Shown: positions 1 to 64,000 of the stretch, in pieces
Layout: each line of letters begins with the position of its first letter
Numbering within the stretch: the first letter of the stretch is position 1
Assembly (NCBI GenBank): GCA_964593365.1
Contig: CAZQGQ010000002.1
Coordinates: 85,671-149,670 of the forward strand
Length of the DNA: 64,000 nt
Direction of reading: 5' to 3'
Origin: an uncultured Candidatus Saccharibacteria bacterium
GTDB taxonomy: Bacteria; Patescibacteriota; Minisyncoccia; Phycocordibacterales; Phycocordibacteraceae
Position numbers and translations under genes: made by a program
The notes under the pieces: generated by a model
What the model saw: only the letters and a program-made list of their open reading frames with translations
What the model was told of the DNA's origin: nothing
The model's database searches: none

Positions 1-578
1 GTTCTTGCTACGAGAGTAGCGAGGTCATCTAGCGTGTGGGCAACGGGCCAGCGACCGTCTCCTGGAAGAGAATCTCGCCGTATCTCTATCACGATGACCT
101 CAGGACACCATCTGGCCACGGATTCAAGCTGAAACCGCGCGTCATCCACAAAGACAAATGGGGCGGCTTCCTTGTCCTCGGTAAGCCTTCGTATCGTAGG
201 CCCTTTTCTCCTGCTGGTGTACACAACGTTCTGCACAGGAAGATCAGTGAGGGCGCTTATAACTTTCGCGCGGATGAACATCTCTACTCCATAGGTAACA
301 ATGGTGCAGTTGTGGTCTGCAAGAAATGCAGCGACTTCCGGATAGAGATACTTCTTCAAGTCTTGAGGAGAAAGGACGAACCTTCCGTGGCTGAGGAATG
401 TACCAAGCGTGCGCATGAACCTTCGCTGCCGGGAATCGTTTTCCGAAGGGCTTCGAAGCTCTTGGATGGCTGCTCCAAGCTGCCGCCAGAGCTCAGTCAG
501 TGTTGGACGCCGCGCTACGCTTTTCTTAAACGCAGGAGTATCAAATATCGTGCGGTCAAAGTCGAGAAAATATTTCAT
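1..578 (-). CDS. HAD-superfamily hydrolase; partial, 3' end runs off the window start
   Basis: My own translation of the minus strand from 578 down to 1 has no stops: MKYFLDFDRTIFDTPAFKK...FVFVDDARFQLE... The DxDxT motif I (FLDFDRT) and a DD motif IV are present. Its ATG overlaps the TGA of the upstream lipid kinase (ATGA), suggesting translational coupling. It is absent from the ORF track because it has no stop inside the window. Confidence 0.6.
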   Translation of the reverse strand, partial: MKYFLDFDRTIFDTPAFKKSVARRPTLTELWRQLGAAIQELRSPSENDSRQRRFMRTLGTFLSHGRFVLSPQDLKKYLYPEVAAFLADHNCTIVTYGVEMFIRAKVISALTDLPVQNVVYTSRRKGPTIRRLTEDKEAAPFVFVDDARFQLESVARWCPEVIVIEIRRDSLPGDGRWPVAHTLDDLATLVAR

Positions 579-1459
579 GCAGAGGCAGGGACAAGCACTT
601 TAAATGCTTCCGGCACAAACTCAACGTCAAGCGTTGTCCCAGCGCTTATCATCTCCCCGTCCACGATGACCGGGATCTGTGTTTCCGAGGAGATCCGAAC
701 ATGCTTTGTGGTTACGACCGCCACATTCTGTGCATCACGCCACTCGCCAAACGCCGCAGCGCTCGCTAGCTGGAGAAGCTCGCCTGCCCCAGGCGCATCG
801 ATTACTGCAGCCTCCAGTACCTGCCGATCATCTGCAAGCGTGTTTGAAATGAGAGGACAGATGACTGACACTGCCTCGGCGCTTCCCTCATGCAGCTCGT
901 TAAAGCTGTAGTTCACTTTTGATGCAAATAAGTTTTCAAGTGCCTGCTTCCCTTCCTCAAGTGCAGTGGCAAGCTCTCCTTCTCGAAGCGCTTCGCGAGC
1001 CTTTGTCCAAAGTGCCGGAGCGCCAAAGATAGCCGCTATGAAGAATCGTTCTTTGCCGACTTTCCCTCCGGAAATAGTGCGCACGCTCGGCCGTTCAAAA
1101 GTCGTACGTACGATCTCTTCCCATCCCATATCGCCATAAAGTGCCTTTGGCAGGAGGTTCATAGTCCCTCCGGGAAGCGGGAGCAACACTGGTCCTTCCA
1201 TCGTTGCGCCCTGCGCTGCGGTGCGGATAGTGCCGTCCCCGCCAAAGACGATGAGGACATCGAGGTCATGACTGAGTGCCTGCGCGAACGCGCCCTCTAG
1301 CTTCTCTGCTTCTACAGACCATATCTGTGCACCCACGACCCCTGCTTCGCTGATAATAGCTTCTAGCTTATCTTTGGTAGCGTCATTAGTGCCGCCGCTC
1401 GTCGTATTAATAATCGCTCCCACTGCAAGTGAACGTGTCTGGATTGGGTCTTGGAGCAT
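575..1459 (-). CDS. Diacylglycerol/lipid kinase (DAGK_cat family, YegS/BmrU-like)
   Basis: 294-aa ORF with the DAGK catalytic-domain signature VLIVFGGDGTIRTAA and GPVLLPLPGGTMNLL. Confidence 0.8.
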   Translation of the reverse strand: MLQDPIQTRSLAVGAIINTTSGGTNDATKDKLEAIISEAGVVGAQIWSVEAEKLEGAFAQALSHDLDVLIVFGGDGTIRTAAQGATMEGPVLLPLPGGTMNLLPKALYGDMGWEEIVRTTFERPSVRTISGGKVGKERFFIAAIFGAPALWTKAREALREGELATALEEGKQALENLFASKVNYSFNELHEGSAEAVSVICPLISNTLADDRQVLEAAVIDAPGAGELLQLASAAAFGEWRDAQNVAVVTTKHVRISSETQIPVIVDGEMISAGTTLDVEFVPEAFKVLVPASA

Positions 1460-1589
1460 GGAAGGATTAGATAGACTGATGCCGCATCATGAGGCATCTT
1501 ACATGAAGGTTTCCTTAATATGCAGGACCCGCATGAGCTATTTGCTGGATTGCGTAGTAGAGTATCAGGATACCAGCTACGCAATTTAT

Positions 1590-1718
1590 ATGGCCGCAAA
1601 CAGTCATGGAGTGAGTCCGAAGAAGATACGAACCCGTCCGCATAAGACGGCTAAGCGCCTTGCAATCAAGGCAGCGCGCTTGGCAGCACAGGGAAAGAAA
1701 ACTGCAAAGAAACGCTAG
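1590..1718 (+). CDS. Small basic Lys/Ala-rich protein, hypothetical (histone H1/Hc1-like composition)
   Basis: Internal Met of track ORF 1374..1718: MAANSHGVSPKKIRTRPHKTAKRLAIKAARLAAQGKKTAKKR, followed by a hairpin. The start is uncertain, with alternative Mets at 1533 and 1503. The N-terminal part of the track ORF overlaps the divergent lipid kinase gene. Confidence 0.25.
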   Translation: MAANSHGVSPKKIRTRPHKTAKRLAIKAARLAAQGKKTAKKR

Positions 1719-1737
1719 CAACAGGAAAGAAATCGAA

Positions 1738-1768
1738 AAACGGCGGGCCCTAGGGTCCGCCGTTCAGT
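1738..1768 (-). terminator. Intrinsic terminator downstream of the OMP-like gene
   Basis: 10-bp GC-rich stem (acggcgggcc...ggtccgccgt) with a 4-nt loop. On the minus strand it is followed by UUUUUC. Confidence 0.6.
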
Positions 1769-1800
1769 CGTTAGTATGGGGTTGTTATTTGGTGCTTGGT

Positions 1801-2523
1801 TCAGTTGAAGCGATAGCGGCCGCCAAAATAGACGGCGTCCACCACCTGGTCCGGGTCGGTGTCCGGGATCGGAGCAGGAACAGCGTTTCCGTTGTTCCCG
1901 AGCGAGGTGATCACTCGCCCGAAGTCAGTGTGCCGATAGCTCAAGTCGAAGGCCCACTGATCAGTAGCGTTGTATTCGATGCCCGCGCCGTACGTTGGCG
2001 CGGTATCGTCGAGGGTGGCATACCGCTCGTAGCCGAAGTCGCCGCCGTTCAACGAACAGTGGCTGCCTGGCGAGACCGGAAATGCGACGGCGCGTCTGAC
2101 GCACGTTTGGGAGATTTCAGCCTCCCGCTGCGTCAGGCCGGCCGTCACATAGGGCATGAAGCGCCCCAATGACCACCCAGCAACGACTTCACCGGTGAGC
2201 AGGCTCCGAAGCCATGCACACTGATCGATGAAGTTTCCATCGTCTTCACAAGCCGACAACTGTCCGGCGGCGTAGCTTACGCGAACGCCGAGAACAAAGT
2301 TGTTGTCGAACTGGTGGTTGTAGCCCACAGTAATACCGGCGAACGCCCCGCTAAGATCGGGGTCAGGCTTTCCACCGGTGTAGGTGATCGGCGCCGACAC
2401 GCCGACCATATCCGCTCCAACATAAGGTCCTTGATGGCTTTCGACATCTTGGGCCCACGCAGGCGCTGAAGCCGTCATCATGATGGCCGCAACTGCAACT
2501 GAACCGAAAATTGCACTTTTCAT
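1801..2523 (-). CDS. Outer-membrane beta-barrel protein (OmpA-like/Omp25-Omp31 porin family) with Sec signal peptide
   Basis: N-terminus MKSAIFGSVAVAAIMMTASAPAWA-QD. The body has alternating amphipathic strands rich in G/Y/V/A, and the C-terminus is ...GGRYRFN, as in the OMP_b-brl / opacity-protein family. Confidence 0.55.
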   Translation of the reverse strand: MKSAIFGSVAVAAIMMTASAPAWAQDVESHQGPYVGADMVGVSAPITYTGGKPDPDLSGAFAGITVGYNHQFDNNFVLGVRVSYAAGQLSACEDDGNFIDQCAWLRSLLTGEVVAGWSLGRFMPYVTAGLTQREAEISQTCVRRAVAFPVSPGSHCSLNGGDFGYERYATLDDTAPTYGAGIEYNATDQWAFDLSYRHTDFGRVITSLGNNGNAVPAPIPDTDPDQVVDAVYFGGRYRFN

Positions 2524-2653
2524 AGAACTGCTCCCCTCGCTAGGTCATTTCTGACCCTGGGTAGACGAAATCCACGCCCCCATGGCGTGGTCCGTTTACA
2601 TAACTTACGTGTTTTTTAGCCCCGAGTCAAAAATTGAGCTTGTAGGTACAAGG

Positions 2654-3883
2654 TTATTGTCCCTGCCAGGCTACCCGGTAAATCGCACCTGAGCGGTCAT
2701 CTGATACGAAGACCACGCCTCCGGGCTCTGCAAGAAGCCCTACCGGGCGTCCAAGGACGCTATCTTCGTCTCCGCCTTCAGGCAGAAAACCAGACATGAA
2801 GTCTATGGGCGTGGTTGAGACCGGCATGCCGTTTGGCGCAAGGTCAAAGCGCACGACGCTGTAGCCGGTCGGAGTGCTGCGGTTCCAAGAACCGTGATAC
2901 GCGATAAGAGCGTCATGCCACATGTCTTCCGGCCATCCTTCCTCAGGCACGAAAGCGATTCCCAAAGCTGCTGAGTGCGCCTGGAGCGCTAGGTGCGGAG
3001 AAATCTTTCCTGTGCAGGGGTTTTGGATGTACTGCCGCTTATCGAAGTCGGTGTCGTGAACATTATTTCCGTAGCAGATAGGCCAGCCATAGTCATTCCC
3101 CTTCCGGATGATATTCACTTCGTCAGGAGGAATATTGTCCCCGAGGAGATCACGAGCATTGTCAGTGGCCCAGATCTCTCCCGTGACTGGATGGAGCGCG
3201 AGGAATACCGCATTACGAAGTCCTGTCGCATACACTTCTGAATCTCCGGTTGTGAGGTCTATGGCAGTTATCGTTGCGCGAAGCGGATTGGTTTCGTTAC
3301 AGACGTTGCAAGAGGAGCCGATCGAAACGAGCAATGTGTTGCTGTCAGGATGCATGAGGAAGGTCCTGGTGAAGTGCCCGGATCCCGCTGGAGTAGTGAG
3401 CAGCGTCTCGTCATAGGTTGCAGTACGAGCCGCTGGGTCATAGCTGTAACGCTTCACCGCGCCCTCCTCGCCTACGTAGAGGAAGCAACTTCCCCCCTCA
3501 TCACAGTCAAACAAGATGCCGTGCGGTTTGTTTAGGTTTTCAAGTATCGTGATGACCTCATCAGCCTCTGCGTCATTATTCTCGTCAGGAAGCGCGACGA
3601 TCTTTCCTGAGTTAAGGAGCGAAGCAACAAGAACGCCATTAGGGTCTCGAGTGAGGACACGGACCCCGGGAGTATCTCTCGAGTAAATGGTTGCTATGAA
3701 TCCTTCAGGAACGGGAAAAGGTGCGACAGGTCCTGCCGGAAGCGGTGGGGGCGGGTCTGTCTTCGTTACGGCCTTGATCAACCAGCTTGGCGGCGTTTTC
3801 TTCACATAATCATAGGCGGCGTATCCGCCAAGAAGCACGCAGAAGATGACGAGCAGGACGAGAGCAGTTTTGGGACGCATCAT
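2654..3883 (-). CDS. PQQ-dependent sugar dehydrogenase (soluble glucose/sorbosone dehydrogenase family), N-terminal membrane anchor
   Basis: 409 aa with an N-terminal TM helix. The GNDYGWP motif and beta-propeller repeats are typical of the GSDH family. Confidence 0.75.
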   Translation of the reverse strand: MMRPKTALVLLVIFCVLLGGYAAYDYVKKTPPSWLIKAVTKTDPPPPLPAGPVAPFPVPEGFIATIYSRDTPGVRVLTRDPNGVLVASLLNSGKIVALPDENNDAEADEVITILENLNKPHGILFDCDEGGSCFLYVGEEGAVKRYSYDPAARTATYDETLLTTPAGSGHFTRTFLMHPDSNTLLVSIGSSCNVCNETNPLRATITAIDLTTGDSEVYATGLRNAVFLALHPVTGEIWATDNARDLLGDNIPPDEVNIIRKGNDYGWPICYGNNVHDTDFDKRQYIQNPCTGKISPHLALQAHSAALGIAFVPEEGWPEDMWHDALIAYHGSWNRSTPTGYSVVRFDLAPNGMPVSTTPIDFMSGFLPEGGDEDSVLGRPVGLLAEPGGVVFVSDDRSGAIYRVAWQGQ

Positions 3884-3980
3884 TTATGCATGATACGTTG
3901 ATTTATCATGAAGGACAGATGAATGAAAATTGGAGCTGTGGAAAGTAAACCTGTGTATATAGGGTATATTTTATTTATCT

Positions 3981-5033
3981 ATGGCATTTGATGGACAGAA
4001 ACAACCAGGCCTTGAAGGTCCTAAGTGGCGCACTTGGGCAGAAGGAGCAAAGCAAATGCAGGAGTTGCGTCCTCTCTTTGAGAAAGCATATACGGAGATA
4101 GAAAACCGAAAGCAAATGAAGATGGCGGAAATCGCTGCTCGCTTCCATGTAACCGAAGAAGATGGTCTTGAGGAAAAAATGCTCAAAGAAGCAAAACAAA
4201 AGCTTCAGGAGATACAACGAACCCTTCCCTTCAAGACAGGTGACAAAGCTACCTTTACTAACCTTCGTAGAGAGGCAGAAACGATATTTGCGAAGCTTGG
4301 CGTCCCCATGTGGGTGCACGTCGACGAGACAGGCAATCTGGTGTCTGTGTTTGGGAAGGCCGAATCAACGTTTGCTGACGAACTTGACACACCTCTTACG
4401 CAGGATTCTGACGAGCAGCTTGCGCAGCGAGAGGCGGCATTCGAAAAGACTGAGACTGAACGAAAAGCGTTTGAGAAAGCTGCTACCACCTTCCTTACTC
4501 GCTACAAGAGCATGTGGGCGGGAGAAGGTTATCTTGGCATAAGCGTGGACGAAGCGCGCAAGGAGTTCTCTACCGCTCTCCATTCGTACGCGGTAGCGTG
4601 GCGAGATGCGATGGGAACTAAAGACGTATATGACATGGCCGCTTTTTATCAACGAACACTTCTCCCCGTTCTTGAGGAACAGAAAAGAATCCAAGAAAGC
4701 GATTCGGTGCTCATAGACGCACCTAAACGCCGAACAAAGCTGTGGCAATCCGTACTTCGTTTCTCAGTGTTCTTGCTTACCTTTGGGACAGCAACTGCCT
4801 ACGCCCCAAACGCAGGCGTGCAAGGCGCTACTACAGCCTCTTCAAGTGAGAACGGTATGGCCTTGCCCTATGACCCCTACCAACCATCGCTTGAGGGCGT
4901 GGATACACTGATTGAGGAATTGCTAAACGAGGACGGTACTCTTCCTGGCATCCCTGAACTACCTCCTCAAAGCTTGGGAAGCGACGAAGGTCTTGAGCCT
5001 GCGGACGCACCCAATATGCCTCAAGAACCGTAG
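3981..5033 (+). CDS. Hypothetical membrane protein (cytoplasmic coiled-coil N-terminal region, one TM helix, acidic/Pro-rich extracytoplasmic tail)
   Basis: 350 aa; charged helical N-terminal 240 aa, a TM segment LWQSVLRFSVFLLTFGTATAYA, and a C-terminal E/D/P-rich region. Confidence 0.5.
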   Translation: MAFDGQKQPGLEGPKWRTWAEGAKQMQELRPLFEKAYTEIENRKQMKMAEIAARFHVTEEDGLEEKMLKEAKQKLQEIQRTLPFKTGDKATFTNLRREAETIFAKLGVPMWVHVDETGNLVSVFGKAESTFADELDTPLTQDSDEQLAQREAAFEKTETERKAFEKAATTFLTRYKSMWAGEGYLGISVDEARKEFSTALHSYAVAWRDAMGTKDVYDMAAFYQRTLLPVLEEQKRIQESDSVLIDAPKRRTKLWQSVLRFSVFLLTFGTATAYAPNAGVQGATTASSSENGMALPYDPYQPSLEGVDTLIEELLNEDGTLPGIPELPPQSLGSDEGLEPADAPNMPQEP

Positions 5034-5034
5034 G

Positions 5035-5451
5035 CTAGGGTGAACACTTCTCGCAGGAGCAGCCTTTCGGCTTGATGTAATCGTTCCAGTATTCCTTGCC
5101 GTAATCGTAGGAAAACTCTTCTCCTTCCTTGATTTTGCGCCGTGCCATCACAAAGACGCGCTTATTGCGTATCTCAATCTCGCTGTTAGGCCGGCAGGAG
5201 TGGTTTATGTAGCGCGCGGTATTAGAGCGCATGGTTCCGTCTATGGTCTTTCGCTTGTTCACCTCGAACAGATACTTACTTCGGCTCGTATACACCTCCT
5301 CGCTTGAGATGGTGCGTCCCTTGTATTCGATGATGCAAGCGCCTTTCGGTATCTCTTCCCCGGCAAAAAGCCCAAGCCCTGCATGTGAGCGCTTCACGAC
5401 CACCTTAAATCCCCCTGGGACAAACTTCCCTTTCCGTTTAGTGCGCGGCAT
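5035..5451 (-). CDS. SET-domain protein (putative protein lysine methyltransferase)
   Basis: 138 aa. SET motifs are ARYINHSCRPN, EEFSYDYG and a post-SET Cys cluster CSCEKC. The N-terminus is very basic: PRTKRKGKFVPGG. It sits 4 nt downstream of the GH18 gene on the same strand. Confidence 0.8.
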   Translation of the reverse strand: MPRTKRKGKFVPGGFKVVVKRSHAGLGLFAGEEIPKGACIIEYKGRTISSEEVYTSRSKYLFEVNKRKTIDGTMRSNTARYINHSCRPNSEIEIRNKRVFVMARRKIKEGEEFSYDYGKEYWNDYIKPKGCSCEKCSP

Positions 5452-5455
5452 ACAG

Positions 5456-6643
5456 CTAATCGAGCTTCTTCCAAAGATCCGAATCTTCGCCTCCGTCTAT
5501 CTTGAAGATCGCTACGCCCTTGAGGCCAAGGGACTGCGCAAGGTCGATCTTGTCTTCGATCGCCTCTGCATCGCTCCACCAGACGAGATTGAACTTCACT
5601 TCCTGTCCCGTCTTGTTTGCCTGCGCAAGCGCGCGTGCAGCGACTTCGTTGCCGCTTGCCGTTCCCTTGGGAGCTGAGACAGAAGAGAGGAGACGCGTTC
5701 CGGAGTCGTCAGGGATATACGAGAAGGACAATTCTCCCGCGGAGTTCCGGCTTGGCGTTACATCATATTCATCAGCCGTATCAAGCGCGTACTCAGGATT
5801 CACAGACCAGAGCATGCGGTAGCCCTTGTACCAGTCTGGGGCAACCGTTACTTCTACTTCGCGTCCGTACGTCCCAACGCCAAGCACGATCTTGTCCTTG
5901 CTGATTGTTTGCGCTGTGAAGTTCACGACTTTGCGCACCCACTCAATGTCAGCGAGGGGCATATAGGGTGAGCCCTTTCGTGCGTCGTTAAGCTTCAAGT
6001 CAGCTCGCTGCTGGTCGTAGGTCATGAGGTTCACACGGTCGCAGTACTTGTTGATCTCGACGTAGTCGTTTGCGTACTCAATGACAGGCGGGATAACACG
6101 GTAGAGGGAATCCGGAGGCGTTCGCGCTTCGGTGGTGCAGACAAGCATCTTGCTGCCTAGCGCCGCATCGAGTTCCTTAAGGAACAGGGAGTAGTAGATC
6201 TTTGTGGCTGCCGACTTCCCTTCGTAGTCTATATCGACTCCGTCATACTTTCCTTTCTTGACCAGGTCAGCGATCCGCTTCACGTGATCGGCACGAAGTT
6301 TCGAATCCGAAAGAATCTTCTGGATGTTTACGGTATCGCTCCACATGACGGTAGGAACGACGAGCACCTTCTTTTTCTTGGCGTCCTTCAGAAGTTTGGA
6401 CCAGCTGCTTTTTGTGAGTCCCGCAAGATCCTTGAGGGTGCCGTCTGGCTGCACGCCAATGGCAAACGGGTGGATCATGTCCAGGTCCTTCAAGTTCTTT
6501 TGCGCATCCTTGGTTCCCTTTGAGCCGCTCCAATACGGAATCCAGCCGGAAACTTCGATATCAGCAGCGCGCGCGGAAGGAGCGCCTCCGAGAACGAGAG
6601 CAAGAACGAAAACAAGACTAAGTGATCGAGCAATGAGAGTCAT
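5456..6643 (-). CDS. Glycoside hydrolase family 18 (chitinase-like), secreted
   Basis: GH18 catalytic motif YDGVDIDYEG. I chose the start at MTLIARSLSLVFVLALVLGGAPSARA, a signal peptide (track ORF starts at 6712). A -10 TATACT sits 9 nt upstream of this ATG. Confidence 0.75.
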   Translation of the reverse strand: MTLIARSLSLVFVLALVLGGAPSARAADIEVSGWIPYWSGSKGTKDAQKNLKDLDMIHPFAIGVQPDGTLKDLAGLTKSSWSKLLKDAKKKKVLVVPTVMWSDTVNIQKILSDSKLRADHVKRIADLVKKGKYDGVDIDYEGKSAATKIYYSLFLKELDAALGSKMLVCTTEARTPPDSLYRVIPPVIEYANDYVEINKYCDRVNLMTYDQQRADLKLNDARKGSPYMPLADIEWVRKVVNFTAQTISKDKIVLGVGTYGREVEVTVAPDWYKGYRMLWSVNPEYALDTADEYDVTPSRNSAGELSFSYIPDDSGTRLLSSVSAPKGTASGNEVAARALAQANKTGQEVKFNLVWWSDAEAIEDKIDLAQSLGLKGVAIFKIDGGEDSDLWKKLD

Positions 6644-6684
6644 AGTGTTTCTAGTATAAATAAAATATCGAGTCCGCGCCACTT

Positions 6685-6712
6685 TTGACGCTTGGGGGCG
6701 AGAGCGTATCAT
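6685..6712 (+). promoter_or_regulatory. Sigma70-like promoter TTGACG-N16-TATCAT, -10 located 6 nt before the ATG at 6719 (leaderless)
   Basis: Read directly from the sequence; this is the same -35/-10 architecture that recurs across the window. Confidence 0.45.
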
Positions 6713-6718
6713 TTATGA

Positions 6719-7324
6719 ATGCTTCCAGCGTTCAAGAAACTCTCAACCCCTAAGAAAATCCAAGACTTTCTGGACACCCTTCCCATAAACTACGAGAAGC
6801 AGGGTGAGACTTGCATGAGCCCTTCACATGTCCTCAAAGCAAAGAAGGCGCACTGCCTCGAAGGAGCACTGCTTGCAGCTGCCGCGCTCTGGGCGTACGG
6901 GGAAAGGCCGCTCCTCATGAACCTCAAGTCTGCCAACGGGGACGACGATCACGCAGTTGCCCTGTATCGCATTAATGGCTACTGGGGTGCCATCTCAAAG
7001 ACCAACCATTCATCTCTTCGCTTCCGGGATCCCATATACAAAACCGTCCGCGAGCTCGCTCTCTCCTATTTCCATGAATACTTTGTAAACAAGACAGGTG
7101 CTAAGACTTTGCGTGCGTATTCAGATCCCTTACGTCTCACCCAGTTTGGAAAAGACTGGGTGACAAGTGAGAAGAATCTCTGGGCCATAGCCCACGCCCT
7201 TCGAGATGCTAAGCACCATGCACTCGTACCTGCTACCAATAAAAGGCATATACGAGCTGCAGATAAGATCGAGCGGCGCGCTGGAACGATCATTGAGTGG
7301 AAAAAGAGCGATCCGCGCACCTAA
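6719..7324 (+). CDS. Hypothetical protein, probably a papain-like fold Cys/His enzyme (NAT/transglutaminase-like motif)
   Basis: 201 aa. KKAHCLEGALLAAAAL resembles the catalytic Cys context of arylamine N-acetyltransferases and transglutaminase-like proteases, and a DDDH motif lies downstream. Confidence 0.4.
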   Translation: MLPAFKKLSTPKKIQDFLDTLPINYEKQGETCMSPSHVLKAKKAHCLEGALLAAAALWAYGERPLLMNLKSANGDDDHAVALYRINGYWGAISKTNHSSLRFRDPIYKTVRELALSYFHEYFVNKTGAKTLRAYSDPLRLTQFGKDWVTSEKNLWAIAHALRDAKHHALVPATNKRHIRAADKIERRAGTIIEWKKSDPRT

Positions 7325-7341
7325 AAGTGCCTCGTGCTACC

Positions 7342-8226
7342 ATGGGGCATCGTATGAAGCGGAACACCCAACTAGCAGCCGCCCTAGGAGTACTCATCGT
7401 CATATTGTTTGGGGTTATCTCCTATCTCTACTACCAAAAGACTGTGGCGCTTACCGATACCCGCATTGCCCTTGAAGAGGCAACGACGACATCCGCAATG
7501 CTTCAGGAGAAGCTTCGGACAGAAGAAGCGGAAAGTGACGTTCTTGCGGACGCGCTTCAGGCCGAGAAAGATCGGAACGATGCGTTTGAAGGAAAGATCA
7601 GCGAGATCAGCGGCACTGTGGGCAAGCTCGATAAGCTCTCGAAGATGGATCCTGAGCTTTTGCAGAAATACTCTAAGGTCTACTTCCTCAACGAGAACTA
7701 TGCTCCTTCGGCCCTGGCTACGGTAGATGTTGGCTACCGGTTTAACGAAGAGAAGCTTGAGGAGGTGCATGCACAGATGCTCCCGTTTCTCACTGAGCTT
7801 CTTGAGGATGCAAAAGATGACGACGTTGAGCTTCTCGTCGCCTCTTCCTACCGGTCCTTCGGGCGGCAAGGGGGCCTTAAGGCAAGCTATACGGTCCGGT
7901 ACGGCTCAGGGGCAAACGCTTTCTCCGCCGAGCAAGGATACTCAGAGCACCAGCTCGGGACAGCCATCGATTTCACTACTAAAGACGTGGGAGGCAATTT
8001 CGTAGGGTTTGATGACAGCGAAGCATTTGAATGGCTCACGCATAACGCATATAAATATGGGTTCATACTTTCCTACCCTGAAGGAAACGCGTACTACCAG
8101 TACGAACCGTGGCACTGGCGCTTTGTTGGAGAAGATCTTGCCCGAGACCTGCGGAATGACGATAAGAATTTTTACGACCTGGACCAGCGAGAGATTGATC
8201 CGTACCTGATTGATTTCTTTGATTAA
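7342..8226 (+). CDS. D-alanyl-D-alanine carboxypeptidase, VanY / peptidase M15B family, N-terminal TM anchor
   Basis: M15B motifs SSYRS, QGYSEHQLGTAIDF and EPWHWR. Start chosen at MGHRMKRNT to avoid overlap with the upstream gene (track start 7297). Confidence 0.8.
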   Translation: MGHRMKRNTQLAAALGVLIVILFGVISYLYYQKTVALTDTRIALEEATTTSAMLQEKLRTEEAESDVLADALQAEKDRNDAFEGKISEISGTVGKLDKLSKMDPELLQKYSKVYFLNENYAPSALATVDVGYRFNEEKLEEVHAQMLPFLTELLEDAKDDDVELLVASSYRSFGRQGGLKASYTVRYGSGANAFSAEQGYSEHQLGTAIDFTTKDVGGNFVGFDDSEAFEWLTHNAYKYGFILSYPEGNAYYQYEPWHWRFVGEDLARDLRNDDKNFYDLDQREIDPYLIDFFD

Positions 8227-8234
8227 ATGATCAA

Positions 8235-8277
8235 GGGCGCCGGAGACATGAAGTTCTCCGACGCCCTCTTCTTCGTT
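8235..8277. terminator. Intrinsic terminator after the VanY-like gene (possibly bidirectional)
   Basis: Stem gggcgccggaga / tctccgacgccc with an 8-nt loop, followed by a U-rich tail tcttcttcgtt. Confidence 0.6.
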
Positions 8278-8305
8278 AAAGGTGGAACTAGTGCTTGCCT
8301 GCTGC

Positions 8306-8464
8306 CTAGCGACCGCCCATGGGCTTACCTTTACGGATACCCTTGGTGATCGGCTTTTCTGGCATCAGACTTCGCACCGGACGGCGTTTCTCCCGACGTT
8401 TTTTAACGTGGTTTACCGCTTTGGCTTGGATCTGCTTTCGATCCGCTCTTAGACGCTTGGCCAA
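8306..8464 (-). CDS. Small highly basic protein (52 aa from a TTG start), hypothetical; may instead be a structured RNA
   Basis: Minus-strand frame (M/L)AKRLRADRKQIQAKAVNHVKKRREKRRPVRSLMPEKPITKGIRKGKPMGGR. A leaderless ATG at 8503 lies in-frame upstream but is separated by a TAG at codon 9. It is preceded by a clean promoter and followed by the 8235..8277 hairpin. Confidence 0.3.
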   Translation of the reverse strand: MAKRLRADRKQIQAKAVNHVKKRREKRRPVRSLMPEKPITKGIRKGKPMGGR

Positions 8465-8509
8465 GAGAATTCTCCCCTAACTGCAGGCGAACGCTACGCC
8501 CATTTGGAC

Positions 8510-8539
8510 GATACTAGCGGCATAGACGCTTGCGGTCAA
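8510..8539 (-). promoter_or_regulatory. Sigma70-like promoter TTGACC-N17-TAGTAT, 7 nt upstream of the ATG at 8503
   Basis: Consensus-like hexamers read on the minus strand. Confidence 0.5.
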
Positions 8540-8564
8540 CACGATATATACAGCGTATACAAAC

Positions 8565-8598
8565 TCTGGGCGCCGACATGAGAGTCGACGCCCAGTTT
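8565..8598. terminator. Hairpin terminator between the two small basic-protein genes
   Basis: 11-bp stem with one C/A mismatch (ctgggcgccgac...gtcgacgcccag), then TTTT on the plus strand and a U-rich tail on the minus strand. Confidence 0.45.
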
Positions 8599-8626
8599 TG
8601 ATAAATCGAGAATGGGAACGAGGTCG

Positions 8627-8773
8627 TCAGCTGGTCGCTTGCTGGATGAACCCGTGGCTCATCTGGTAGCGAACGTTGCGCTTACGCTCCCTTCGCTCCC
8701 GACGATTCTTGCGAACCGTTGGAGAAGATTGCCGGTGCTTAATCCGTTTTTTCTTCGCGCTTTTCTTGATCAT
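8627..8773 (-). CDS. Small highly basic protein (48 aa), hypothetical (ribosomal-protein-like composition)
   Basis: MIKKSAKKKRIKHRQSSPTVRKNRRERRERKRNVRYQMSHGFIQQATS. A strong SD GGGAGG sits 6-7 nt upstream, with a promoter just upstream. The longer track ORF 8627..8878 is probably an over-extension. Confidence 0.45.
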   Translation of the reverse strand: MIKKSAKKKRIKHRQSSPTVRKNRRERRERKRNVRYQMSHGFIQQATS

Positions 8774-8822
8774 CACTACCCTCCCGATGAGGCGAGCAAG
8801 GCGGATACACGCCCATATATTG

Positions 8823-8850
8823 ATTGTAGCTAAGGAGAGCTGCCGGTCAA
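8823..8850 (-). promoter_or_regulatory. Sigma70-like promoter TTGACC-N16-TACAAT for the 48-aa basic protein gene
   Basis: Read on the minus strand; it gives a 5' UTR of about 43 nt containing the GGGAGG SD. Confidence 0.5.
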
Positions 8851-8908
8851 AGGAGGGTAATGCAAAACCCGCAGCCACAAGGGCTGCGGGTTTTGGCTGT
8901 CTTTAAAT

Positions 8909-9517
8909 CTAGCGAAGAGCGAAGGTGTCGTCTTCGACCAGGGCACGGAGGTCTTCCTGGGTCTCAGGAATGTCGCTTAGGGCTACCTTTCCGATGACAC
9001 GGACCGAGACTCCGATGCAGACACCAAGGGCAAGGCTCGGGTTGGTCTGGATCCCGTGCACAGGGACGGTATCCGCCTGGTTCAAGAGGACGTCTACCTG
9101 CTGGCGCTTGCGGGAGTGCATGCTGTCCCCGATAACGCGGTAGCCGATCAAGTGCTCAACAGCCCCGAAGCGGCAGTTCTCAGAGTCCACTGACTCTCGG
9201 GTGATAGCGACGATGGTTCCGTACGGAAGGGTCCCGGCAAGGTCAACTGAGCGGGCAGCGATGACTTCCGGGTTTGAACGCGCTCCAGAGGCGGTCAGGT
9301 TCGGATTATGGTCGGTCTGCTCAGGTACGGCGTTATAAGACGTCAGCTTTACGAGCAGTTCCTCCTCGCCTGAGGCGCGGACAACGCTCGTCGGGGTAGC
9401 GACGGCAAGGGTGGTGGTTGCTACCTCGGCTGCTTCGGCAATAGGAGCCGAAACCTCCGGTGCGGGGGTTCCCGCGATAGCAAACAAGCCCACAAGGGCT
9501 ATAGCGATTGCATGCAT
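8909..9517 (-). CDS. 3D-domain protein (MltA/RlpA-like lytic transglycosylase-related), secreted
   Basis: N-terminal signal/TM segment. 3D-domain motifs LTSYNAV, TASGA, LPYGT and IGDSM. Confidence 0.65.
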   Translation of the reverse strand: MHAIAIALVGLFAIAGTPAPEVSAPIAEAAEVATTTLAVATPTSVVRASGEEELLVKLTSYNAVPEQTDHNPNLTASGARSNPEVIAARSVDLAGTLPYGTIVAITRESVDSENCRFGAVEHLIGYRVIGDSMHSRKRQQVDVLLNQADTVPVHGIQTNPSLALGVCIGVSVRVIGKVALSDIPETQEDLRALVEDDTFALR

Positions 9518-9808
9518 AAAGGAAAACCGGCTTTCGCCGGCGATGCATTGATACTAGCAAGGAGAGGCCATTTTGTCAATGCCTATGACATCATTCATAC
9601 ATATGTCAATAGTAGCACTCGCTGTAATACCCTTATTCTAGGCCGTTTGCTGACGACCTCAGGCCCTTAATGAGTATTCCACAGCCAAAAGCCCTGACAG
9701 GTATCCGCTTCACCTAATCTTCCGGGTCCACATGATACAAAAGACCCTAGTCCGGTGCTGCCGGAGCCGTCTTACCCGTCTAAAATAGACCAATGCCCTA
9801 CCCTGGGA

Positions 9809-9832
9809 GGCCCCGCTGCGGCGGGGTTTTTC
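9809..9832 (+). terminator. Orphan intrinsic terminator upstream of the histidine kinase gene
   Basis: Hairpin ccccgc-tgcg-gcgggg followed by TTTTT. I find no ORF above threshold on the plus strand between 9540 and 9800. Confidence 0.5.
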
Positions 9833-9897
9833 GTATATAAGGTTGTAGATTGCCTGAATTGTGCGTTATGGTACACAAACAGCACTCTTAGGCATAT

Positions 9898-11952
9898 ATG
9901 AGACTTTTCGGCATCACGGTCTCGTACCCCCGCACCAAACGCCACTGGCGATCGGGGGCCCTTCTCATGATCGCTTACATAGCGGCTACTCGCATTTCGA
10001 GCGCCCTATTTGCCGCCCCAGCGATCATCTTCCCCGCTTCAGGCATCGCCCTAGGCGGACTTTTTCTTGAAGGCCTTATCCTCTGGCCGTTTGTCTATTT
10101 CGCCTCCCTTATTGGCTACATCTTGAATGGGTCGACCTTGGTCACGATGGCGGTATTGCCAGTTGCTCACACCCTGCAGGCTGTCCTCGGGGCCTGGCTC
10201 TTGCGCAAGCTCAACGTTGATCCGATCTTCCATCGTCTTCGGGACATGTTTGCAGTGCTTGGCACAAGCCTTGTTCTTGCCATTTTTGTTCCCCTTGTTG
10301 GGATGTTTATCCTTGGCCCGTTGAACCAGCACTTCTACGGCATTGCCCCCTCAAGCGTCACGCTGATCTCGTGGTACACGGGCACCTTGTTCTCACTCCT
10401 CTTTTTTGCTCCGTTTGTGATGCGCTGGCTGTCAAAGCCCTACTTCAATCGGTCATGGTCCGAGATTCTTGAGATTGCAGCGGCCTTTGGCCTTCTCGCT
10501 CTTATCAGCGTGCCGCTCTTTTGGGATGGGGTCGTCGCCGTCTTGAATATCTCGCTCGTCTATTTCTTGCTGGTTCCCTTCTTCTGGATGGCTCTTCGCA
10601 TGGGAACGCGCTTCCTGACGCTTGCGCTTGTCTTCCTTGCGGTCGTCGCGATCTCCGGAACCATGTACGGGATGGGGGCTCCAGGTGCAGAGGATCTTGG
10701 AATGCGGCTCTTTCAGGTGCAGATATTCCTAAACATCATCGCTCTCATCTTTTATGTCCTTGTATCCCTTCAAGACGAGCGAACCATGGCTCAGTCGCTT
10801 CTTATATCCCAAGTGCAAAACCTCCGTGGAGCTCTCGATCAGCTCGCGTCTCAAAACCGTGCAAAAACTGAATTCATCGCCATGCTTGCCCACGAGCTTC
10901 GCAATCCACTGGCTCCTATTGCAAGCGGGATAGATTTACTAAAAGCAAAGGTCTCAGGTGAAGACGCTGGGACGCTCGACGTCATGCATAGCCGTATGCA
11001 GACAGTGAAGCGCCTCCTTGATGATCTTCTGGACGTCTCGCGCATAACTGAGCAAAAGCTCTCGCTTCAAAAAGAAACTGTTGATCTCTCAGCGCTTGCC
11101 CGTCACGCCGCTCTCTCCGCAGATCATTACTTTAAAGAACGCGATCAAACGCTTCTACTTAACCTACCTGATACTCCAGTGCTTATTGAGGCTGACCCGG
11201 TGCGCATTGAGCAAGTGCTCACGAACTTGCTCACGAACGCTTCGAAGTTCTCGAACATGGGCGAGGAAGTCTCCCTTACCGTTCGGCAATCAGGCTCTAT
11301 TGCAGAGGTGCTGGTCGTCGATCAGGGCGTTGGCATTGAGAAAGAAATGATCTCGCGCATCTTCGAACCATTCCTTCAAGTTGAGCTGGGACAACGCACC
11401 CGCCAGGGTCTTGGGATAGGACTTGCGCTGGTACGAAATCTCATTGAGATGCACGGAGGAACCGTAAAAGTGCGTAGCGAAGGGAAAGACAAAGGCAGCC
11501 AGTTCAGCGTTCTGCTGCCTTTGTCTACAGGAAAAGCGCCTGAAGCAAAAATCGTTATCCCCTCCCCTATTTCAGGGTCTGATAAAGCGCCGGGGGCCGG
11601 AAAGAAAGTCCTCGTCGTTGATGATAATGATGCTGCGGCCTGGGGTATTGGGAAACTGTTGGAAATCAAAGGGTATGAAATTGAGTACGCCTATGACGCC
11701 GAACAGGTTTTTGCACGGGTTGAGGAGTTCACGCCCGATGCCATTCTCCTCGACATCGGCCTCCCTGATCAAAGCGGGTATGACGTAGCGAAGACCCTAC
11801 GAGCACAAGGATACGCAGGCACGCTTGTGGCCCTCACCGGCTATAGTGAGGATGACGATCTTGATCGCGCGAAGGAAGTGGGCTTTGACCACCATCTCGT
11901 GAAGCCTGTTGGAATTGCAGAGCTTCGCAAGGTGCTTCCTCGCAACTCCTAG
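9898..11952 (+). CDS. Hybrid sensor histidine kinase (multi-TM sensor domain, HisKA, HATPase_c, C-terminal receiver)
   Basis: H-box AMLAHELRNPLAPI, ATPase G-boxes VVDQGVGIEKE and GLGIGLALV, and a receiver domain KVLVVDDNDAAA...LLDIGLPDQSG...KPV. Confidence 0.85.
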   Translation: MRLFGITVSYPRTKRHWRSGALLMIAYIAATRISSALFAAPAIIFPASGIALGGLFLEGLILWPFVYFASLIGYILNGSTLVTMAVLPVAHTLQAVLGAWLLRKLNVDPIFHRLRDMFAVLGTSLVLAIFVPLVGMFILGPLNQHFYGIAPSSVTLISWYTGTLFSLLFFAPFVMRWLSKPYFNRSWSEILEIAAAFGLLALISVPLFWDGVVAVLNISLVYFLLVPFFWMALRMGTRFLTLALVFLAVVAISGTMYGMGAPGAEDLGMRLFQVQIFLNIIALIFYVLVSLQDERTMAQSLLISQVQNLRGALDQLASQNRAKTEFIAMLAHELRNPLAPIASGIDLLKAKVSGEDAGTLDVMHSRMQTVKRLLDDLLDVSRITEQKLSLQKETVDLSALARHAALSADHYFKERDQTLLLNLPDTPVLIEADPVRIEQVLTNLLTNASKFSNMGEEVSLTVRQSGSIAEVLVVDQGVGIEKEMISRIFEPFLQVELGQRTRQGLGIGLALVRNLIEMHGGTVKVRSEGKDKGSQFSVLLPLSTGKAPEAKIVIPSPISGSDKAPGAGKKVLVVDDNDAAAWGIGKLLEIKGYEIEYAYDAEQVFARVEEFTPDAILLDIGLPDQSGYDVAKTLRAQGYAGTLVALTGYSEDDDLDRAKEVGFDHHLVKPVGIAELRKVLPRNS

Positions 11953-11954
11953 GG

Positions 11955-12989
11955 TTACCAGGAGAGCTGGCCTCCGGTCTTGTACTCGGTAACGCGAGTC
12001 TCGAAGAAGTTCTTCTCCTTGTTGAGGTCTACGGCCTCGCTCATCCACGTGAACGGGTTGGCAACCTTAAACTGCTGAGGAAGCCCGACAGACTCGAGGC
12101 GACGATCTGCAATGTGCTCAATGTACTGCTTGAAGCCTGCAGCATTCATACCGAAGATACCGCGCGGGAACACTTCCGTCGCGAATGTGTATTCAAGGAC
12201 AACTGCGCGCTTCACGAGATCAATGATGTGAGCCTGGAAATCAGGAGTCCAGAGTTCCGGCTGCTCCTCCTTGATTGAGTTGATCAAGTTGATACCGAAG
12301 TTAAGATGCTGCGACTCATCGCGCATGATGTACTGGATTTGTTCTGCAGAACCAGTGAGCTTGTTCTGGCGCTGGAAGCCGAACATAACCGCAAACGAGG
12401 AGTAGAAGAAGATGCCTTCAAGAATAAGCGAGAACACGCAGAGGTTCTCGAGGAACTTCTGATCGTTCTCGAACGTACCGGTCTTAAAGTCAGGCGCGAA
12501 GATTCCTTCGTTGAGCGCGAGCACCATGTTGTCTTTGTTGTAGATGGATTCCACCTGACGATACATGTTGAAGATTCTCGATTGGTCCATACCGAGTGAC
12601 TCAACGATGTACTGATACGCGTGCGTGTGAATCGCTTCTTCGTATCCTTGGCGAAGAAGGTACATGCGGCACTCAGGCGACGTGATGTGCTTGTAGAGCG
12701 CGAGCACGACGTTGTTTGCCGCGATGGAGTCAGCGGTCGTGAAGAAACCAAGCACCGTTTCAAAGGCCTGGCGCTCGTCAGCAGAGAGAACATCCTTTGA
12801 TTTCCACTGCTCAATGTCGCGTTGCATTGAAATCTCAGTTGGCAGCCAGTGGTTTGAGTTTCCGGCAAGGTACGCTTCCCATGCGAACGTGTGGCGCATC
12901 GGGTAAAGCTGCATCACATCGGCATCTTTTCCGTTTATGACGCGGCGTGCATTAACATCAACTGGCGTGGCTCCTTTGTTAATTGGCAT
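11955..12989 (-). CDS. nrdB: Ribonucleotide reductase class Ia beta subunit
   Basis: Ferritin-like diiron/tyrosyl-radical motifs (EEAIHTHAYQYI, RDESQHLNFG). ATG at MPINKG with SD AGGAA 8 nt upstream; the track start 13025 is a TTG. Confidence 0.85.
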   Translation of the reverse strand: MPINKGATPVDVNARRVINGKDADVMQLYPMRHTFAWEAYLAGNSNHWLPTEISMQRDIEQWKSKDVLSADERQAFETVLGFFTTADSIAANNVVLALYKHITSPECRMYLLRQGYEEAIHTHAYQYIVESLGMDQSRIFNMYRQVESIYNKDNMVLALNEGIFAPDFKTGTFENDQKFLENLCVFSLILEGIFFYSSFAVMFGFQRQNKLTGSAEQIQYIMRDESQHLNFGINLINSIKEEQPELWTPDFQAHIIDLVKRAVVLEYTFATEVFPRGIFGMNAAGFKQYIEHIADRRLESVGLPQQFKVANPFTWMSEAVDLNKEKNFFETRVTEYKTGGQLSW

Positions 12990-13157
12990 GGTGGATTCCT
13001 GGTTAGTTACTAATTGAGCAGACAAGTGCTCGGCGTTGGTTGGACTCGTATTTTCTCGCGTATAACCGTACGGTGCAAGGTGTGGAGAGCGGATTAAGAC
13101 ACGTCCCTAAAAGCGGGAAAAGGAAAGCCTCTACTAAGACCGTCCTACGGCCTTGTT

Positions 13158-13190
13158 TCAACAAAAAAGCCCCTTTCGGGGCTTTTCGTT
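13158..13190 (-). terminator. Intrinsic terminator between nrdA and nrdB
   Basis: On the minus strand, GAAAAGCCCCGAAAGGGGCUUUUUUGUUG follows directly after the nrdA stop codon. Confidence 0.7.
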
Positions 13191-13191
13191 T

Positions 13192-16047
13192 CTAGCTCTC
13201 GCAGCTCTCGCACACCCCTGACTCCTCCCCTGCGGCCACTCTGGCAAGCTTCGCCTTCCACTCCTCAGGGCTAAAGCCCTCTGGCACTGACGGAGCTGCA
13301 ACTTCAGCCACCGGCGCTGTTTCAATAGACGCCATTGCGGTCGAGACGATAGAGGCGCCACGGGTATGGGTTGCGCCGAACTCTGCGGTTGAGACCGTTG
13401 ATTTCTCTACCTGGGACGCTCCAAGCGTACGGAGGTAATACGTGGTCTTGAGACCCATTTTCCAAGCGAGGAAGTACACGTCGGAAAGATCCTTGCCTGA
13501 CGTACCGTTATAGAAGATGTTCAGGGACTGGGACTGGTCGATCCACTTGCCGCGCTCTGCTGCGGCCTTCACGAGCCAACGTCCATCGATTTCGAACACC
13601 TCCTTATACTTGGCACGAAGCTCAAGCGGGATCTCTTCGATCGTCTGGATGGAGCCGTCTGCGTACTTGATGCGGTTCAGCATGCCTGTGTTCCAAAGGC
13701 CGTTCTTCTTCAAGTCCTCGATGAGGTACTTGTTCACGACGACGAAGTCCCCTTCCTTGTTGCTCTTCACGTAGATGTTCTTGTAGATAGGTTCTACGCA
13801 AGGGATGCAGCCGACTAAGTTTGCCGTTGATGCGGTTGGCGCGATCGCCATCGTGTTTGAGTTACGCATGCCGTACTTGGCAACGTGCTCGCGCACTGGT
13901 GTCCAATCAAGTTTACCTTCGTACTGCAGATCGATCGCTTCACCGCGTTCTTTTGCAAGAAGCTCGATCGTGTCTTGCGGGAAGAGGTTGCGATCCCACT
14001 TGGATCCCTTGTAGGTCTCATATGCACCGCGCTCCTTAGCGAGTTCTGATGATCCGAGAATCGCGTAGTAGGAAACGATCTCCATAGAGTCAGATGCGAA
14101 CTCGACTGCCTCATCAGAATCGAAGTTGATGCCGAGCATGTACAAGGCATCATGGTAGCCGCGAACGCCAAGCCCAACCGGACGATGTCGCATGTTCGAG
14201 CGACGAGCGTCTTCGGTCGGATAGTAGTTCAGGTCGATAACGTTATCGAGCATGCGCATGCCGGTTCGGATCACGCGGCCCATGAGTTCCTGATCGAGCT
14301 TTCCGTTTGCTACGAAACGCGCGAAGTTGATCGAGCCTAGGTTACATACCGCAGTCTCGTCAGCGCTCGTGTTCAGCGTAATCTCTGTGCAGAGGTTTGA
14401 GTTGTGCACGACGCCCACATGGTCTTGCGGCGAACGGACGTTCGACGGATCCTTCCAGGTGATCCACGGATGTCCCGTTTCAAAGAGCATTGCGAGCATC
14501 TTCTTCCAAAGATCTCCCGCTGGAATTCGCTTCCACAGCTTGATCTCACCGCGGTCTGCCATTGCTTCGTACTGTGCGTACTTATTTTCAAATGCTGCGC
14601 CATACAGGTCATGGAGATCAGGGACGTCAGATGGCGTGAACAAGGTCCAGTCTCCCCCGTCGCGAACGCGCTTCATGAATAGGTCTGGGATCCAGTTTGC
14701 CGTGTTGATGTCGTGGGTGCGGCGTCGCTCATCTCCCGTGTTCTTACGAAGCTCAAGGAAGTCCTCGATATCAAGGTGCCAGGTCTCAAGGTAGACGCAG
14801 CCTGCGCCTCGGCGCTTGCCGGAGCGGTTAATGGCGAGGTTGACGTCGTTAGCGATCTTTAGGAACGGCACGATGCCCTGAGAACCTACTCCTGTGCCCT
14901 TAATAAAGGTTCCTGTGGCTCGAACTGGGGTCCAGTCGGTTCCTGTGCCTCCTGACCACTTAAGGTACTGGGCATTGTCTGAGAAGGACTTGAAGATTGC
15001 CCCAAGATCGTCTGGGACGGTGTTGAGGAAGCAGTTTGAGAGCTGCGCCTTCAACGCTCCTGACTGGAAGAGGGTGCGGCCTCCAGGCGTGTAATAGAAG
15101 CCTGAGAGAACGTCGTAGAACTCAAGCACGCTTGCCTCTCGAGTCGCTTCAGACTCGTTCAAGGCGAGGCCCATGGCAATGCGCATCCAGAGCATCTGCG
15201 GAGTCTCAAGCTGCTTCTTGGTGTCCTTATCCTCCATGCAGTAACGAGACGAGAGAATCTCAAGACCCATGTACTCAAACAAGTGTTCGTTCTCAAGCTT
15301 CATCGCGCGAGCAAGCTTCTCAAGATCGTACTCACCCATTCGTGGGTCCAGCATCTCGTCTGCGATCATCTTGTGAATATTTCGCGCGAAGATCGTTGCG
15401 TGCGCGTCTTGGAGATTCTGATTCTTGAAGTCAACACCGAATACATCGCGGTACATCTTGTCGAGCAAGAGACGAGCAGCGAGTTTCGAGTACGCGATGT
15501 CGCGTTCGATCATCGAGCGCACCACCATGATGGTTGCGCGCATGATGTCATCGGTCGTGATGCCTTCGTAAAGCTCGTACTTCAATTGCGTGACGATCGA
15601 ATCAACATCAATGAAGCCATCGACGCCGACTGCATCCTTTATGAAATTAACAAGCGTGGTGCGAACCTCCTCTTCTGAAAACGGCTCCGACTTTCCGGAG
15701 CGCGTGCGTACGTTCAGTGTCTGCTCTTCAATCTTCTCGAGTGTCTCCTGCTTCTTCTCTTCGCGAATCTTCGTGTGCTCAAAGCGATAGACGATGTAGT
15801 GCTTAGCGACGGAGTGGTAGCCACCGCGCATGAGGATCATTTCAACGCGATCCTGCACGTTTTCAACTGACGGAGTTGCTTCTGGAAAGGCTTTCTCGAC
15901 TTCATCGACAACCGTAAAGGTCATTTCGCGAAGCGTGTCTTCGGTAACCGGCACATTCATCGCGAGAAACGCATTGCGTATCGCGTTGGTGATCTTCACT
16001 GCATCGAATTCGACGACTGAACCGTTCCTTTTTTTGATGTTTCTCAT
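13192..16047 (-). CDS. nrdA: Ribonucleotide reductase class Ia alpha subunit with N-terminal ATP-cone
   Basis: 951 aa. The ATP-cone is MRNIKKRNGSVVEFDAVKI. The large catalytic barrel is present, and the C-terminal redox Cys pair is ...GVCESCES. Confidence 0.9.
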   Translation of the reverse strand: MRNIKKRNGSVVEFDAVKITNAIRNAFLAMNVPVTEDTLREMTFTVVDEVEKAFPEATPSVENVQDRVEMILMRGGYHSVAKHYIVYRFEHTKIREEKKQETLEKIEEQTLNVRTRSGKSEPFSEEEVRTTLVNFIKDAVGVDGFIDVDSIVTQLKYELYEGITTDDIMRATIMVVRSMIERDIAYSKLAARLLLDKMYRDVFGVDFKNQNLQDAHATIFARNIHKMIADEMLDPRMGEYDLEKLARAMKLENEHLFEYMGLEILSSRYCMEDKDTKKQLETPQMLWMRIAMGLALNESEATREASVLEFYDVLSGFYYTPGGRTLFQSGALKAQLSNCFLNTVPDDLGAIFKSFSDNAQYLKWSGGTGTDWTPVRATGTFIKGTGVGSQGIVPFLKIANDVNLAINRSGKRRGAGCVYLETWHLDIEDFLELRKNTGDERRRTHDINTANWIPDLFMKRVRDGGDWTLFTPSDVPDLHDLYGAAFENKYAQYEAMADRGEIKLWKRIPAGDLWKKMLAMLFETGHPWITWKDPSNVRSPQDHVGVVHNSNLCTEITLNTSADETAVCNLGSINFARFVANGKLDQELMGRVIRTGMRMLDNVIDLNYYPTEDARRSNMRHRPVGLGVRGYHDALYMLGINFDSDEAVEFASDSMEIVSYYAILGSSELAKERGAYETYKGSKWDRNLFPQDTIELLAKERGEAIDLQYEGKLDWTPVREHVAKYGMRNSNTMAIAPTASTANLVGCIPCVEPIYKNIYVKSNKEGDFVVVNKYLIEDLKKNGLWNTGMLNRIKYADGSIQTIEEIPLELRAKYKEVFEIDGRWLVKAAAERGKWIDQSQSLNIFYNGTSGKDLSDVYFLAWKMGLKTTYYLRTLGASQVEKSTVSTAEFGATHTRGASIVSTAMASIETAPVAEVAAPSVPEGFSPEEWKAKLARVAAGEESGVCESCES

Positions 16048-16269
16048 ACCGTCATGGGGCTAGAGGTTTGATAATTCGGCCGAGGACGCAAGCGAGAAAA
16101 GTGACTCTTTGTGTCCGGCCAACTCCTTGCTTGGAGGCTCATGGTACCACGCACCGTTCTTCCAAAAACCCTGTGGACATCGCTCATCGACACGAAATTC
16201 ACGCTCTTTCAAGAGCTCCTCTGAAAACGCTAATGATACGGGGCCTGTAGTAGCCCTTTGATGAAGCAA

Positions 16270-17040
16270 TTAGCTTTTGAAGCCTGCGCCGCGGATGAAA
16301 AGCCAGAGCGTGACGGCAAAAAAGAGGATCGTGAGCCCAATAAGGACCGCAAAGCACAAGACGATGTTGATGTCTGAGAATCCGAGGAACCCATACCGGA
16401 AGGCATTCACCATATAAAGGATAGGGTTGAAGAGAGACAGGGTGCGAAACGGCTCAGGGAGCAAGGAGATCGAATAGAAGACGCCGCCAAGGTACGTAAG
16501 CGGAGTCAGCACGAACGTCGGCACGATTGAGATAGCATCGAAGGATTTAGCGAAGAAGCCGTTCACCAGGCCGGCAAACGAAAACAGGAACGAAGTGAGG
16601 AGTGCGGCCGCAAAGATGACCCACGTGTTCGTTATGGGTAGGTCCGTAAACAGGAGCGACGTAACGATAACCAAAAAGCCGACCAGGAATGAGCGCACGA
16701 CGCCTCCTGCGACAAAGCCCGCGACGATAACCCAGCTTGGCATAGGCGACACCAAGAGCTCCTCGATGTTCTTGATGAACTTAGCAAAGTAGAACGTCGA
16801 CACCGTGTTCATATACGCGCTCGTGATAATCGTCATCATTACAAGACCCGGCACGATGAAATCGATATAGGAATGTCCGTTGATCGGATCGAGTTGCGAC
16901 CCGATGAATGTACCGAAGATAACGAAGTAGAGCGCCATCGTGATGATTGGCGGAAGCAAGGTTTGCGACCAGATGCGGAATATGCGAATGACGTCCTTGC
17001 GGACCATCGTGTAAAACCCGATGAGAGCGGCATTTCTCAT
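16270..17040 (-). CDS. ABC-2 family transporter permease
   Basis: 256 aa with six predicted TM helices. It overlaps the upstream ATPase gene by 4 nt. Confidence 0.75.
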   Translation of the reverse strand: MRNAALIGFYTMVRKDVIRIFRIWSQTLLPPIITMALYFVIFGTFIGSQLDPINGHSYIDFIVPGLVMMTIITSAYMNTVSTFYFAKFIKNIEELLVSPMPSWVIVAGFVAGGVVRSFLVGFLVIVTSLLFTDLPITNTWVIFAAALLTSFLFSFAGLVNGFFAKSFDAISIVPTFVLTPLTYLGGVFYSISLLPEPFRTLSLFNPILYMVNAFRYGFLGFSDINIVLCFAVLIGLTILFFAVTLWLFIRGAGFKS

Positions 17041-17831
17041 GGCGTGTTTATTAACTCAAGGAAAATGTCCTCGAGCTTTTTGTTTTCGTGCTTTGCAAGA
17101 AGGTCTTGTGTTTGTTCGTCAGTAACGACGACTCCCTTATTGATGATCGCAAGATGACGCGAGAGCTGCTCCGCTTCTTCAAGGTAGTGGGTCGTAAGGA
17201 CGATAGTCGTCCCTTCCCCGTTGATGCGTCGAAGAAATTCCCACATGCCGCGGCGAAGCTCGACGTCGACTCCTGCCGTTGGCTCATCAAGAAGAATAAT
17301 CTTTGGCTGGTGTATAAGGCCGCGCGCAATCATGAGGCGACGCTTCATTCCTCCCGAGAGCGCCTGCGACTTATCATTTCGCTTTTCCCAGAGCCCAAGA
17401 TCCTTCAAGATGCGCTCAGCAACTGGCATGGCTTCCTTACGCGGGATGCCGTAGTAGCCTGCCTGATCGAGGACGATATCGATCACTTTCTCAAAGATGC
17501 TGAAGTTGAACTCCTGGGGCACCAGACCTATATAGGACTTCACCTTATCCGGATCCTCATCAATACATATACCGTTTACCTTTACCGTTCCCTCGGACTT
17601 CTCAACCAGGCCCGCAAGTACCCCTATAAGGGTTGTTTTACCGGCTCCGTTTGGCCCCAGCAAGGCGAAAAACTCTCCTGCAGGCACCGTTAGGGATACT
17701 CCTTTAAGAGCTTCCGTTGGCGTCGCGCTTTTATCGCTCTTTTTGTAGGTCTTCTTAAGACCGGTGATTTCAAGTGCTGGAGGAACTGACATGTAGCGGG
17801 CAGTATAACATTTGCGTGTATGCAGGGACAT
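17037..17831 (-). CDS. ABC transporter ATP-binding protein
   Basis: Walker A GPNGAGKTT, signature LSGGMKRR, Walker B ILLDEPT. The start may instead be the internal Met at 17792. Confidence 0.85.
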   Translation of the reverse strand: MSLHTRKCYTARYMSVPPALEITGLKKTYKKSDKSATPTEALKGVSLTVPAGEFFALLGPNGAGKTTLIGVLAGLVEKSEGTVKVNGICIDEDPDKVKSYIGLVPQEFNFSIFEKVIDIVLDQAGYYGIPRKEAMPVAERILKDLGLWEKRNDKSQALSGGMKRRLMIARGLIHQPKIILLDEPTAGVDVELRRGMWEFLRRINGEGTTIVLTTHYLEEAEQLSRHLAIINKGVVVTDEQTQDLLAKHENKKLEDIFLELINTP

Positions 17832-17883
17832 TTCCCAATCCTAAGATCACTATGACGCGAGCGTCGAATGTATACTGGAGGTC

Positions 17884-19545
17884 ATGAACGCCCCGGAACT
17901 CAAGGAACATCTCGCATCCCTACTCCAGGGAGACGTTGAGGACGATGCTGCGACACTTAAGAAGTTTTCTCGCGACACCAGCGTCTTCGAGCGGATGCCC
18001 TCTCTTGTCGTCTACCCTAAAGATGCAAATGATGTTTCAAGCTTAGTGAAAGCAGTGCGAAAGGCCAAAGAAGACGGTGAAGATGTTTCTATCACCGCAC
18101 GCTCTGCAGGAACGGATATGACCGGAGGGCCGCTCACTCGCTCCATCGTTGCGGAGTTCATGCGCTACATGAATAAAGTGATCGAGGTTGGCGAAGGCTA
18201 CGCTGTTACAGAGCCTGGTGCGTTCTATCATGACTTCGAAGACGCGACGCTTGCCAAAGGCTATCTACTTCCCTCCTACCCTGCTTCCCGTTCACTCGCT
18301 GCAATGGGCGGCATCGTTAACAACAACTCGGGCGGTGAACGTACATTGAAATACGGCAAGACTGACCGCTACGTTGATGAGCTTGATGTCGTGCTTTCAG
18401 ACGGAACGCAGACAACCTTCAAAGCGCTCGGCCCTGACGAGCTCGCGAAGAAAAAGGAACAGCAGGATTTTGAAGGCGATATCTATCGCCGCATGAGCGC
18501 TCTCATCATCGAGAACCGAACCCAGATAGAAGCAGCACGTCCTCGCGTCTCGAAAAACTCAGCCGGGTATGCACTCTGGGACGTTTTTGATACGGATAAC
18601 GGAACCTTCAACCTCGCAAAGCTCATCACGGGAGCTCAAGGAACTCTGGCTCTTACGACCAAGATGAAGCTCTCCCTCATTAAGCCCAAAGGCCACCGCG
18701 CGATGCTCGTGGTCTTCGTCTCAGACGAGAAGGTTCTTCCTGAGGTGGTACGGCGTGTCTTGGCCCTCTCTCCCGAATCGTTTGAGTCTTATGACCATCA
18801 CACTTTTACGCTTGCACTTCGCTTCCTGCCGCAGATGCTCGGGCAGATGGGGCTGCTACGCGCCATACACCTAGGATGGTCCTTTATTCCCGAGATCTGG
18901 ATGGCACTAACCGGAGGCGTTCCGAAACTCATTCTCATGGCCGAGTTTGCAGAAGATACGATCCAAGAAGCGGATAAGAAAACCGTTGCAGCAAAAGAAG
19001 CACTCAAAGATCTACACCTTCCAACGAAAGTGGAGTGGAATGAGAAGTCATCTGAAAAATACTGGACGGTGCGCCGGGAAAGCTTCGCGCTCCTTCGAAA
19101 GAATCTGCATGGACTCTATGCAAGCCCGTTCATCGACGACTTTGTCGTTCCTCCGGATTCCTATCCTGAGTTTCTTCCAGAACTGAATGCGCTTCTCGAG
19201 CAATATAAGGACCGCTTCATTTACACGATCGCGGGGCACATTGGTAACGGGAATTTCCACATCATCCCGCTCATGAATCTCAATTCCCCCGAAGTGCGCC
19301 ATGTCATCATTGAGCTTGGGCCGAAAGTATACGAGCTTGTCCTTAAATATGGAGGGACGACGACCGGAGAGCATAATGACGGCATCATCCGAACGCCCTA
19401 CCTTCCGATGCTCTTTGGCGAGGAGATGGTTGCGCTCTTTGAAAAGACGAAGCGGATCTTTGATCCCATGAATATCTTCAATCCAGGCAAAAAAGTGGGC
19501 GGCACCTTCGCCGATATTGAGCGGGACATGCTCACGAGGGCGTAA
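17884..19545 (+). CDS. FAD-linked oxidase (GlcD / D-lactate dehydrogenase-like, FAD_binding_4 + C-terminal domain)
   Basis: 553 aa; FAD-binding PCMH-type N-terminal domain and a C-terminal HIGNGNFH motif. A -10 TGTATACT lies 7 nt before the ATG. Confidence 0.8.
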   Translation: MNAPELKEHLASLLQGDVEDDAATLKKFSRDTSVFERMPSLVVYPKDANDVSSLVKAVRKAKEDGEDVSITARSAGTDMTGGPLTRSIVAEFMRYMNKVIEVGEGYAVTEPGAFYHDFEDATLAKGYLLPSYPASRSLAAMGGIVNNNSGGERTLKYGKTDRYVDELDVVLSDGTQTTFKALGPDELAKKKEQQDFEGDIYRRMSALIIENRTQIEAARPRVSKNSAGYALWDVFDTDNGTFNLAKLITGAQGTLALTTKMKLSLIKPKGHRAMLVVFVSDEKVLPEVVRRVLALSPESFESYDHHTFTLALRFLPQMLGQMGLLRAIHLGWSFIPEIWMALTGGVPKLILMAEFAEDTIQEADKKTVAAKEALKDLHLPTKVEWNEKSSEKYWTVRRESFALLRKNLHGLYASPFIDDFVVPPDSYPEFLPELNALLEQYKDRFIYTIAGHIGNGNFHIIPLMNLNSPEVRHVIIELGPKVYELVLKYGGTTTGEHNDGIIRTPYLPMLFGEEMVALFEKTKRIFDPMNIFNPGKKVGGTFADIERDMLTRA

Positions 19546-19668
19546 TCCACAGGACACGCATCGACATTGCTTTTTGGTGATTTGTGTCCCATACTTGGAC
19601 TAACTCGCAGGTTTCAAGAGGCTTCGGCAGTTCGGTATCGGCGAGAACTTAAAAAATCACGTTCACGC

Positions 19669-20043
19669 ATGGCTAATACCAAGTTGTACGTCGGAGGCAT
19701 CCCCTACCGCACGACCGAAGATGAGATGCGAACCGCCTTTGAAGAGGCCGGAGCAGTCACATCAGCAAGCATTATTATGGACCGCATGACGGGCCGCTCA
19801 CGAGGTTTCGGCTTCGTTGAAATGGCTGACGAAGCGGGAGCCCAGGCAGCTATCGACCGCTGGGACGGCAAGGAATTTGATGGGCGCACGCTCTCAGTTT
19901 CCTTTGCTCGCCCTCAGGGTGATCGCCCTCCTCGCGAAGGCGGTGGAGGTGGCAGTCGCGGAGGTTTTGGCGGCGGTAACCGCGGAGGCGGCTACGGCGG
20001 CGGAAACAACGATCGCGGAGGCTACCACAGCGGAGGCTACTAA
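19669..20043 (+). CDS. RNA-binding protein with RRM domain and Gly-rich C-terminal tail
   Basis: RNP2 LYVGGIPY and RNP1 RGFGFVEM, followed by a GGGGSRGGFGGGNRGGGYGGGN tail. Start at the internal Met MANTKLY. Confidence 0.85.
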   Translation: MANTKLYVGGIPYRTTEDEMRTAFEEAGAVTSASIIMDRMTGRSRGFGFVEMADEAGAQAAIDRWDGKEFDGRTLSVSFARPQGDRPPREGGGGGSRGGFGGGNRGGGYGGGNNDRGGYHSGGY

Positions 20044-20055
20044 TTTCGCTTACAG

Positions 20056-20099
20056 AAAAACACCCGGGAATTTCTTCCCGGGTGTTTTTTGTTTGTTTT
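20056..20099. terminator. Bidirectional intrinsic terminator between convergent genes
   Basis: Stem acacccgggaa-tttc-ttcccgggtgt, flanked by an A-tract and a T-tract. Confidence 0.8.
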
Positions 20100-20105
20100 A
20101 CGACC

Positions 20106-20642
20106 CTAAAAATCAACGTCGCCTGAGACTTCGGGCAATACGACCTGCAGCCTCTCTAGGATCCGTCTTACTTTAGCTGCCTGAGGCTTGTCTTGTAGCC
20201 AGCTAATCAAGCGGGCACGCATCTGGAATCCATCAGTCGTAAAAAGTCCGCTGAATGAAAGATCAGCTGGGTCTTCCATGAAATGCTCAGCGCGCATCGT
20301 ATCCATAGTCGGATCTGCAGCTGTTGCAGCATTAATAGCATCGAGAAACTCTTGATAGTCCATCCGAGCCGCGGAAACTATCTTCAGATAGATTGCCTGG
20401 TCCGTATCCCGCAGTTCATCCAGAGCATGTGTCATGAGATACGTCAGTCGCTGAAACTCGACGAAGAAGCTCTCCTGTTCTTCTCGGCCTGGACTATCAG
20501 CCTCGCGCATGAGCCCCATGAGCTCCTGCAGCATCGCAAGTTCGCCTTCTTCCTCTTCGGTCAGCGTACCGAGATCCTCAACGATCTTTTCTGGGGATAC
20601 TGGCTCTGTGCTGGTCGGAGGTCCACCTTCGTTTTTAGCCAT
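20106..20642 (-). CDS. Hypothetical acidic protein
   Basis: 178 aa, E/D-rich and helical, with no recognisable motif. Confidence 0.45.
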   Translation of the reverse strand: MAKNEGGPPTSTEPVSPEKIVEDLGTLTEEEEGELAMLQELMGLMREADSPGREEQESFFVEFQRLTYLMTHALDELRDTDQAIYLKIVSAARMDYQEFLDAINAATAADPTMDTMRAEHFMEDPADLSFSGLFTTDGFQMRARLISWLQDKPQAAKVRRILERLQVVLPEVSGDVDF

Positions 20643-20664
20643 AGTTACATTATATCTTCTAGAT

Positions 20665-20985
20665 TCACTCCACGACTCCTATCGGATAAACATGAGTCGC
20701 TGGCTCTTCGTACGGATGCGTAGATTTAATCGCCTTGAGCACGTCCGTGAGCTTATCCTCTGCACACACCGTCTCGATGCGTTCTTCCTCAACCGCTTCG
20801 AGCTTACCCACTTCGCCTATCGTTGGGTGAGCACCTTCTTCAGGCTTGAAACGACCCGTTCCCTTCAGAGTAAAGCTGCAATGGGAGTAGTTACCTATTT
20901 TGCCTGCGCCCGCTTGCCCGATTGCCTCGCGCACTTTGTCTGCGTGCGTTTCTGGCACATATATAACGATCTTATATCTCTTCAT
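20665..20985 (-). CDS. Small PII-like fold protein (CutA/Nif3-insert-like), function unknown
   Basis: 106 aa. The C-terminal HPYEEPATHVYPI resembles the CutA1/Nif3 family C-terminus; the family assignment is tentative. Confidence 0.4.
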   Translation of the reverse strand: MKRYKIVIYVPETHADKVREAIGQAGAGKIGNYSHCSFTLKGTGRFKPEEGAHPTIGEVGKLEAVEEERIETVCAEDKLTDVLKAIKSTHPYEEPATHVYPIGVVE

Positions 20986-21009
20986 ACTAGAGAGTGTACC
21001 TTACGCGTA

Positions 21010-22257
21010 TTAGCTCTTATGCCTTGGACGGTGAGAGCTTCGCACCCGCACAGCCACCGGATGCTTATGCTCACGTATCACAAACTGATAGGCAATCCAG
21101 GTAACAAGTATGAATCCTGCGCCGATAGCGATGGTCCACGAGGGGCCAATAAGGGTATAGGCGATACCTGCAATAAAGGGACCTACCGCCCATCCGAGAT
21201 CCTGGAACACGTTAATGATTCCAGACACGAGCCCGTCGCTATCATGCTCCTTATCGAGGGAGTGGAGCCACGACCAGAGCGTAATGCTTGCCATCTCCTC
21301 GCCCGTCGTTGCGAGAAAGCCAAACAGAAGGAAGAGCCATGAGAAATGGAAGCCAAGGAAGAGGCCTGAGACTGAGAAGAGTAGGATGCCGAAGAAGACG
21401 AGGGTCCGCTTGTTCCACCGGTCTGCGAGCGATCCGAGGAAAAATCCCAGAACAACAACCGCAAAATCGAAGATGCCAAGCCCGAGAGAAAGCAGGCCTG
21501 CGTCTGCCTGATGAACGATGACGATCGGCACGACAAACCAGATGATGCCGTAGAAGACGGATGAACTAAACCCAAGCAATAGAAGCATCCCACTTGCGGG
21601 GTTGAGCTTTGCCAGGGCCTTAAAGGTATCAGGAAGGAACTTTCGCCGTACGAAATAGTGATGTTGCGGATGCTTTTTCTCGACATGCACCGAGGTATGA
21701 TCCTTTGGAGAAAGACGTATAGCGACAAGCGCCAGCAGGAGCGCGCAGACCATCCAGAGCGCTATGAATTGGGGTGAGAGAAGGAGGGCGATACCAAGGA
21801 CAGCGCTTATGAGAACGACTCCCAATGAGCCGAACACGTCGCGAAAGGAGATGAACTTCCCCGCATGTGCCTTAGGGGCATGCGAGAGAATATAGGCATT
21901 AACTCCTGGACCGAAAAATACCCATCCAAAAATAGAGATGCCAAGACTTATAAGATAGGTAGTGAGCGAGAATTCAAGTACCAGAATTCCAGCTGCCAGT
22001 ACGAACAGAATAGTGCCGAGCGTCAGGAGCTTACGGTAGCCGTAACGGTCAAGAAGATGCCCTACTGGTACATCAAGGATGAGCTGCGCAAGCGCGCACC
22101 CTCCCATAAGAGTTCCTACTACCCAAAGCGGGAGAAGCTTCTCTCCAAGAGGCGCAACCACAGAGTAATGGAGTCCTGCCCCAAACTTGAACAGGATGAG
22201 AAATATCCAGAACGGAAGGAAGGCGAGAAAGATGCGGTAGATATTCGGAGCAGTCAC
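21010..22257 (-). CDS. MFS transporter
   Basis: 415 aa with 12 predicted TM helices and an MFS-type loop DRYGYRK. Confidence 0.8.
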   Translation of the reverse strand: MTAPNIYRIFLAFLPFWIFLILFKFGAGLHYSVVAPLGEKLLPLWVVGTLMGGCALAQLILDVPVGHLLDRYGYRKLLTLGTILFVLAAGILVLEFSLTTYLISLGISIFGWVFFGPGVNAYILSHAPKAHAGKFISFRDVFGSLGVVLISAVLGIALLLSPQFIALWMVCALLLALVAIRLSPKDHTSVHVEKKHPQHHYFVRRKFLPDTFKALAKLNPASGMLLLLGFSSSVFYGIIWFVVPIVIVHQADAGLLSLGLGIFDFAVVVLGFFLGSLADRWNKRTLVFFGILLFSVSGLFLGFHFSWLFLLFGFLATTGEEMASITLWSWLHSLDKEHDSDGLVSGIINVFQDLGWAVGPFIAGIAYTLIGPSWTIAIGAGFILVTWIAYQFVIREHKHPVAVRVRSSHRPRHKS

Positions 22258-22306
22258 CCAAGGAGTATAACTTGTACCGGCCTGGTAGGGACTCGGACCT
22301 CTGCTG

Positions 22307-22774
22307 TTACCCGCACTTGGTCACGCTCGCTTCAGAGGGACCCAGCACCTGGCGCTTCTTCCCTTCAGCGTGCCACCCAACAAGGTTTGAAAGCACTTGG
22401 AAGAACGTGGCGATGCCTGCAAGAGCGAGTATAAGGATGATCGGCCACGCGATCGCAGAAGCGAAGTAGAAAAAGACGACGAAGAAGCTGAACCAGAGCC
22501 CCGTGCACCATGGGCAGTTGATAAGCTGCGCGAACGTTCCTACAAACGTTCCAGGATCCTTGCCTGCAACTGCGGTTCGGATGAACTGGGTAATGACGTC
22601 ATAGCTTGCAAGGCGTATGAGGCGGAAGATGGCGAGCGCCATCAACACGAAATCACCAACAGAGATGTGGCGAGCGAGCAGTCCCTCGCGAAGGAGCCAG
22701 TCAGTCCCGATAAGGACAAGAGCGGCAAAGAAAACACCAAAGAGGACGTTCCAGAATGCGTTACGCATGCGCAT
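22307..22774 (-). CDS. Membrane protein, DUF1360-like
   Basis: CPWCTGLW motif with 4 TM helices. Start chosen at MRMRNAF; the track start 22861 would overlap the divergent prmC gene. Confidence 0.5.
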   Translation of the reverse strand: MRMRNAFWNVLFGVFFAALVLIGTDWLLREGLLARHISVGDFVLMALAIFRLIRLASYDVITQFIRTAVAGKDPGTFVGTFAQLINCPWCTGLWFSFFVVFFYFASAIAWPIILILALAGIATFFQVLSNLVGWHAEGKKRQVLGPSEASVTKCG

Positions 22775-22790
22775 AGTATATCGTACTTGA

Positions 22791-23531
22791 ATGGAAGCGG
22801 ACAAATCAGATATACAGGCACTCATACGGGAGAAGTATGAAGGCGACGCGGATGCCGACATCTCTCAGGACGTTATGCGCCTTGCTGCGGGAGAACCGCT
22901 TGCCTACGTGATCGGGCACATCCCCTTTTTGGGCCTGACGATTACTCTTGATTCTCATCCCCTTATTCCCCGCCCTGAGACTGAGTGGTGGACCGAAAAG
23001 CTGGTAGCGCATCTAAACGAACGCGGCGTCTCAACCGTGCTTGATCTGTGCGCCGGCTCAGGAGCAATCGGCTTAGCGACCCTCAAACATGTTCCAGGCG
23101 TCCACGTCTCCTTTGGCGAAGTGGCACGTGAACACTCCGCGCTCATTCAAAAGAACCTTGAAAGCAATAATCTCGACGCATCTCGCGCAGATATCAGAAC
23201 GGGAGATCTCTTTGCGCCATTTACGGGAGAGCGCTTCGACGTCATTGCTACTAACCCTCCGTATATACCTCAAGGACGAGAACTCCCCGTAAGCGTGAGC
23301 GCCTTTGAGCCAGCAGAAGCTTTATACGGAGGCGAAGACGGTTTGCACCTTATCCGCCAGATCGCCCAAGAAGCGAGAGAGCACCTCCATCCAGGCGGCG
23401 AGCTTTGGATGGAATGCGATACCGAACATATAGAGGAGGTGCAAAAGCTCTTACTTGAGGGTGGTGCGATATCCGCCGCAATCCAAAACGACCAGTATGA
23501 GCGCCCTCGGCTTGTGCTAGCATTGTACTGA
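22791..23531 (+). CDS. prmC: Release-factor glutamine N5-methyltransferase
   Basis: NPPY motif (DVIATNPPYIP) and SAM-binding LDLCAGSGAIG. Confidence 0.85.
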   Translation: MEADKSDIQALIREKYEGDADADISQDVMRLAAGEPLAYVIGHIPFLGLTITLDSHPLIPRPETEWWTEKLVAHLNERGVSTVLDLCAGSGAIGLATLKHVPGVHVSFGEVAREHSALIQKNLESNNLDASRADIRTGDLFAPFTGERFDVIATNPPYIPQGRELPVSVSAFEPAEALYGGEDGLHLIRQIAQEAREHLHPGGELWMECDTEHIEEVQKLLLEGGAISAAIQNDQYERPRLVLALY

Positions 23532-23532
23532 C

Positions 23533-23772
23533 ATGGACCAGGGCCCTTCGATCCCAACCTCGCTTCCAACGGTGATAGAGCTGCCTGGTCTTGAGACTCT
23601 GCTTGCGATTGTCGTCACCATCATCTTTATCTGGTGGCTGGTGTTCACCATTGTGGCGGGATACCACCTGATGCGCTTTGCGCGCGAGTCCTGGCTTACC
23701 GTTCCCGCAATCGCGCTGCACTTGTTTATCTCCGCATGGATATTCGTGTTTGCCACCGGCGGACTCCACTAA
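23533..23772 (+). CDS. Small membrane protein (2 TM), hypothetical
   Basis: 79 aa; its start is 1 nt after the prmC stop. Confidence 0.45.
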   Translation: MDQGPSIPTSLPTVIELPGLETLLAIVVTIIFIWWLVFTIVAGYHLMRFARESWLTVPAIALHLFISAWIFVFATGGLH

Positions 23773-23775
23773 TAT

Positions 23776-24348
23776 ATGGCTGAATTTTCACTACATCATA
23801 ACGAGAAGATCATCATGGTGGTCAGGAAGCACCCGCTTATCTTGGTGGGTTCGCTCATTCCGTATGCCATTCTCGATTACCTGCCCTACCTCCTTCCAGC
23901 GCTTGGTCGCTTCCTTGAGACGGCGAGCGCCGCAAACGTGGTCGGCTGGATCGATATCCTCTCTTTTGAGAACCCGTGGACGCGCTTCATCATCGGCATC
24001 TACTGGCTCTTTGTCTGGATGGGCGCCTTCGGCACGTTCATAAACTTCTATCTCGATCAGTGGTACATCACGACTGAGCGCATCGTTGACATCGATCAGA
24101 AAGATTTCTGGCACCGCCAGGTGTCTACGCTCCTTCTCACGCGCGTCGAAGACGTGGAGACCAATATCAGCGGGCTCTTTGATACCTTGTTTGGTTTTGG
24201 CACCATCTCAGTAGAAACAGCAGGCGCAGAGCCTGGACGCTTTAAGATGCCGGGGCTTTCGCGTCCTCGGGAGGTTCGCGACCTTATCCTTAAGGAAGCA
24301 GCCCGATCACGCCGGGAAGAGAATATCGGCGTCGAGCCGAAGGCGTGA
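23776..24348 (+). CDS. Membrane protein with bacterial PH domain (bPH_2 / YdbT-like)
   Basis: 190 aa; two TM helices followed by a PH-like region (YITTERIVDIDQKDFW...). Confidence 0.5.
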   Translation: MAEFSLHHNEKIIMVVRKHPLILVGSLIPYAILDYLPYLLPALGRFLETASAANVVGWIDILSFENPWTRFIIGIYWLFVWMGAFGTFINFYLDQWYITTERIVDIDQKDFWHRQVSTLLLTRVEDVETNISGLFDTLFGFGTISVETAGAEPGRFKMPGLSRPREVRDLILKEAARSRREENIGVEPKA

Positions 24349-24376
24349 GAAAAATCCGCTCCTCTGCTACACTCTT

Positions 24377-25642
24377 TTGATGAGCGATAAAAAGCAGCTT
24401 GATACTGAGCCTTATAAGGGCGTCCGGGACTTCTATCCAGCCGATATGGCAGAACGGAAGGCAATGTTTGGCGTTATCCGGAACGTGCTGACAAGCTACG
24501 GCTATGAAGAATACGACGCTTCCCCACTCGAGCGTTCTGAGTTGTATGAGAAGAAAGGTAACGAAGAAATAATCCGAGAGCAGACTTACAGTTTCGAGGA
24601 CCGCGGCGGAAGACGCATCACGCTTCGTCCTGAGATGACGCCGACCCTGGCCCGCATGGTCGCCGGCAAGCGCCGCGAACTTATATTCCCGCTCCGATGG
24701 TTCTCGATCGGAAACCGCTTCCGCTATGAGCGCATGCAGCGCGGGCGAACCCGCGAGTTCTATCAGACAGACGTGGACTTCATCGGTCTTCCTGAGGGCG
24801 AGGCAGATGTGGAGGCACTCACAATCGCAAGCACTGTTCTCAAAGCTTTTGGCGCAACAGAGAACGATTTCACCATCCGCGTAAGCTCGCGGGCGCTTCT
24901 TGGCGCTGCCTGCAAAGCCACCGGACTCACTGATGAGGAAGGCGTTCGAGCGTACTGGCAGCTCCTTGATAAGAAAGCAAAGATGCCTGCCGAAGAGTTT
25001 GAAGCTGCGCGAAAAGGAAATCCTGATCCGTTGGCTGCCGTTGAAGAAGCAACTGATCCTGAGGTGCGTGCCCAAAAAGAGAAGCTATTTGGGATGATCG
25101 AGACGATCAAGGCGCGCGGCATTACCAACATTTCCTTTGACCCAGAAATCGTACGCGGATTCGATTACTACACCGGCATGGTGTTTGAGGTATATGACAC
25201 CGATCCGAAGAACTCGCGCTCCCTCTTTGGCGGAGGTCGCTATGACGGACTGGTCGCCTTGTTTGGCGGCGATCCTATCCCTGCAGTTGGGTTTGCCTTC
25301 AGCGACGTTGTGATCCGAGACTTCCTTGAGATCCATAACTTACTACCGCAAGCTAAAAGCGTAGCGGGAGTCTATCTTGGAACTCCGAGCACCGATACGA
25401 TTCCAGCAGCTCAGGAGTTCGCAAAGACCCTCCGTGCAGCGGGCATCTCTGTCTTCGTAAACCTCTCCGACAAGGGCCTTGGAGACCAGGTAAAAAACGC
25501 TGACCGCCGCGGTATTCCCTTCTTCATTGCCTACGGACAAGACGAGGCGTCAGGAACCGAGATCCGCATCAAGAATCTTGCAACGGGAGAGGAGACAACG
25601 GTATCGAAAGCTGACGCAGCGAAGACACTAAGCGCGAAGTAG
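24377..25642 (+). CDS. hisS: Histidyl-tRNA synthetase
   Basis: Class II aaRS motifs, including the HisRS-specific RGFDYYTGMVFE and GGRYD. Confidence 0.9.
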   Translation: MMSDKKQLDTEPYKGVRDFYPADMAERKAMFGVIRNVLTSYGYEEYDASPLERSELYEKKGNEEIIREQTYSFEDRGGRRITLRPEMTPTLARMVAGKRRELIFPLRWFSIGNRFRYERMQRGRTREFYQTDVDFIGLPEGEADVEALTIASTVLKAFGATENDFTIRVSSRALLGAACKATGLTDEEGVRAYWQLLDKKAKMPAEEFEAARKGNPDPLAAVEEATDPEVRAQKEKLFGMIETIKARGITNISFDPEIVRGFDYYTGMVFEVYDTDPKNSRSLFGGGRYDGLVALFGGDPIPAVGFAFSDVVIRDFLEIHNLLPQAKSVAGVYLGTPSTDTIPAAQEFAKTLRAAGISVFVNLSDKGLGDQVKNADRRGIPFFIAYGQDEASGTEIRIKNLATGEETTVSKADAAKTLSAK

Positions 25643-25643
25643 C

Positions 25644-26222
25644 ATGCGGGCGATTACGTTTGATATTGAAACTAAGCTCACTCCGATTGTACGCGGGCGC
25701 CTTGATGTGAATACCATGGAACTGACGGTAGTTGGGGTCCATGACTCTTCGACTGGCGAGTATTCCTCGTACCTCAAAGAAGACCTGCCGAAACTCTGGC
25801 CCGTGCTTGAGGGAGCAGACATGCTGATCGGCTTTAACTCAGACAGCTTCGATATTCCCCTCTTGAACCGTTACTACCCGGGTGATCTCACGAAGATCCG
25901 TTCCCTTGATCTTCTCACCGAGGTGCACAAGGCGCTTGGCCGACGCATTAGACTCCAGTCTCTTGCCGAAGCTACTCTTGGTAAAGGAAAGAAGGGCGAC
26001 GGCCTCCAGGCTGGCGTCTGGTGGGAAGAAGGTCTTTATGACAAAGTACGCGAATACTGCGTCGAGGACGTGCGTCTCACGCGCGAACTCTATGACTACG
26101 CCCGCGAGCACGGGCATTTGAAATACAAGGACCTGAACAAAAAGAAAGAGATTCAGATAGACGGATCCCAGTGGGAAGCCCCGGGCGAAGGACGCTCACT
26201 CACTCATACCTTGGGGATTTAA
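25644..26222 (+). CDS. DEDD-family 3'-5' exonuclease (RNase_H-like fold)
   Basis: Exo I FDIET, Exo II GFNSDSFDIPLL and Exo III YCVEDVRLTRELY. It starts 2 nt after the hisS stop. Confidence 0.7.
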   Translation: MRAITFDIETKLTPIVRGRLDVNTMELTVVGVHDSSTGEYSSYLKEDLPKLWPVLEGADMLIGFNSDSFDIPLLNRYYPGDLTKIRSLDLLTEVHKALGRRIRLQSLAEATLGKGKKGDGLQAGVWWEEGLYDKVREYCVEDVRLTRELYDYAREHGHLKYKDLNKKKEIQIDGSQWEAPGEGRSLTHTLGI

Positions 26223-26315
26223 CGCGTTGCGGCTATCGCCAGCCTCGTGTAGGATGCCCCGACGTGCTTTGCGAAATAGGTTGCGGAGCACCAAGCACAA
26301 GGGGCAGAGACCTAG

Positions 26316-26645
26316 ATGAGACAGTACCCGTACGCGGAGATTGGGATGTATTTTATTGATGGAGGGCTGGATGAAGGCGCCCAAGCGCGTCTTAACGACA
26401 TCATTCAGCGTGTCGCTCAGGAGAGCGTAAAAGCGCCGACACTGACCAGGGTTATCACGAGCAAGCAACCGCTCGTGAAGCCAAGGTCGGTTCAACTCGT
26501 GCGCATGGTCGCCTCGCGACACCTCCACGGTCAGGTATTCCAATCAATCGCAGTTGCGGCGCGTATCGCCTATCACGAGATGCGCGACGTCTTTATCGGC
26601 ACTGAAATCGGCAACGAATCCTCCGTCCTGCTCTTGCGAGCATAA
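26316..26645 (+). CDS. Hypothetical protein
   Basis: 109 aa; SD AAGGGG upstream and a terminator downstream. Confidence 0.45.
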   Translation: MRQYPYAEIGMYFIDGGLDEGAQARLNDIIQRVAQESVKAPTLTRVITSKQPLVKPRSVQLVRMVASRHLHGQVFQSIAVAARIAYHEMRDVFIGTEIGNESSVLLLRA

Positions 26646-26670
26646 CGGGGGCAACGGCGCCACTACTTAC

Positions 26671-26702
26671 AGCCGCGTGGTGAAAACCGCGCGGCTCGTT
26701 TT
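26671..26702 (+). terminator. Intrinsic terminator
   Basis: gccgcgtgg-tgaaaa-ccgcgcggc followed by tcgttttt. Confidence 0.65.
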
Positions 26703-26723
26703 TACCCATGCTATCCTTTTTGC

Positions 26724-27416
26724 ATGGATCAAAAGAACCCGTATTTGCTTCCGGTTGCGATCATTATTGCAGGCGCGATTCTAGCAGGCGCCATCTATCT
26801 TGTCCGGACGGGAGGAGTTATCGCAACGCCGATGGGAGACACGTCTCTTACTCGCCCTGTAGACGATACTGACCGTGTCGTTGGGAGCCCGGATGCTCCG
26901 GTCATGATCGTCGAATATTCCGATATCGACTGTGCGTACTGTAAAGACTTCCAGGCAGTTCTCGAGCAGCTTATGGCTGAGTACGGACCAGGCGGACAAG
27001 TTGCTTGGACATACAGGCACTTCCCCGTCCTTTCCCTGCATCCAAACGCAGCTCTCCATGCTGAAGCCGCAGAATGCGCAGGGTCGCTTGGTGGCACTAA
27101 TGCCTTCTTCCGCTTCATCGGTGCACTCCAGCAGGCTGCTCCTGACATCAACCAGTTCAGTCCTTCCGGATACGAAGGCGTCGTGACCTCGCTTGGCCTT
27201 TCGGTTGCCGACTTCAATAGCTGCGTTCAAAGCGACCGGTTCGTTGGAAAAGTGACAAGTGATTTTGAGAACGCGGTTGATGCTGGCGGAACAGGAACTC
27301 CTTACACGGTCATCTTAATTGAAGGAAGCGAACCGCTTTCCATTACTGGCGCTATACCCTACGCCGCGATGAAAGAGGTTATCGACCAGGCGCTTACGAA
27401 AGTCACGACGGAGTAA
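26724..27416 (+). CDS. DsbA-family thiol:disulfide oxidoreductase (BdbD-like), membrane anchored
   Basis: Redox active site DIDCAYCKDF and a cis-Pro region, with an N-terminal TM helix. Confidence 0.8.
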   Translation: MDQKNPYLLPVAIIIAGAILAGAIYLVRTGGVIATPMGDTSLTRPVDDTDRVVGSPDAPVMIVEYSDIDCAYCKDFQAVLEQLMAEYGPGGQVAWTYRHFPVLSLHPNAALHAEAAECAGSLGGTNAFFRFIGALQQAAPDINQFSPSGYEGVVTSLGLSVADFNSCVQSDRFVGKVTSDFENAVDAGGTGTPYTVILIEGSEPLSITGAIPYAAMKEVIDQALTKVTTE

Positions 27417-30204
27417 CAAGCTCAAGCACGGCATCATACGAAGACGCTTCACCTGAGCGCCACGACCCAGATAGGAGTTCTCGTACCACCGCGTCAAACT
27501 CAGCAAGAGCTTCTGCTTCTCTCTCGATGCTGACGAGAACTGGATGTTCCTTAACGCGATCAGGCCCGACCTCAATGAGTGAAGCGCATGTAGGCGCGTG
27601 ACCGCTTTCTTTTAACAAATGGACATACAGCATGAGCTGGCGGACATGCGCCTCGTCTTTTGCAGAGACAGTGCTTCCTGTCTTGAAATCAATCACGCAC
27701 TCCCCGGCAGAGGTTTCAAATAACGCATCGAGTTTCCCCTGCAAGATAACGGGAACGCCGTCAACCACGCGTGTCACCTTGAAGGCCTTCTCGACAGCAA
27801 TGGGCTTACCTTCCGGAAGCATCGTTGTCTCATAAAATGTAAGCGTGCGCTTTGCATCTCGCATGAGAGCTTCAAAGACAGCGTCTCGTGGAAGAAGCGA
27901 GAAACGAAACGCGTTTTCAAGCGTACGCTCTGACGCCGCGCTATCATTTCCTTCAAGCAAGGATGCGATACCTGCGTGGACTGCATTTCCGAATACCAGT
28001 GGCCCTTGCGGAGGCTCTTTGATACGTAGTACTCGCGAGGCGAAGAACTTGGCTGGCGAGGCAAGATAATCATTCAATGCAGAGGGCGAAAGACCATCTT
28101 CAGTCAGATAGATCTTTGAAAGACGGATAAGGAGCTCTGAGGCTTTCTCGGTGCTATGGAGTATGGGCAGCCGGGATGCTTCTACGGAGACTTCCGAAAG
28201 GCCTTCGGGCATGAGCACAGAGGCTCGACGCTCGCGTCCATCCCTGCTTTCTGCAGGATACGAGAGATACGCCTTGTCCTTGGCTCTCGTGAGTGCAACG
28301 TAGAAGAGGCGGCGGGAATCCTCAATCGACTGCTTCTGGGCAAAGGGAGACGGGATGAGCGCTGGCTTGCCGCCCCGCTCCCAGCCGTTTTCGGTCAGAT
28401 CCGGTATGACGACGTGCTTGAATTCCATGCCCTTGGCCTTGTGCGCCGTGATCACGGTGACCATTCCCTCTCGCTCGGTGACCGACTCCTTCACGAAGGA
28501 AAGCTCGTGCTCCCCTGCCTGCGCGAGCTCTTCCATCGCTTCTCGGAAGGTTGCTCCCTCTTTATGAACCGAAACCTCTTCAAGATGCATCATCAGTTTC
28601 CGTACAAGCGATATGTCATCAAGGTATTCCGCGTGCGAGAGGAAATAATCGCGCGCGCCAGATTCAGCAAATATCCTTGAGAAACACTCGATGGGCGTCT
28701 CAGCGATAGAGCGAGGAACAAGCGAGGACAACACTTCCCCGATCTGCGGGTATGCCTTGTGCAACTCTACAAGAAGCTCATGGTCGCGAGTTCGCCGAAG
28801 CATGAGGAGCATCTCCTCAGCGGGGGCTTTCCACCACGGTGCGCACAAAGCGATCCGAAGCGATCCAAAGCGGCTTGGGTCTCCAATGTATTCCATGAGC
28901 GAGAGAAGGGCTCGTGGAAGCGGACGCGAGGTAAGGGATACGTCTCCTGCGCGAAGGACCGGCACTCCTGAAGCCTGTAGCGCCTGAGCAACGAGGTCTG
29001 CGACTTCGTTCTTGCGGCTTATGACCGCGATGTCATGCGGAGCAGTTCCTTCGCTAATCAAGCCCTGAATAAGGGAGCTTATCTTCGCGCGCTCATCCAG
29101 CGGATCAGAAGCCGTAATCTTTTGAAGCGACGGCCCCTGCTCCCCTCTGGTTGCGGTAAGGCGCGGGTGCTCGCCGATAGGGGCAACGACCTCGTGCGCG
29201 GTATCCAAGATGTCTTGGAAGGAACGGAAAGATTCTGAGAGCGCTATCACTTTCGCGCGAGGAAAGAGCTCCGTAAACGAGCGGAAGCCCCCGAGGTCTG
29301 CTCCTTGGAAGCGGTAGATCGCCTGCTTCTCGTCTCCAACGACAAAGAGGTTTGGGAAATCATCCGCGGCAAGAAGCTCCAGAAGCTTATGCTGAAGCGC
29401 GTTGGCGTCCTGGTGCTCATCTGCAAGCACATACTGATACGTCTCCTGCAGCTCAGCACGAAGCGTATCATCTTCCGCTAGTCGCCCGACAAGAGTGGTG
29501 AGCATGTCAGAGAAGTCATACGTGCCCCGAGCTTCTTTGAGTTCTTGATAGCGCGTAAGGACACGAACCGCCTCATCCACTTTATCAACGCGCTCAAGCT
29601 TTTCCTGACCTTCCTTTTTGAGTTGCCCGGCCTGCGCTCCTCGCACATACACCAACGATTCATCGGCTCGTATGCGATCCCGTTCCCCCTCTCCCCAGGA
29701 AGCGTAGAGAGCAAGCGAGACATTCTCGCGAGACAAAGTCTCATGTAAACGCTTCAGGTCATCCAAATAGGTAAAGGGAGCTTTGGGTGGGCGAAGCATT
29801 TCAACATCGGCGCCCTCAAGCGCTTCCCGCAAAAGAAGAATTTGTTCCACTTCTCCCGCAAGGCGCTTGCCTTCATAGCCTGGGAAATGCTGGGGATACC
29901 GGTTCATCACAAGCTCTGCAAATCCGTGGAAGGTCGTGATTGTCACATCGCGTGCGGTCGCCTCCCCCACAAGTCCCGAGAGTCTGGTGCGCATGGTTCG
30001 TGCCGCAGAGTCGGTAAAGGTAAGCGCCAGCACGCTGTGCGCTCCCGCCTGCGTGATCTTGAGAATGTTAGCAATGCGAAGCGTTAGGACATGCGTCTTC
30101 CCAGTCCCAGGTCCTGCGATAACCAGTACGGGCCCCTCGACCGTATCGACGGCTTCCTTTTGAGGAGCATTAAGTCCCGCGTACGCCGTAGCAAACTCAG
30201 CCAT
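27403..30204 (-). CDS. UvrD/PcrA-family SF1 helicase fused to a C-terminal PD-(D/E)xK nuclease domain
   Basis: Helicase motif I AGPGTGKT and further helicase motifs. The C-terminal approx. 200 aa carry FGNAVHAGI, GKLDAL...CVIDFKTG and QLMLY, matching a RecB-like nuclease. Confidence 0.85.
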   Translation of the reverse strand: MAEFATAYAGLNAPQKEAVDTVEGPVLVIAGPGTGKTHVLTLRIANILKITQAGAHSVLALTFTDSAARTMRTRLSGLVGEATARDVTITTFHGFAELVMNRYPQHFPGYEGKRLAGEVEQILLLREALEGADVEMLRPPKAPFTYLDDLKRLHETLSRENVSLALYASWGEGERDRIRADESLVYVRGAQAGQLKKEGQEKLERVDKVDEAVRVLTRYQELKEARGTYDFSDMLTTLVGRLAEDDTLRAELQETYQYVLADEHQDANALQHKLLELLAADDFPNLFVVGDEKQAIYRFQGADLGGFRSFTELFPRAKVIALSESFRSFQDILDTAHEVVAPIGEHPRLTATRGEQGPSLQKITASDPLDERAKISSLIQGLISEGTAPHDIAVISRKNEVADLVAQALQASGVPVLRAGDVSLTSRPLPRALLSLMEYIGDPSRFGSLRIALCAPWWKAPAEEMLLMLRRTRDHELLVELHKAYPQIGEVLSSLVPRSIAETPIECFSRIFAESGARDYFLSHAEYLDDISLVRKLMMHLEEVSVHKEGATFREAMEELAQAGEHELSFVKESVTEREGMVTVITAHKAKGMEFKHVVIPDLTENGWERGGKPALIPSPFAQKQSIEDSRRLFYVALTRAKDKAYLSYPAESRDGRERRASVLMPEGLSEVSVEASRLPILHSTEKASELLIRLSKIYLTEDGLSPSALNDYLASPAKFFASRVLRIKEPPQGPLVFGNAVHAGIASLLEGNDSAASERTLENAFRFSLLPRDAVFEALMRDAKRTLTFYETTMLPEGKPIAVEKAFKVTRVVDGVPVILQGKLDALFETSAGECVIDFKTGSTVSAKDEAHVRQLMLYVHLLKESGHAPTCASLIEVGPDRVKEHPVLVSIEREAEALAEFDAVVRELLSGSWRSGEASSYDAVLELVTPS

Positions 30205-30215
30205 AGGAGCAGTGT

Positions 30216-30252
30216 AACAAAAAACAGCCGACGCATCCGCCGGCTGTTTTTG
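30216..30252 (-). terminator. Intrinsic terminator after rpoD (hairpin with flanking A- and T-tracts)
   Basis: On the minus strand, cagccggcggaugcgucggcug is followed by UUUUUUGUU. It ends 10 nt before the helicase-nuclease start codon. Confidence 0.65.
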
Positions 30253-30257
30253 GTCTT

Positions 30258-31517
30258 TTAGTAGCTCTTCAAACGACGCGCCTTTTCGTGCGTACGGATC
30301 TTCTCAAGCGCTTTCGCTTCAATCTGGCGGATTCGCTCGCGCGTAACGCCGAACTCGCGACCCACCTCTTCAAGGGTGTGATAGATGCCGTCAAGGAGTC
30401 CATGGCGCATTTCCAATATCTTTCGCTCTTTGGGAGAGAGGTCATCGAGGATATCGCGAACCTGTTCGGTCAAGATGCGCTCTGAGGATTCTTGGACCGG
30501 AGACGGGATCTTGTCGTCTGCAATAAAGTCACCAAGCGTTGATTTGTCATCGTCATCGGATCCGATCGGGTTTTCAAGCGAGAGCGTGTCCTGGTTGATC
30601 TTCTCGATCTGGTAGATCTTCTCAACTTCAACGCCCATCTCTACCGCAATCTCTTCAGGCTGCGCATCGCGGCCAAGCGCCTGCGACAGGCGACGCGACA
30701 CCTGCTTGTACTTAGCGATGGTTTCCACCATGTGGACAGGAATGCGGATGGTGCGGGACTGGTCGGCAAGGGCGCGAGTGATGGCCTGGCGAATCCACCA
30801 TGTTGCGTAGGTTGAGAACTTGTACCCTTTCTTCCAGTCGAACTTATCGACGGCTTTAAAGAGACCAATGTTCCCTTCTTGGATAAGGTCGAGGAGCGTC
30901 AGATCTGGAGAACGGCCGACGTATTTCTTTGCGATAGAGACCACGAGGCGAAGGTTGCTTCGTGCAAGGATGTTGCGAGCCTCGTCATCTCCAGCGTCAA
31001 TGCGCTTAGCGAGCTCGCGCTCCTCAGCCGCAGTCAGAAGTGGGTACTGGCCGATCTCACGAAGGTAGATCTGGATGGAGTCGTAGCTTGCTGAGTCGCG
31101 ACCTTTGATGTTGCGAGTTGCAAGATACTCGTCCGCATTGTCTTCGAGCATGCCGCCTTCAAGAATGTCGATACCGGTCGTGACGAAGCGCTCATAGAGC
31201 TCATCGAGGAAGTTAACGTCATCCTCAACATGCGGAAATTCCTTAAGAATCTCGCTATAGGTGATGTAGCCTCGCTCGCGCCCCTTTACGATAAGCGCTT
31301 CTGCCTTCTTCATGCGATCAGACGCTGCTGACTTTTTAGCACCCTGCACGCCAGCGCGAACGACGGCCATAGCGCGCTTTTGTACTGGAGCCTTCTTCTG
31401 CACCTTCTTAGCTTTAGGAGCCGCCTTCTTTGGCTTTGCCTTTGGCTTATGCGTCGAAGAACGCGCTGAAGATGCACGCTTGGTGGTTGTTTTTTTCTTC
31501 ATCTTAGGTGAGGCCAT
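30258..31517 (-). CDS. rpoD: RNA polymerase sigma factor, sigma-70 (RpoD)
   Basis: Regions 1.2 to 4 are present (YLREIG; region 2.4 [12 protein letters not shown]; region 4.2 [24 protein letters not shown]), with a basic N-terminal tail. Confidence 0.95.
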
Positions 31518-31544
31518 AATGAATTAAATAGTATGAAAAACCTA

Positions 31545-33212
31545 TTAAGCGAGCTTCGCGAGGCGCTCGGACGCTTCTTTGCATGCTTGAAGCGCTTGCT
31601 GTACTTCTGTATCGTCCTTGCTTGACTCAGCACGACGCAGGCGCGTCGTAGCTTGTTCAAGCGCTGCAACGAGAACGGAGCGCTCGAATGCGCTTAAGAG
31701 ATCCTGTGCTGCACGTTCTGCAGGCGACTCTCCGTAGAGAAGGCCGGCCTCAAAAAGGGCGCGCTCGGAGACAGGGTCGTCCCGTAGCGCTACACCACTA
31801 ATCCGAGCGTACTCGGCCCCGACCCATTTGGCAAGCTCGGTGCCCGGGTATGCCTGTGCGACGGCATGAATAAGCTCATCTCGCGGAGTTGCAAGCTGCG
31901 GCACGCTCGCTCCACTGGTTCCTTTGACCTCTGGTTCCTGCGGAAGCGTCTCCCCTTTTGGAAGAGAAGCACGTACTGCCTCAACGGAAGAACCAAGCGA
32001 ACGAGCAACGATGCTTACGAAGTGTTCACGCTCCAAGGGACTTTTGATCGCAGCGACTAGTGGCATCACAACGCGTTCAGCGGCAATCACGAGCTTATGC
32101 TGATCGGGCTCAGCTGCTGAGAGAACCGAGAGGAAGAACTCGATGATCGGCTCTGCTTCTTTGATACGGCGCACCAGGTCCTGCGGCGTCTCATGCGCGA
32201 GGTCTGCCGGATCCTTTCCGATAGGAAGTCGGACCGCCTTTACTCGCAAGCCTTCACGAAGCGCTGCGTGTGCGTTCTTAGCTGAGGCTGCAAGACCCGC
32301 GCGGTCCGCATCAAGGGCGAGCATCAGGTTCTCCGAATAGCGCTTGATAAGGGAGAGATGCTCACGAGAAAGCGCCGTACCAGAAAGCGCGATCGTATTC
32401 TTGAACCCGATCTGATGCATAAGCAGGAGATCGAACTGCCCCTCAACCAAGAGCGTGAATCCACGCTCCCGGATCGCATCCTTGGCCCGGTCCATCCCGA
32501 AGAGAACGCCTGACTTTCGGAAGAGGATCGTTTCAGGAGAATTGAGGTATTTGGCAGGATCCTCGCTTACAAGCGCGCGGCCAGTGAATGCGACTACCCG
32601 CCCTGCGGCGTCTCGTATCGGGAACATCAACCGGTTACGGAACCGATCGTAGTAGGTGCCCCGCTTCCCGTCTGCCTCTTTGATAAGTCCTGCTGACAGG
32701 AGCTCGTCGTTTGAGAACCCTGCAGTCGTGAGCTCTTCCAAAAGCCCTCGCCAGGCGTCAGGCGCATATCCTAAGTTCCACGATGCGATATTTTCTTTGG
32801 TGAGACCGCGCGAAAGCGCATAGCTATACGCAGCGCCCTTCAGGTCGAGATTCCTCGCATAGAAGCTTTCTGCGCGAGCCATTGCCTCTCGGATGCGCTC
32901 AACCTTCTTCGAGTCCTTGTTTCCTGCGCTGTATTCAAGCGTGACACCCGCTTTCTCTGCAAGAATCTTCAACGCTCCCTTGAAGTCCACGCCCTCCATC
33001 TTCTCGATGAAGCTAAACGCGTCTCCCCCCTGCCCCGATGAGAAGCAGTAGTAAGTGCCCCGGTCAGGCGAGACGAAGAACGACGGCGTCTTCTCCTTAT
33101 TGAAGGGAGAGAGTCCTTTGTAGTTTCTGCCAGCCTTAACAAGCTTGACGTAGGGGGTGACCACGTCGACGATCGAGAGCTTGTCTTTTATTTGTTGGAC
33201 GGTGTCAGCCAT
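31545..33212 (-). CDS. dnaG: DNA primase
   Basis: CHC2 zinc finger (YYCFSSGQGGDAFSF) and a Toprim domain. Start taken at MADTVQQIKDKL (track start 33269). Confidence 0.85.
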   Translation of the reverse strand: MADTVQQIKDKLSIVDVVTPYVKLVKAGRNYKGLSPFNKEKTPSFFVSPDRGTYYCFSSGQGGDAFSFIEKMEGVDFKGALKILAEKAGVTLEYSAGNKDSKKVERIREAMARAESFYARNLDLKGAAYSYALSRGLTKENIASWNLGYAPDAWRGLLEELTTAGFSNDELLSAGLIKEADGKRGTYYDRFRNRLMFPIRDAAGRVVAFTGRALVSEDPAKYLNSPETILFRKSGVLFGMDRAKDAIRERGFTLLVEGQFDLLLMHQIGFKNTIALSGTALSREHLSLIKRYSENLMLALDADRAGLAASAKNAHAALREGLRVKAVRLPIGKDPADLAHETPQDLVRRIKEAEPIIEFFLSVLSAAEPDQHKLVIAAERVVMPLVAAIKSPLEREHFVSIVARSLGSSVEAVRASLPKGETLPQEPEVKGTSGASVPQLATPRDELIHAVAQAYPGTELAKWVGAEYARISGVALRDDPVSERALFEAGLLYGESPAERAAQDLLSAFERSVLVAALEQATTRLRRAESSKDDTEVQQALQACKEASERLAKLA

Positions 33213-33272
33213 GGTGTTGATTGTACGCGAGAGAAACCACGAACCCGCCAGAGGCGGGTCCAAGGTCAAACA

Positions 33273-36200
33273 CTACTGTGCGTTTGCAAGCGCCCGAGAG
33301 GCTTCTGCCTCTTCCGCTTCTGCGGCTCGCACTTGGCGCGCCGCGCGGATCTTACCAACTGACTCGTGCTTCTTGGAGCCTGCGAACCCGGTTCCAGCCG
33401 GGATCAAGCGGCCAAGAATCACGTTTTCCTTGAGGCCGCGGAGCGTGTCCACTGATCCCTTCAAGGCGGCGCTGATCAAGACCTTCGTCGTCTGCTCGAA
33501 TGAAGCAGCTGAGAGGAAGGAACGGCGAGAGAGTGCCGACTCCTTGATACCAAGCACCATGCCCCTAGCTTTCGGAGGAATCTTGCCGGATGCGTCTGCA
33601 TCCTTCAAAGCCTCGTTGAATTCCCACTCCTCAACGACATCGCCGACGGAGTAATCAGAATCGCCCGTGTCAGTGATCTTCATGCGGGAGAACATCTGCT
33701 TCACGACCACCTCAAGGTGCTTGCGGGAAACGCTTGCGCCCTGGAGCTCGTAAATCTTCGAGGTCTCCGCAATGATGTATTCCTGCACGATTGCGCGTCC
33801 TGCGTTCTCGAACAACTCGTCGAGATCTGCTGATCCGTCAGACAAGAGCTGTCCCTTGGCGACCGTGTCTCCTTCTTTGACGAGCGGCATACGAGGGAAG
33901 CTGACGACGTATTCAACCAAGTCTCCCTTCTTCTTGCCCTTCTTGATGACCGATCCTTCAACCGGAGCGACGAGAATCGTCTTATCGCGTCCTTCTTCGC
34001 GGATCTCAACCACCATGCCTCCTGTCTTTGAGACGAGCGCAGGTACTTTCGGGCTTCGCTTCTCAAGCACTTCCTCAACGCGAGGAAGACCCTGGGTGAT
34101 GTCTCCACCAACGGACGCTGTTCCTCCGGCGTGGAAGGTACGCATCGTGAGCTGGGTTCCCGGCTCTCCAATTGCCTGGGCTGCAACGGTTCCAACCGCT
34201 TCACCAAGGTCAACGAGTTCCTGAGTCGTGAGGTCCATACCGTAGCAAGACGCACAGATACCGTGACGGGTATCGCAGGTCATCGGCGAGCGAACCGTAA
34301 CCGAGTTGATGGTCTCATCAGCTGCGATTGCGAGCGCGTCTTCTGATTCAAGATAGGTTCCCTTCTTGAGCATCTTTCCATTGACTGAGACCTCGGAAGC
34401 GAGCGTTCGTCCGCGAACCGATTCAGAGAAGTCGATACGAATACCTGAAGCGGAGATGCGGTTGATGCTGATACCGTTCTTGCCGGCACAATCTCGTTCT
34501 GTGACGATCGAGTCCTGAGCAACGTCGAACAAGCGGCGAGTCAGGTATCCTGCGCGCGCGGTTCCAAGAGCAGTGTCGGTCAAACCTTTTCGGGAACCGT
34601 GGGTCGACATGAAGTACTCAACCGGGTTCAGTCCTTCCATCATCGACGAGATGATTGGGAGTTCGATCGTGTCTCCTGCCGTGTTCTGGATAAGACCCTT
34701 CATACCCACCATCTGGGTGAGGTTTCCAATCGATCCGCGAGCACCGGAACTGATGATGTCGTGGACGGGACTGGTAGGGCTTAGGCCATCGCTCACGAGT
34801 TTCTCAACTTCGTTTTTAGCTCCGTGCCAGGTCTCAATGACGATACGGCGCTTCTCATCTTCTGAGAGAAGTCCTTCTTTGAATTCGCCCTCAACGCGCT
34901 CAACTTTCAAGCGAGCTTCCTCGATCACCTTTCCTTTTCCTTCAGGAACGGATACGTCATCGAAGCTCCAGGTAATACCTGCAGTCGTTGCGTATTCGAA
35001 TCCGAAACGCTTCACGCGGTTCACGATCTTTGGAACAGCATCAAGTCCGTACTTCTTCATGGAATCGATAACGATTCCTGAAAGCACCTTCTTCGTCACG
35101 GCCGTATTTACGTACGGGTAGTCAGACGGAAGAACGGTGTTGAAGAGGAGGCGTCCAACGGTCGTTTCAAATGCCTTGCCTTCAAACTCCGCATACTTCT
35201 CTTTCTCGATGACCGGAAGCACGAAGATCTTTGCGCGAAGGTCAACGGCATCATAGTCGTGAGCGAGGATGGCTGCGTTAGGACTCTGGAAGTACTTCCC
35301 TTCGCCCTTAGCTCCTTCGAGCATCTTCGTAAGCCAGTAACAACCAAGCGCGATGTCGTGGGAGGTTGCGATAACTGGAGAACCCGATCCCGGCTTCAAG
35401 ATGTTCTTGTTAGCCGACATGACGTTCTTAGCTTCCCACTGCGCTTCTTCTGAAAGCGGCACGTGGATAGCCATCTGGTCTCCGTCGAAGTCCGCGTTAA
35501 AGGCCGGACACACAAGCGGGTGCAGCTGGATAGCATCTCCTTCGATAAGGCGAGGGCGGAATGCCTGGATACCCTGGCGGTGAAGCGTTGGGGCGCGGTT
35601 CAAGAGAACGTACTTGCCTTCGATTGCTTCTTCGAGGATTTCCCACACTTCAGCAACGCCGTCTTCGATCAAGCGTCCTGCGCCGCGGATGTTGAAGGCG
35701 AGTTCGCGATCAAGGAGTCCTGCGATAACGAACGGACGGAAGAGTTCGAGTGCCATGTGCTTTGGGATACCGCACTCATCGAGTTCCATGTCAGGACCGA
35801 CGACGATCACTGAGCGGCCCGAGTAGTCAACGCGCTTTCCAAGCAAGTTCTGGCGGAAGTAACCCTGCTTTCCCTTCAAGTAGTCAGCAAGCGACTTCAG
35901 CGGTCGGCGCTGAGCCGGCGTCAATGCGCCTCCTGAAGCACCTGACTTGCGGATTGAGTTATCAAGAAGAGCGTCAACTGCTTCTTGGAGAATACGCTTC
36001 TCGTTTCGAAGGATGACCTCCGGAGCGTGAATATCGAGAAGCTTCTTCAAGCGGTTGTTGCGGTTGATGACGCGACGATAAAGGTCGTTAACGTCAGAGG
36101 TTGCGTGGCGACCTCCTTCAAGCGCGACCATCGGGCGAAGTGCTGGCGGGATAACCGGGATCTTCGTGAGGAACATCCACTCAGGACGAACGCCAGAAGC

Positions 36201-37013
36201 GATCATCGATGAAAGAAGTGAGATGCGCTTTGCAAGCTTCTCGCGCTCAGCAGCCGGAGCTGTCTGGTAGCGCACTTCAAGCTCGGCCTTCAAGGTGTCG
36301 AGCTTAAGCGTGCGGAAGATGTCGTAGATGGCTTCTGCGCCGATCTTTGCTTCAAAGAGAGTTCCGTACTTAACCGAGAAGCGGTGATACTGCATCTCGT
36401 CAAAGACGCGTCCAACGACGATGGAGTCGATCTCCGTGTGCGCAAGCGCCATCTTCTCCTTGAGAGCTTCGCGCTCCTTATCATTTGCTGAAGCCTTGTG
36501 CTTGGTCTTGTATTCGCTATCAAGCTCGTTCAAGAGGCGCTTTTTAACGTCTTCGGCGACCTTGGTCACGATGTAGCCTGCGAAGTAGACGACCTTCTCG
36601 AGGTCTGATCCTGGGATGCCAAGAATAAGAGCCATGCGGCTTGGCATGGAGCGGAGGAACCAGATGTGCGCGACAGGCGTCACGAGCTCGATGTGGCCCA
36701 TGCGCTCGCGTCGAACGATAGAGCGAGTTATTTCAACACCGCACTTATCGCAGACGATACCCTTATAACGGATGCCTTTGTACTTACCGCAGTAACACTC
36801 GTAATCCTTTTCAGGACCGAAAATCTTTTCATCGAAGAGCCCGTGCTTCTCAGAGCGCTGGGTTCGATAGTTGATGGTCTCAGGCTTGGTGATCTCGCCG
36901 CGGGACCATTCAAGAATGCGCTCAGGGGATGCGAGCGAGAGACGGAGCGCGTTCCAATCGTTTGCACGACCGCCGAAGAACTTCTTCTGACCTTGGTTTT
37001 TGGTGATAGCCAT
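33273..37013 (-). CDS. rpoC: DNA-directed RNA polymerase subunit beta'
   Basis: 1246 aa. Zinc-binding CYCGKYKGIRYKGIVCDKCGVE and catalytic NADFDGDQM. Confidence 0.95.
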   Translation of the reverse strand: MAITKNQGQKKFFGGRANDWNALRLSLASPERILEWSRGEITKPETINYRTQRSEKHGLFDEKIFGPEKDYECYCGKYKGIRYKGIVCDKCGVEITRSIVRRERMGHIELVTPVAHIWFLRSMPSRMALILGIPGSDLEKVVYFAGYIVTKVAEDVKKRLLNELDSEYKTKHKASANDKEREALKEKMALAHTEIDSIVVGRVFDEMQYHRFSVKYGTLFEAKIGAEAIYDIFRTLKLDTLKAELEVRYQTAPAAEREKLAKRISLLSSMIASGVRPEWMFLTKIPVIPPALRPMVALEGGRHATSDVNDLYRRVINRNNRLKKLLDIHAPEVILRNEKRILQEAVDALLDNSIRKSGASGGALTPAQRRPLKSLADYLKGKQGYFRQNLLGKRVDYSGRSVIVVGPDMELDECGIPKHMALELFRPFVIAGLLDRELAFNIRGAGRLIEDGVAEVWEILEEAIEGKYVLLNRAPTLHRQGIQAFRPRLIEGDAIQLHPLVCPAFNADFDGDQMAIHVPLSEEAQWEAKNVMSANKNILKPGSGSPVIATSHDIALGCYWLTKMLEGAKGEGKYFQSPNAAILAHDYDAVDLRAKIFVLPVIEKEKYAEFEGKAFETTVGRLLFNTVLPSDYPYVNTAVTKKVLSGIVIDSMKKYGLDAVPKIVNRVKRFGFEYATTAGITWSFDDVSVPEGKGKVIEEARLKVERVEGEFKEGLLSEDEKRRIVIETWHGAKNEVEKLVSDGLSPTSPVHDIISSGARGSIGNLTQMVGMKGLIQNTAGDTIELPIISSMMEGLNPVEYFMSTHGSRKGLTDTALGTARAGYLTRRLFDVAQDSIVTERDCAGKNGISINRISASGIRIDFSESVRGRTLASEVSVNGKMLKKGTYLESEDALAIAADETINSVTVRSPMTCDTRHGICASCYGMDLTTQELVDLGEAVGTVAAQAIGEPGTQLTMRTFHAGGTASVGGDITQGLPRVEEVLEKRSPKVPALVSKTGGMVVEIREEGRDKTILVAPVEGSVIKKGKKKGDLVEYVVSFPRMPLVKEGDTVAKGQLLSDGSADLDELFENAGRAIVQEYIIAETSKIYELQGASVSRKHLEVVVKQMFSRMKITDTGDSDYSVGDVVEEWEFNEALKDADASGKIPPKARGMVLGIKESALSRRSFLSAASFEQTTKVLISAALKGSVDTLRGLKENVILGRLIPAGTGFAGSKKHESVGKIRAARQVRAAEAEEAEASRALANAQ

Positions 37014-37023
37014 ACGAGTTGGA

Positions 37024-40000
37024 TTAAGCGTCTGCTTCTAATGGCTTATCAATGGGCTCGATATCAAGCGCGAGACCGCGGATCTGGTTGGTCAACACCG
37101 AGAAGGAAGCCGGAGTACCCGAGTGGGTCACCGGTTCGCCCTTCACGATCGCATCGAAGGTCGCCGAGCGTCCCTGGATGTCGTCAGACTTGATGGTGAG
37201 CATTTCGCGGAGCGTGTATGCAGCTCCATATCCAAGAAGTGCCCACACTTCCATTTCTCCAAAGCGCTGTCCTCCGTTTTGCGCCTTTCCGCCAAGCGGC
37301 TGCTGCGTAATAAGGGAGTACGGACCGATGGATCGCATGTGGATCTTGTCTTCCACCATGTGGTGAAGCTTCAAGATATACATGTATCCGACTGAGATGG
37401 CCTGCGCGAATGCTTCGCCCGTGCGTCCGTCAAAGAGTCTCATCTTGCCCGAGCGGTCAAAGCCCGCCTTCTCAAGCTCTTCGCGAATCTCGGCGGCAGT
37501 TGCGCCTGCAAACGGAGGAACGATTGCCTGGTAGCCAAGCGTATGTGCGGCAAGTCCCAAGTGAAGCTCGAGAATCTGTCCGAGGTTCATACGAGACGGA
37601 ACGCCAAGTGGGGTCAAGATGATATCGACTGGATTGCCGTCCTTATCGTAAGGCATGTCTTCAGCTGGAAGCACGCGAGAAATAACACCCTTGTTTCCGT
37701 GGCGTCCTGCGAGCTTGTCTCCCACTGAGACGTTTCGAACCTGAGCGACGGTAACGACAATCTTCTTGATGATGCCGGTCTCAAGCTGGTCTCCCTTCTC
37801 GCGTGAGAAGACGCGTACACCAATGACACGGCCACGCTTCCCTCCTTCCATGCGAAGCGAGGTATCCTTCACGTCCTTTGCCTTGTCTCCGAAGATGGAA
37901 CGCAAGAGACGCTCTTCTGGAGTGAGCTGGGTCTCGCCCTTCGGCGTTACCTTACCGACGAGAATGTCGCCGGGACGCACTTCAGCACCGATGCGGACAA
38001 CTCCTTCTTCGTCGAGGTTCTTCAATCGAAGCTCACCGACGTTCGGGATGTCGTGGGTGGTGACTTCAGCACCAAGCTTGGTGTCGCGGACAGCAGCTTC
38101 GAAGTCTTCAATATGAATAGTGGTGAACTTGGACTGCTGCACGAGGCGCTCTGAGACGATGATGGCGTCTTCATAGTTAGCACCGCTCCAGCTCATGAAG
38201 GCAACGCGGACGTTTTGACCGAGTGCCATCTGGCCGTTTGCAGAGGAAGAAGCATCAGCAAGCACGTCTCCCTTCTTGATCTTGTCGCCAGTTGCGACGA
38301 TCGGACGCTGGTTGAAGGCCGAGTTCTGGTTGGTCTGCATGAGTTCCTGCAGACGATACTCCTTGGTCTTGCCATCCTTGTTCTTGATCTGAATGCGGCG
38401 CGCGTCAGCAAAGATGACGTCTCCTGCCTCTTCAGCGATGACGAGGCGTCCCGTGTTTCGGGCTGCGTGCTCTTCGATACCGGTAGCAACGAGCGGTGCT
38501 TCCGGAATAAGAACCGGTGTAGCTTGTTTCTGCATGTTCGAACCCATGAGTGCGCGGTTCGCGTCGTCGTGGTCGACGAATGGAATCATCGCGGTTGCGG
38601 CAGAGAACATCTGATAGGTCGATACGTCGATAAGATCGAGGTCGCCTCGCGCAACGACAGCAGGCTCGCCTCCCTTTCGGGCTTCGATCGAGTCAGGAAC
38701 GATGCGTCCCTTGTCATCGAGCGGGGTTGCGGCGTGCGCGATCGACTTGGTCTCTTCTTCAAGCGCGTTCAAGTACACGATCTCGTCAGTGACGACGCCG
38801 TTTTTCACAACTGCGTACGGAGTTTCGATAACGCCAAACTCGTTGGTGCGGGCATGAAGCGCCATGCGAAGAATAAGACCGATGTTCTGACCTTCTGGCG
38901 TGTGGATCGGGCAGAGGCGTCCGTAGTGGGATGGGTGCACGTCGCGCACTTCAAAGCCTGCACGTTCGCGCGTAAGTCCTCCCGGGCCGAGAGCTGACAG
39001 GGTGCGCATGTTCTCAAGCTCAGCAAGAATGTTCTGCTGGTCCATGAACTGCGAAAGCTGGTTGGCTGTGAAGAACTCGCGGATCGATGCCTGGAGTGGA
39101 CGTGGGTTAACGAATGCCATCGGGAGCGACGTCTCGCTTTCAATCGTAGACATGCGGTCCTGGATGTTGCGCTTCATGCGCGACATACCAACGCGCATAC
39201 GTGCCTGGAGCAATTCTCCGACAAAGCGGACGCGGCGGAAGCCGAGGTGATCGATATCATCTGGAATTGCGTCTGGAGTTGCGTTCAAGCGTGAGATCTC
39301 GCCGACGATGCGAATGAGGTCGGTGAAGCCGAGCGAGCGGTCCTTGAGAGCCTTCACGTCTGTTGCAAGACCGAAGCGCGCATTCAAGCGGTGACGTCCG
39401 ACTTTCGAGAGGTCATAGCGCTCAGGCGTGAACAGGGTGTTCACGTACTGCTTAGCGTTGTCTGCGGTTGCGAGGTCTCCGTCTCGCATGCGGCGGTGTA
39501 CTTCCATGTACGCCTCTTCCGGGGTCTTAGCAGGGTCGTGCTCAAGGGTAGCGGCAAGGGATGCGAGTGCTGCCTCGTTTCCTTTGAAATGCTTTGCGAG
39601 GTCTTCCTTAGAACCTCCGCCAAAGATGGTGAGGAGGTTGGTGATCGGGAACTTTCGCTTGCGGTCGATCTTTACGAAGATAGCGCCATCTGGTTCTGAG
39701 TCGATCTCAATCCATACGCCTCGAGACGGGATGATCTTTGCGCCAAAGTAGCGCTTTCCTTTTATATCTTCTGCGACGAAGAAAGCACCGAAGGAGCGAG
39801 CGAGCTGGGGGACGATTGCGCGCTCAACGCCAGATACCACAAAAGAACCATGCGGGGTCATCATCGGAAGGTCGGCAAGGAAAATATCCTGCCGCTTCTC
39901 AGTTCCCATGGTCTTGTTCAAAAGTGTGACGGAAGCCTTGAGAGGAGCTTCATAGGTGCGCATGTTCTCGCGCGCCATTGCTTCATCTCCTTTCGGCTCA

Positions 40001-40287
40001 CCGAGCTCGAACCCATCGAATCGAAGTTCGAACTTCTTGCCGGAATAGTCAGGGATCGGAGAGAACTCCTTGAAGAGCTCCATGAGCCCCTCTTTGAGGA
40101 GCCAATCGAATGAGTCGCGCTGATGGGCGACGAGATCGGGGAAATCTACTTTGGGGGGCTTGTATGCCGAGAAGGTCTTCTGCGGGAGGGCTTTTTGCGT
40201 ACGCATGAGGATTCGATGATGAAAATTGGATAAACGCACAACGGACTCGCACACGGCGAGCCGCGTCTCGTTTTGAGACGCTTTCAA
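37024..40287 (-). CDS. rpoB: DNA-directed RNA polymerase subunit beta (apparent TTG start)
   Basis: 1087 aa with full RpoB conservation. The first codon reads TTG on the minus strand. Confidence 0.95.
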   Translation of the reverse strand: MKASQNETRLAVCESVVRLSNFHHRILMRTQKALPQKTFSAYKPPKVDFPDLVAHQRDSFDWLLKEGLMELFKEFSPIPDYSGKKFELRFDGFELGEPKGDEAMARENMRTYEAPLKASVTLLNKTMGTEKRQDIFLADLPMMTPHGSFVVSGVERAIVPQLARSFGAFFVAEDIKGKRYFGAKIIPSRGVWIEIDSEPDGAIFVKIDRKRKFPITNLLTIFGGGSKEDLAKHFKGNEAALASLAATLEHDPAKTPEEAYMEVHRRMRDGDLATADNAKQYVNTLFTPERYDLSKVGRHRLNARFGLATDVKALKDRSLGFTDLIRIVGEISRLNATPDAIPDDIDHLGFRRVRFVGELLQARMRVGMSRMKRNIQDRMSTIESETSLPMAFVNPRPLQASIREFFTANQLSQFMDQQNILAELENMRTLSALGPGGLTRERAGFEVRDVHPSHYGRLCPIHTPEGQNIGLILRMALHARTNEFGVIETPYAVVKNGVVTDEIVYLNALEEETKSIAHAATPLDDKGRIVPDSIEARKGGEPAVVARGDLDLIDVSTYQMFSAATAMIPFVDHDDANRALMGSNMQKQATPVLIPEAPLVATGIEEHAARNTGRLVIAEEAGDVIFADARRIQIKNKDGKTKEYRLQELMQTNQNSAFNQRPIVATGDKIKKGDVLADASSSANGQMALGQNVRVAFMSWSGANYEDAIIVSERLVQQSKFTTIHIEDFEAAVRDTKLGAEVTTHDIPNVGELRLKNLDEEGVVRIGAEVRPGDILVGKVTPKGETQLTPEERLLRSIFGDKAKDVKDTSLRMEGGKRGRVIGVRVFSREKGDQLETGIIKKIVVTVAQVRNVSVGDKLAGRHGNKGVISRVLPAEDMPYDKDGNPVDIILTPLGVPSRMNLGQILELHLGLAAHTLGYQAIVPPFAGATAAEIREELEKAGFDRSGKMRLFDGRTGEAFAQAISVGYMYILKLHHMVEDKIHMRSIGPYSLITQQPLGGKAQNGGQRFGEMEVWALLGYGAAYTLREMLTIKSDDIQGRSATFDAIVKGEPVTHSGTPASFSVLTNQIRGLALDIEPIDKPLEADA

Positions 40288-40340
40288 AATTCTTTCTAAT
40301 TTGCCCCCAGAGTGCCCCCGCCACTCAATCAGTTCTGGAT

Positions 40341-40369
40341 AAGGGGAGTATATTCCGGGGGTCCGGGAC
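40341..40369 (-). promoter_or_regulatory. Sigma70-like promoter TTGACG-N17-TATACT upstream of rpoB
   Basis: Read on the minus strand; it would give a 5' UTR of about 47 nt. Confidence 0.5.
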
Positions 40370-40400
40370 CGTCAAGGGAGGGTGTGGATTGCCTCAAACC

Positions 40401-41060
40401 CTACTTCCTCCCCTTCTTCCACTCATCGATTTTCGCCTGATGCCCGCTTTGTAGGACGCTCGGGACTTTGTACTTCTTCCCTTCCCATTCGATTGAATCA
40501 GGCCGTGTATATACTTCCCCGCTTGAAATCCTGCGCTCCTCTACTGATTCATCTTTTCCGAGCACGCCTGGGATGCGTCTGGTAACTGCGTCCACTATTG
40601 CCATGGCAGGCACTTCTCCACCTGTGAGCACTGCCTCCCCGACCGAATAACGCTTCAATGTTCCAAGTGTCTTCAGGATCTTTGCAGCCCTCTCATCAAT
40701 ACCCTCGTAGCGCCCGCAGACCAGGACTACATCATCAAACGAGATGAGTTTGTCAGCTTCTTTATTATCAAATGCCTTTGCGCCCGGCTGAAACCAGATG
40801 ATTGCCGCCTTTCCCTTCTTACGTCCGATCGCTTTCTTCACGGCTTTTGCTACAGGAAGTGCTGTCATGACCATTCCTGGACCTCCTCCATATGGCCGTT
40901 CGTCTACCTTGCCCCATCTATTGGTTACAAAATCGCGAGGGCTTTGGTAGGAAACGGAAATCTTCTTGTTCTTTCGAGCGCGGCCAAGGATAGAAGCGGA
41001 CAGATACGGCTCACAGGCTTCTGGGAAAAGCGTGATGAGGTGGAAACGAAGTGTGCTCAT
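40401..41060 (-). CDS. trmD: tRNA (guanine37-N1)-methyltransferase
   Basis: SPOUT-fold TrmD motifs LITLFPE, RPYGGGPGMV and CGRYEGIDER. Confidence 0.9.
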   Translation of the reverse strand: MSTLRFHLITLFPEACEPYLSASILGRARKNKKISVSYQSPRDFVTNRWGKVDERPYGGGPGMVMTALPVAKAVKKAIGRKKGKAAIIWFQPGAKAFDNKEADKLISFDDVVLVCGRYEGIDERAAKILKTLGTLKRYSVGEAVLTGGEVPAMAIVDAVTRRIPGVLGKDESVEERRISSGEVYTRPDSIEWEGKKYKVPSVLQSGHQAKIDEWKKGRK

Positions 41061-41443
41061 ATTTCATCAGGTCCGTGGTATGCATTTATAACGTCTACGA
41101 AGTTGTCGCGGCCGCTTGGACGATTAGAGCCAGTAAAGAACAGTCTCGCTTCGCCTTCCACCGTTTCTCGTATCTTGTTGAAGGATCTGTTGAAAAGATC
41201 TAAAGGGAGCTCCCGTACTGCAATCGTCTGGAACGAAGCGTCTTTTTGAAGTGATTCGATTCGTCCGGCTACCTGGGTACCAGGTCCATACAGCGCATAG
41301 GTTTTCTTTGCGGTGCGAAAAAGGGCCATGCATGGCTTGTAATCAAACTTGTTTATATCTGCAAGAAACACAGAAAGTGCTTCTTCATTCACCCCTTCAC
41401 GCTTAAAAGGTTGCATTCCTTCTAGCGGATCTGATTTTCCCAT
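41057..41443 (-). CDS. Hypothetical protein occupying the rimM position of the rpsP operon; weak nucleotidyl-cyclase-like motifs
   Basis: 128 aa. It has no PRC-barrel or RimM signature. Short stretches VFLADINKFD and YALYGPGTQVAGRIESL resemble class III cyclase motifs, but the domain is too short. Confidence 0.3.
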   Translation of the reverse strand: MGKSDPLEGMQPFKREGVNEEALSVFLADINKFDYKPCMALFRTAKKTYALYGPGTQVAGRIESLQKDASFQTIAVRELPLDLFNRSFNKIRETVEGEARLFFTGSNRPSGRDNFVDVINAYHGPDEI

Positions 41444-41447
41444 ATCT

Positions 41448-41756
41448 TTATCCTAACGCATCGACGACCTGATCGACTGATTTAGCGTCTCCTTCTCCAA
41501 AGCGCTTGCCGCCAACCGGCTCATTGATCTTCAGGTTCACCCGGGCGTTATGCTTCATACCAACCACGCGAAGAAGGGTGCGTAGTGCCTTAGCAATGTT
41601 TCCATCCTTGCCGATTATCTTGCCCATATCGTCGGGCGAGACGGTAAGGGTCAACAGCACGCCCATCTCATCAACGCCGCGGGTAATCGCGACCTGGTCA
41701 GGATTATCAACAAGGGCTTTAACAACGTACTCGAGAAATTCGTGGTCTTGGTCCAT
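41448..41756 (-). CDS. KH-domain RNA-binding protein (YlqC/UPF0109 family)
   Basis: 102 aa; KH fold with GXXG motif IGKDGNIAKALR. Confidence 0.8.
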   Translation of the reverse strand: MDQDHEFLEYVVKALVDNPDQVAITRGVDEMGVLLTLTVSPDDMGKIIGKDGNIAKALRTLLRVVGMKHNARVNLKINEPVGGKRFGEGDAKSVDQVVDALG

Positions 41757-41826
41757 AAAGTGGTTCAGTCGTTAAGGGATATTCAGATAGACACTGTACG
41801 CACACGCACCCATAGGCGCGATGAAG

Positions 41827-42282
41827 TTAGGCTGCTGGAGCCTCAGCGGCAACTGCGTCAGCAGGCGCTTCCGCAGGAGCAGCTTCAACTGGAGTCTCAG
41901 CAGGAACTGCTTCAGCTGCAACTTCAGCTTCTTCGGGAAGAGGGGCTACTGCGGCTGCAGCAACGGGAGCTGCGGCAGGCGCTACCTCTTCAGTTCCCTC
42001 CTTCTTAATCGGAGATTTCTTTGAAAGGACGTTTACCTTCTTGCCTTCAAGGATGCCCTTCGTGATAAGGAGGTTATTAAGGGAAGGAGAAACCTGGGCT
42101 CCCTTGCCGATCCAATCCTTGATACGGTCTCCTTCTGCGCTGAAAGCTTTGGTCTTTGGGTTGTAGGTGCCGACGAGGTCGACATAGGTGCCGGCCTTAG
42201 GGCCAGAGGTTTTTTCGAGTACGACGATACGGAACGCTGGGTCGTTCGTGCGGCCGATTCGCTGAAAACGGATCATCAACAT
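41827..42282 (-). CDS. rpsP: 30S ribosomal protein S16 with Ala/Pro/Glu-rich C-terminal extension
   Basis: The N-terminal approx. 85 aa match bS16 (MLMIRFQRIGRTNDPAFRIVV...). The C-terminal approx. 60 aa are a low-complexity A/P/E/V repeat. Confidence 0.9.
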   Translation of the reverse strand: MLMIRFQRIGRTNDPAFRIVVLEKTSGPKAGTYVDLVGTYNPKTKAFSAEGDRIKDWIGKGAQVSPSLNNLLITKGILEGKKVNVLSKKSPIKKEGTEEVAPAAAPVAAAAVAPLPEEAEVAAEAVPAETPVEAAPAEAPADAVAAEAPAA

Positions 42283-42290
42283 AGTTTCGG

Positions 42291-42319
42291 GAGAATAGCA
42301 GAATTAGAGCCCAGGGTCA
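42291..42319 (-). promoter_or_regulatory. Sigma70-like promoter TTGACC-N17-TATTCT, 8 nt upstream of the rpsP ATG (leaderless)
   Basis: Read on the minus strand. Confidence 0.45.
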
Positions 42320-42511
42320 ACTATAAAAAGTTGTGCGACGGACCAGAGGTGAACCGGGTCCGCCGCACGGTAGTACGAAGCTCAACCGCTTCGCCTGGTA
42401 GTCACAGGGCTCCGGCTAAAGGGCTACCTGCGGCCTTCGTAACCAGGGGAATCTTTCGAAGGCAGCGCAATCGTAGCATAACGATACTAATCTGCTAGAG
42501 TATTCAATAAC

Positions 42512-44506
42512 GTGGCTAGCGACCGACAAGTATATGAAGGGCCGATAACGATAACCCGCACCGGCAAGGGCTTTTTCACCTACGACCCTGATGAGGAAGA
42601 CATCTTCGTCTCGCAGGAGGGACTTGGTGCTGCCTTCCATGGAGACGTCGTTCGCCTTGAAGTCATCGGCAAGAGCCGGGACATAAAGACGGGGGCTCCC
42701 CGCCTCAATGGTCGCGTCCAGGACATTGTCTCTCGCTCTCGCGAACTCTTTGTCGGAAAGCTTATCGAGGAGTCCGGACGCACACTGCTTGCTCCTGATT
42801 GGAAAAAGATGCACGTGCCTTTCTTCGTTAAAGGAGAGAGCCTTCCTCTTGGACACAAGGTCGTCCTTCGCTTTAAGGGCTGGGATGAGGAATCTCAGTA
42901 CCCTTGGGGAGTAGTAGAGGAAGTAATCGGTCCTGCAGGAGTGCATGAGACGGAGATGCGCGCACTCGCGCTCTCACAGGGCTTTAGCTCAGACTTCCCT
43001 CCTTCCGTAGTGAGCGAAGCAAAGACCCTCGAAGAAACAGGCGAAGAGATGATTCGCGCGGAAGCGGCCGTCTCAGTACCGTGGGGCACTTCACATGAAG
43101 GAACAGCACGCCGAGATTTCCGGAATATCCCGACATTCACGATTGACCCGGCTGACGCAAAAGACTTCGACGACGCTCTCTCCGTACGAAAGCTCCCTGA
43201 CGGGAAAATCGAGGTAGGTGTGCACATCGCAGACGTATCCTTCTTCGTTAAGCCAGGAAACGCGCTTGATCGAGAGGCCCGAAAGCGCGCGACGAGCGTG
43301 TACCTGGTGGACCGCACCATTCCCATGCTCCCCCACGTGCTCTCGACTAACTTCTGTTCGCTGAACCCGAACGTTGACCGTCTGTCCGTGTCTGCCGTAT
43401 TCGTGCTCGATGAGAATGCCGGAATCATCGACCGCTGGTTTGGCGAGACCGTCATCCATTCAGACAAGCGCTTCGCGTATGAGGAGGCCCAGGAAGTGCT
43501 CGACAAGCAGGAAGGCCCGATGCTTGAGGAGCTGAACATCCTTCGCGACCTCTCGAAAAAGATCCGCACAAGGCGCGTCGCCTCTGGTGCTATCGAGTTT
43601 GATACCGCCGAAGTGAAGATCGAGCTTAACGAGGAAGGCGCCCCTATCGCGGTCCACCTCAAGGAGCGCAAGGAGACAAACCTCCTCATCGAGGATTTCA
43701 TGCTTCTGGCAAACGTTGCGGTTGCTGAATTTGTCGCAGGCCAGGTAAAGAAAGAAGGAAACAACATGCTTGGTGTCTACCGAGTCCACGACGTCCCGAA
43801 CGCAGAGCGCATTGAGGACCTCTCCTCCTTCTTGAAGGTCATGGGCTATGAGCTTCCTGTGCTTCCCGGAGGGAAGGTCAAAGGAACCGACCTGAACGCC
43901 CTTCTTGCAAAAGTGAAAGGCACGCCGGAGGAATACCTCATCAAGATGGCAACGCTCCGCTCGATGGCTAAGGCAACGTATGCGACCAAGAACGTCGGGC
44001 ACTACGGCCTTGCGTTTGAGTTTTATACGCACTTCACATCCCCTATCCGACGCTACCCAGACGTCTTGGTGCACCGCATGGTCAAGCACTACGCTTCTGG
44101 AAAGAGCGTCACGCCAGGAGAAGTTGCAGAGTTCGACCAGCTCGCACTCCATTCCTCAGAGCGCGAAGTCGCTGCCTCCGAAGCCGAGCGCGATTCGATC
44201 AAGATGAAGCAGGTTGAATTCCTTGCAGGAAGGATCGGCGAAGAGTTTGCAGCTGTTATCTCTGGAGTTTCAGAGCGAGGCTTCTATGTTGAGCTTAACG
44301 AGACACGTGCAGACGGCATGGTTCGAGTAAGCACACTTGGGAACGACTACTACACCTATGACCAGAAGCGCTATCGCCTTGTGGGCGAACGAACCAAGAA
44401 GGAATACGCCCTTGGTGACCCTATCAAGGTAAAGCTGATTGCTGCACGCATTCCTGAGCGAGAGCTAGATTTTGAACTCGTTGAAACGCCGTCCGCCCCT
44501 CTCTAG
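42512..44506 (+). CDS. rnr: Ribonuclease R (RNB-family 3'-5' exoribonuclease with OB/cold-shock and S1 domains)
   Basis: RNB catalytic motifs (DFDDALS and others) and a C-terminal S1 domain. By my reading the first codon may be a GTG a few nt upstream of the track start. Confidence 0.9.
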   Translation: MASDRQVYEGPITITRTGKGFFTYDPDEEDIFVSQEGLGAAFHGDVVRLEVIGKSRDIKTGAPRLNGRVQDIVSRSRELFVGKLIEESGRTLLAPDWKKMHVPFFVKGESLPLGHKVVLRFKGWDEESQYPWGVVEEVIGPAGVHETEMRALALSQGFSSDFPPSVVSEAKTLEETGEEMIRAEAAVSVPWGTSHEGTARRDFRNIPTFTIDPADAKDFDDALSVRKLPDGKIEVGVHIADVSFFVKPGNALDREARKRATSVYLVDRTIPMLPHVLSTNFCSLNPNVDRLSVSAVFVLDENAGIIDRWFGETVIHSDKRFAYEEAQEVLDKQEGPMLEELNILRDLSKKIRTRRVASGAIEFDTAEVKIELNEEGAPIAVHLKERKETNLLIEDFMLLANVAVAEFVAGQVKKEGNNMLGVYRVHDVPNAERIEDLSSFLKVMGYELPVLPGGKVKGTDLNALLAKVKGTPEEYLIKMATLRSMAKATYATKNVGHYGLAFEFYTHFTSPIRRYPDVLVHRMVKHYASGKSVTPGEVAEFDQLALHSSEREVAASEAERDSIKMKQVEFLAGRIGEEFAAVISGVSERGFYVELNETRADGMVRVSTLGNDYYTYDQKRYRLVGERTKKEYALGDPIKVKLIAARIPERELDFELVETPSAPL

Positions 44507-44521
44507 AGTCAGATTATCTCT

Positions 44522-45316
44522 ATGGCGTTTTCTTTGAACAAAATGCTTAGTGGGTGGCGCGAACCTCGCCAAGCATCAAAAGAGACTGCCGAAGCCATTC
44601 TCCCCTACCCCGTACGCGATCATCTTCGCGAAAGTACACAGCTCCCGAAAGAACTTGTCCACTCTCTGGTGCGGGACGGCTCTGCGGAGCGCTTTGGATT
44701 TGAAAACGCAGCTCTCTATCTTGCTATGAAAGCAAGCAGCACCGACCCTGATCTTGAGAAGGAACTTCTTCACGAACTTGCTGAGGCTCTTTCCACCAAT
44801 AAGGATACGCAGCGTGCCCAGCTCGTGCGCGCGTTCGCCGAGTCCGCTGTCTCTCGAATACCTGGCGAATGGACAGTTGATGCACGGAATCTCGCACGTA
44901 TTTCACGCCATGGATTTCGCAACACAGACGAGCGGTATCGCACGCACGCGACAAGGCTCGCGTCAGACCCTCGAAACGTATGCATCGTTGGACACGCGAC
45001 GTTCGTCGGCATTGCCTCTTTCATCGACGCATTCGCACAGGCAGGCAAACGTCTTGCCATCGTGGTTCCTTCCTTTATCCCCGAGACGGATGCACGCGTC
45101 GCACCCGATGAGCGGAACTATCCGGTGGGATATGTCGTTGAACCAGATGGGTCCGTACGGGACCTTTTGAAAAGCGATTTCTCGGAAACCGTACGTACAG
45201 TAGTCGTCGACGACGTTCGTAGGACGGGCAAGACCGAAGAACAGGTGCTTACCTATTTCAACGCACTGGGTGTCGAAAATATCGACATGGAGCCGCTCCA
45301 AGACGCATCGTCCTAG
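44522..45316 (+). CDS. Phosphoribosyltransferase-domain protein (ComF-like?), hypothetical
   Basis: The C-terminal PRPP-binding motif VVVDDVRRTGKT is preceded by a helical N-terminal domain. It starts 15 nt after the rnr stop. Confidence 0.5.
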   Translation: MAFSLNKMLSGWREPRQASKETAEAILPYPVRDHLRESTQLPKELVHSLVRDGSAERFGFENAALYLAMKASSTDPDLEKELLHELAEALSTNKDTQRAQLVRAFAESAVSRIPGEWTVDARNLARISRHGFRNTDERYRTHATRLASDPRNVCIVGHATFVGIASFIDAFAQAGKRLAIVVPSFIPETDARVAPDERNYPVGYVVEPDGSVRDLLKSDFSETVRTVVVDDVRRTGKTEEQVLTYFNALGVENIDMEPLQDASS

Positions 45317-45323
45317 TTAGCTC

Positions 45324-46577
45324 CTATTCCTCAAGAATGCGAGAGAGTGCAAGCGCATACGCAGCTTCCCGAAGTGTCACTCCGCGGAAAAGCGCAAAGT
45401 CGGCAACGTCCCGATATGCATCGTTCATGATTTCCTCAAGCCGATCGCTTGTTTGTAGCGCCGTCCATGTCTCCCCTGACCTGTTCTGAAGCCATTCAAA
45501 ATACGAGACGGTAACTCCGCCTGCGTTTGCAAGCACGTCTGGGACAACGGCAACGCCTTGCGCAGCAAGAATCTCATCTGCCTCGGGAGTCGTCGGGCCG
45601 TTCGCAATTTCAAGCACGATGCCTGCTTTCACATCCTTCGCGTTCCCTTGGTGTATCTGCTCTTCAAGAGCCGCTGGTACTAAAATTTCCACCGGTTCTG
45701 TGATGACTGCTTCAGTTCCAAGTATCTGGGAGTCGTCTCCCATCTGGGTTCCTGCGTCGCATACGGATCCTTCCTTCTCTTTTATAGAGCAAGCGAGCTC
45801 GACGTTAATACCGTTCGCCACAACTAGAGTCCCTTGCGAGTCAGCAAGCGCCGTTATTGAGACGCCCATATCTGAAAGGAGCTTTGCGGCCTGCGCTCCT
45901 GCGTTTCCTGCTCCCTGTATGGCAGCGCGAAGTTTTGAAGCGTCCACATTCTGATCTTTCAGAAGCGCGCGGAGCACAATAATCGCCCCGTCAGCGGTTG
46001 CCGTATCGCGCCCGAGAATGCCGCCGTTTCCTATGCTCTTCCCGGTGATCATTGCGGGAGCCTTGTGGCCGACGATCCGCTCATACTCAGCAAGCATGGT
46101 GTCCATGATCTCTGGATTAGTCGCCATGTCAGGGGCGGGAACGTCGATATCAGGACCGAAGTGCTCAGCAAAGGCCTTCACGTACTCGCGCGCGAGCGCA
46201 TGGGTTTCCGTATGTGAAAGCTTCTTCGGATCAACAGACACTCCTCCCTTACCTCCTCCAAACGGAATACCAACGACCGCGCACTTGATCGCCATCATAG
46301 CGGCAAGCGCCGATACCTCGTCCTCGTCAGCTGCCGGATGGAAGCGGATGCCGCCTTTGTAAGGCCCCCGTCTGTTATTGAACTGCACGCGGTATGCCGG
46401 AAAAGATGCTGTGCCGCCTCCGTCTAGCGGGATCGTGAGCTCCGCGCGAAGCACGCGGTCAGGAGTCATGAGCTTCGTGCGCTGCTCTTCTGAAAGCCCG
46501 AGGAGGTCAGCGGCCTTGCTGGTGTTGTGCTTGAAATACTGAAACGCGGCCATGATAGGAGCAGTATATCCCACCAA
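45324..46577 (-). CDS. Glutamate dehydrogenase (Glu/Leu/Phe/Val dehydrogenase family), TTG start
   Basis: Catalytic Lys motif GGGKGG and a Rossmann GxGxxG motif. The first codon is TTG, 3 nt after an upstream terminator. Confidence 0.9.
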   Translation of the reverse strand: MVGYTAPIMAAFQYFKHNTSKAADLLGLSEEQRTKLMTPDRVLRAELTIPLDGGGTASFPAYRVQFNNRRGPYKGGIRFHPAADEDEVSALAAMMAIKCAVVGIPFGGGKGGVSVDPKKLSHTETHALAREYVKAFAEHFGPDIDVPAPDMATNPEIMDTMLAEYERIVGHKAPAMITGKSIGNGGILGRDTATADGAIIVLRALLKDQNVDASKLRAAIQGAGNAGAQAAKLLSDMGVSITALADSQGTLVVANGINVELACSIKEKEGSVCDAGTQMGDDSQILGTEAVITEPVEILVPAALEEQIHQGNAKDVKAGIVLEIANGPTTPEADEILAAQGVAVVPDVLANAGGVTVSYFEWLQNRSGETWTALQTSDRLEEIMNDAYRDVADFALFRGVTLREAAYALALSRILEE

Positions 46578-46627
46578 TGGAAAACGCCTGCGTACTAGCC
46601 GCAGGCGTCATCCCAATAAGTCATCAC

Positions 46628-46792
46628 TTACTCCTTCGTTTCCGGAGGAGTCGGTTCCGCTTTGGGACGATCCTTTGGGGGTGGCTGCCAGCTGGGTACA
46701 TCCAGACTCGACCCTTTGTCACCCTTTTTGTGATGCCCGCCAAGCGGATTATAGCGATCCTTTTCTGGAATGGGAGGTTTTTCTTTATCCAT
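46628..46792 (-). CDS. Small Pro-rich protein (54 aa), hypothetical; possible regulatory uORF
   Basis: MDKEKPPIPEKDRYNPLGGHHKKGDKGSSLDVPSWQPPPKDRPKAEPTPPETKE. SD GGAGG is 9 nt upstream. It is followed by a perfect hairpin (aacgcctgcg...cgcaggcgtt) plus TTTT immediately before the GDH start. It falls below the ORF-track size cutoff. Confidence 0.35.
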   Translation of the reverse strand: MDKEKPPIPEKDRYNPLGGHHKKGDKGSSLDVPSWQPPPKDRPKAEPTPPETKE

Positions 46793-46848
46793 AGCAGTAG
46801 TCCTCCAGGCGGCTTGTTGTACGTGAGGTCATAAAAAGTGTCAATGCA

Positions 46849-49056
46849 TTATTTTGCTACCTGCATTGCCTCTTCGAACTTGACTGAGAGGAGCTTGCTG
46901 ATGCCGTCGCCTCCCATAGTGACGCCGTACAAAATACCTGCACGACCCATGGTCTCGCGGTTGTGCGTGATAACGACGAGCTGCGAGCGCTTGGAGAGGC
47001 TATCGATCATGTCTCCGTAGCGGCGCGAGTTAGCTTCGTCGAGAGCCGCGTCGGTCTCATCAAGGATCAAAAATGGCGGCGGATTCACCTGGCTCATCGC
47101 GAAGATGAGCGCGATTGAGGTAAGTGCGCGCTCGCCTCCTGAAAGCTGCATAAGAGACTGCAGCCGTTTCTTAGGGAGATTCACCTGCACCTCAAGGCCA
47201 GGGCGTACCTCTCGCTGTACTTCTTCTGGAGCTTCGTCTTCTTCGTCCTCTTCAGCAGGAGCGATATCCTCAAGCACGAGCTTTGCTCCTCCTCCCCCGA
47301 ACATGAGCGCGAAGAACTCGGTAAACGATTCGTTCACCTTCGCCAGTCCTTCCGCAAAGTTCTTCGCAAGCTCCTCATCAAGATCGCGAATCAGCTCCTC
47401 GAGGCCGATGACTGAGTTGGCAAGATCTTGAAGCTCGGTAGCAAGGAACTCCTCGCGGTTCTTGGTTTCCATATATTCGCTTCGCACTTCTTCTCCGGTG
47501 CCTCCCGCCTCTTCAAGACGAATCTTCAGGCGCTCAAGGGTTCGCTTGCGGTCTTCTTGCACTTTGCGGTCTTCCTCGGGAAGTTCAGACAGCGGCTCGT
47601 ATGAAAAGGCTTGGCTTCCGGCAAGCGCGAGTACTTCTGCTCGCTCGCGTTCAAGCTCCTCGCCAAGGTAATTTAATTCTTTGATTCTTGCTTCAATGCG
47701 CGCGAGTGAAGATTCGAGCTTTGCGCGCGTTTCTGCAAGCTCAAGTATTCGGTGCTGATTCTCACGTCCGGTCTCCTCATGCGCCGTGCGCTCCTCGCGT
47801 GCCTTAGCAAGCACCTTCCGCGCTTCCTCTACGCGAAGCGCTATTGCGCGATCTTTATCTGAAAGCGCCTCTCGCTCTTTCTCAAACTTCTGCACGGCCT
47901 GCTCCTCATCTGCAAGATAGTCGCTCTCGCTTGCCCCATAGCGGTCAAAGAAGGCCATGACCGCAGAGCGAAGCGCTCGAAGGGCTGCAGAGAATGCGGA
48001 GATATCTGCTGTTTCAGACAGTGCGGTCTGTCGCTCTACTTCGTCTTTGAGGACCTTCAGGTCTTCGCGCGGGACTTTCACATACGGCTCGCGGGCTAGG
48101 AGTGCACTGCGACGCTTGGCCTCAGACAACGCTCCTTCAATACGACCCATGTCTCGCGAGAGATCGGACTGTTCTGCGATTGCACGATCAAGCTCGCGCT
48201 CTGCCTGGCGCACAGCTTCAATGCGCTTCATTCCTTCGCTCTCTCCCGTCGTCTCTCGCTCAAACACTGAAATTTCTTGCTCGGCAACAGCAAGGCGCGC
48301 TGACGTGTCGCGTTCCTCAGCTTCAGTCTTTACCCGCTCTACCGCAAGGTATTTTTCTTCTATTGCAAAGTATTCGCGCGCGGAGCCTGCAAGGTCTCGC
48401 CCGAGCTCTTCTGCGCGCTCCAACTTCTCTACCTGCTTCTGCAAGAACTTCAGGTGCGGAGAAAGTTCCCGACGAAGGGCTTCTACTTCCCGTACGTTGT
48501 CGCGAGTCTTATCGAGCTTTCGGATCGCTTCCTGCTTCTTGAATTCAAAGACCTTAAGGCCGAGCGCGTCCTCGAGCATGGCTCGGCGCTCACGCGGAGC
48601 TGAAAGCAAGATACGATCCGCTTCTCCTTGAGAAATGATGTGGTGACCGGTCTCGCCGATGTTTGCGGAAGCGAGGAGTTCCTGGATATCGCGGAGGCGA
48701 ACCTTGGAACCGTTGATGGAGTACTCGCTTGCTCCGTCTCGGAATACCGCACGCTCTATCTGTACCTCGTCAAAATCGATCTTAGGGAAGATGCGCTTGG
48801 TGTTATCAAAGATGATCACTACCGATGCACGGTTCGCGCGAGGGTTCGTATGTGAGCCCGCAAAAATAAGATCCTCGCTTCGCTTGCCGCGCATGCTTTT
48901 CATGGATTGTTCGCCAAGCGCGAAGCGGAAGGCTTCTGCGACGTTTGATTTACCTGAACCGTTAGGGCCCACAATGGCAGTAGCTGCCGACGAGAAATCG
49001 AGCACGGTTTTCCGTGCGAACGATTTGAACCCGACGACTTCAAGCCGCTTCAGCAT
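46849..49056 (-). CDS. smc: SMC-family ATPase, short form (approx. 736 aa, no recognisable hinge domain)
   Basis: SMC N-terminal head MLKRLEVVGFKSF...GPNGSGKSN, a long coiled coil, and a C-terminal signature LSGGERALTSIALIFA plus Walker B FLILDETDAALD. The track ORF extends to 49491, but the true start is the internal Met at 49056, with a -10 TATAAT 7 nt upstream. Confidence 0.8.
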   Translation of the reverse strand: MLKRLEVVGFKSFARKTVLDFSSAATAIVGPNGSGKSNVAEAFRFALGEQSMKSMRGKRSEDLIFAGSHTNPRANRASVVIIFDNTKRIFPKIDFDEVQIERAVFRDGASEYSINGSKVRLRDIQELLASANIGETGHHIISQGEADRILLSAPRERRAMLEDALGLKVFEFKKQEAIRKLDKTRDNVREVEALRRELSPHLKFLQKQVEKLERAEELGRDLAGSAREYFAIEEKYLAVERVKTEAEERDTSARLAVAEQEISVFERETTGESEGMKRIEAVRQAERELDRAIAEQSDLSRDMGRIEGALSEAKRRSALLAREPYVKVPREDLKVLKDEVERQTALSETADISAFSAALRALRSAVMAFFDRYGASESDYLADEEQAVQKFEKEREALSDKDRAIALRVEEARKVLAKAREERTAHEETGRENQHRILELAETRAKLESSLARIEARIKELNYLGEELERERAEVLALAGSQAFSYEPLSELPEEDRKVQEDRKRTLERLKIRLEEAGGTGEEVRSEYMETKNREEFLATELQDLANSVIGLEELIRDLDEELAKNFAEGLAKVNESFTEFFALMFGGGGAKLVLEDIAPAEEDEEDEAPEEVQREVRPGLEVQVNLPKKRLQSLMQLSGGERALTSIALIFAMSQVNPPPFLILDETDAALDEANSRRYGDMIDSLSKRSQLVVITHNRETMGRAGILYGVTMGGDGISKLLSVKFEEAMQVAK

Positions 49057-49071
49057 TGAGGCAATTATACC

Positions 49072-49116
49072 GTATATAAATGTGTTGACGCGCGCCCGTA
49101 TCAGGTAGCGCGCGTC
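49072..49116. repeat. 45-bp element containing a perfect inverted repeat GACGCGCGC-N12-GCGCGCGTC (copy 1)
   Basis: It lies between the end of small membrane gene 49146..49460 and the SMC promoter. The sequence is gtata-aaa-gtgttgacgcgcgcccgtatcaggtagcgcgcgtc. Confidence 0.8.
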
Positions 49117-49145
49117 TAAATCACCGTGAGGTGATGGGTGCCGTC

Positions 49146-49460
49146 TTAGGCGTATCTTGTTGGTTTCATCATAAAGCTGATGAGACCGACAAATCCCAAC
49201 AATACGGCGACTGCGGTGGTAATCGTCGTCAGAAGGCTCCAGTGGACGAACTGCGTGTGGGTGTCCTGGAATAGAAACACCGTAGCCCACATGATCAGGG
49301 CTGCCGCCGTCATGATGCAGCGCGAACCGCGAGGCCATCCGAAGCGAACTCCGAATCGCTCCGCGACAAGCACTACAAAGACAACGACAGTCGCCGGAAC
49401 CGCGAGCAGCAGCGCGAACTGAACTTCTAACGGAGAAAACGTGAAGAACGTTTGGGTCAT
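49146..49460 (-). CDS. Small membrane protein (3 TM), paralog A
   Basis: 104 aa with SD AAGGGG. It is similar in length and topology to the 49631..49915 ORF. Confidence 0.5.
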   Translation of the reverse strand: MTQTFFTFSPLEVQFALLLAVPATVVVFVVLVAERFGVRFGWPRGSRCIMTAAALIMWATVFLFQDTHTQFVHWSLLTTITTAVAVLLGFVGLISFMMKPTRYA

Positions 49461-49565
49461 CGGTTGTAAGCCCCTTGCTCTCGTACCGCACGAGAGCCTC
49501 GTTGAGGACTATGACACTAACAGCCGTCTTTGTCTAATTCAGTATAAATCGGTTACGGATATGCA

Positions 49566-49610
49566 GTATAGAAACGTGTTGACGCGCGCCCGTATGAGGT
49601 AGCGCGCGTC
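49566..49610. repeat. 45-bp palindromic element (copy 2; 41/45 identical to copy 1)
   Basis: gtatagaaacgtgttgacgcgcgcccgtatgaggtagcgcgcgtc, located about 20 nt downstream of paralog B. Confidence 0.8.
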
Positions 49611-49630
49611 TCCTGTTCGGCTCTGGCTTT

Positions 49631-49915
49631 TTATGCCGGCCCGTATTTTCTCCACCATCGAAGCACGAGGCACCCGATGAAATAGAGCATGGCCAAGCCG
49701 AACAGTGTGGTCCCGATGTCCCACGGTTTATAGTCAGTCCAAGCGGACTCGAACAGACATGCCACAGAACCTGCGGAACACGCCGTCGCGAGAAAGAACG
49801 CTTGAAGGATTGGCTTACGCCGCTCCATCGCCGCCATCAGAAGAGCAATGCCTCCGATGATGGCAACCAACGCAACCGTGAGAATAATAACGGGTTCGGA
49901 CGAGAATATCGTCAT
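49631..49915 (-). CDS. Small membrane protein (3 TM), paralog B
   Basis: ATG start at MTIFSSEPV (the track start 49942 is a GTG). Confidence 0.45.
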   Translation of the reverse strand: MTIFSSEPVIILTVALVAIIGGIALLMAAMERRKPILQAFFLATACSAGSVACLFESAWTDYKPWDIGTTLFGLAMLYFIGCLVLRWWRKYGPA

Positions 49916-49968
49916 GAGTGTTACCCCATACCTCTGTACCACACAGAGGCTTCGAAAGAACTATAACA

Positions 49969-50652
49969 CTACCATCCGCTCTTGTCTAGTCCGGCCTGGG
50001 CCGCTGCTTGTTCCGCTTCCTGCTTGCTCTTCCCTACCCCTCGAGCGATCTCCTTCTCACCTATGTAAACGCCAACAGTGAAATCGCGGTCATGGTCCGG
50101 ACCGTCTTCGCGGATCGTCTTGTATGCAGGAGTGATTCCCTTATGTTCCTGCGCTGCTTCCTGGAACTTACTTTTCGCATCCTGCCACGCGCGCGCCTCG
50201 ATGACCGGATCGAGCTTCGGGAACAAATGCTTTATGAGAAAGGCGTCAGCAGCTTCATATCCCTGATCAAGATAGAGGGCGCCAAGCAATGCCTCGAAAG
50301 CGTTTGCGAGAATGATCTGACGAGCACGTCCCGTGTCGCGCTTTTCCCCGCGCGAGAGAAGCAGCATGTCATTGATCCCGAGCTTCTCGGCAGTCTCTGC
50401 AAGCGAGACGGTATTCACAAGAGCCGCACGAAAGGCAGTCAGTTCTCCCTCCGGCTTTTGCGGAAACTTCGTGAAAAGAAACTGGGTCGCGGAGAGCTCG
50501 AGCACGGCATCCCCCAGAAACTCAAGCCGCTCGTTATGCGCCTTCGAGCTCTTGTTCTCGTTCAGGTAGGAGCGGTGCGTCAGCGCCTCCTCGAAGAGGT
50601 CGAGGTTAGAAAAAGTGAGCCCGAGCTTTTGCGCACACGCATTAAAATCCAT
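49969..50652 (-). CDS. rnc: Ribonuclease III
   Basis: RNase III signature ERLEFLGDAVLEL and a C-terminal dsRBD. Confidence 0.9.
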   Translation of the reverse strand: MDFNACAQKLGLTFSNLDLFEEALTHRSYLNENKSSKAHNERLEFLGDAVLELSATQFLFTKFPQKPEGELTAFRAALVNTVSLAETAEKLGINDMLLLSRGEKRDTGRARQIILANAFEALLGALYLDQGYEAADAFLIKHLFPKLDPVIEARAWQDAKSKFQEAAQEHKGITPAYKTIREDGPDHDRDFTVGVYIGEKEIARGVGKSKQEAEQAAAQAGLDKSGW

Positions 50653-50685
50653 TGGTATGAAGAGTATAAGAAACCAGAAAAAACG

Positions 50686-51585
50686 CTACTTTCCCGAGCG
50701 GTCGAGCAGTTTCTGGACCGCGGTCGTCACTATGGGGAGCATGTCGTCGTAGAAGTTGAGGTTGATGATGTCTTGGAGCCTAAACCACTTGGCGTCGTCT
50801 AGGCCACCCTTCCCTTCTTCAAGCTTCAGCGGGATGTACTCGGCTTTGGCAAGGAAATACGTCACGTGCTTTCGGAACTTTCCTTTCTCCGGGTGCGAAG
50901 CGACGTATTCGTTCTCTCCGATCACATCCTCAAGGATGATATCGATTCCCATCTCTTCCTTTATTTCCCGCACCGTTCCTGCAGACAGTTCCTCCCCTTC
51001 CCACAAGCGTCCCTTAGAGAGAGTCCAGCGGCCAAACACATCGTGTACCAAGGCAAGGTAATACTGGCCTTCGTGGAAAGAATAGACGACTGCGCCGCCA
51101 AGCTCCTCAACCGGAAGCTCCTTGTGCGGCTTCTTCTCGCGCTTCCCTTGCTCGTCTTTGCCCGGGCTTCCGATTTCCTTATAGACGGCACCAAGCACTC
51201 CGTTAATGAATCGTCCGGATGATTCTCCGCCAAACACCTTGGCAAGCTCAATGGCTTCGTTAATGGCTACTTTAGGTGGAACCTGCGCGCGGTCTGAGAA
51301 CAAAAGCTCGTACAAGCCGATGCGAAGAATGTTGCGGTCGATAGCTGCGATCTTTTCAATGGGCCACTCAGGAGCGGCTTTCGCGATGATAAGGTCGAGA
51401 TCAGTTTTCTTGGCGATCACGCCCGTAAGGAGGTTTTCCATAAACGGCCGATCCGTATCGCTTCCCCCGAACTCTCCGAAGTTTCGCGCAAGCGCCTCGG
51501 GAGCATCGGTATCGGGTACAGCGGCTGTGTCCCACTCGAAGAGCGTTTGTAATACTACCGAACGGGCGAGATGCCGATTAGCCAT
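50686..51585 (-). CDS. nusB: NusB-like antitermination domain fused to a C-terminal NUDIX hydrolase domain
   Basis: The N-terminal approx. 150 aa form a NusB fold (RNILRIGLYELLF...). The C-terminal domain has a complete Nudix box, GRLWEGEELSAGTVREIKEEMGI. Confidence 0.8.
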   Translation of the reverse strand: MANRHLARSVVLQTLFEWDTAAVPDTDAPEALARNFGEFGGSDTDRPFMENLLTGVIAKKTDLDLIIAKAAPEWPIEKIAAIDRNILRIGLYELLFSDRAQVPPKVAINEAIELAKVFGGESSGRFINGVLGAVYKEIGSPGKDEQGKREKKPHKELPVEELGGAVVYSFHEGQYYLALVHDVFGRWTLSKGRLWEGEELSAGTVREIKEEMGIDIILEDVIGENEYVASHPEKGKFRKHVTYFLAKAEYIPLKLEEGKGGLDDAKWFRLQDIINLNFYDDMLPIVTTAVQKLLDRSGK

Positions 51586-51661
51586 ATATGGAAAGAACTC
51601 CTCGTAGCGTACCAGGAGGATGCGTCGCGCGCAAAATGCGCGAATTTAGAAAATGGGGAAA

Positions 51662-51997
51662 CTATGCTCCGCCGCCAAATCCCGAGCGACTCTTAGCGCG
51701 ATCTTGCACCATGCGGCCAACGAGTCCTGGCTTCTTTACCTTCTCCTTCTCTTCCTTCTCGACATGGACATGGCCTTCTGCAGGTCCCATCTTATCGGCC
51801 TTCGTGCTTTCCTTTACCTTCTTGACCTTCTTAGGAGCGATGACCTTCCCGCGGTACATACCAGTAGACTCATCGATGCGATGAGGCAGGCGAAGAGTGC
51901 CGCTGTCCTTATCCTTCACGAGCTTCATGTTCTTCAAAGCGTGATGGCTTCGGCGGTTCTTGGTATGGGAACTGGTGTGGCGCATTCGTACAGACAT
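51662..51997 (-). CDS. rpmF: 50S ribosomal protein L32 with approx. 55-aa Lys/Glu-rich C-terminal extension
   Basis: The N-terminus MSVRMRHTSSHTKNRRSHHAL is the bL32 signature. The extension is rich in K/E/V. Confidence 0.8.
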   Translation of the reverse strand: MSVRMRHTSSHTKNRRSHHALKNMKLVKDKDSGTLRLPHRIDESTGMYRGKVIAPKKVKKVKESTKADKMGPAEGHVHVEKEEKEKVKKPGLVGRMVQDRAKSRSGFGGGA

Positions 51998-52025
51998 AGG
52001 CGCTACCTTACCTTAAAGTCCCCAA

Positions 52026-52622
52026 TTACGCAAAGGCTTTGCAGAAACTGCGTCGATGGACGCTTGAGAGCCCGTGCTCTCGGATAGCCGCTTGGTGCGC
52101 CTTGGTGCCGTATCCCTTGTGACGCTCAAAGCCGTAGGAAGGATAGTCGGCCGCGAGAGAGACCATATACCTGTCTCGGACCACTTTTGCGGCAACAGAG
52201 GCGAGCATGATGGCCGGAATGGTCGAGTCTCCCCGCACCACCGTTTCCTGCTCATACCCTTCTGGCGCATGGAGGAGTCCATCCAAAAATACCCGAGCTT
52301 CAAGGGGGTCCGGCGCAAGTTCGCGAACGCCCGCATGCACGGCACTCACTACCGCCTTCGTGATCCCAGCTCGATCAATAACAGACGCGCTCACTGACTT
52401 CACGCAAAAGCGGATCTCCCCCGCCTCCTTTCGTTCAAGCAAGAGAGCGAATATCCGTTCCCGATTCTTCTCGGAAAGTTGTTTGGAATCATTGAGGCCC
52501 GGGAACGCTTCCAGGAAATCAAATCCCTCAGTAGCGGCGACTACGCCAACCGCGACAGGGCCCGCCAAGGGACCCCGGCCCGCTTCGTCAACCCCGAGTA
52601 TCAGCTTCATTTTTCTCGCCAT
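52026..52622 (-). CDS. rnhB: Ribonuclease HII
   Basis: GVDEAGRGPLAGPV active-site motif. The likely start is MKLILGV at 52610. Confidence 0.9.
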   Translation of the reverse strand: MARKMKLILGVDEAGRGPLAGPVAVGVVAATEGFDFLEAFPGLNDSKQLSEKNRERIFALLLERKEAGEIRFCVKSVSASVIDRAGITKAVVSAVHAGVRELAPDPLEARVFLDGLLHAPEGYEQETVVRGDSTIPAIMLASVAAKVVRDRYMVSLAADYPSYGFERHKGYGTKAHQAAIREHGLSSVHRRSFCKAFA

Positions 52623-52821
52623 CTTCTTTAGGAACGATCGTAATCTTTTCTACTCCCTTGGGAGCGCGCTTTACGGTTATCTCGAACCCGGTTCCCTCTC
52701 TTAGAAAATTAAACAGGGCGGCGCCAACCGTGGTCACCGTCTCAAACGAGCGGCGCTTACGCTCAGCCTCGTCTCTTTGTCGGCGTCTGGCGTCCAGGGA
52801 CTCGTCTACGAATTCGCTCAT
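52588..52821 (-). CDS. Hypothetical small protein
   Basis: 77 aa with a -10 TATAGT 6 nt upstream of the ATG. It overlaps the rnhB 5' end. Confidence 0.3.
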   Translation of the reverse strand: MSEFVDESLDARRRQRDEAERKRRSFETVTTVGAALFNFLREGTGFEITVKRAPKGVEKITIVPKEDGEKNEADTRG

Positions 52822-52893
52822 AAAATAACTATAGCATCGCGGTAAAATCCGGGATGCTACGCGTTTGGAAGGCCTTTGTTGTATCCTTCAGGT

Positions 52894-55800
52894 ATGGCCG
52901 GCCGGTTCATCCATTTACATACCCACAGCCACTACAGCTTCCTTCAGGCCCTCCCGAAGGTTAATGAGCTTGTGGACAAGACGAAAGAGGAAGGAATGGA
53001 CGCCGTAGCGCTCACCGACTCCGGCAACCTCCATGGCGCGATCGAGTTTTATAAAGCCGCGACTAAGGCTGGGATAAAGCCGATCATCGGCGTTGACGCG
53101 TATGTTGCTCCCCGCTCACGCTTTGATAAGGAGCGCCAGGAAGATTCACATCGAACACGCATCGTTCTTTTAGCTGAGAACATGGTGGGCTACAAGAACC
53201 TCCTGAAGCTTGTCACCAAATCATTTACCGAAGGATTCAACGACCGTCCGCGCATGGACCGCGAGCTATTGAAAGAACACTCGGAAGGATTGATCGCTAT
53301 CATGCCGTCCTTTGCAGGCGATGTCCCTCTCTTGCTTCGCGCAGGCGACGCCGCGGGAGCAGCAGGTGCGCTCGCCGAATACCAGAGCATCTTCGGCAAA
53401 GACAATCTCTATCTTGAAATCTCCCACCACCCGAAGGTCGAAGGACATAAGCGAGTGATGGATGAGGTGAAGAAGCTTGCGGGAGACTCTGGCGCAAAGC
53501 TCGTCGCGCAGCATGATGTGTATTACCTCTCTCCTGACGACCGCGAAGCGCGTGAAGTGATGAAGCGCATCCAGAACGCGCACCAGGCACCAGGCTACAG
53601 CGCAGAGGAAGACTTCTCCTTTGTCTCAGAGAAAGACATGCGCAAGTGGTTTGCGGACGTTCCGGAGGCAGTGGATGAGAGCGGGCGCATCGCTGATCGC
53701 TGCAACATTGAGATGACGCTTGGGCAGTGGGTCTTTCCTGAGATCCCGACGGACGAGGGCAAGACGCACGACCAGATGCTTCGCGAGCGAGCGTATGCCG
53801 GGCTTACGGCGCGCGCCATGGAAAAGTCTGATGACGTTGAGGTCCGTATCGAGTACGAGCTCAAGATCATCGGCGATAAGGGCTTTGCTCCTTATTTCCT
53901 CGCCGTTTCCGACCTCCTTACCTTTGCAAAGCAAAACGGCATCCTGACCACGACTCGCGGATCTGCAGGAGGCTCTTTGATCTCGTACCTGGTCGGCATC
54001 ACGAACGTCGACCCAATGTTCTACAAGCTTCCCTTCGAGCGCTTCTTGAACCCCGAGCGTCCGAAAGCTCCCGACATCGACATGGACTTTGCTGACGATC
54101 GGAGAAACGAGGTGATCGCCTACGCCAAGCAAAAGTATGGCGAGGACCGCGTAGCGCAGATCGGAACATTCGGCACCATGCTCGCACGAGCCGCTGTTCG
54201 AGACGTTGCGAGAGCGTTGGGCCATTCCTACGGAACGGGCGACCGGATCGCAAAACTGATCCCGCTTGGCTCTCAAGGATTCCCGATGACAATCGCGCGT
54301 GCCATGGAAATGGAAGATGATTTGAAAGCGCTCTATCGAGAGGACGAAGACGTGCGCGAAATCATTGATCTTGCAAAGCGAATCGAGGGCTGCGTGCGGC
54401 ATGTCGGCGTGCACGCCGCAGGCGTCGTTGTCGCTCCTTCACCACTCACTGATTGGACGCCAGTGCAGTTTGACCCGAAGGGCGAAGGCATTCTTATTAC
54501 GCAGTACGACATGTATTCGATCACGGACGAATACGGAGGCGTGGGTCTCCTGAAGTTCGACTTCCTGGGAATCAAGAACCTCGCCATTCTTGCAGCCGCC
54601 GTTGACCGGGTCGCGGAAACCAAAGGCATATACATAGACATCGAGACGGTGCCCCTTGATGACGACAAGACTTTCGCGATGCTCGCTCGAGGCGAGACAG
54701 AAGGCACCTTCCAGCTAAACGGTTCAGGCATGACCCGCTACCTCAAGGAACTTCGTCCCACCACCATCCACGACATCAACGCCATGGTGGCGCTCTATCG
54801 TCCGGGACCGATGGAAACGATCCCGCAGTACATCGAGCGAAAGCGAAACCCTAAGCTCATCCGCTTCATTGATGAGCGCATGAAGGAATACCTCGATACG
54901 TCCTACGGCGTCATCGTGTATCAAGACGACGTGCTTTTGACCGCAGTGAACCTTGCCGGCTACTCCTGGCTTGAAGCTGACACGCTTCGAAAAGCCATGG
55001 GTAAGAAGATTCCGGAAATCATGATGGCCGAGAAGGACAAGCTCATCAAAGGTTTTGTTGAGTACGGCAAGCTCTCTGCCGATAAGGCAGAAGCCATTTG
55101 GAAACTGATTGAACCGTTTGCAGCCTACGGCTTTGGTAAGGCTCACGCCGCTTCCTACGGCAAGGTGGCCTACCAGACCGCCTACCTGAAAGCCAACTAC
55201 CCGGTTGAATACATGGCAGCGGTACTCTCTGCTGATGCGGGAGACGTTGAGAAGATTTCTATCTCTGTTGCTGAGTGCGATCGCCTTAAGATTCCCGTAC
55301 TCCCACCAGACATTAATGAGAGCCGATCAACCTTCACCGTAGTGGATGAAGGCAAGGCGATTCGCTTCGGCCTCTCCTCGATCAAGAACTTCGGCGAGGG
55401 CATCTCGGAAGCCATTATGACCGAGCGCGAGGCGAACGGCGCCTTCAAGGACCTCGCCGATTTCCTCTCCCGAATCGACTCCAGGAACTTGAATAAGAAA
55501 TCTCTTGAATCCTTGATCCGCTGCGGAGCGCTCGATCGCTTCGGGGAACGCGGGAATCTGCTTCATAACGTCGAAGTGCTTCTCACCTTCCATCGCGAGG
55601 CAAGCGCTCCAGCCGAGCAGGACTCCTTGTTTGCAGCAGCCGCGCCAACGCTCGCCTTCCCACAAGAAGGAGCGCCTCTCTCAATGATCCAAAAGCTTGC
55701 GTCTGAGAAAGAGCTTCTTGGCATTTATGTCTCCGGACACCCGCTCGATGCTCACGCAGATAAGACAAGCAAGGCTTCTGTTTCCATTGGACAGATAAAG

Positions 55801-56061
55801 GCAGAGCCGATGCCGGGTATTCCGCTTATTCTCCCCGTCCTTATTTCTGAGGTACGCACCATCCTCACCAAGAAAGGCGAGAAGATGGTCTTCCTTAAAC
55901 TTGAAGACAAGAGTGGGGACATTGAAGCTGTTATCTTCCCCAAGCTCTATAAGGAACACGCGGACAAGATCGTCACGGGCGCCTGTCTTCTGGTGAAAGG
56001 AAGTGTTTCTAACCGCAACGGCGAGCTCTCGCTTTCCATAGAGAATCTCAAGTCTATTTAG
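52894..56061 (+). CDS. dnaE: DNA polymerase III alpha subunit
   Basis: PHP domain HLHTHSHYS, the polymerase core and an OB domain. Start at MAGRFIHLH (track start 52876). Confidence 0.95.
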   Translation: MAGRFIHLHTHSHYSFLQALPKVNELVDKTKEEGMDAVALTDSGNLHGAIEFYKAATKAGIKPIIGVDAYVAPRSRFDKERQEDSHRTRIVLLAENMVGYKNLLKLVTKSFTEGFNDRPRMDRELLKEHSEGLIAIMPSFAGDVPLLLRAGDAAGAAGALAEYQSIFGKDNLYLEISHHPKVEGHKRVMDEVKKLAGDSGAKLVAQHDVYYLSPDDREAREVMKRIQNAHQAPGYSAEEDFSFVSEKDMRKWFADVPEAVDESGRIADRCNIEMTLGQWVFPEIPTDEGKTHDQMLRERAYAGLTARAMEKSDDVEVRIEYELKIIGDKGFAPYFLAVSDLLTFAKQNGILTTTRGSAGGSLISYLVGITNVDPMFYKLPFERFLNPERPKAPDIDMDFADDRRNEVIAYAKQKYGEDRVAQIGTFGTMLARAAVRDVARALGHSYGTGDRIAKLIPLGSQGFPMTIARAMEMEDDLKALYREDEDVREIIDLAKRIEGCVRHVGVHAAGVVVAPSPLTDWTPVQFDPKGEGILITQYDMYSITDEYGGVGLLKFDFLGIKNLAILAAAVDRVAETKGIYIDIETVPLDDDKTFAMLARGETEGTFQLNGSGMTRYLKELRPTTIHDINAMVALYRPGPMETIPQYIERKRNPKLIRFIDERMKEYLDTSYGVIVYQDDVLLTAVNLAGYSWLEADTLRKAMGKKIPEIMMAEKDKLIKGFVEYGKLSADKAEAIWKLIEPFAAYGFGKAHAASYGKVAYQTAYLKANYPVEYMAAVLSADAGDVEKISISVAECDRLKIPVLPPDINESRSTFTVVDEGKAIRFGLSSIKNFGEGISEAIMTEREANGAFKDLADFLSRIDSRNLNKKSLESLIRCGALDRFGERGNLLHNVEVLLTFHREASAPAEQDSLFAAAAPTLAFPQEGAPLSMIQKLASEKELLGIYVSGHPLDAHADKTSKASVSIGQIKAEPMPGIPLILPVLISEVRTILTKKGEKMVFLKLEDKSGDIEAVIFPKLYKEHADKIVTGACLLVKGSVSNRNGELSLSIENLKSI

Positions 56062-56125
56062 CGCTCATTGAGCGAAGTGCTTGAAAGTGCTATACGTAGC
56101 GTAAGGCAATGGAAGGAGTAAAGCC

Positions 56126-56335
56126 ATGCCCGATGACGAACGTGATCTTGACGCAACTGGCGGTTCGGAACTCATGGAGGAAATTCGGCAGTACAAGCGC
56201 AGCAATCCGCAGCGGTTTGGTGAAGCACGAATACTCTTCGCCCTTCTGAATCGGATTGAAGCACTCGAAACCCGACTAGCCGCCCACGAGCAGCCCGGCC
56301 CAACCAGCGGCGAGGGGGATCACCCGCTGAGATAA
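56126..56335 (+). CDS. Small hypothetical protein (69 aa)
   Basis: Strong SD GGAAGGAG 8 nt upstream, and a terminator hairpin downstream at about 56362..56390. Confidence 0.45.
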   Translation: MPDDERDLDATGGSELMEEIRQYKRSNPQRFGEARILFALLNRIEALETRLAAHEQPGPTSGEGDHPLR

Positions 56336-56361
56336 CCTCTCAGCCTCCGACACTAAGAACG

Positions 56362-56390
56362 CGGCGGTCCCAAGGGATCGCCGTTGTTTT
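56362..56390 (+). terminator. Intrinsic terminator after the 69-aa ORF
   Basis: cggcggtcccaagggatcgccg followed by ttgtttt. Confidence 0.55.
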
Positions 56391-56395
56391 ATCCT

Positions 56396-56423
56396 TTGAC
56401 AAGAAAAAAGCCCCTCCTATACT
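56396..56423 (+). promoter_or_regulatory. Sigma70-like promoter TTGACA-N16-TATACT driving the thrS leader
   Basis: Consensus -35 and a near-consensus -10. The -10 ends 7 nt before the leader-peptide ATG. Confidence 0.6.
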
Positions 56424-56430
56424 GGAACCT

Positions 56431-56466
56431 ATGCAGCTTCAGACAACTACCACCACCGCTCTCTAG
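56431..56466 (+). CDS. thrS leader peptide MQLQTTTTTAL (five consecutive Thr codons), leaderless
   Basis: ATG CAG CTT CAG ACA ACT ACC ACC ACC GCT CTC TAG, read directly. The Thr codons overlap hairpin segment 1 of the attenuator. Confidence 0.6.
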   Translation: MQLQTTTTTAL

Positions 56467-56530
56467 CGCTTGCGGCGTGGTAGTTACTCCTTTCGAAACC
56501 TACCCCGCCCAAGCGGGGATTTTTATTTAA
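56446..56530 (+). promoter_or_regulatory. Transcription attenuator with alternative hairpins 1:2, 2:3 and 3:4, ending in an intrinsic terminator (approx. 56503..56529) 22 nt before thrS
   Basis: Segments 1 (56446-59) and 2 (56472-84) pair over 12 bp. Segment 2 pairs with segment 3 (56500-08) over 9 bp with a 3-nt bulge. Segments 3 and 4 form the terminator ccccgc-ccaa-gcgggg followed by atttttattt. Confidence 0.6.
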
Positions 56531-56551
56531 CGACGTATAATAGCCATCACC

Positions 56552-58303
56552 ATGAACCCAGCATCTAAGGAACTCGAAGCAAAACGCCACACGCTCGCCC
56601 ACCTGCTTGCCGCTGCAGTTATGAAAATGCATCCGGACGCAAAGCGCACCATCGGTCCGGCTATCGACGACGGCTTCTATTTCGACTTCGAGTTTTCAAG
56701 CCCGCTGTCTGAGAAAGACTTCCCCAAGCTTGAGAAGGAAATGCGTCGCCTCCTTCCTTCCTGGAAATCCTTTGAGAAGTTCGACCTCTCCCCTGAACAG
56801 GCAAAGGAGGAGTACCCGGGCAACCCCTACAAGCATGAGCTTATCGACGAGTTTTCAAAAGATGGCGGTACCCTCTCCTTCTACAAATCCGGTGAGTACT
56901 GGGATCTCTGCCGCGGCGGCCACGCCGAGAATCCAGCCAAGGAAATAGCTTCTGACTCATTCAAGCTTGACCGGGTCGCAGGAGCGTATTGGCGAGGCGA
57001 TGAGAAGAACACGATGCTCACCCGTATCTATGCGCTTGCCTTTGATACCAAGGAAGAGCTCGATGCATATATCGCACAACGAGAAGAAGCCAAGAAGCGC
57101 GATCACCGCGAGCTTGGGGAGAAACTCGATCTCTTCCACTTTGACGAGGCCATCGGAAAAGGGCTTCCTATCTGGCTTCCCAAAGGCAACATCATCAAGG
57201 AAGAACTAGAGCGGTGGGCAAAAGATACTGAATCAGAATGGGGCTACGACCGTGTGACAACTCCTATCATCACCAAGGAGGACCTCTTTTACACCTCTGG
57301 TCACCTTCCCCTCTACAAAGAAAGTATGTACGCGCCGATACAGATTGAGGAAGAGACTTACTACATCAAGCCGATGAACTGTCCCTTCCATCACAAGGCG
57401 TATGCCGCTCGACCAAAGAGCTACCGCGATCTTCCTGTGCGCTACGCAGAATATGGATGGTGCCACCGTTTTGAGGATTCCGGCAGCCTGTTCGGCCTTA
57501 TGCGGGTTCGAGGAATGCAGATGAACGATGCGCACATTTATATCCAGAAAGAGAATGCCGTTGAAGAGTTTGTGCGGGTGATTCAATTGCATGAGTACTA
57601 CTACAAAACCCTCGGTATTAAGAACTACGAGATGGAACTCGCACTTCGAGACCCTTCTAAGATGGACAAATACCATGGAGACGAGGAGGACTGGAAGGAT
57701 GCCGAACGGATGACTATCGAAGCTATGGAAAAATCCGGCGTTCCATTCAAGGTGGTCAACGAAGGCGCCGCATTCTACGGACCAAAAATGGACTTCCAAA
57801 TCTACTCTTCTATTGGACGTTCCTTTACTGCCTCGACCAACCAATTGGACTTGTTCATGGGCAAGCGTTTCGGGCTTGAGTATGTAGACGCAGACGGTAC
57901 TCGCAAGACCCCCGCGATCATCCACCGAGCCCCCCTTGGCACTCACGAACGATTTATTGGATTCCTTATTGAGCACTATGGAGGCGCCTTCCCGCTTTGG
58001 CTTGCACCGGTCCAAACGCGCATTCTCCCGGTCTCTGAAAAGCACGCCGCCTACGGTACCGAGCTCTTTACCGCCCTCAAGGCAGCCGGTATTCGCGTAG
58101 AGCTTGATAGCGCAAACGACTCTCTGGGCAAGCGCATACGAAACGCGAAGATGGAAAAGGTTCCCTACCTGCTTGTCGTTGGCGATGCGGAGATAGAGGG
58201 AAAAACGGTCACTGCAGAAAGCAGGGACGGCGGAAAGCTCGAGCCTATGAGCATCGAGGCGTTTATCGAGCGAGCCAAGGAAGAGATCAAGACTCGCGCC
58301 TAA
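56552..58303 (+). CDS. thrS: Threonyl-tRNA synthetase (no N-terminal TGS domain)
   Basis: Starts in the second additional domain (HTLAHLLAAAV). Class II catalytic core and a C-terminal anticodon-binding domain are present. A TATAAT lies 10 nt upstream of the ATG. Confidence 0.9.
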   Translation: MNPASKELEAKRHTLAHLLAAAVMKMHPDAKRTIGPAIDDGFYFDFEFSSPLSEKDFPKLEKEMRRLLPSWKSFEKFDLSPEQAKEEYPGNPYKHELIDEFSKDGGTLSFYKSGEYWDLCRGGHAENPAKEIASDSFKLDRVAGAYWRGDEKNTMLTRIYALAFDTKEELDAYIAQREEAKKRDHRELGEKLDLFHFDEAIGKGLPIWLPKGNIIKEELERWAKDTESEWGYDRVTTPIITKEDLFYTSGHLPLYKESMYAPIQIEEETYYIKPMNCPFHHKAYAARPKSYRDLPVRYAEYGWCHRFEDSGSLFGLMRVRGMQMNDAHIYIQKENAVEEFVRVIQLHEYYYKTLGIKNYEMELALRDPSKMDKYHGDEEDWKDAERMTIEAMEKSGVPFKVVNEGAAFYGPKMDFQIYSSIGRSFTASTNQLDLFMGKRFGLEYVDADGTRKTPAIIHRAPLGTHERFIGFLIEHYGGAFPLWLAPVQTRILPVSEKHAAYGTELFTALKAAGIRVELDSANDSLGKRIRNAKMEKVPYLLVVGDAEIEGKTVTAESRDGGKLEPMSIEAFIERAKEEIKTRA

Positions 58304-58305
58304 GC

Positions 58306-58560
58306 CTACTTCCCTTCCTGGGAGAGCGCTTTCACGATGTCGTCTATCGTGAGCTCGTTGCGGTCCTTTTTGAGCGAACTGAACCCTTCATGGGACGAGT
58401 AGGTCATGCGGGGGCGAGACGCTCTGGTTGGCGGCTGCACGGGACCATGATGCGCGTCTTTCTTCTTGAAGAAGGCCGGGAAGACCTTAAACAGGAGCAC
58501 GTACGCTATGAAGGCGCTCCAGAGCACGAGGCCAAGGATGAAGAGGATGAGTTCGATCAT
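58306..58560 (-). CDS. Small membrane protein, hypothetical
   Basis: 84 aa; an N-terminal TM helix and a charged C-terminal tail. Confidence 0.4.
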   Translation of the reverse strand: MIELILFILGLVLWSAFIAYVLLFKVFPAFFKKKDAHHGPVQPPTRASRPRMTYSSHEGFSSLKKDRNELTIDDIVKALSQEGK

Positions 58561-58634
58561 GGTTTCCTAAAGTATGCCACAGGCAGGTATAGAAAAAGCC
58601 CCAGGTTGTTACCCGGGGCTTTTTCTTCTAGCGC

Positions 58635-60008
58635 TTATGCTCCAAGAGCAAGCTTTGCGCCGCGGATGCCGGTCATGCGGCTTCCTTCGATCATCGCGTC
58701 GATGCGAGAGGCGATACCGTCGGTGTCGCTCACTGCTGCACGAATCTCTGAAAGGAATTCCTCAATGCCCGTACCGTTAGCTGCTGCCGTTCGAAGCTGC
58801 TCGATAACGTTCTCGTTGTCATTGGCTTCAAGGGCCGTGACGAATGCGTTTACGTCTGTTGCAGATTCTTCTTCGGTCTCGTCAGCAAGCTCAGAGTAAG
58901 AAGCGTTTCCTGCGTAGGCTGGGACGAGGGAGCGGAACATGCCCTTTGAGAACATGAAGTACGCTACGCCGCCTGCACCTGCGATAAGAAGCACCCAGTA
59001 CGCCATGATTGCAGGAGAGATGTCTCCAAGACCCGTGTAAGGGATCGAAGAGAGGTAGACGACCTGCGGAGGGTTCTGCGGTGGCTCATCAGTGAAGACG
59101 GTGCTTGAGAACGCATTGTCGTTGTCATCATCGTCCTCATCAACGTTCACCGTAACCGAACAGGTTGCTTCGTCTCCGTCGTTATCTTCTACCGTCATGC
59201 GGAAGGTCGTGTCCTCGTCAACGGTTACGCGCTCTTCGCCGCCGTCCTCGTCAACTGAACCGATACCCTGGTTGATGCTAGCCTCTTCTGCGTCATCGGT
59301 CTCCCATGAGAGTGTTACGCGGTCTCCCTCGTCAACGCTCTTGTCGGAAGCCTCAAGGTCGCAAGATGGCTCGTCATCGTTGTTGTTATCGTTGTCATCA
59401 TCATCGTCGTCATCATCGTTTGAACCGTTGGTGATGTTGATGTTCGAATTGTTGTTCTGATCATCGTCATCATCATTGTTGTTGCTATTGGATCCTGAGT
59501 AGATGCCCGGGCCGCCGACATACTTGTTCTTGTATGCGTAGTCACCGAAGTCAGGGTAATTCTGGTTCTGGTTGGTATTCGTGCTGTTCTCCTGGTTCGT
59601 GTTGTTCTCGTTTGAGATTGCAACGCCGCCGATGTAGTTGTCGTTTCCGTTCTGATTGATGTTGACGTTGTTGTTGTAGGTGGTCTCGTTGTCGTTGTCC
59701 TGCCAGCTAAAGTTGAGGTTAAGGCCGCCTCCATAGCTCGATCCGTAGTTAGAACCCGATCCGTAGTTGTAGGTCGGAGTCTTCGGATAGCTGTAGGTGG
59801 GCTTGTACCCTCCGTAGCTACCGCAACACGAAGTCGTGCCGTAGATCGTGCCAGCGCTTGAGTAGCCGCTGCCACTTCCGTAGCTGCCACCAAGATCGTA
59901 CGTGCTGTACGCAAGAGCAGCAGACGGGATGGCAAAGCCAACACCGACGACCACCGCGATCACTGCAAGAACCTTTGCGAACCCATTGCCCGTGATGTTT
60001 TGTTTCAT
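58635..60008 (-). CDS. Surface protein with extreme low-complexity regions, an acidic Cys-bracketed domain, a TM helix and a C-terminal cytoplasmic tail
   Basis: A signal peptide is followed by G/S/Y-rich, N/Q-rich and poly-D tracts. An approx. 75-aa domain runs from CDLEASDKSVDEGDRVTLSWE to ATCSVTVNVDED. Then comes IPYTG plus a TM helix, with about 100 aa C-terminal to it. Confidence 0.6.
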   Translation of the reverse strand: MKQNITGNGFAKVLAVIAVVVGVGFAIPSAALAYSTYDLGGSYGSGSGYSSAGTIYGTTSCCGSYGGYKPTYSYPKTPTYNYGSGSNYGSSYGGGLNLNFSWQDNDNETTYNNNVNINQNGNDNYIGGVAISNENNTNQENSTNTNQNQNYPDFGDYAYKNKYVGGPGIYSGSNSNNNDDDDDQNNNSNINITNGSNDDDDDDDDNDNNNDDEPSCDLEASDKSVDEGDRVTLSWETDDAEEASINQGIGSVDEDGGEERVTVDEDTTFRMTVEDNDGDEATCSVTVNVDEDDDDNDNAFSSTVFTDEPPQNPPQVVYLSSIPYTGLGDISPAIMAYWVLLIAGAGGVAYFMFSKGMFRSLVPAYAGNASYSELADETEEESATDVNAFVTALEANDNENVIEQLRTAAANGTGIEEFLSEIRAAVSDTDGIASRIDAMIEGSRMTGIRGAKLALGA

Positions 60009-60069
60009 GTTTGAGTAATTTAGAAAGTAATTAAGCCTTTATTTTGTGCCACCTACGGGACAAACCCAT

Positions 60070-60097
60070 AGATACCAGTAGATTAGCACAAGGCAAT
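60070..60097 (-). promoter_or_regulatory. Sigma70-like promoter TTGACA-N16-TAATCT for the surface-protein gene
   Basis: Read on the minus strand. Confidence 0.45.
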
Positions 60098-60104
60098 ACT
60101 TTGT

Positions 60105-60127
60105 CAAGCCCTACCAAAAAACCGCCC
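60105..60127 (-). terminator. Intrinsic terminator after gene 60168..61262
   Basis: On the minus strand, gaccgccucagggcgguc is followed by UUUUUU. Confidence 0.7.
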
Positions 60128-60167
60128 TGAGGCGGTCATTTGGCAGTATCTATCTCCTTTTGGGAGG

Positions 60168-61262
60168 TTAGCGTCGGTCTCGAATCTGAGGCCAATCGCG
60201 TCCAGAGAGCGTATGTGTGCCGTCCTGGAGCGATTCCCAACGAACAAGGGCGGGTGCGTAGCTAATGCCACGGCGGCGCTCTTCTGCGGTTGGAACTGGG
60301 CAGATAACCACCCATCCGCGCTTGTCGGCATCGAGCATCGGAACTGAGATGGATCCGTTTTGTCCTTGGACAAACGCAGCATATGTTTCCATTCCAATAT
60401 CTGCGCCTGCAACGTCACGGATACCAAGCTGGCGTCGGTTTCGCTGAATAACATCAAAGGCAGCGCGACGAGGGTCGCAGGCGTCCCCGATGCAAAGGAG
60501 CGTTGATGGCTCAACATCTGGCCAGCACACGTCTGCGATCGTCGCTGATGCTGATTCGTCGGTAGGAACTACCGCTCCGACCACGAAGAAGCCGCGGTTT
60601 GGCATTCCCTCGATGACGATGTCTGCACATTCAACCTGAGGACGAGGCGTTTCAGGAGTTGGGACGTTCTCAAGGGTCAAGAACTGGACAGCGATGTTGT
60701 TGCAGATCTCAAGGTGCGTGAAGATAGCGACCTTGCTTGGATCAGCCTCATTTCGAACTACCCAGCGTTCAGCCTCAAGCATGGTGCCGAGGTGGGTATC
60801 CTCTCCCCGAGCTGGGGTTCGCACGACTCCGCGCCGAAGATCGAGGTTCACTCGACCGCCTTCGTTTACGAGAGCCTGGCGTCCACCGCTGGTGGAAATT
60901 GGACCCTGCGTCATGAGGTCGAATCGCTCGCCGTTAGGATCAAGCGTGTCCGGGTCTACTCCCTGAATGAGGGCAGTATCGAAGTTTGATGGTCCTTCGA
61001 TGATGCGGCGAGCCTGGGCAGACATAGCTGCGTCAAACCACGCTGGATGGCGTGCGCCTTCAAACATGGTGACTGCCTCTGCTTTGGTACCTCGGTACGG
61101 ATTGTCTCGGAGATATTCCAAAGTAACTGCCCCGCGCTCTGCTTCTTGCACACGCTCCTGAGCTGCTGCTGGAGTAGTAGTCGCAGCTTCTGCAGCACCA
61201 AGACCAATTGCTGCGGCAGCCATTGCTCTCCAATTAAATCCTCCTGGTTCTTTGCGGGCCAT
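60168..61262 (-). CDS. Secreted hypothetical protein
   Basis: 364 aa with an Ala-rich signal-like N-terminus. Several Cys pairs are present but no recognisable motif. Confidence 0.5.
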   Translation of the reverse strand: MARKEPGGFNWRAMAAAAIGLGAAEAATTTPAAAQERVQEAERGAVTLEYLRDNPYRGTKAEAVTMFEGARHPAWFDAAMSAQARRIIEGPSNFDTALIQGVDPDTLDPNGERFDLMTQGPISTSGGRQALVNEGGRVNLDLRRGVVRTPARGEDTHLGTMLEAERWVVRNEADPSKVAIFTHLEICNNIAVQFLTLENVPTPETPRPQVECADIVIEGMPNRGFFVVGAVVPTDESASATIADVCWPDVEPSTLLCIGDACDPRRAAFDVIQRNRRQLGIRDVAGADIGMETYAAFVQGQNGSISVPMLDADKRGWVVICPVPTAEERRRGISYAPALVRWESLQDGTHTLSGRDWPQIRDRR

Positions 61263-61309
61263 ATTTGTAAGGTTAGTTATTAGGGTATGCCACTTGGAAT
61301 GATACAGGA

Positions 61310-62008
61310 CTATGTCCCGTTTCCAAGGGCCTCGGTTGAATAAAGCTTCGCAGTCACGATGAAGCGGTCTGACTTTGCCCCGAAGGTGTCGCAGGTAGCG
61401 AGCGTGAGCTTCGAGCCTGAGACATCGAGCGGAATCTCGCCGCTTTCTGTGTTTGACTGCTCCACCGTTTCTACGGCGTAGGTATAGGCCTTATCTTTGC
61501 CATACACCGTGATCAGGTCCCCTTCCTTGAGGTTCTGGATCCCGTTGAAGGCCTTATAGGCCTGGTTATGGACCACTGGCAGGTAGCTTGAGTGCCCGAA
61601 GATAAGCACGTTTCCTTCAGCCCCGAGCGTTCCGGTTCCTGGGTAGCGGACAGCCCCCGTAAGCAAGGCTTGGTCGAGCGCGCTGATGCGGGTGGTGTTT
61701 GGGTTTGAGACGTTAGCCTCGACGCCTATCGCAGGGATCTTGATACGAACTGGGAGCTCCCCTTCTGCAACGAGCGCGACTGCTGGAGTCTCAGGTTCGG
61801 CAACTATTGGTGCGTTAGTTGGCATCTGACTAAAAGCAGCAAAGGATGACGGGATCATGCCGATACCAGAGAGCGTCTGGAACGAAAGCAAAAAGATAAG
61901 TGCAAAAAAGAAAAGGAAGCTCCACTTATGGGCGAGCACTTCCTCTACAGGGGTTTTTGCAGGCGCTGCGTGATGCGCGTTACTCATAGAAATACTATAC
62001 CACAGCAA
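61310..62008 (-). CDS. Sortase-family transpeptidase
   Basis: N-terminal TM helix. Catalytic His in VLIFGHS, catalytic Cys in LTLATCDT, and a conserved Arg (RFIVTAKL). Confidence 0.8.
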   Translation of the reverse strand: MLWYSISMSNAHHAAPAKTPVEEVLAHKWSFLFFFALIFLLSFQTLSGIGMIPSSFAAFSQMPTNAPIVAEPETPAVALVAEGELPVRIKIPAIGVEANVSNPNTTRISALDQALLTGAVRYPGTGTLGAEGNVLIFGHSSYLPVVHNQAYKAFNGIQNLKEGDLITVYGKDKAYTYAVETVEQSNTESGEIPLDVSGSKLTLATCDTFGAKSDRFIVTAKLYSTEALGNGT

Positions 62009-62080
62009 ATATGCTTCTTGTCAACCCCCGTTTCCCCTTTGTCTTGACAAAAGTATTGGGTATGGGGTAGATTACCGGGA

Positions 62081-63067
62081 ATGGAAACACCTTCATCCCA
62101 CGAGCAGCACACCCCGAGCCGGAAGGCTGCGGTTAACGGCCTCGCCGTTGTTGGCGTCATCGCGCTTGTCGTTGGCGGTATCTTGCTTGTCGTCTACGCA
62201 GCCCGCTACATTCCTGAGACCCTCTCTCGCCTCGCGGGTGCCGTGTACCTCTCCCCTGAAGAGACCGTAAACCCTGAAGATGAAGAAACCCCGGTAGAGA
62301 CACCTGAAACCCCAGAAACACCGGTGACTCCAACCACACCAGGTACAACATCTACACCCGCAGTTAATCCTCCTGTTAAGACAACTCCAGGTGGAGTCAT
62401 TACGGTTCCTCGCGCCCTCACCGGCTCCCCTGACCTTCAGCCTGAGATTCTTGCGCTTGGGTACCTCCAGAACAATTCGGCAAACTCGTTTGTCACGGCA
62501 AACGATCTTTCGGCAAACGATCGTCCTGCGATCCGCTTCCGTGTCCGCAACGTTGGAACAAACGCAGTGAACTACTGGCAAGTGCGCGTGGAGTATCCTA
62601 CCGAAGACAGCCAGGATTCATACGTCATCACCTCTCGCGACCTTCTTATGCCAGGCGGCTATAAGGACTTTACATTTGGATTTGATAATCCTGACGAAGG
62701 AAGCGACCGCCTCTTTGTCGTTACTGCAGATCCAGGTAATGGCGTTCGTGAAAGCAACGAAGGCAACAATCGCGACTCTGCATCTATCGACATCGGCCGC
62801 ACAAGTGGCTCAAACAACAACTCAAGCCGACTCGCTTGCGATCTTAGTGTCTCTCCAAGCCGCATTGACGAGGGAGAGCGAGCTACTCTTCGCTGGGAAG
62901 CTGATGGCGCTGATGATGCACGAATCAATGAGGGCATCGGCTCAGTCGACGAGGATGAAGGCTCTGAACGTGTCTCCCCTCGCGAAGACACCACGTATCG
63001 CCTGACGGTTGAGAATGACGACGATACTGAGACCTGTTCAGTAACGCTTCGCGTTGACGAAGACTAA
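62081..63067 (+). CDS. Membrane-anchored surface protein with a CARDB-like domain and a C-terminal acidic Cys-bracketed domain (paralogous to that in 58635..60008)
   Basis: N-terminal signal anchor, an ETPETPETP linker, and a CARDB-like region (RFRVRNVGTNAVNYWQVRV). The C-terminal domain runs from CDLSVSPSRIDEGERATLRWE to TCSVTLRVDED. Confidence 0.6.
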   Translation: METPSSHEQHTPSRKAAVNGLAVVGVIALVVGGILLVVYAARYIPETLSRLAGAVYLSPEETVNPEDEETPVETPETPETPVTPTTPGTTSTPAVNPPVKTTPGGVITVPRALTGSPDLQPEILALGYLQNNSANSFVTANDLSANDRPAIRFRVRNVGTNAVNYWQVRVEYPTEDSQDSYVITSRDLLMPGGYKDFTFGFDNPDEGSDRLFVVTADPGNGVRESNEGNNRDSASIDIGRTSGSNNNSSRLACDLSVSPSRIDEGERATLRWEADGADDARINEGIGSVDEDEGSERVSPREDTTYRLTVENDDDTETCSVTLRVDED

Positions 63068-63085
63068 GAGACATTTCTTACGAAG

Positions 63086-63114
63086 AGCGCCCGGTTTATG
63101 CCGGGCGTTTTTCT
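63086..63114 (+). terminator. Intrinsic terminator
   Basis: gcgcccgg-tttatg-ccgggcg followed by ttttt. Confidence 0.7.
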
Positions 63115-63142
63115 TTGACTTTAAACATTAAAATGTTATACT
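63115..63142 (+). promoter_or_regulatory. Sigma70-like promoter TTGACT-N16-TATACT
   Basis: It begins immediately after the terminator U-tract. The -10 lies 7 nt before a leaderless ATG that opens a 7-codon mini-ORF (MPQLSRG). Confidence 0.5.
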
Positions 63143-63191
63143 AATATCAATGCCGCAGTTGTCACGCGGTTAGAGTTCGGGAGCGTTTGTT

Positions 63192-63290
63192 ATGAGAAAT
63201 GGTCCTGGGGTAGCTTTCGGGTGTTTTGTTGTGGCCGCATTCCTTCTAATGGCGGTCCTCTCAATCCTCGGCTGGGATCCCTACAACTGA
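63192..63290 (+). CDS. 32-aa hydrophobic micro-protein (single TM), hypothetical
   Basis: MRNGPGVAFGCFVVAAFLLMAVLSILGWDPYN, with SD GGGAG 9 nt upstream. Confidence 0.3.
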   Translation: MRNGPGVAFGCFVVAAFLLMAVLSILGWDPYN

Positions 63291-63419
63291 TCAACAATTC
63301 TTCCCAAAACTTGCAGGCCTATCTTCCAAGATGGGCCTGTCTTTTTATAGTTGACAATTTCAGAAATGAGCGCAGGATTTATATACCCCGTACGGAAGTA
63401 CGGAACATGGAGCAAGCAC

Positions 63420-63575
63420 ATGACTGGTCGCCTTGATCAAGATCAAAACGAGGATCGATACAGAGTTCCGCCGCCGCCGAAAGACGGTATGGGAGGGGTC
63501 ATCATTGGAGCAACGCTCGCTGCGTTTGCCCTTGGTGCCCTCTTCCTGGCCTGGAAATTCGATTTATTCCCGTAG
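63420..63575 (+). CDS. 52-aa small protein with C-terminal TM helix, hypothetical
   Basis: MTGRLDQDQNEDRYRVPPPPKDGMGGVIIGATLAAFALGALFLAWKFDLFP, with SD GGAG 8 nt upstream (an internal Met of track ORF 63351..63575). Confidence 0.3.
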   Translation: MTGRLDQDQNEDRYRVPPPPKDGMGGVIIGATLAAFALGALFLAWKFDLFP

Positions 63576-63607
63576 ATCGTCCAAGATGACGCCGCGCTCG
63601 CAACATG

Positions 63608-63647
63608 ACTGGGTCTCCTGTACGTATGGAGACCCAGTTTGCTTTTT
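63608..63647 (+). terminator. Intrinsic terminator (11-bp stem) abutting the gyrB stop codon
   Basis: actgggtctcc-N9-ggagacccagt followed by ttgcttttt. Confidence 0.65.
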
Positions 63648-64000
63648 ATACGTCTAGGTTCGCGAGCTTTGCGTTTGACTGAATGAACGACTTTCGTGAA
63701 GCCACATCCGTTCCCATCAAGATGTCGAAGATGCGATCCGCTTCCCCTGCGTCTTCAACCGTCACCTGTTTCAATACTCGTCGCGCAGGATCCATAGTCG
63801 TCTCCCAGAGCTCAGATGCATTCATCTCTCCAAGACCTTTGTAGCGCTGGATGGAGAACTTCGCTTTCTTACCCTTCACATCCGCTTCGGTCTCTTCACC
63901 CTCCTCCACTCCCTCTTCTGCAAGCTGTGCTTCCTCAATTACTTCTGCGTCTTTGCCAATGATCTTAAACTTCTCTTCGTCAGAGTATGCATAGAAAATC
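63646..64000 (-). CDS. gyrB: DNA gyrase subunit B, C-terminal end (partial, continues beyond the window)
   Basis: C-terminal GyrB signature [21 protein letters not shown]...[18 protein letters not shown]. The reading frame stays open to position 64000. Confidence 0.8.

Follow-up and report, generated by a model that had tools for sequence, protein, structure and literature searches.

Predicted SET-domain lysine methyltransferase and CPR-C4-family protease genes form the core of a conserved Paceibacteria neighbourhood

Introduction

The window analysed here, a stretch of DNA of 64,000 nucleotides, carries a SET-domain gene directly behind a GH18 glycosidase gene and next to genes for a papain-like enzyme and a VanY-like peptidase. 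The SET protein has a short basic N-terminus, and a preliminary description had taken the group as pointing to a eukaryotic host. The question raised by this locus is whether these genes are directed at a host nucleus or serve the bacterium that carries them. The evidence presented below favours the second answer: with a probability of approximately 65%, the four genes are not a kit against eukaryotic nuclei but a conserved cluster of the ordinary kind, carried by an ultra-small bacterium of the Paceibacteria (CPR).

Organization of the locus

The features of the locus, with positions in the window, are as follows.

3981-5033, plus strand: 350-aa gene without a family match, convergent on SET; lineage-specific and outside the conserved cluster
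5035-5451, minus strand: SET, 138 aa, Pfam SET
5452-5455, minus strand: spacer CTGT between the GH18 stop and the SET start, 4 nt, as read in the sequence
5456-6643, minus strand: GH18, 395 aa, Pfam Glyco_hydro_18
6644-6718, no strand assigned: divergent control region between GH18-SET and CPR-C4-VanY, 75 nt, with -10-like boxes
6719-7324, plus strand: predicted CPR-C4 (the papain-like ORF), 201 aa, match to 7OB6
7354-8226, plus strand: predicted VanY/LdcB-type peptidase, 290 aa from the 7354 start, Pfam VanY
8909-9517, minus strand: secreted protein of no known family (unk202), 202 aa, recurrent in the neighbourhood

A GH18 gene with an intact DGVDIDYE motif and a SET gene 4 nt downstream were found as previously described. 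Between TAG, the stop codon of GH18, and the ATG of SET stand only the letters CTGT, and a sequence scan of the minus strand upstream of SET found no promoter-like site. The 4-nt spacer implies that GH18 and SET would be co-transcribed, and their translation is probably coupled. In the control region, a TTGACG-16-TATCAT element is present at 6685-6712 on the plus strand, 6 nt ahead of the CPR-C4 ATG, and a TATACT box is present on the minus strand, 9 nt ahead of the GH18 ATG. Because a -10-like box stands only a few nucleotides upstream of each start codon, both the GH18-SET and the CPR-C4-VanY transcripts are likely to be leaderless or nearly leaderless.

The locus would consist of two 2-gene units placed back-to-back, GH18 and SET running leftward and CPR-C4 and VanY running rightward, with the 75-nt region as their common control region. 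GH18 and VanY would be extracytoplasmic enzymes acting on the cell wall, while SET and CPR-C4, both without export signals, would modify proteins. The 350-aa gene had no Pfam or NCBIfam match, and no homologue of it was present in any of 49 related CPR loci. A search for defence systems gave no matches. The close syntenic relatives of the locus were Paceibacterota or Parcubacteria MAGs, and identical genes were also found on metagenome contigs, the longest of them 647-659 kb.

The SET protein and its family

The SET protein, whose N-terminus reads MPRTKRKGKF, matched Pfam SET (PF00856) with E=5.9e-23 (score 81.7 bits, cut-off 22.4). The residues G25-L-G27 (GxG), N83-H-S-C86 (NHSC) and Y115-D-Y117, which align with the MLL motifs, were invariant in 31 homologues. 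C86, C131 and C133 of an MLL-type post-SET cysteine cluster were also invariant, and C136 was conserved in at least 90%, with His in a few members. The nearest solved relatives were the KMT2/MLL SET domains, all of them eukaryotic histone methyltransferases, both by sequence (approximately 1e-18) and by Foldseek (4e-9, 36% identity); the AF2 model had a pLDDT of 71.7, with residues 1-6 below 50. The Legionella effector LegAS4 (NF043024) was the sole NCBIfam match (E=9.6e-12), at 44.4 bits against an equivalog cut-off of 550. No signal peptide or secretion signal was identified in the SET protein. By its motifs and fold, SET is predicted to be a SAM-dependent lysine methyltransferase of the MLL-like kind that carries a post-SET zinc cluster.

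Members of the family are stand-alone proteins of approximately 140 residues; 3950 homologues were matched, and in species-representative genomes the presence of relatives was confirmed at 541 places. Identity was 60-78% across Paceibacteria, and copies 62-70% identical were found among the Alphaproteobacteria, both in cultured strains of Methyloceanibacter and outside that genus; the contigs carrying them have a GC content of 62-67% and include those of Methyloceanibacter R-67175 and R-67177. CPR copies were on average 64% identical to one another and 61% identical to the alphaproteobacterial ones. Since cultured, free-living Methyloceanibacter carry copies, the family is not restricted to eukaryote-associated bacteria.

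The N-terminal segment contained a mean of 5.1 K/R residues in the CPR copies and 4.1 in the alphaproteobacterial copies, and some members also had a basic C-terminal tail. The preliminary description had likened the basic N-terminus to a eukaryotic nuclear localisation signal (NLS). Because the tail is family-wide, with the copies of free-living Alphaproteobacteria included, it is no evidence of such a signal. Rather than a nuclear import signal, the flexible basic tail is probably an aid to docking on a partner that is acidic or bound to nucleic acid.

The CPR-C4, VanY and 202-aa proteins

The papain-like ORF gave a weak Pfam transglutaminase-like match (DUF553, E=5.5e-5), and phmmer against the PDB matched residues 6-197 of its 201 residues to the 'CPR-C4' entries 7OB6, 7OB7 and 7PJO (E=1.6e-59). 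The published CPR-C4 triad is C61/H93/L115, of the Cys-His-Leu(carbonyl) type (PMC9108980); C46, H78 and L100 of the window protein align with these residues and were invariant in 26 homologues. The earlier designation 'NAT/papain-like' thus holds for the papain fold and gives way, as to precise identity, to that of a CPR-C4 homologue, a predicted cytoplasmic, vasohibin-like cysteine protease of the CPR-C4 family (CP01A).

The VanY-like gene was also confirmed, with a Pfam VanY match of E=2.9e-31 (score 108.4 bits, cut-off 25). Its ORF spans 7297-8226 on the plus strand, and the start is likely to be at 7342 or at 7354, corresponding to gene calls of 294 or 290 aa; the 7354 start is 29 nt past the end of CPR-C4 on the same strand, and CPR-C4 is directly followed by VanY in many related loci. 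The protein scored below the NCBIfam equivalog cut-offs of LdcB (65 against 275 bits), VanY-B/G (62 against 400) and VanXY (52 against 250). It is best described as a predicted membrane-anchored D-Ala carboxypeptidase of the VanY/LdcB type.

The 202-aa protein has a signal peptide and, in the homologue alignment, an invariant T-x-Y-N...Q-T...P...A-S-G pattern; it had no Pfam match and no PDB match. Its homologues adjoined CPR-C4 in 13 of 51 CPR-C4-centred loci.

Conservation of gene order

When genes within three positions of SET were clustered without bias in 44 CPR loci, CPR-C4 was found in 21 (immediately adjacent in 15), VanY in 11 and GH18 in 8. A GH18 gene between SET and CPR-C4 occurred in one subclade only, so the adjacency of GH18 and SET is real but local, and the widespread arrangement is that of CPR-C4 and SET. 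In 28 of 49 loci the CPR-C4 side of SET was conserved, compared to none of 49 for the other side. In some relatives SET is flanked by a SWIB-domain gene. These findings show that SET and CPR-C4 are the conserved core of the neighbourhood, and that VanY, GH18, the 202-aa secreted protein, BacA and the SWIB protein are frequent but interchangeable neighbours. The SET-CPR-C4 linkage is new: across 44-51 informative loci, the steadiest neighbour of SET is the CPR-C4 gene and not GH18.

Two architectures were found. In the divergent one the intergenic region was 22-67 nt in most loci, and in the relatives without GH18 the -10 boxes stand back-to-back within it. In the tandem one the gene of the 202-aa protein lies directly upstream of CPR-C4, which is followed by SET (gaps of 18 and 58 nt in locus L129). 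On the SET phylogeny the two architectures fall in different clades.

It may be that this is inherited gene order only, with SET, CPR-C4 and the cell-wall genes functionally unrelated and held together by slow rearrangement within Paceibacteria. As the architectures track the SET phylogeny, the independent events behind the linkage are few, about two. SET was not adjacent to CPR-C4 in approximately 40% of SET-centred CPR loci and approximately 69% of CPR-C4-centred loci; SET lay within 6 kb of CPR-C4 in 16 of 51 of the latter, leaving about two-thirds without it. One large CPR clade of SET has no CPR-C4 nearby, and no alphaproteobacterial locus showed the adjacency. In contrast, mere inheritance does not readily account for the conservation of one flank of SET and not of the other, for the two genes remaining adjacent after an inversion (divergent in one clade, tandem in another), or for intergenic regions so short that the predicted promoters overlap. 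Inherited order is a serious contender, at somewhat below even odds. Functional coupling of SET to CPR-C4 can be proposed only tentatively, with the odds leaning against it.

The GH18 protein

The GH18 ORF opens at 6712; the start at 6643, which gene callers place at M24, agrees better with the lengths of the homologues and gives 395 aa, and the longer form reaching 6712 is unlikely to be the true gene. The match to Pfam Glyco_hydro_18 had E=3.9e-25 (score 89.6 bits, cut-off 29.6). The catalytic DxxDxDxE motif, whose verification had been suggested, is complete (D134-G-V-D137-I-D139-Y-E141): D137, D139 and E141 were invariant in 30 homologues, as were M207, Y209 and D210 of the MTYD motif, and D134 was at least 90% conserved. 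At the N-terminus a hydrophobic helix leads into an AxA site (MTLIARSLSLVFVLALVLGGAPSARA/AD), which the family consensus retains; this supports the previous prediction that the protein is secreted. No chitin-binding module (CBM5/12, ChtBD3 and similar) and no LysM match were found in the protein, which has the signal peptide at its N-terminus instead of LysM; GH18 was the sole Pfam domain in it and in every one of the 120 homologues listed.

The best PDB sequence matches were 4q6t, YdhD (3cz8) and YaaH/SleL (4s3k, 4s3j). With an AF2 model of pLDDT 90.6, Foldseek ranks 1-4 were SleL (E=4e-23). Patescibacteria contain 1525 GH18 homologues of approximately 390 aa, under the JGI name 'spore germination protein YaaH'. 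The protein is therefore closest to a secreted single-domain glycosidase of the SleL/YaaH/YdhD type, a prediction from sequence and model in which peptidoglycan and chitin are not separable as substrates by fold alone.

GH18 could still be a true chitinase or chitodextrinase that scavenges GlcNAc polymers as food, unconnected to SET. Its motifs are intact, and the bacterial class V chitinase-like structures 5jh8, 4wiw and 4q6t follow directly after SleL in the Foldseek list. However, the protein lacks a carbohydrate-binding module, its best matches in both sequence and fold are the peptidoglycan-active SleL/YaaH/YdhD, and the genes that recur beside its own encode peptidoglycan enzymes, namely VanY and, at certain loci, BacA. 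Scavenging of chitin is thus unlikely, although it keeps a real share of the probability.

Less probable again is a use of these proteins as weapons against a prokaryotic host, in which GH18 and VanY would attack the host wall during episymbiosis and SET and CPR-C4 would be delivered into the bacterial or archaeal host cell. An episymbiotic life on prokaryotes is common among CPR bacteria (PMC9108980). Two of the domains resemble wall-degrading domains on phage tails: that of GH18 matches GH18 domains in tail proteins of phages, and that of VanY matches the peptidase domain found in phage tape-measure proteins. Nevertheless, neither SET nor CPR-C4 carries an export signal, free-living Alphaproteobacteria have the same SET protein on its own, and GH18 enzymes of the SleL type and peptidases of the LdcB type also serve ordinarily in own-wall remodelling.

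The preliminary description had favoured a secreted, NLS-bearing SET effector that methylates host histones, with GH18 as a chitinase for life on a chitin-bearing eukaryote; some Parcubacteria have been reported in protists, which makes a eukaryotic partner possible for some lineages, and the closeness of SET to eukaryotic KMT2/MLL in sequence and fold, the weak LegAS4 match, the K/R-rich and predicted flexible N-terminus and the intact GH18 motif all agree with it, yet it is very improbable given a LegAS4 cut-off missed so widely (44 against 550 bits), a SET protein without a signal peptide, a SET family that, along with its basic tail, extends to hundreds of species within Paceibacteria and to free-living Methyloceanibacter in culture, a GH18 nearest to the SleL/YaaH peptidoglycan hydrolases and lacking a chitin-binding module, and GH18-SET adjacency in a single subclade. 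A placement of SET in a bacterial clade with free-living members, together with loss of the GH18 catalytic residues, had been named as the outcome that would speak against it; the first was found and the second was not.

Substrate of SET

The alternative that had been held in reserve, SET acting on the bacterium's own proteins, is the better-supported reading. SET would most likely methylate one or more lysines on an endogenous, widely conserved bacterial protein. The preliminary description had offered three small basic protein genes of the window as candidate substrates, a role that found no confirmation in the ORFs scanned. Among those basic or small ORFs, the Pfam matches were an RRM protein and an RpoD with a lysine-rich N-terminal tail, and there was no HU-type match; tblastn found no SWIB gene in the window.

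Comparison with known systems

The spore-cortex N-acetylglucosaminidases SleL/YaaH/YdhD (4S3K, 4S3J, 3CZ8) are the top matches to the window GH18 in sequence and fold and share its COG-style annotation, but identity is only 18-21%, and the window protein has no LysM, carries a signal peptide and comes from a source that is no spore-former. Compared to known VanY/LdcB enzymes, the window VanY has a predicted N-terminal membrane anchor, a coiled-coil-like linker and no van resistance genes nearby. Protease activity and a homodimer are established for the published CPR-C4 protein only, the window homologue being known from its sequence. Cornish et al. 2022 (PMC9108980) judged the gene neighbourhood of CPR-C4 uninformative; unlike in that account, CPR-C4 is linked here to SET and VanY in the majority of Paceibacteria loci once an Adlerbacteria-like clade is set aside.

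KMT2/MLL (MLL1, 2W5Y, 5F6L) and the window SET are 33-37% identical over all 138 residues and alike in fold, with the GxG, NHSC and EELxYDY motifs and the post-SET zinc-site cysteines in common. In contrast to KMT2/MLL, the window SET is a stand-alone protein of approximately 140 aa that lacks modules for partner binding or chromatin reading, the post-SET cysteines are spaced CxCxxC instead of CxCx4C, and the protein has a short basic N-terminal tail and a bacterial source without histones. It shares the SET catalytic core with Legionella LegAS4/RomA, Chlamydia NUE and Burkholderia BtSET, but has none of the ankyrin or other effector modules of these proteins, and unlike host-directed SET effectors its family occurs in free-living bacteria and throughout Paceibacteria. 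In Methanosarcina mazei, Go1-SET methylates MC1-alpha, and in Chlamydia, cpnSET methylates Hc1/Hc2. Set beside them by their descriptions, the window SET resembles these enzymes as a small stand-alone prokaryotic SET enzyme, and its presumed target would be, as for Go1-SET and cpnSET, an endogenous basic or nucleic-acid-bound protein.

Gene organization and genomic context of the cluster

Open reading frame analysis and Pfam searches located all four genes of the preliminary description where it had placed them.

Genes of the cluster
5035-5451, minus strand: SET-domain lysine methyltransferase, 138 aa, starting MPRTKRKGKF (Pfam SET, E=5.9e-23)
5456-6712, minus strand: ORF of the GH18 glycosidase, preferred start at 6643 (395 aa), containing DGVDIDYE (Pfam GH18, E=3.9e-25)
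GH18-SET spacer, minus strand: CTGT, 4 nt from the GH18 stop codon to the SET ATG (read from the sequence)
6719-7324, plus strand: CPR-C4 cysteine protease, 201 aa, on the opposite strand, 75 nt from the GH18 start
7297 onward, plus strand: VanY peptidase ORF, opening at 7297, probable starts at 7342 or 7354 (Pfam VanY, E=2.9e-31)

The exact SET protein was carried by 23 metagenome contigs (the longest of 647-659 kb), and the gene order was identical on all of them. The SET homologues and syntenic loci bore the names Candidatus Paceibacterota, Parcubacteria, Vogelbacteria, Adlerbacteria and Nomurabacteria, and the ribonucleotide reductase gene neighbouring the cluster was 88-91% identical to the copies in Paceibacterota MAGs. 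Judged by these named relatives, the genome is a member of the Paceibacteria (CPR/Patescibacteria). The presence of rpoB, rpoC, rpoD, dnaG and an SMC gene within the window indicates that it is chromosomal. A prophage origin was rejected: the PHROGs matches were only to wall-degrading domains of phage tail proteins (GH18 domains in the case of the GH18 protein), and the cluster lies on the chromosome, with its synteny kept in different species. Scanning the whole window for tRNAs and Rfam families gave no matches, nor did a PADLOC defence-system search with six genes. Every gene is a member of a known family.

The cluster consists of two divergent two-gene units with a common 75-nt control region (6644-6718). 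A promoter-like TTGACG-16-TATCAT site ends 6 nt ahead of the CPR-C4 ATG, and a TATACT is found on the opposite strand 9 nt ahead of the GH18 ATG; no internal SET promoter was visible in the 3' end of GH18. GH18 and SET would share one transcript, with translation of SET coupled across the 4-nt gap. When 32 related divergent CPR-C4/SET or CPR-C4/GH18 intergenic regions (mostly 22-67 nt) were examined besides that of the window, back-to-back -10-like boxes were observed 6-9 nt from each ATG, with no Shine-Dalgarno sequence, which suggests overlapping promoters and leaderless mRNAs.

The ORF at 6719-7324 encodes a CPR-C4 protease

The product of the ORF previously described as NAT/papain-like matched the solved CPR-C4 structures (7OB6, 7OB7 and 7PJO) over nearly its full length (E=1.6e-59), which refines its assignment to the vasohibin-like cysteine protease family. 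The triad corresponds to C46, H78 and L100 and was invariant in 26 homologues. CPR-C4 is a homodimeric vasohibin-like cysteine protease with a Cys-His-Leu(carbonyl) triad and a positively charged pocket, and Cornish et al. obtained no functional hint from its gene neighbourhood (PMC9108980). The organism of the published protein is Adlerbacteria-like (PMC9108980).

CPR-C4 is the most frequent neighbour of SET

Homologues of the window genes were mapped on 80 SET-centred genomic loci and 80 CPR-C4-centred metagenomic loci. CPR-C4 was found in the flank of SET in 29 of the 49 informative SET-centred CPR loci, and in 19 of these 29 it was divergent from SET and within 500 nt. VanY was found in 21 and GH18 in 15 of the same 49 loci, and a homologue of the downstream neighbour in the window (3981-5033) in none of them. 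The ranking was unchanged by unbiased clustering of the genes up to three positions from SET in 44 loci (CPR-C4 in 21, VanY in 11 and GH18 in 8). From the opposite direction, SET was within 6 kb of CPR-C4 in 16 of 51 informative CPR-C4-centred loci.

Two architectures were distinguished. In the divergent one, most loci have 22-67 nt between CPR-C4 and SET; in the tandem one, the order is secreted 202-aa protein, CPR-C4, SET, verified in L129 (one of the related loci compared, designated by L-numbers) with gaps of 18 and 58 nt. They belong to separate SET clades, and a third, Adlerbacteria/Nomurabacteria-like clade is devoid of the linkage. That the authors of the CPR-C4 study noted no SET neighbour may therefore be due to the Adlerbacteria-like origin of their protein. 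A GH18 gene intervening between CPR-C4 and SET was for the most part a feature of one subclade, the window included, and GH18 was directly upstream of SET in seven loci, counting the window. The proposed GH18/SET operon thus holds as regards adjacency and the 4-nt gap, but it is a form particular to one lineage, within a wider neighbourhood that has CPR-C4 and SET at its core.

Functional coupling of SET to CPR-C4 is given a probability of about one in three. Its serious rival is that the proximity reflects inherited gene order only, because the architectures track phylogeny; the presence of the pair in two orientations would, on the coupling reading, be the work of selection for adjacency.

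On the downstream side of SET, the clustering of 44 loci placed a SWIB/MDM2-domain protein as the commonest adjacent family (6 loci) and BacA in 7 loci, mostly at a distance of two genes. In eukaryotes and Chlamydiae, the SWIB domain is associated with chromatin. The relatives' protein is stand-alone (84 aa, Pfam E=1.1e-33, 80-92% identity between loci), and its gene adjoins SET, mostly convergently, in roughly a dozen Paceibacteria loci (L007 8506-8757, minus strand; L039 4383-4634, minus strand; also L009, L017, L020, L023, L038, L045 and L062); in L078 and L084 it lies about 1 kb from SET. A tblastn search of the 64-kb window found no SWIB gene.

Neither the recurrent SET-CPR-C4 linkage, the SET-SWIB adjacency nor the occurrence of this SET family in both Paceibacteria and Alphaproteobacteria was found in the literature searched, and the literature searched on SET together with Patescibacteria, CPR or Parcubacteria made no mention of a SET domain. 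The moderate interest of the region lies in these three features.

The SET protein belongs to a large family shared with Alphaproteobacteria

All the catalytic hallmarks (G25-L-G27, N83-H-S-C86, Y115-D-Y117 and the post-SET cysteines C131/C133/C136) are present and, apart from C136 (at least 90% conserved, His in a few members), invariant in 31 homologues. The closest solved structures were KMT2/MLL SET domains, both by sequence (about 1e-18) and by Foldseek over the whole length (E=4e-9, 36% identity), using a model of moderate quality (pLDDT 71.7, with residues 1-6 below 50). SET proteins of free-living bacteria have been recognised for years (PMC3980110). This family is very large: 3950 matches were obtained at E<=1e-3, species-representative genomes were confirmed to carry relatives at 541 places, and the CPR copies are tightly conserved (mean identity 64%).

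Alphaproteobacterial loci (GC 62-67%) made up 21 of the best 80 SET-centred genomic loci, among them the cultured strains Methyloceanibacter superfactus R-67175 (139-kb contig) and M. marginalis R-67177. Their SET copies were 62-70% identical to the window protein (for example L067 6424-6939 and L033, a subset within L019-L081). None of the CPR neighbour genes was found around the alphaproteobacterial SET loci, and the only recurrent partner near the Methyloceanibacter-type loci was an FAD-oxidoreductase-like gene. In neighbour-joining trees, these copies formed two clades, Hyphomicrobiales-type and Caulobacterales-type, both placed among CPR sequences beside the Adlerbacteria/Nomurabacteria-like group. 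This suggests gene transfer between CPR bacteria and Alphaproteobacteria, the direction being tentative because the trees are short (115-137 columns) and carry no support values. Such a transfer would have a bearing on the identity of the organisms living alongside these uncultured bacteria.

The GH18 protein resembles wall-lytic enzymes

Translation from 6643 gives an N-terminus, MTLIARSLSLVFVLALVLGGAPSARA/AD, that reads as a signal peptide whose AxA site is conserved. The 418-aa version starting at 6712 was rejected, as the homologues are about 390 aa and the callers on identical metagenome contigs pick 6643. D137, D139, E141 and the MTYD motif are invariant in the homologues, and activity as a glycosidase is therefore probable. 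The best sequence matches among solved structures were 4q6t, YdhD, YaaH and SleL; the best fold match of the confident model (pLDDT 90.6) was the spore cortex-lytic SleL (E=4e-23), followed by bacterial class V chitinase-like proteins and YdhD, and JGI names family members "spore germination protein YaaH". No chitin-binding module or LysM was found in this single-domain protein or among the 120 homologues listed. The catalytic part of the earlier chitinase claim thus stands, with DGVDIDYE present, but the likeness to SleL, YaaH and YdhD makes peptidoglycan or a related wall glycan the more likely substrate; a true chitinase is possible, and the class V chitinase-like proteins come next in the fold ranking. 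The GH18 protein, by its signal peptide, and VanY, by an N-terminal membrane anchor, would work on peptidoglycan outside the membrane. It is also possible that these two wall enzymes attack a prokaryotic host.

The basic N-terminus is a trait of the SET family

Ahead of the KRS-AGLGLF block, the CPR copies have on average 5.1 K/R versus 1.4 D/E, and the alphaproteobacterial copies 4.1 K/R versus 0.5 D/E; the latter additionally have basic C-terminal tails. By this comparison, the basic patch is a trait of the whole family and not special to the window gene. The N-terminus had been likened to a nuclear localisation signal, but it is not evidence for nuclear import, because free-living bacteria have it too; more plausibly, the tail would serve to dock SET on an acidic or nucleic-acid-bound partner. 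An effector aimed at eukaryotes has little support, the sole NCBIfam match being LegAS4, an effector of Legionella, which scored 44 bits where the cut-off is 550. Were a nuclear effector paired with a chitinase here, a CPR bacterium would be manipulating eukaryotic chromatin; the evidence points away from it, and dropping the effector interpretation, as we recommend, spares the record a false lead.

Other genes and elements in the window

Further features of the window
1801-2523, minus strand: outer-membrane beta-barrel (OMP_b-brl) protein, 240 aa, signal peptide (Pfam E=7e-16)
2654-3883, minus strand: membrane-anchored beta-propeller protein, GSDH/TrAA12-related (PQQ-type sugar dehydrogenases)
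8566-8595, minus strand, and 8863-8895, plus strand: strong GC-rich hairpins of 12 and 14 pairs
8909-9517, minus strand: secreted protein, 202 aa (family alignment; family about 185-205 aa)
9898-11952, plus strand: MASE1-HisKA-HATPase-receiver hybrid sensor kinase
19567-20043, plus strand: RRM-type (RNP-1) RNA-binding protein with a basic N-terminal extension (Pfam RRM_1, E=5e-22)
30258-31517, minus strand: primary sigma factor RpoD, regions 1.1 to 4 all present

The 202-aa protein, whose gene immediately precedes CPR-C4 in the tandem loci, had no Pfam match at E up to 0.1 and no PDB match, either alone or as a 22-sequence profile. Its family has two invariant cysteines and an invariant T-x-Y-N...Q-T...P...A-S-G motif, which may resemble the 3D/YuiC-type wall-lytic domain. 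Both hairpins are in the gene-poor gap of about 680 nt between VanY and this gene and are probably terminators; gene callers disagree on a small basic ORF in the same gap. The OMP_b-brl match was unexpected, since CPR bacteria are generally regarded as having no outer membrane. This protein is nearly an orphan (3 homologues in a database of 5.8 billion proteins), with weak relatives (23-30% identity) in the corresponding place downstream of SET in L063 and L076. The beta-propeller and hybrid kinase genes flank the cluster, and their conservation is limited to the closest relatives (L063, L076 and L093). The RpoD N-terminal extension (about 65 aa) is histone-H1-like and rich in Lys, Ala and Pro.

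Proposed workings of SET and CPR-C4

SET and CPR-C4 have no export signals and would act on proteins in the cytoplasm. The SET protein shows high conservation and, in Alphaproteobacteria, works without CPR-C4, which makes a protein shared by bacteria in general its probable substrate. A weak hint of a nucleoid- or nucleic-acid-associated target comes from the basic tails and from the SWIB genes flanking SET in about a dozen relatives. We know of no culture of this CPR lineage; the related SET in culturable Methyloceanibacter (62-70% identity) makes the substrate question experimentally tractable.

A more specific proposal, which we consider unlikely but worth stating, is that in Paceibacteria SET and CPR-C4 form a conserved module of two protein-modifying enzymes, a lysine methyltransferase and a vasohibin-like protease, with one shared endogenous target, with selection keeping them adjacent in two orientations. 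That target would be tied to envelope growth or division, because VanY, GH18, BacA and secreted-protein genes are neighbours, or else to the nucleoid, because SWIB is. CPR-C4 is among the few CPR proteins with a solved structure, and its recurrent link to SET, VanY and other envelope genes gives it a concrete and testable context; the main value of the region is the access it offers to the physiological roles of CPR-C4 and the bacterial SET family. If real, the module would be the first physiological lead for CPR-C4, and it would parallel in bacteria the way in which eukaryotes pair SET-type with vasohibin-type enzymes on cytoskeletal and chromatin proteins.

Follow-up and report, generated by a model that had tools for sequence, protein, structure and literature searches.

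The window analysed here, a stretch of 64,000 nucleotides, raises the question of how translation starts in an organism whose genes carry promoter-like hexamers only a few nucleotides before their start codons. The contig belongs to the CPR/Patescibacteria, class Paceibacteria (= Parcubacteria), and is Kaiserbacteria-related. About 50-60% of the genes in the window have a -10 box 6-10 nt before the start codon. From the DNA sequence we consider it quite likely that the default expression unit here is an extended -10 sigma-70 promoter abutting the start codon, coupled to leaderless-type translation independent of Shine-Dalgarno (SD) pairing. According to the analysis, mRNAs are mainly leaderless or carry leaders of 1-4 nt, SD sequences contributing nothing, and most mRNAs of this CPR bacterium probably begin at or adjoining the AUG. 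The leaderless-dominated initiation proposed in a first-pass annotation is thereby upheld by the spacing peak, the promoter signature, the depletion within operons, the conserved footprints and SD words at background level.

Spacing and conservation of the -10 box

All twelve cases listed in the first-pass annotation were present on re-reading, the only correction being the rpsP spacing, which is 9 nt and not 8. A TANNNT hexamer lies 6-10 nt before the start of ~32 of the ~53 protein genes in the window, ~20 of them having it at 6-7 nt (Table 1). When starts were assigned by an unbiased rule, the first ATG of each long ORF, the 48 ORFs gave 10, 5, 4, 3 and 4 cases at spacings (d) of 6, 7, 8, 9 and 10 nt, respectively, and a single case at spacings 0-5 together, over a TANNNT background of 0.7-1% per position (374 internal ATGs; 1922 total ATGs). 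Enrichment over shuffled controls was clear, with the motif at 22 of 44 window genes vs 4.5±2.0 (z=8.7) in 300 composition-preserving shuffles of the upstream 40 nt; offset controls on the same 44 genes returned 1 (d0-4), 6 (d11-15) and 2 (d16-20). Both in the window and in 80 related GTDB genomes the distance from -10 box to start peaks sharply at d=6-7, and at the modal spacing of 6 nt transcription would begin with the A of the start codon.

Chance or base composition, that is, AT-rich DNA or upstream-frame stops (TAA/TAG) with favourable cases picked, has practically no probability left as an explanation and can be taken as already refuted. Upstream regions are somewhat AT-richer, and an upstream stop codon could seed a hexamer at d=6 or 9, but the shuffles fall far below the observed count, the neighbouring offsets are empty, hexamer position 3 is mostly T or C, unlike the A/G of a stop codon, and the E. 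coli control for TANNNT before starts gave 3%.

The pattern is repeated outside the window. Among 763 genes of the 80 related genomes TANNNT occurs at 12.4% at d=6 and 10.7% at d=7 over a background of 1-3% (z=18 against shuffles), and the contig flanks carry pheS, def, murA, a kinase and a DUF1801 gene with boxes at 6-7 nt. At 20 metagenome thrS loci (at least 60% identity) the frequency is 36% at 5' ATGs vs 9% at internal ATGs. In orthologs of rpsP, dnaG, RNase R and UvrD the box stays 6-10 nt from the start although the flanks have diverged, such footprints being conserved across dozens of species (40-70): TTGAC-N17-TGnTAnnnT-N7-10-ATG at rpsP in ~40 species, TTGTCAA-N17-TAGAAT/TACACT-N7-9-ATG at dnaG in ~30, and ggTACACT-N6/7-ATG at UvrD in loci L010, L025, L029, L030 and L034.

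It is unlikely that the promoters are real and the leaderless share much overestimated, many first ATGs being false starts or the transcripts being non-coding or leadered (as at 8503, 8816 and 63150), with short-leader or leadered mRNAs dominating and being translated from downstream codons. Gene callers do disagree on start sites, three promoter-abutting ATGs open ORFs of just 7-25 codons, and the roughly one third of cases spaced 8-10 nt (12-13) are not strictly leaderless and probably carry 1-4-nt leaders. Against this, the box-adjoining ATG aligns with residue 1 of orthologs (offset 0 at rpsP; up to 50 species for conserved proteins), and such ATGs fit Pfam profile starts (SMC_N position 1, L32p position 6, PHP 7 residues in). 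The preference for ATG is also strong, the start codons with a -10 box at 6-7 nt being ATG in 153 cases (89%), GTG in 10 and TTG in 9. In the MFS transporter no start codon other than the GTG at 22257 precedes the Pfam domain, which marks it as a putative GTG start of the leaderless type. The true start of SMC lies 145 codons inside a long ORF, and in the back-to-back divergent DUF1360/methyltransferase pair the two -10 boxes share 2 nt.

Table 1. Hexamers adjoining start codons in the window (Nx, nucleotides between elements; the number after ATG or GTG is the position of the start codon)
Feature	Position	Strand	Arrangement	Remarks
Glucose/sorbosone dehydrogenase-like	3881..3895	-	TATCAT-N6-ATG 3883	
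GH18	6641..6658	-	TATACT-N9-ATG 6643	N-terminus MTLIARSLSLVFVLA resembles a signal peptide; gene 6719 lies divergently
Transglutaminase-like (6719-7324)	6685..6721	+	TTGACG-N16-TATCAT-N6-ATG 6719	
8-codon mini-ORF	8501..8539	-	TTGACC-N17-TAGTAT-N7-ATG 8503	
Paralogue of 8503 unit	8814..8850	-	TTGACC-N16-TACAAT-N6-ATG 8816	shared 5' end AUGGGCGU
FAD-linked oxidase	17871..17886	+	TATACT-N7-ATG 17884	
Hypothetical, 178 aa	20640..20654	-	TATAAT-N6-ATG 20642	
P-II-like protein	20983..20998	-	TACACT-N7-ATG 20985	
MFS transporter	22255..22269	-	TATACT-N6-GTG 22257	
DUF1360	within 22766..22793	-	TATACT-N6-ATG 22768	
Methyltransferase	within 22766..22793	+	TATCGT-N6-ATG 22791	
hisS	24365..24382	+	TGcTACACT-N6-ATG 24380	
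DsbA-like thioredoxin	26709..26726	+	TGcTATCCT-N6-ATG 26724	orthologs L007, L008 laid out alike
UvrD/PD-(D/E)XK helicase	30202..30219	-	TGtTACACT-N6-ATG 30204	hairpin and T-run directly before
rpoD	30258..31533	-	TACTAT-N10-ATG 31517	box ambiguous; sigma-70 regions 1.1, 1.2, 2, 3, 4
dnaG	33210..33225	-	TACAAT-N7-ATG 33212	
rpsP	42280..42320	-	TTGACC-N17-TGcTATTCT-N9-ATG 42282	
RNase R	42493..42514	+	TGcTAGAGT-N10-GTG 42512	relatives keep TGcTAGAGT-N8-10-ATG
Glutamate dehydrogenase	46551..46568	-	TATACT-N9-ATG 46553	
SMC	49054..49069	-	TATAAT-N7-ATG 49056	N-terminus MLKRLEVVGFKSF; Pfam SMC_N position 1 on this ATG
rpmF (L32)	51995..52010	-	TAAGGT-N7-ATG 51997	Pfam profile aligns from residue 6
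77-aa ORF	52819..52836	-	TGcTATAGT-N6-ATG 52821	overlaps rnhB start
dnaE	52882..52896	+	TATCCT-N6-ATG 52894	PHP domain begins 7 residues in
thrS attenuator	56396..56535	+	TTGACA-N16-TATACT-N7-ATG 56431	leader peptide MQLQTTTTTAL*
thrS proper	56536..56554	+	TATAAT-N10-ATG 56552	
Sortase	within 61985..62083	-	TTGACA...TGgTATAGT-N6-ATG 61987	divergent from CARDB gene
CARDB-domain protein	within 61985..62083	+	TTGACA-N18-TAGATT-N7-ATG 62081	divergent from sortase
7-codon mini-ORF	63115..63194	+	TTGACT-N16-TGtTATACT-N7-ATG 63150	

Promoter identity and proposed route of initiation

When the sequences are aligned on the hexamer, an extended -10 signature emerges, TGnTAnAnT, its two extended positions having T at 44-55% and G at 51-57% over backgrounds of 28% and 22%. 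The -35 element is weak or lacking, with TTG ~17-18 nt upstream and sometimes TTGAC at 16-18 nt. TGn precedes the hexamer at 11 window genes, and a TTGAC-type -35 is found at eight sites (five protein genes, the thrS leader ORF and mini-ORFs 8503, 8816 and 63150). Counting against the promoter reading, a generic two-hexamer promoter scan finds 5 sites vs 12.0±3.9 in shuffles, a shortfall that is accounted for only if -35 boxes are dispensable. TANNNT frequency depends on the gap to the upstream gene, being 7-16% at gaps of -4, -1 and 0-5 nt and 30-34% at 6-100 nt. The motif still precedes 26-34% of genes 6-15 nt behind their neighbour, which also counts against this reading, as it requires promoters inside coding DNA.

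Identity, position and conservation of the motif and the absence of SD sites can be read directly from the sequence, whereas we infer where transcription begins and by which route ribosomes initiate. RNA polymerase with RpoD (30258-31517), whose product is expected to be the factor reading these promoters, would initiate ~7 nt past the hexamer. With spacings of 6-7 nt the first transcribed base would be the A of the start codon, and with 8-10 nt it would lie 1-4 nt upstream. A transcription start so near the ATG would yield an mRNA with no room for a ribosome-binding site, and the ribosome with initiator tRNA would recognise the 5'-terminal AUG by the leaderless pathway, SD pairing playing no detectable part. 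Genes that lack a promoter of their own would be either tightly coupled to the upstream gene through ATGA overlaps or 0-15-nt gaps, which implies reinitiation after termination, or placed on real leaders and in need of another SD-independent route.

Leaders, mini-ORFs and Shine-Dalgarno sequences

The claim that only a minority of genes show an SD held: SD 4-mers at 4-12 nt precede 6 of 41 genes (15%) vs 11.5% at all ATGs. GGAG/GAGG frequencies at 5' vs internal candidate starts are 0.029/0.053 in the window, 0.045/0.048 and 0.048/0.052 in relatives, and 0.144/0.011 (13-fold enriched) in E. coli. SD 5-mers before ORF starts were no commoner than control 5-mers, and no avoidance of internal SD-like words was detected. 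Counting against a complete absence, well-spaced GGGAG/GGGAGG precedes a few leadered genes (OMP gene 2523 and ORFs 63192, 8464 and 8773). Other clearly leadered genes are SD-less (rpoB, RNR, RRM, hyp215 and read-through thrS), so that a second SD-independent pathway is needed. The 16S rRNA gene was absent from the window, the flanks and all 170 loci examined. About half of the 16S sequences from Parcubacteria lack the anti-SD motif (PMC9297842), and background-level SD use fits this loss, as reported for part of the group.

The thrS attenuator folds into alternative 1:2 / 2:3 / 3:4 hairpins, with a terminator CCCCGC-CCAA-GCGGGG followed by a U-run. Its Thr-codon leader peptide needs translation to work and starts 7 nt after a consensus promoter, which supports the leaderless reading. 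The nearest relatives showed no Thr leader-peptide attenuator in front of thrS, and in more distant relatives T-box-like leaders occupy this place. Two of the twelve listed cases, the short ORFs at 8503 and 63150 (7-8 codons), more likely just mark where transcripts begin that are leadered or non-coding: the 8503 site probably opens a ~270-nt structured transcript holding a 52-aa basic ORF, and the 63150 site more likely a leader of 42 nt that precedes ATG 63192 of a membrane-protein ORF.

The thrS gene also bears on the idea that TANNNT serves ribosome binding or standby as an AT-rich signal independent of SD in ordinary 5' UTRs (like the non-SD ribosome-binding site of Bacteroidota "group B"), the transcripts being leadered and starting further upstream. 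In the window and in the T-box-regulated relative L119, TATAAT lies 9-10 nt before thrS and downstream of an attenuator or T-box terminator, and this hexamer could act in translation and not as a promoter. The leadered SD-less genes demand some non-SD internal initiation in any case, and the motif precedes many genes just 6-15 nt behind another. As a general account we nevertheless hold a binding signal to be very unlikely: the sigma-70 -10 consensus, extended TG and TTG(AC) at 16-18 nt have no ribosome-binding role, the 6-nt modal spacing equals the -10-to-TSS distance, and the motif is under-represented where genes are tightly coupled and does not occur at conserved leadered genes, rpoB among them. 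Promoters abutting the start codon remain the preferred reading.

Comparison with known systems

The thrS leader resembles the E. coli thr, his, trp and pheST attenuators in its five Thr codons within an 11-codon ORF, its mutually exclusive hairpins and its U-run terminator, but it controls thrS and not a biosynthetic operon, and its leader peptide is predicted to lack a 5' UTR and SD. Archaeal "group D" genomes (haloarchaea, Sulfolobus) resemble the regime predicted for the window in being mostly leaderless, with marginal SD use and many individually transcribed genes; in archaea, however, TBP/TFB recognise a TATA box ~26 nt upstream, in contrast to the sigma-70 extended -10 at 6-7 nt seen here. 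The subgroup of Parcubacteria lacking anti-SD and uL1 (Tsurumaki et al. 2022, PMC9297842) belongs to the same broad lineage as the window. That study reported loss of the CCUCCU tail and called the consequence unclear; the absent SD use is what our analysis measures. Its scope did not extend to mRNA starts or promoters, which are considered here.

The mechanism itself is already known as the leaderless "group C" regime, defined by TANNNT 6-8 nt from gene starts (GeneMarkS-2; PMC6028130, PMC3160421, PMC12340547). Group C/TA-led genomes are found in Actinobacteria, Deinococcus-Thermus and some Mycoplasma (Zheng et al. 2011; PMC6028130, PMC3160421, PMC12340547, PMC3898074), and the same promoter/start design is on record for Actinobacteria and Deinococcus (PMC6028130, PMC3160421, PMC12340547). 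Read as a constraint on the lineage, as the first-pass annotation suggested, this regime would have meant Actinobacteria or Deinococcus; the contig is in fact CPR. Group C and the window share a Pribnow box TANNNT before first genes, dispensable -35 boxes, preference for ATG, and 25-50% or more of transcripts predicted leaderless. With ~50-60% of its genes, the window equals or exceeds the highest reported phylum average of ~30%. In group C the remaining genes have an SD and the 16S keeps its anti-SD, whereas in the window SD words stay at background level and internal SD-like words show no avoidance. Reports of group C do not include the window's lineage (CPR Paceibacteria, 54% GC, ~1 Mb genomes), and we found no description of a leaderless-dominated design in the CPR group in the literature; what is new is the lineage, together with the absent SD use in the remaining genes.

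The -10 box ahead of start codons

Gene starts were assigned by a motif-blind rule, which takes the first ATG of each long, non-overlapping ORF, and the -10 hexamer pattern TANNNT was counted by its distance from the start codon. Among 48 genes of the window the hexamer stood 6 nt before the ATG in 10, 7 nt in 5, 8 nt in 4, 9 nt in 3 and 10 nt in 4, with a single case in total at 0-5 nt; the background was 0.7-1% per position (374 internal in-frame ATGs; all 1922 ATGs). TANNNT peaks 6-7 nt before gene starts, far above background, and the recurrent box described in the first-pass annotation was recovered at 6-10 nt in 22 of 44 genes, compared with 4.5±2.0 after shuffling of the upstream 40 nt (z=8.7) and with 1, 6, 2 and 2 genes at neighbouring offsets. 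Applied to 100 kb of E. coli, the pipeline gave 3% TANNNT, and 42% of genes showed a clear Shine-Dalgarno (SD) peak. The Deinococcus radiodurans megaplasmid, taken as a leaderless control, gave an uninformative 2/28, a count from plasmid genes for which the first-ATG rule fails at 67% GC. Since T or C predominates at the third hexamer position, upstream stop codons were ruled out as the source of the signal.

The twelve promoter-start arrangements listed in that annotation were all present in the sequence on re-reading, with some details amended: the rpsP spacing is 9 nt and not 8, ORFs 8503 and 52821 lie on the minus strand, and ORFs 8503 and 63150 have 8 and 7 codons, respectively. The list was too short, as with curated starts approximately 32 of approximately 53 protein genes carry TANNNT at 6-10 nt, about 20 of them at 6-7 nt. 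For SMC, where the long ORF extends 145 codons further upstream, the start 7 nt after TATAAT is indicated by position 1 of Pfam SMC_N, by the canonical N-terminal sequence MLKRLEVVGFKSF and by one of the two JGI gene calls.

The nature of the hexamer was assessed on 324 sites from the window and 80 related genomes, anchored on T-A-N-N-N-T. The extended -10 positions showed T in 44-55% and G in 51-57% of sites (28% and 22% in the background), hexamer position 4 was A in 58-63%, and a weak TTG occurred about 17-18 nt upstream. Because T-A-N-N-N-T was the only selection, the TG, A and TTG features speak independently for a sigma-70 promoter. The element has the make-up of an extended -10 sigma-70 promoter, with TG one base before the hexamer and a weak or absent -35. 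In the window, TGn precedes the hexamer of eleven protein genes, and a TTGAC-type -35 at 16-19 nt was found for gene 6719, rpsP, the CARDB gene and the sortase, as well as for the thrS leader ORF and the mini-ORFs 8503, 8816 and 63150. A generic two-hexamer promoter scan showed no enrichment, which was given no weight against promoters, the sites being extended -10 elements. A canonical distance of 6 nt from the -10 element places +1 on the A of the ATG, and 6 nt was the commonest spacing. The start codon was ATG in 153 of 172 genes with the box at 6-7 nt, fitting translation from a 5'-terminal AUG.

A non-SD, AT-rich ribosome binding site of the group B (Bacteroidota-like) kind would place the same motif before first and internal genes alike and would bring no promoter features. 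The motif instead has the -10 consensus, the extended -10 TG and a -35, and it is depleted at coupled genes: TANNNT occurred in 7-16% of genes overlapping or abutting the upstream neighbour (gaps of -4, -1 and 0-5 nt) and in 30-34% of those with gaps of 6-100 nt. A coarse comparison of divergent with same-strand neighbours gave no discrimination for TANNNT; the finer gap analysis did. Genes 6-15 nt behind their neighbour nevertheless carried it in 34% of cases, and many of these promoters would have to be embedded in upstream coding DNA.

The signal was replicated outside the window. TANNNT stood at 6 and 7 nt in 12.4% and 10.7% of 347 genes from closer GTDB relatives, and at 6, 7 and 8 nt in 10.6%, 7.7% and 7.0% of 416 genes from more distant ones, each over a background of 1-3%; all 80 relatives together gave 288 of 939, with 113.6±9.6 in shuffles (z=18). 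In the 20-kb same-contig flanks the box stands at 6-7 nt for pheS, a kinase, DUF1801, def and murA, and at 15-17 nt, corresponding to short leaders, for gyrB, a glycosyltransferase, tsf and one more gene. In 20 metagenome loci with thrS at least 60% identical and a different neighbourhood, TANNNT preceded 36% of 5' ATGs and 9% of internal ones. Phylogenetic footprints, with ortholog N-termini anchored by tblastn, recovered TTGAC-N17-TGnTAnnnT-N7-10-ATG for rpsP in about 40 species (aligned ATG offset 0 in essentially all), TTGTCAA-N17-TAGAAT/TACACT-N7-9-ATG for dnaG, TGcTAGAGT-N8-10-ATG for RNase R and ggTACACT-N6-7-ATG for UvrD; the spacers and flanks show no other conservation. By contrast, rpoB has a conserved leader with neither box nor SD.

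In a group of Adlerbacteria-like loci (L052, L060-L063, L065) the rpsP box lies about 36 nt upstream, and the leader holds a GC hairpin, itself conserved, with a T-rich tract after it; rpsP in this lineage thus looks to have switched from leaderless to leadered, possibly attenuated, expression.

Promoter/start modules stand back to back in four divergent gene pairs (see table). In pair 22768/22791 the opposite-strand boxes share 2 nt and the ATGs are 22 nt apart. A repeated element near SMC, with a core ATACGGGCGCGCGTCAACAC identical at 20/20 positions, forms the inverted repeat GACGCGCGC-N12-GCGCGCGTC. Its two copies immediately precede the SMC promoter and a second TATACT box, respectively, and the element may act as an operator or a terminator.

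Coordinates of features in the window
Feature	Position	Strand	Remark
PF13505 gene	1801-2523	minus	outer-membrane beta-barrel family, E=7.6e-16
Divergent pair	6641-6721		back-to-back modules
Tandem paralogous units	8227-8908	minus	two units of ~270 nt each in an ORF-poor gap; ORF starts TTG 8464 and ATG 8773
Hypothetical gene 9517	9517-9579	minus	near-consensus promoter TTGACA-N17-TGcTAGTAT
Hairpin and T-run of gene 9517	9526-9541		within 33-nt leader
Divergent pair	17790-17886		back-to-back modules
Divergent pair	22766-22793		back-to-back modules
Unusual gene order	30258-42282	minus	rpsP, KH, 128-aa ORF, trmD, rpoB, rpoC, dnaG, rpoD
SMC start	49056		ATG
Repeated element, one copy	49082-49127	minus
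Repeated element, other copy	49576-49621	minus
NusB-NUDIX fusion	50686-51585	minus
thrS leader	56396-56535	plus	TTGACA-N16-TATACT-N7-ATG, ORF MQLQTTTTTAL*
Divergent pair	61985-62083		back-to-back modules

Shine-Dalgarno use and the anti-SD

SD use was measured as the frequency of GGAG/GAGG at 5-10 nt ahead of candidate start codons, both in the 5' part of long ORFs and internally. The 5' frequency was 0.029 in the window and 0.045-0.048 in its relatives, with 0.048-0.053 at internal starts; the E. coli control gave 0.144 at 5' starts vs 0.011 internally. E. coli thus avoids SD-like words inside genes, whereas the genomes of the window and its relatives do not, which also argues against a functional anti-SD, the 16S 3'-tail partner of the SD. 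In an unbiased scan, GGAGG, GGGAG and AGGAG were no commoner than control 5-mers before ORF-opening start codons. Four leadered ORFs with well-placed GGGAG/GGGAGG words fit an SD-free picture poorly; the control-5-mer scan gave no support for hidden SD use through such GGGAG/GGAGG words. Use of SD-type binding sites at the remaining, leadered or internal, genes was likewise not supported, GGAG/GAGG before 5' candidate starts standing at the internal background.

The pipeline finds SD where it is present, as the more distant thrS loci are mixed and include clear SD users (locus L132: 0.35 vs 0.013). Among the thrS loci, SD use and the -10 motif trade off, each being scarce where the other is high.

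An exact-pattern search of the loci found no 16S gene, and BLAST with E. coli 16S and 23S found none in the window, 80 GTDB loci, two same-contig flanks and 80 metagenome loci; over all scans, the window, the flanks and 170 loci yielded no rRNA. An anti-SD motif was detected in only 48% of Parcubacteria 16S genes, and the subgroup without it overlaps lineages lacking uL1, the functional meaning of which was called unclear (PMC9297842). A link between the absence of SD here and the reported anti-SD loss would be plausible.

Leadered genes without SD are rpoB, the RNR genes, the RRM protein, hyp215 (with a hairpin in its leader), KH and read-through thrS. Their existence calls for a second SD-independent initiation route, for which our guess is unstructured A/C-rich leaders together with protein bS1.

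Leader peptides and structured leaders

Upstream of thrS, a promoter opens directly onto a short Thr-rich ORF. In the unconstrained fold of this leader (-31.0 kcal/mol) the Thr codons are paired downstream in a 1:2 stem, followed by a CCCCGC/GCGGGG terminator and a U-run. Masking the first 24-36 nt, which mimics a ribosome stalled on the Thr codons, yields a 2:3 pairing that uses the 5' arm of the terminator and thereby abolishes it. With the Thr-rich ORF and the alternative hairpins both in place, the modelled folds identify the leader as a classical leader-peptide attenuator. Its ORF is itself of the leaderless type, the spacing leaving no room for a 5' UTR. Attenuation needs the mini-ORF to be translated, which makes this leader an independent functional argument for leaderless initiation. 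The attenuator was not found before thrS of the nearest relatives (L094-L096, 74-75% identity); several of the nearest relatives have TGcTAnnnT-N6-ATG directly before thrS. The window's thrS also carries a TATAAT beyond the attenuator terminator, 10 nt ahead of the ATG; it either acts as a second promoter or hints at an added role of the box in translation. In the distant relatives L104, L105, L119 and L120, thrS is preceded by T-box-like leaders (GGTGGAACCGCG, then a terminator), and L119, with TATAAT 9 nt before the thrS ATG and downstream of the terminator, mirrors the arrangement in the window.

Other small units were noted. The two tandem paralogous units (see table) each have a strong promoter (TTGACC-N16/17-TACAAT or TAGTAT), transcripts beginning AUGGGCGU, GGGAGG/GGGGAG 5-7 nt before a very basic ORF of 48 aa (ATG start) or 52 aa (TTG start), and a 12-14-bp terminator hairpin, with fold z-scores of -4.1 and -4.8. 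They have no Pfam or Rfam match, and an E-value Rfam scan of 8200-9900 returned chance matches only. The leader of gene 9517, with its GC hairpin and T-run, looks like an attenuator or riboswitch-type terminator and had no Rfam match.

Host lineage and relation to known leaderless regimes

RpoC is 75-81% identical to MAGs labelled Candidatus Paceibacterota, Kaiserbacteria or Parcubacteria, and the best 80 loci of this comparison in the GTDB genome collection all belong to the candidate phyla radiation (CPR; 80/80). As both point to CPR, we infer that the contig is from a member of the Paceibacteria (Parcubacteria), a lineage not among the phyla classically tied to leaderless mRNAs. The window has a GC content of 54%, and an identical sequence is present on a 646-kb JGI metagenome contig. 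Pfam scans of long ORFs showed a compact gene set rich in information-processing functions: GH18, VanY, hybrid histidine kinase, ribonucleotide reductase, ABC-2 exporter, FAD oxidase, RRM protein, hisS, DsbA, UvrD, rpoD, dnaG, rpoC, rpoB, trmD, KH protein, rpsP, RNase R, GDH, SMC, RNase III, NusB-NUDIX fusion, L32, RNase HII, dnaE, thrS and sortase. Rfam at gathering threshold gave zero matches over the whole window, and ARAGORN detected no tRNA in it.

In the window trmD lies upstream of rpoB, which rplKAJL does not adjoin, and RpoB (1060 aa) and RpoC (1246 aa) are both short. The PF13505 gene is among the few with a well-spaced GGGGAG ahead of the ATG; CPR are usually described as lacking an outer membrane, and the gene may be a horizontal acquisition.

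The CPR hold a large share of bacterial diversity, are almost wholly uncultured and have odd ribosomes. With half of the genes carrying the box and SD words at background, leaderless-dominated initiation, as the first-pass annotation proposed, is supported as far as sequence analysis reaches. We put at roughly even chances the broader reading that a large CPR clade (Paceibacteria/Parcubacteria) has abandoned SD pairing and sets one extended -10 promoter per gene against the AUG, in an archaeon-like, mostly monocistronic leaderless regime that extends to regulatory leader peptides. If true, this regime would stand as the functional side of the unexplained loss, reported for this clade, of the 16S anti-SD tail and perhaps of uL1; a leaderless default offers a directly testable functional explanation for that tail loss in many Parcubacteria.

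Start-codon calls in CPR MAGs are unreliable, which affects a very large body of such genomes. Automatic calls on two near-identical loci covering 31.5-52.3 kb of the window (L001 vs L002) differ for SMC (735 vs 829 aa), rpoB (1060 vs 1071), RNase R (664 vs 648), GDH (409 vs 416) and L32 (88 vs 111). In the case of SMC and L32, it is the call with its ATG next to the -10 box that matches the Pfam profile start, and a rule placing the box at 6-7 nt fixes disputed starts, as confirmed for these two by profile alignment. Operon and promoter inference in CPR should assume many single-gene units and promoters inside upstream genes.

Leaderless genes are recognised by a TANNNT box lying 6-8 nt from the gene start, an accepted signature that defines group C, the leaderless-rich genome class of GeneMarkS-2, comprising 90% of Actinobacteria, 97% of Deinococcus-Thermus and some Mycoplasma (PMC6028130, 10.1101/2022.07.25.500264). 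Zheng et al. had pointed the signature out before (PMC3160421), and TSS mapping and reporters have confirmed it in Mycobacterium and Deinococcus (PMC3898074, PMC12340547). A full-text search, with incomplete literature coverage, returned no paper on leaderless, SD or anti-SD features in CPR, Patescibacteria or Parcubacteria that describes the present regime, PMC9297842 being the sole paper it brought up. The novelty is a new lineage and an SD-free twist on a known leaderless mechanism. The fraction of such genes, about 50-60% in the window and 27-36% clade-wide by a crude rule, is at or above the roughly 30% quoted as the highest phylum average. The leaderless-type box would work in the window's genome as it does in group C; unlike in group C, the lineage is a different one and the remaining genes are without SD.

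Follow-up and report, generated by a model that had tools for sequence, protein, structure and literature searches.

Two near-identical GC-rich palindromes lie between rnc and smc in a tiny-genome (CPR) bacterium, each a short way past the stop codon of a gene for a small membrane protein, and the question they raise is what such an element does at this place. Three functions had been offered in the first-pass annotation: a transcription terminator, an operator for a dimeric regulator, or a small repetitive extragenic element. We addressed the question computationally in the 64-kb stretch of DNA that holds the locus (hereafter the window), in neighboring sequence of the same contig, and in related genomes. 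The terminator is the best fit of the three, given a stem preserved by compensatory changes, a variable loop, T-runs in homologous copies, and canonical terminators in the same slot in relatives. We consider it probable that the palindrome is a 3' end-of-gene RNA hairpin of the intrinsic-terminator type, belonging to two gene cassettes that stand in tandem between rnc and smc.

Two tandem units between rnc and smc

The palindromic element had been described as 45 bp long and present twice, at 49072-49116 and 49566-49610, with 41/45 identity; both copies are real, but their identity is 42/45. A repeat search of the window places them in a longer direct repeat of 52 nt (49066-49117 and 49560-49611; 47/52 identical). 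The perfect 9-bp inverted repeat with its 12-nt spacer (GACGCGCGC-N12-GCGCGCGTC) was found as reported, in exactly two copies (49087-49116 and 49581-49610) that are the same at 29 of 30 positions. When up to three mismatches are allowed, the pattern still occurs at only these two sites in the 64-kb window, where 0.15 would be expected, and none of 100 shuffles reached two. No third copy is present in 84 kb of the same contig (about 13% of its 647 kb), and about 0.9 Mb of related genomes yielded none except in the nearest relative, L009. A metagenome pattern scan, run on a set outside of which the window's own contig falls, gave 13 matches, 12 of them in unrelated organisms. In a REP family, a single genome carries tens to hundreds of copies. 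The element resembles REP/BIME palindromes in being a short, GC-rich, extragenic imperfect palindrome found more than once and after genes, but with two copies at a single locus in 84 kb of contig, the idea of a dispersed REP-like element does not hold.

The features of the locus, in the direction of transcription and with the evidence for each, are as follows.

49969..50652, minus strand: rnc, RNase III of 227 aa (Pfam Ribonucleas_3_3, Ribonuclease_3, dsrm)
49960..49988, minus strand: promoter of cassette 2 (smp2), TAGACA-N17-TATAGT with extended TG (consensus match 10/12)
49930..49950, minus strand: smp2 5'-UTR hairpin, GCCUCUGUG-UGG-UACAGAGGU, followed by a GGGG SD (RNA fold and covariation)
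49631..49915, minus strand: smp2, a three-helix membrane protein of 94 aa (homologs, HMMER, AF2 model)
49581..49610, minus strand: palindrome copy 2, the smp2 3' hairpin, hexaloop UCAUAC (repeat search, fold)
49559..49580, minus strand: post-palindrome block AACACGTTTCTATACTGCATAT, a decayed copy of the smc core promoter, 17/22 (alignment)
49508..49540, minus strand: promoter of cassette 1 (smp1), TAGACA-N17-CATAGT (27/33 identical to the rnc-embedded promoter)
49477..49497, minus strand: smp1 5'-UTR hairpin, GCUCUCGUG-CGG-UACGAGAGC, followed by AAGGGG (fold, covariation)
49146..49460, minus strand: smp1, a predicted 3-TM protein of 104 aa (orphan ORF; codon usage)
49120..49135, minus strand: small extra hairpin AUCACC-UCAC-GGUGAU just 5' of palindrome 1 (fold)
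49087..49116, minus strand: palindrome copy 1, the smp1 3' hairpin, hexaloop UGAUAC (repeat search, fold)
49054..49069, minus strand: smc core promoter, TATAAT at 49064-49069, 7 nt, ATG at 49054-49056 (promoter inspection, relatives)
46849..49056, minus strand: smc, 735 aa, SMC_N (Pfam)

The palindrome follows each small gene, as had been noted, at 29 nt past the smp1 stop and 20 nt past the smp2 stop. Copy 1 also adjoins the predicted leaderless smc promoter, ending 17 nt before the TATAAT box and 30 nt before the smc ATG. The earlier view that gene and palindrome form a tandemly repeated module proved correct and can be widened, for the repeat also takes in remnants of the last rnc codons and of the smc -10 region, the latter decayed. 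By a promoter scan, the -35 hexamer of the smp2 promoter sits inside the last rnc codons (LDKSGW*), and the smp1 promoter is embedded in an rnc 3'-end relic, TTAGACAAAGACGGCTGTTAG, that reads LDKDGC*. A promoter (TAGACA-N17-yATAGT) and a hairpin in the 5' UTR are common to both units as well, which brings the repeat unit to about 494 bp: a sigma70-like promoter, an RNA hairpin at the 5' end, an SD, the ORF of a small membrane protein and, last, a GC-rich 3' hairpin. What looked like a remnant of the smc start beyond palindrome 2 (ATACTGAA vs ATGCTGAA) was rejected, since significant homology stops inside the -10 box. The extra hairpin at 49120..49135 is missing from copy 2 and from L009 and is probably incidental. 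Rfam scans of the locus returned nothing over threshold, with spurious CRISPR-DR31 and miRNA matches on the 5' UTR only. Some gene callers stretch smc upstream across the palindrome and thereby lose smp1, which is an annotation artefact.

Conservation within the units is uneven. The palindrome copies differ at 1 of 30 positions, as against 10 of 21 for the 5' hairpins of the same units (Fisher p = 0.0002), and in the palindrome loop the window and L009 agree at 10 of 12 positions. Selection on structure only does not account for the near-identity of the two copies, which calls for gene conversion, for a joint of recent recombination within the hairpin, or for a sequence-specific reader. The second copy could also have come about neutrally, as a side effect of a recent duplication or gene-conversion tract, and be free of selection and of specific function. 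The unit boundaries, with their rnc relic and decayed smc -10 box, do show that neighboring sequence was passively copied, and with one difference in 30 nt the unchanged stem is, taken alone, statistically uninformative. We nevertheless regard a purely neutral copy as very improbable, given that the hairpin is 97% identical while the stop-to-hairpin spacers and the CDSs of the two units are unalignable, and that compensatory changes have kept the stem across five lineages even though dS between the window and L009 (0.9-1.7) is close to saturation at synonymous sites.

The palindrome as an RNA hairpin

As a folded transcript the palindrome consists of 9 bp, a UA bulge, a CC/GG extension and the hexaloop, with a predicted dG of -18.5 kcal/mol, compared with -13 to -23 kcal/mol for canonical terminators of the same window. 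Homologous cassettes were found in L009, L106, L107 (two) and L109, where the stem is built on ACGCGCGC and is 98% paired. Among these five copies there are three compensatory pairs and, in the L107 cassette L107_A, a G·U pair; a U·G wobble in the L109 stem was read from the sequence by eye. The apical loop varies: the window has UACCUGAUACGG and L106 has UUUCAUUA, and the loops of L107 and L109 are based on UUCG and CUUG, respectively. Since wobble pairs form in the sense-strand RNA only, the G·U pair of the homolog favors an RNA structure.

In several respects the element conforms to intrinsic terminators: it is a GC-rich stem-loop on the sense strand past a stop codon, its stem is compensatory and its loop free, four of the homologs (L009, L106, L109 and L107_A) follow the stem with a run of 4-5 U, and its slot is that of the canonical terminators of relatives. 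It departs from them in that the window copies are without an adjacent U-tract (2 U in the first 8 nt) and went uncalled by the terminator scan, and in that the formal loop is 12 nt, or 6 nt if the inner CC/GG pairs. Canonical terminators with T-runs are present elsewhere in the same window. For want of a T-run, the window copies may act as terminators that are weak, leaky or aided by a factor. They are comparable to the "I-shaped" hairpins of GC-rich bacteria, which have no U-tract and whose status as terminators is debated. The palindrome is best read as a terminator-type hairpin copied with its cassette, because in the homologs the stem is preserved, the loop differs and a T-run usually follows.

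The operator function proposed in the first-pass annotation would have a dimeric regulator bind the two 9-bp half-sites, whose centers lie two helical turns (21 bp) from each other, and repress or activate the promoter downstream; with copy 1 this would be the smc promoter, with copy 2 the relic promoter and smp1. A perfect inverted repeat suits this function, as does the high identity of two copies that one protein might read; copy 1 covers the -35 region of an smc promoter that itself has no recognizable -35 hexamer, and the mirror-symmetric changes in L009 would fit co-evolving half-sites. The spacer of the palindrome is asymmetric, however, the G·U pairs of the homologs have no meaning in duplex DNA, and the Pfam lists within +/-10 kb contain no gene for a DNA-binding regulator. 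Moreover, the L106 and L109 hairpins follow cassettes away from smc, where they carry T-runs, and the unrelated hairpin sequences at the same position in relatives suit a structural signal rather than a conserved operator. With no regulator gene nearby and a G·U pair favoring RNA, the palindrome is probably not an operator, and we hold that function to be quite improbable.

Under the terminator-type reading that we prefer, the cassette is self-contained, with a sigma70-type promoter, a 5' stabilizer-type hairpin, an SD, a three-helix protein of about 95-105 aa and the GC-rich hairpin, and the hairpin is seen twice because two such cassettes stand in tandem between rnc and smc. Acting as RNA on the sense (minus) strand, the 3' hairpin may end or strongly pause the cassette transcript and shield the 3' end of that transcript. 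It would also insulate the next promoter from upstream transcription, namely the smp1 promoter in the case of copy 2 and the predicted leaderless smc promoter in that of copy 1.

Possible readers of the hairpins

The second structured element of the cassette is the 5' hairpin, which for smp2 begins about 2-3 nt past the predicted TSS. Across six cassettes it is 96% paired, with 5 of 9 pairs compensatory, a result equaled in none of 500 shuffles. The lower stem covaries freely, and the apex GUG-NGG-UAC with its G·U closing pair is invariant across lineages. No Rfam family matched it. In 0.92 Mb the motif lies upstream of these cassettes alone, and the notion that it marks a regulon was set aside on this ground. 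Hairpins of the ompA type are 5'-terminal stem-loops that stabilize mRNA. The cassette hairpin is like them in its position 2-4 nt from the predicted 5' end and upstream of the SD, and in its covarying lower stem; it is unlike them in its invariant apex, which suggests sequence-specific recognition beyond protection of the 5' end.

For the 3' hairpin, a reader is conceivable in the form of L17 or another RNA-binding protein that controls read-through into, or translation of, smp1 and smc, as in ribosomal-protein leaders. The likeness to the L17-Actino-Proteobacteria leader RF03132 (Eckert & Weinberg 2020, PMC7247131) lies in a GC stem, a U·G closing pair and a 10-nt loop, ACCUGAUACG. The consensus GG-UACCUGAUACGG-CC of RF03132 equals copy 1 at all 12 loop positions, the U·G closing pair included, with 11/12 in copy 2 and 10/12 in L009. 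The unbiased metagenome pattern scan recovered five rpoA-rplQ spacers with the same loop, one of which scores 38.1 bits against the gathering threshold of 34.9; its remaining matches are in unrelated contexts. A P1-like hairpin and a 3-nt linker precede copy 1, and two near-identical copies would suit one shared trans-acting reader. Against this, RF03132 scores only 19.0 bits in the window (E 4.2), on copy 1 only and with a partial model (31-52), and part of the loop identity is the CC/GG stem extension. The palindromes precede smp1 and smc, and there is no rplQ in the window or within +/-10 kb of it (84 kb). Unlike the leader, the 3' hairpins have no conserved P1, the P1-like hairpin being missing from copy 2 and L009; they do not lie 5' of rplQ, they belong to a different phylum, and the hairpins of sister lineages (L106, L107, L109) have wholly different loops. 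Even for RF03132, the L17 ligand is only a prediction (PMC7247131). Mimicry of rRNA by the loop was likewise rejected, as the best matches in E. coli rRNA (the rrnB operon) have 3/12 mismatches, which is the chance level. The match between the copy-1 loop and the P2 loop of RF03132 is probably a coincidence, and a leader-type function for the palindrome is quite unlikely.

The two hairpins might also be considered jointly, with the 5' apex (GUG-NGG-UAC) and the 3' apex (UACCUGAUACGG) as sites for a dedicated RNA-binding factor, the latter being a true motif of the L17-leader type that a CPR bacterium has put to use away from rplQ, and the hairpin-bounded units as a mobile cassette system specific to Paceibacteria. 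We give this combination very little credence. If it were true, the level of free ribosomal protein, and with it the growth status of the cell, would govern how strongly the fast-evolving small membrane proteins are expressed and how much transcription reads through into smc.

Membrane proteins and the rnc-smc junction

The two genes that the hairpins follow differ in how well they can be placed. For smp2 there is a homolog at 58% identity, and exhaustive HMMER searches assemble a family of 8 cluster representatives; dN/dS against L009 is 0.43, and the AF2 model shows 3 TM helices (pLDDT 84). A fold search with this model retrieved generic NuoK-like 3-TM bundles only (E >= 0.2). The protein is a member of a real, fast-evolving, small and uncharacterised family. 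Homolog searches with smp1 returned self matches only, so that it is an orphan, for which the annotated frame is nevertheless the best among the six by codon usage. Scanned against Pfam, PHROGs, NCBIfam and PADLOC, the small proteins yielded nothing beyond sub-threshold noise. Strain contigs with smp1 or smp2 (L001-L008) are more than 99.9% identical to the window, gene calls alone differing, and are for this reason uninformative on conservation.

That smp1 and smp2 are paralogs, as the first-pass annotation supposed, has weak support. A short loop motif, L-F-Q-x3-T-x4-W, is shared between smp1 and the smp2 family, and the global score of 30 is only just above the maximum of 29 among 76 unrelated 3-TM pairs. 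BLASTP matched 18 aa (E 0.013), but hhalign gives smp1 against the smp2-family profile a probability of 1%. The flanks of the two cassettes are clearly homologous. The proteins can be called paralogs only tentatively because smp1 is an orphan.

Relatives place the locus in a wider setting. Among Paceibacteria, rnc and smc are adjacent in about 70 related genomes, with a gap of 19 nt to 5 kb that is often filled with non-homologous small TM ORFs. Where a gene is inserted, a hairpin, often flanked by A/T, stops short of the smc ATG by about 21-34 nt, the window value being 30 nt; canonical terminators occupy the same slot, and the hairpins of these relatives are unrelated in sequence to the window palindrome. 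The smc start is preceded at 6-9 nt by TAnnnT in 47 of 50 relatives and in 0 of 50 controls, which argues that the smc mRNA is leaderless and its promoter, as predicted from these sequences, conserved across Paceibacteria. Many relatives also carry TTGACA within the LDK codons and a -10 box just past the rnc stop, as in the smp2 promoter. The window design recurs in L107, where two tandem cassettes have different CDSs and near-identical hairpins (26/28), and the same type of cassette is found in L106 and L109 at other loci, not adjoining smc. Judged from these comparisons, the rnc-smc junction is a hotspot at which genes for small, very fast-evolving three-helix membrane proteins appear to be gained, lost and swapped.

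Such fluidity invites the question of whether the hairpin itself serves recombination, as an attC-like site or a short patch of homology by which small-gene cassettes enter, leave and become duplicated at rnc-smc, and has a transcriptional role only secondarily. Hairpins in the same orientation bracket cassettes in two lineages (29/30 in the window, 26/28 in L107), the content of the junction is highly variable, the cassette type has reached the L106 and L109 loci, and the extrahelical UA bulge recalls the extrahelical bases of attC sites. Integron cassettes likewise form arrays of small ORFs whose content varies from strain to strain, with an imperfect palindrome that has extrahelical bases after every ORF. 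Unlike them, each cassette here has its own promoter, integrase, attI and core sites are lacking (no GTTRRRY or RYYYAAC in the sequence, no integrase or recombinase in the Pfam lists of +/-10 kb), and the hairpins are not conserved in distant relatives; those of other relatives share no sequence, and L013 and L022, with two cassettes each, have dissimilar hairpins. Resemblances to parS, dif, K-loop and attC sites were dropped, as the palindrome appears to lack their defining motifs. Ordinary RecA-mediated unequal crossing-over via conserved flanks gives the same pattern with no dedicated site, and we consider a recombination-site function highly unlikely.

The history that accords with a terminator-type hairpin is the following. 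The hairpin would derive from a clade-wide terminator that parts rnc, or a gene inserted after rnc, from smc; the junction would be recombination-prone, with small membrane-protein genes gained, lost and swapped there; and the second copy may have arisen when a cassette was duplicated or inserted via recombination through the shared flanks. Most likely, the palindrome is an ordinary element in an unusually fluid spot of the genome.

Being by itself an ordinary gene-end hairpin, the palindrome is not to be ranked as a new regulatory system. Its context is of more use, beginning with a putative leaderless smc promoter conserved across Paceibacteria. The cassettes offer a compact, reusable design with a covarying 5' RNA hairpin outside any Rfam family, and the small membrane proteins of the junction are of the kind of gene thought relevant to the surface biology of episymbiotic, reduced-genome bacteria.

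Locus architecture and the extent of the repeat

The genes at the locus, all on the minus strand, run in the order rnc, smp2, smp1, smc, where smp1 and smp2 are small open reading frames of about 100 aa with three predicted transmembrane helices:

50652..49969, minus: rnc (RNase III)
49930-49950, minus: 5'-UTR hairpin of the smp2 unit
49915..49631, minus: smp2
49581-49610: palindrome 2, 3' of smp2
49477-49497, minus: 5'-UTR hairpin of the smp1 unit
49460..49146, minus: smp1
49087-49116: palindrome 1, 3' of smp1
ATG at 49056, end 46849, minus: smc

Immediately upstream of rnc, NusB and NUDIX domains lie in one 299-aa protein (50686-51585, minus), an unusual fusion. A repeat search of the window returned a 52-nt direct repeat (49066-49117 and 49560-49611, 47/52 identical) whose core is a perfect 9-bp inverted repeat with a 12-nt spacer, 29/30 identical between copies. 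The duplication seen in the first-pass annotation is thus real, with its 45-bp copies matching at 42 positions on recount, not 41. No further copy with three or fewer mismatches occurs in the window (0.15 expected), nor is the palindrome found in 10 kb of flanking sequence at each end of it on the same 646,682-bp metagenome contig (JGI 3300015360). The proposal of a dispersed REP-like element was rejected on these 84 kb, about 13% of the contig, in which both copies lie at the rnc-smc locus.

Alignment of the two units extends the homology beyond the palindrome. A promoter-like region (TAGACA-N17-(T/C)ATAGT, with an extended TG), called independently in each unit by a promoter scan, is 27/33 identical. 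The 5'-UTR hairpin and a following GGGG are alignable, with compensatory changes in the stem, and 17 of the 22 nt after the palindrome are shared; the coding sequences and the spacers from stop codon to palindrome are unalignable. The first promoter has its -35 hexamer within the last rnc codons (LDKSGW*), of which the second unit holds a relic (LDKDGC*), and palindrome 2 is followed by a degraded version of the smc -10 region. The duplicated segment therefore covered the entire ancestral rnc-smc spacer, in keeping with the suggestion that gene and palindrome were duplicated in tandem as a unit, hereafter the cassette.

The small membrane proteins

By its sequence smp2 is a real, quickly evolving gene. 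A word-index search gave one match (58% identity), and exhaustive HMMER searching with an smp2 profile added eight cluster representatives, all of 91-98 aa and aligned over their full length, with the family motifs MTIFSSDP, ERRKPILRAF, LE..WT and RWWKKWGPA. Against its ortholog in L009, the nearest relative, dN/dS is 0.43, as compared to 0.07 for rnc. The AlphaFold model has three long helices (pLDDT 84), and its PDB neighbours are generic three-helix membrane subunits with non-significant E-values. Scans of the small proteins with Pfam, PHROGs, NCBIfam and PADLOC returned nothing.

For smp1, no homolog was found among 5.8 billion proteins, and it does not match the smp2-family profile (hhalign probability 1%). 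Codon usage ranks its annotated frame first among the six. The first-pass view of the two proteins as paralogs is plausible because their flanks are shared, but the link between the proteins themselves is weak: their global alignment scores 30, barely above the best of 76 unrelated three-helix pairs (29). smp1 does keep L-F-Q-x3-T-x4-W where the smp2 family has its only invariant Thr.

Two hairpins in homologous cassettes

Members of the smp2 family were followed to four other lineages, with these 3' hairpins:

L009 (rnc 84% identical): GAUGCGCGG-UACCUAACACGG-CCGCGCAUC 3' of the smp2 homolog, two compensatory pairs, then U5
L107/L108 (rnc 81%, smc 89-93%): a tandem pair of cassettes that differ in coding sequence, a 43-aa one-helix ORF and then an smp2-family gene; two hairpins, 26/28 identical, with the same ACGCGCGC stem and a UUCG tetraloop at the apex; UUUUG comes straight after copy A
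L106 (neither rnc nor smc in the vicinity): GACGCACGC-UUUCAUUA-GCGUGCGU, then U5
L109 (neither rnc nor smc in the vicinity): 13-bp stem with a U·G wobble, read by eye, then U5

In L107 the first cassette after rnc (451-582), encoding the 43-aa single-helix peptide, has the same frame of promoter, 5' hairpin and 3' hairpin as the three-helix cassettes; one frame carries unrelated coding sequences. In L009 another small hydrophobic ORF (MGLILLWVFAGLVVV...) starts after the hairpin (1239-1283) before the contig ends, so that this lineage probably has at least two cassettes as well.

The 9-bp stem, compared over five copies, is 98% paired; three pairs show compensatory change and one is G·U. The loop is not conserved. 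Retention of pairing with a variable loop indicates an RNA hairpin selected for sense-strand pairing, the kind of element that terminators and 3'-end hairpins represent. Neither an operator nor a loop-specific binding site has this signature, and we regard an operator as improbable.

The 5'-UTR hairpin, which precedes every cassette of the smp type (also at L009 761-781, L107 674-694 and L106 ~2551-2572), is even better supported than the palindrome stem: it is 96% paired with 5/9 pairs compensatory, a score reached by 0/500 shuffles. Its apex, GUG-NGG-UAC with a G·U closing pair, is invariant while the lower stem covaries freely. All its occurrences in 0.92 Mb are upstream of these cassettes, and it matches no Rfam family. 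We propose it as a candidate for a new small RNA motif of Paceibacteria, either cis-regulatory or stabilising.

The rnc-smc junction and the function of the palindrome

RNase III relatives place the organism in Patescibacteria/Paceibacteria. Among 80 recovered GTDB loci, smc follows rnc in 70, at a gap of 19 nt to ~5 kb. Short-gap loci have a promoter immediately 5' of smc, with the -35 in the rnc LDK codons and the -10 just past the stop. In 47/50 relatives a TAnnnT box lies 6-9 nt upstream of the smc start codon, as compared to 0/50 at a control position, which implies that smc is leaderless across the clade. The smc promoter (window 49054-49069; L010-L089) lacks a recognisable -35 hexamer, usually having a terminator in its place.

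Long-gap loci commonly contain ORFs on the same strand, 95-120 aa long and with three predicted transmembrane helices, which are mutually dissimilar except among the closest genomes; the junction is a hotspot. These relatives have a GC-rich hairpin, in most cases with A/T flanks and a T-run, whose end lies 21-34 nt short of the smc ATG. Palindrome 1, ending 30 nt short of the ATG in the window, occupies this conserved terminator slot.

The smc frame is open 5' through palindrome 1 and most of smp1 (46849-49491, minus; 880-aa ORF), and in several assemblies whose DNA is identical the gene callers give an 829-aa "SMC" and omit smp1, an annotation artefact. The window SMC (46849-49056, minus) is only 735 aa, matched end to end by Pfam SMC_N; with no Pfam hinge-domain match, it is unusually short and appears hinge-less.

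Three features fit a plain terminator poorly. First, an adjacent U-tract is absent from both window palindromes and the second L107 hairpin, all of which lie directly against the smc core promoter or a relic of it. Since the genome has canonical T-run terminators elsewhere, the window palindromes may be leaky or factor-assisted. Secondly, the window palindromes differ at 1/30 positions and the 5' hairpins at 10/21 (p = 0.0002), whereas divergence from the L009 ortholog is similar for both (6/30 and 6/21); L107 also shows this within-genome likeness of 3' hairpins. Such a disparity needs one of three causes: gene conversion, a recombination joint lying within the hairpin, or a sequence-specific reader common to both copies. 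That the palindrome is itself a recombination site has, in our judgement, little probability.

Thirdly, the apex of palindrome 1 matches the conserved P2 apex of Rfam RF03132, the predicted L17 (rplQ) leader, at 12/12 positions. We give an L17-like element a low probability. The likeness is probably coincidental, because the Rfam score is 19 bits where the threshold is 34.9, no rplQ lies near the palindromes, sister lineages carry other loops, 4/12 "loop" nucleotides belong to a CC/GG stem extension, E. coli rRNA contains no mimic of the loop, and the same loop is found in unrelated contexts. In rpoA-rplQ spacers of GC-rich bacteria (L090, L091, L095, L096, L098) the P2 hairpin has this 12-nt apex; one of the five loci reaches the RF03132 gathering score and four match P2 only. 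Outside rplQ leaders, the loop recurs in two GC-rich contigs (L094 4140-4177, L099 2564-2601) as a 10-bp GC hairpin with loop UACCUGACACGG, between genes of apparent phage capsid/structural modules.

We favour, with moderate confidence, the reading that the palindrome would be a 3' hairpin of terminator type belonging to a modular cassette for small membrane proteins, and that it was copied along with that cassette at a junction prone to recombination, immediately 5' of the leaderless smc promoter. As a regulatory element the palindrome is ordinary; what is modestly new for Patescibacteria, at the descriptive level, is the hotspot together with the design of the cassette and its conserved 5' hairpin.
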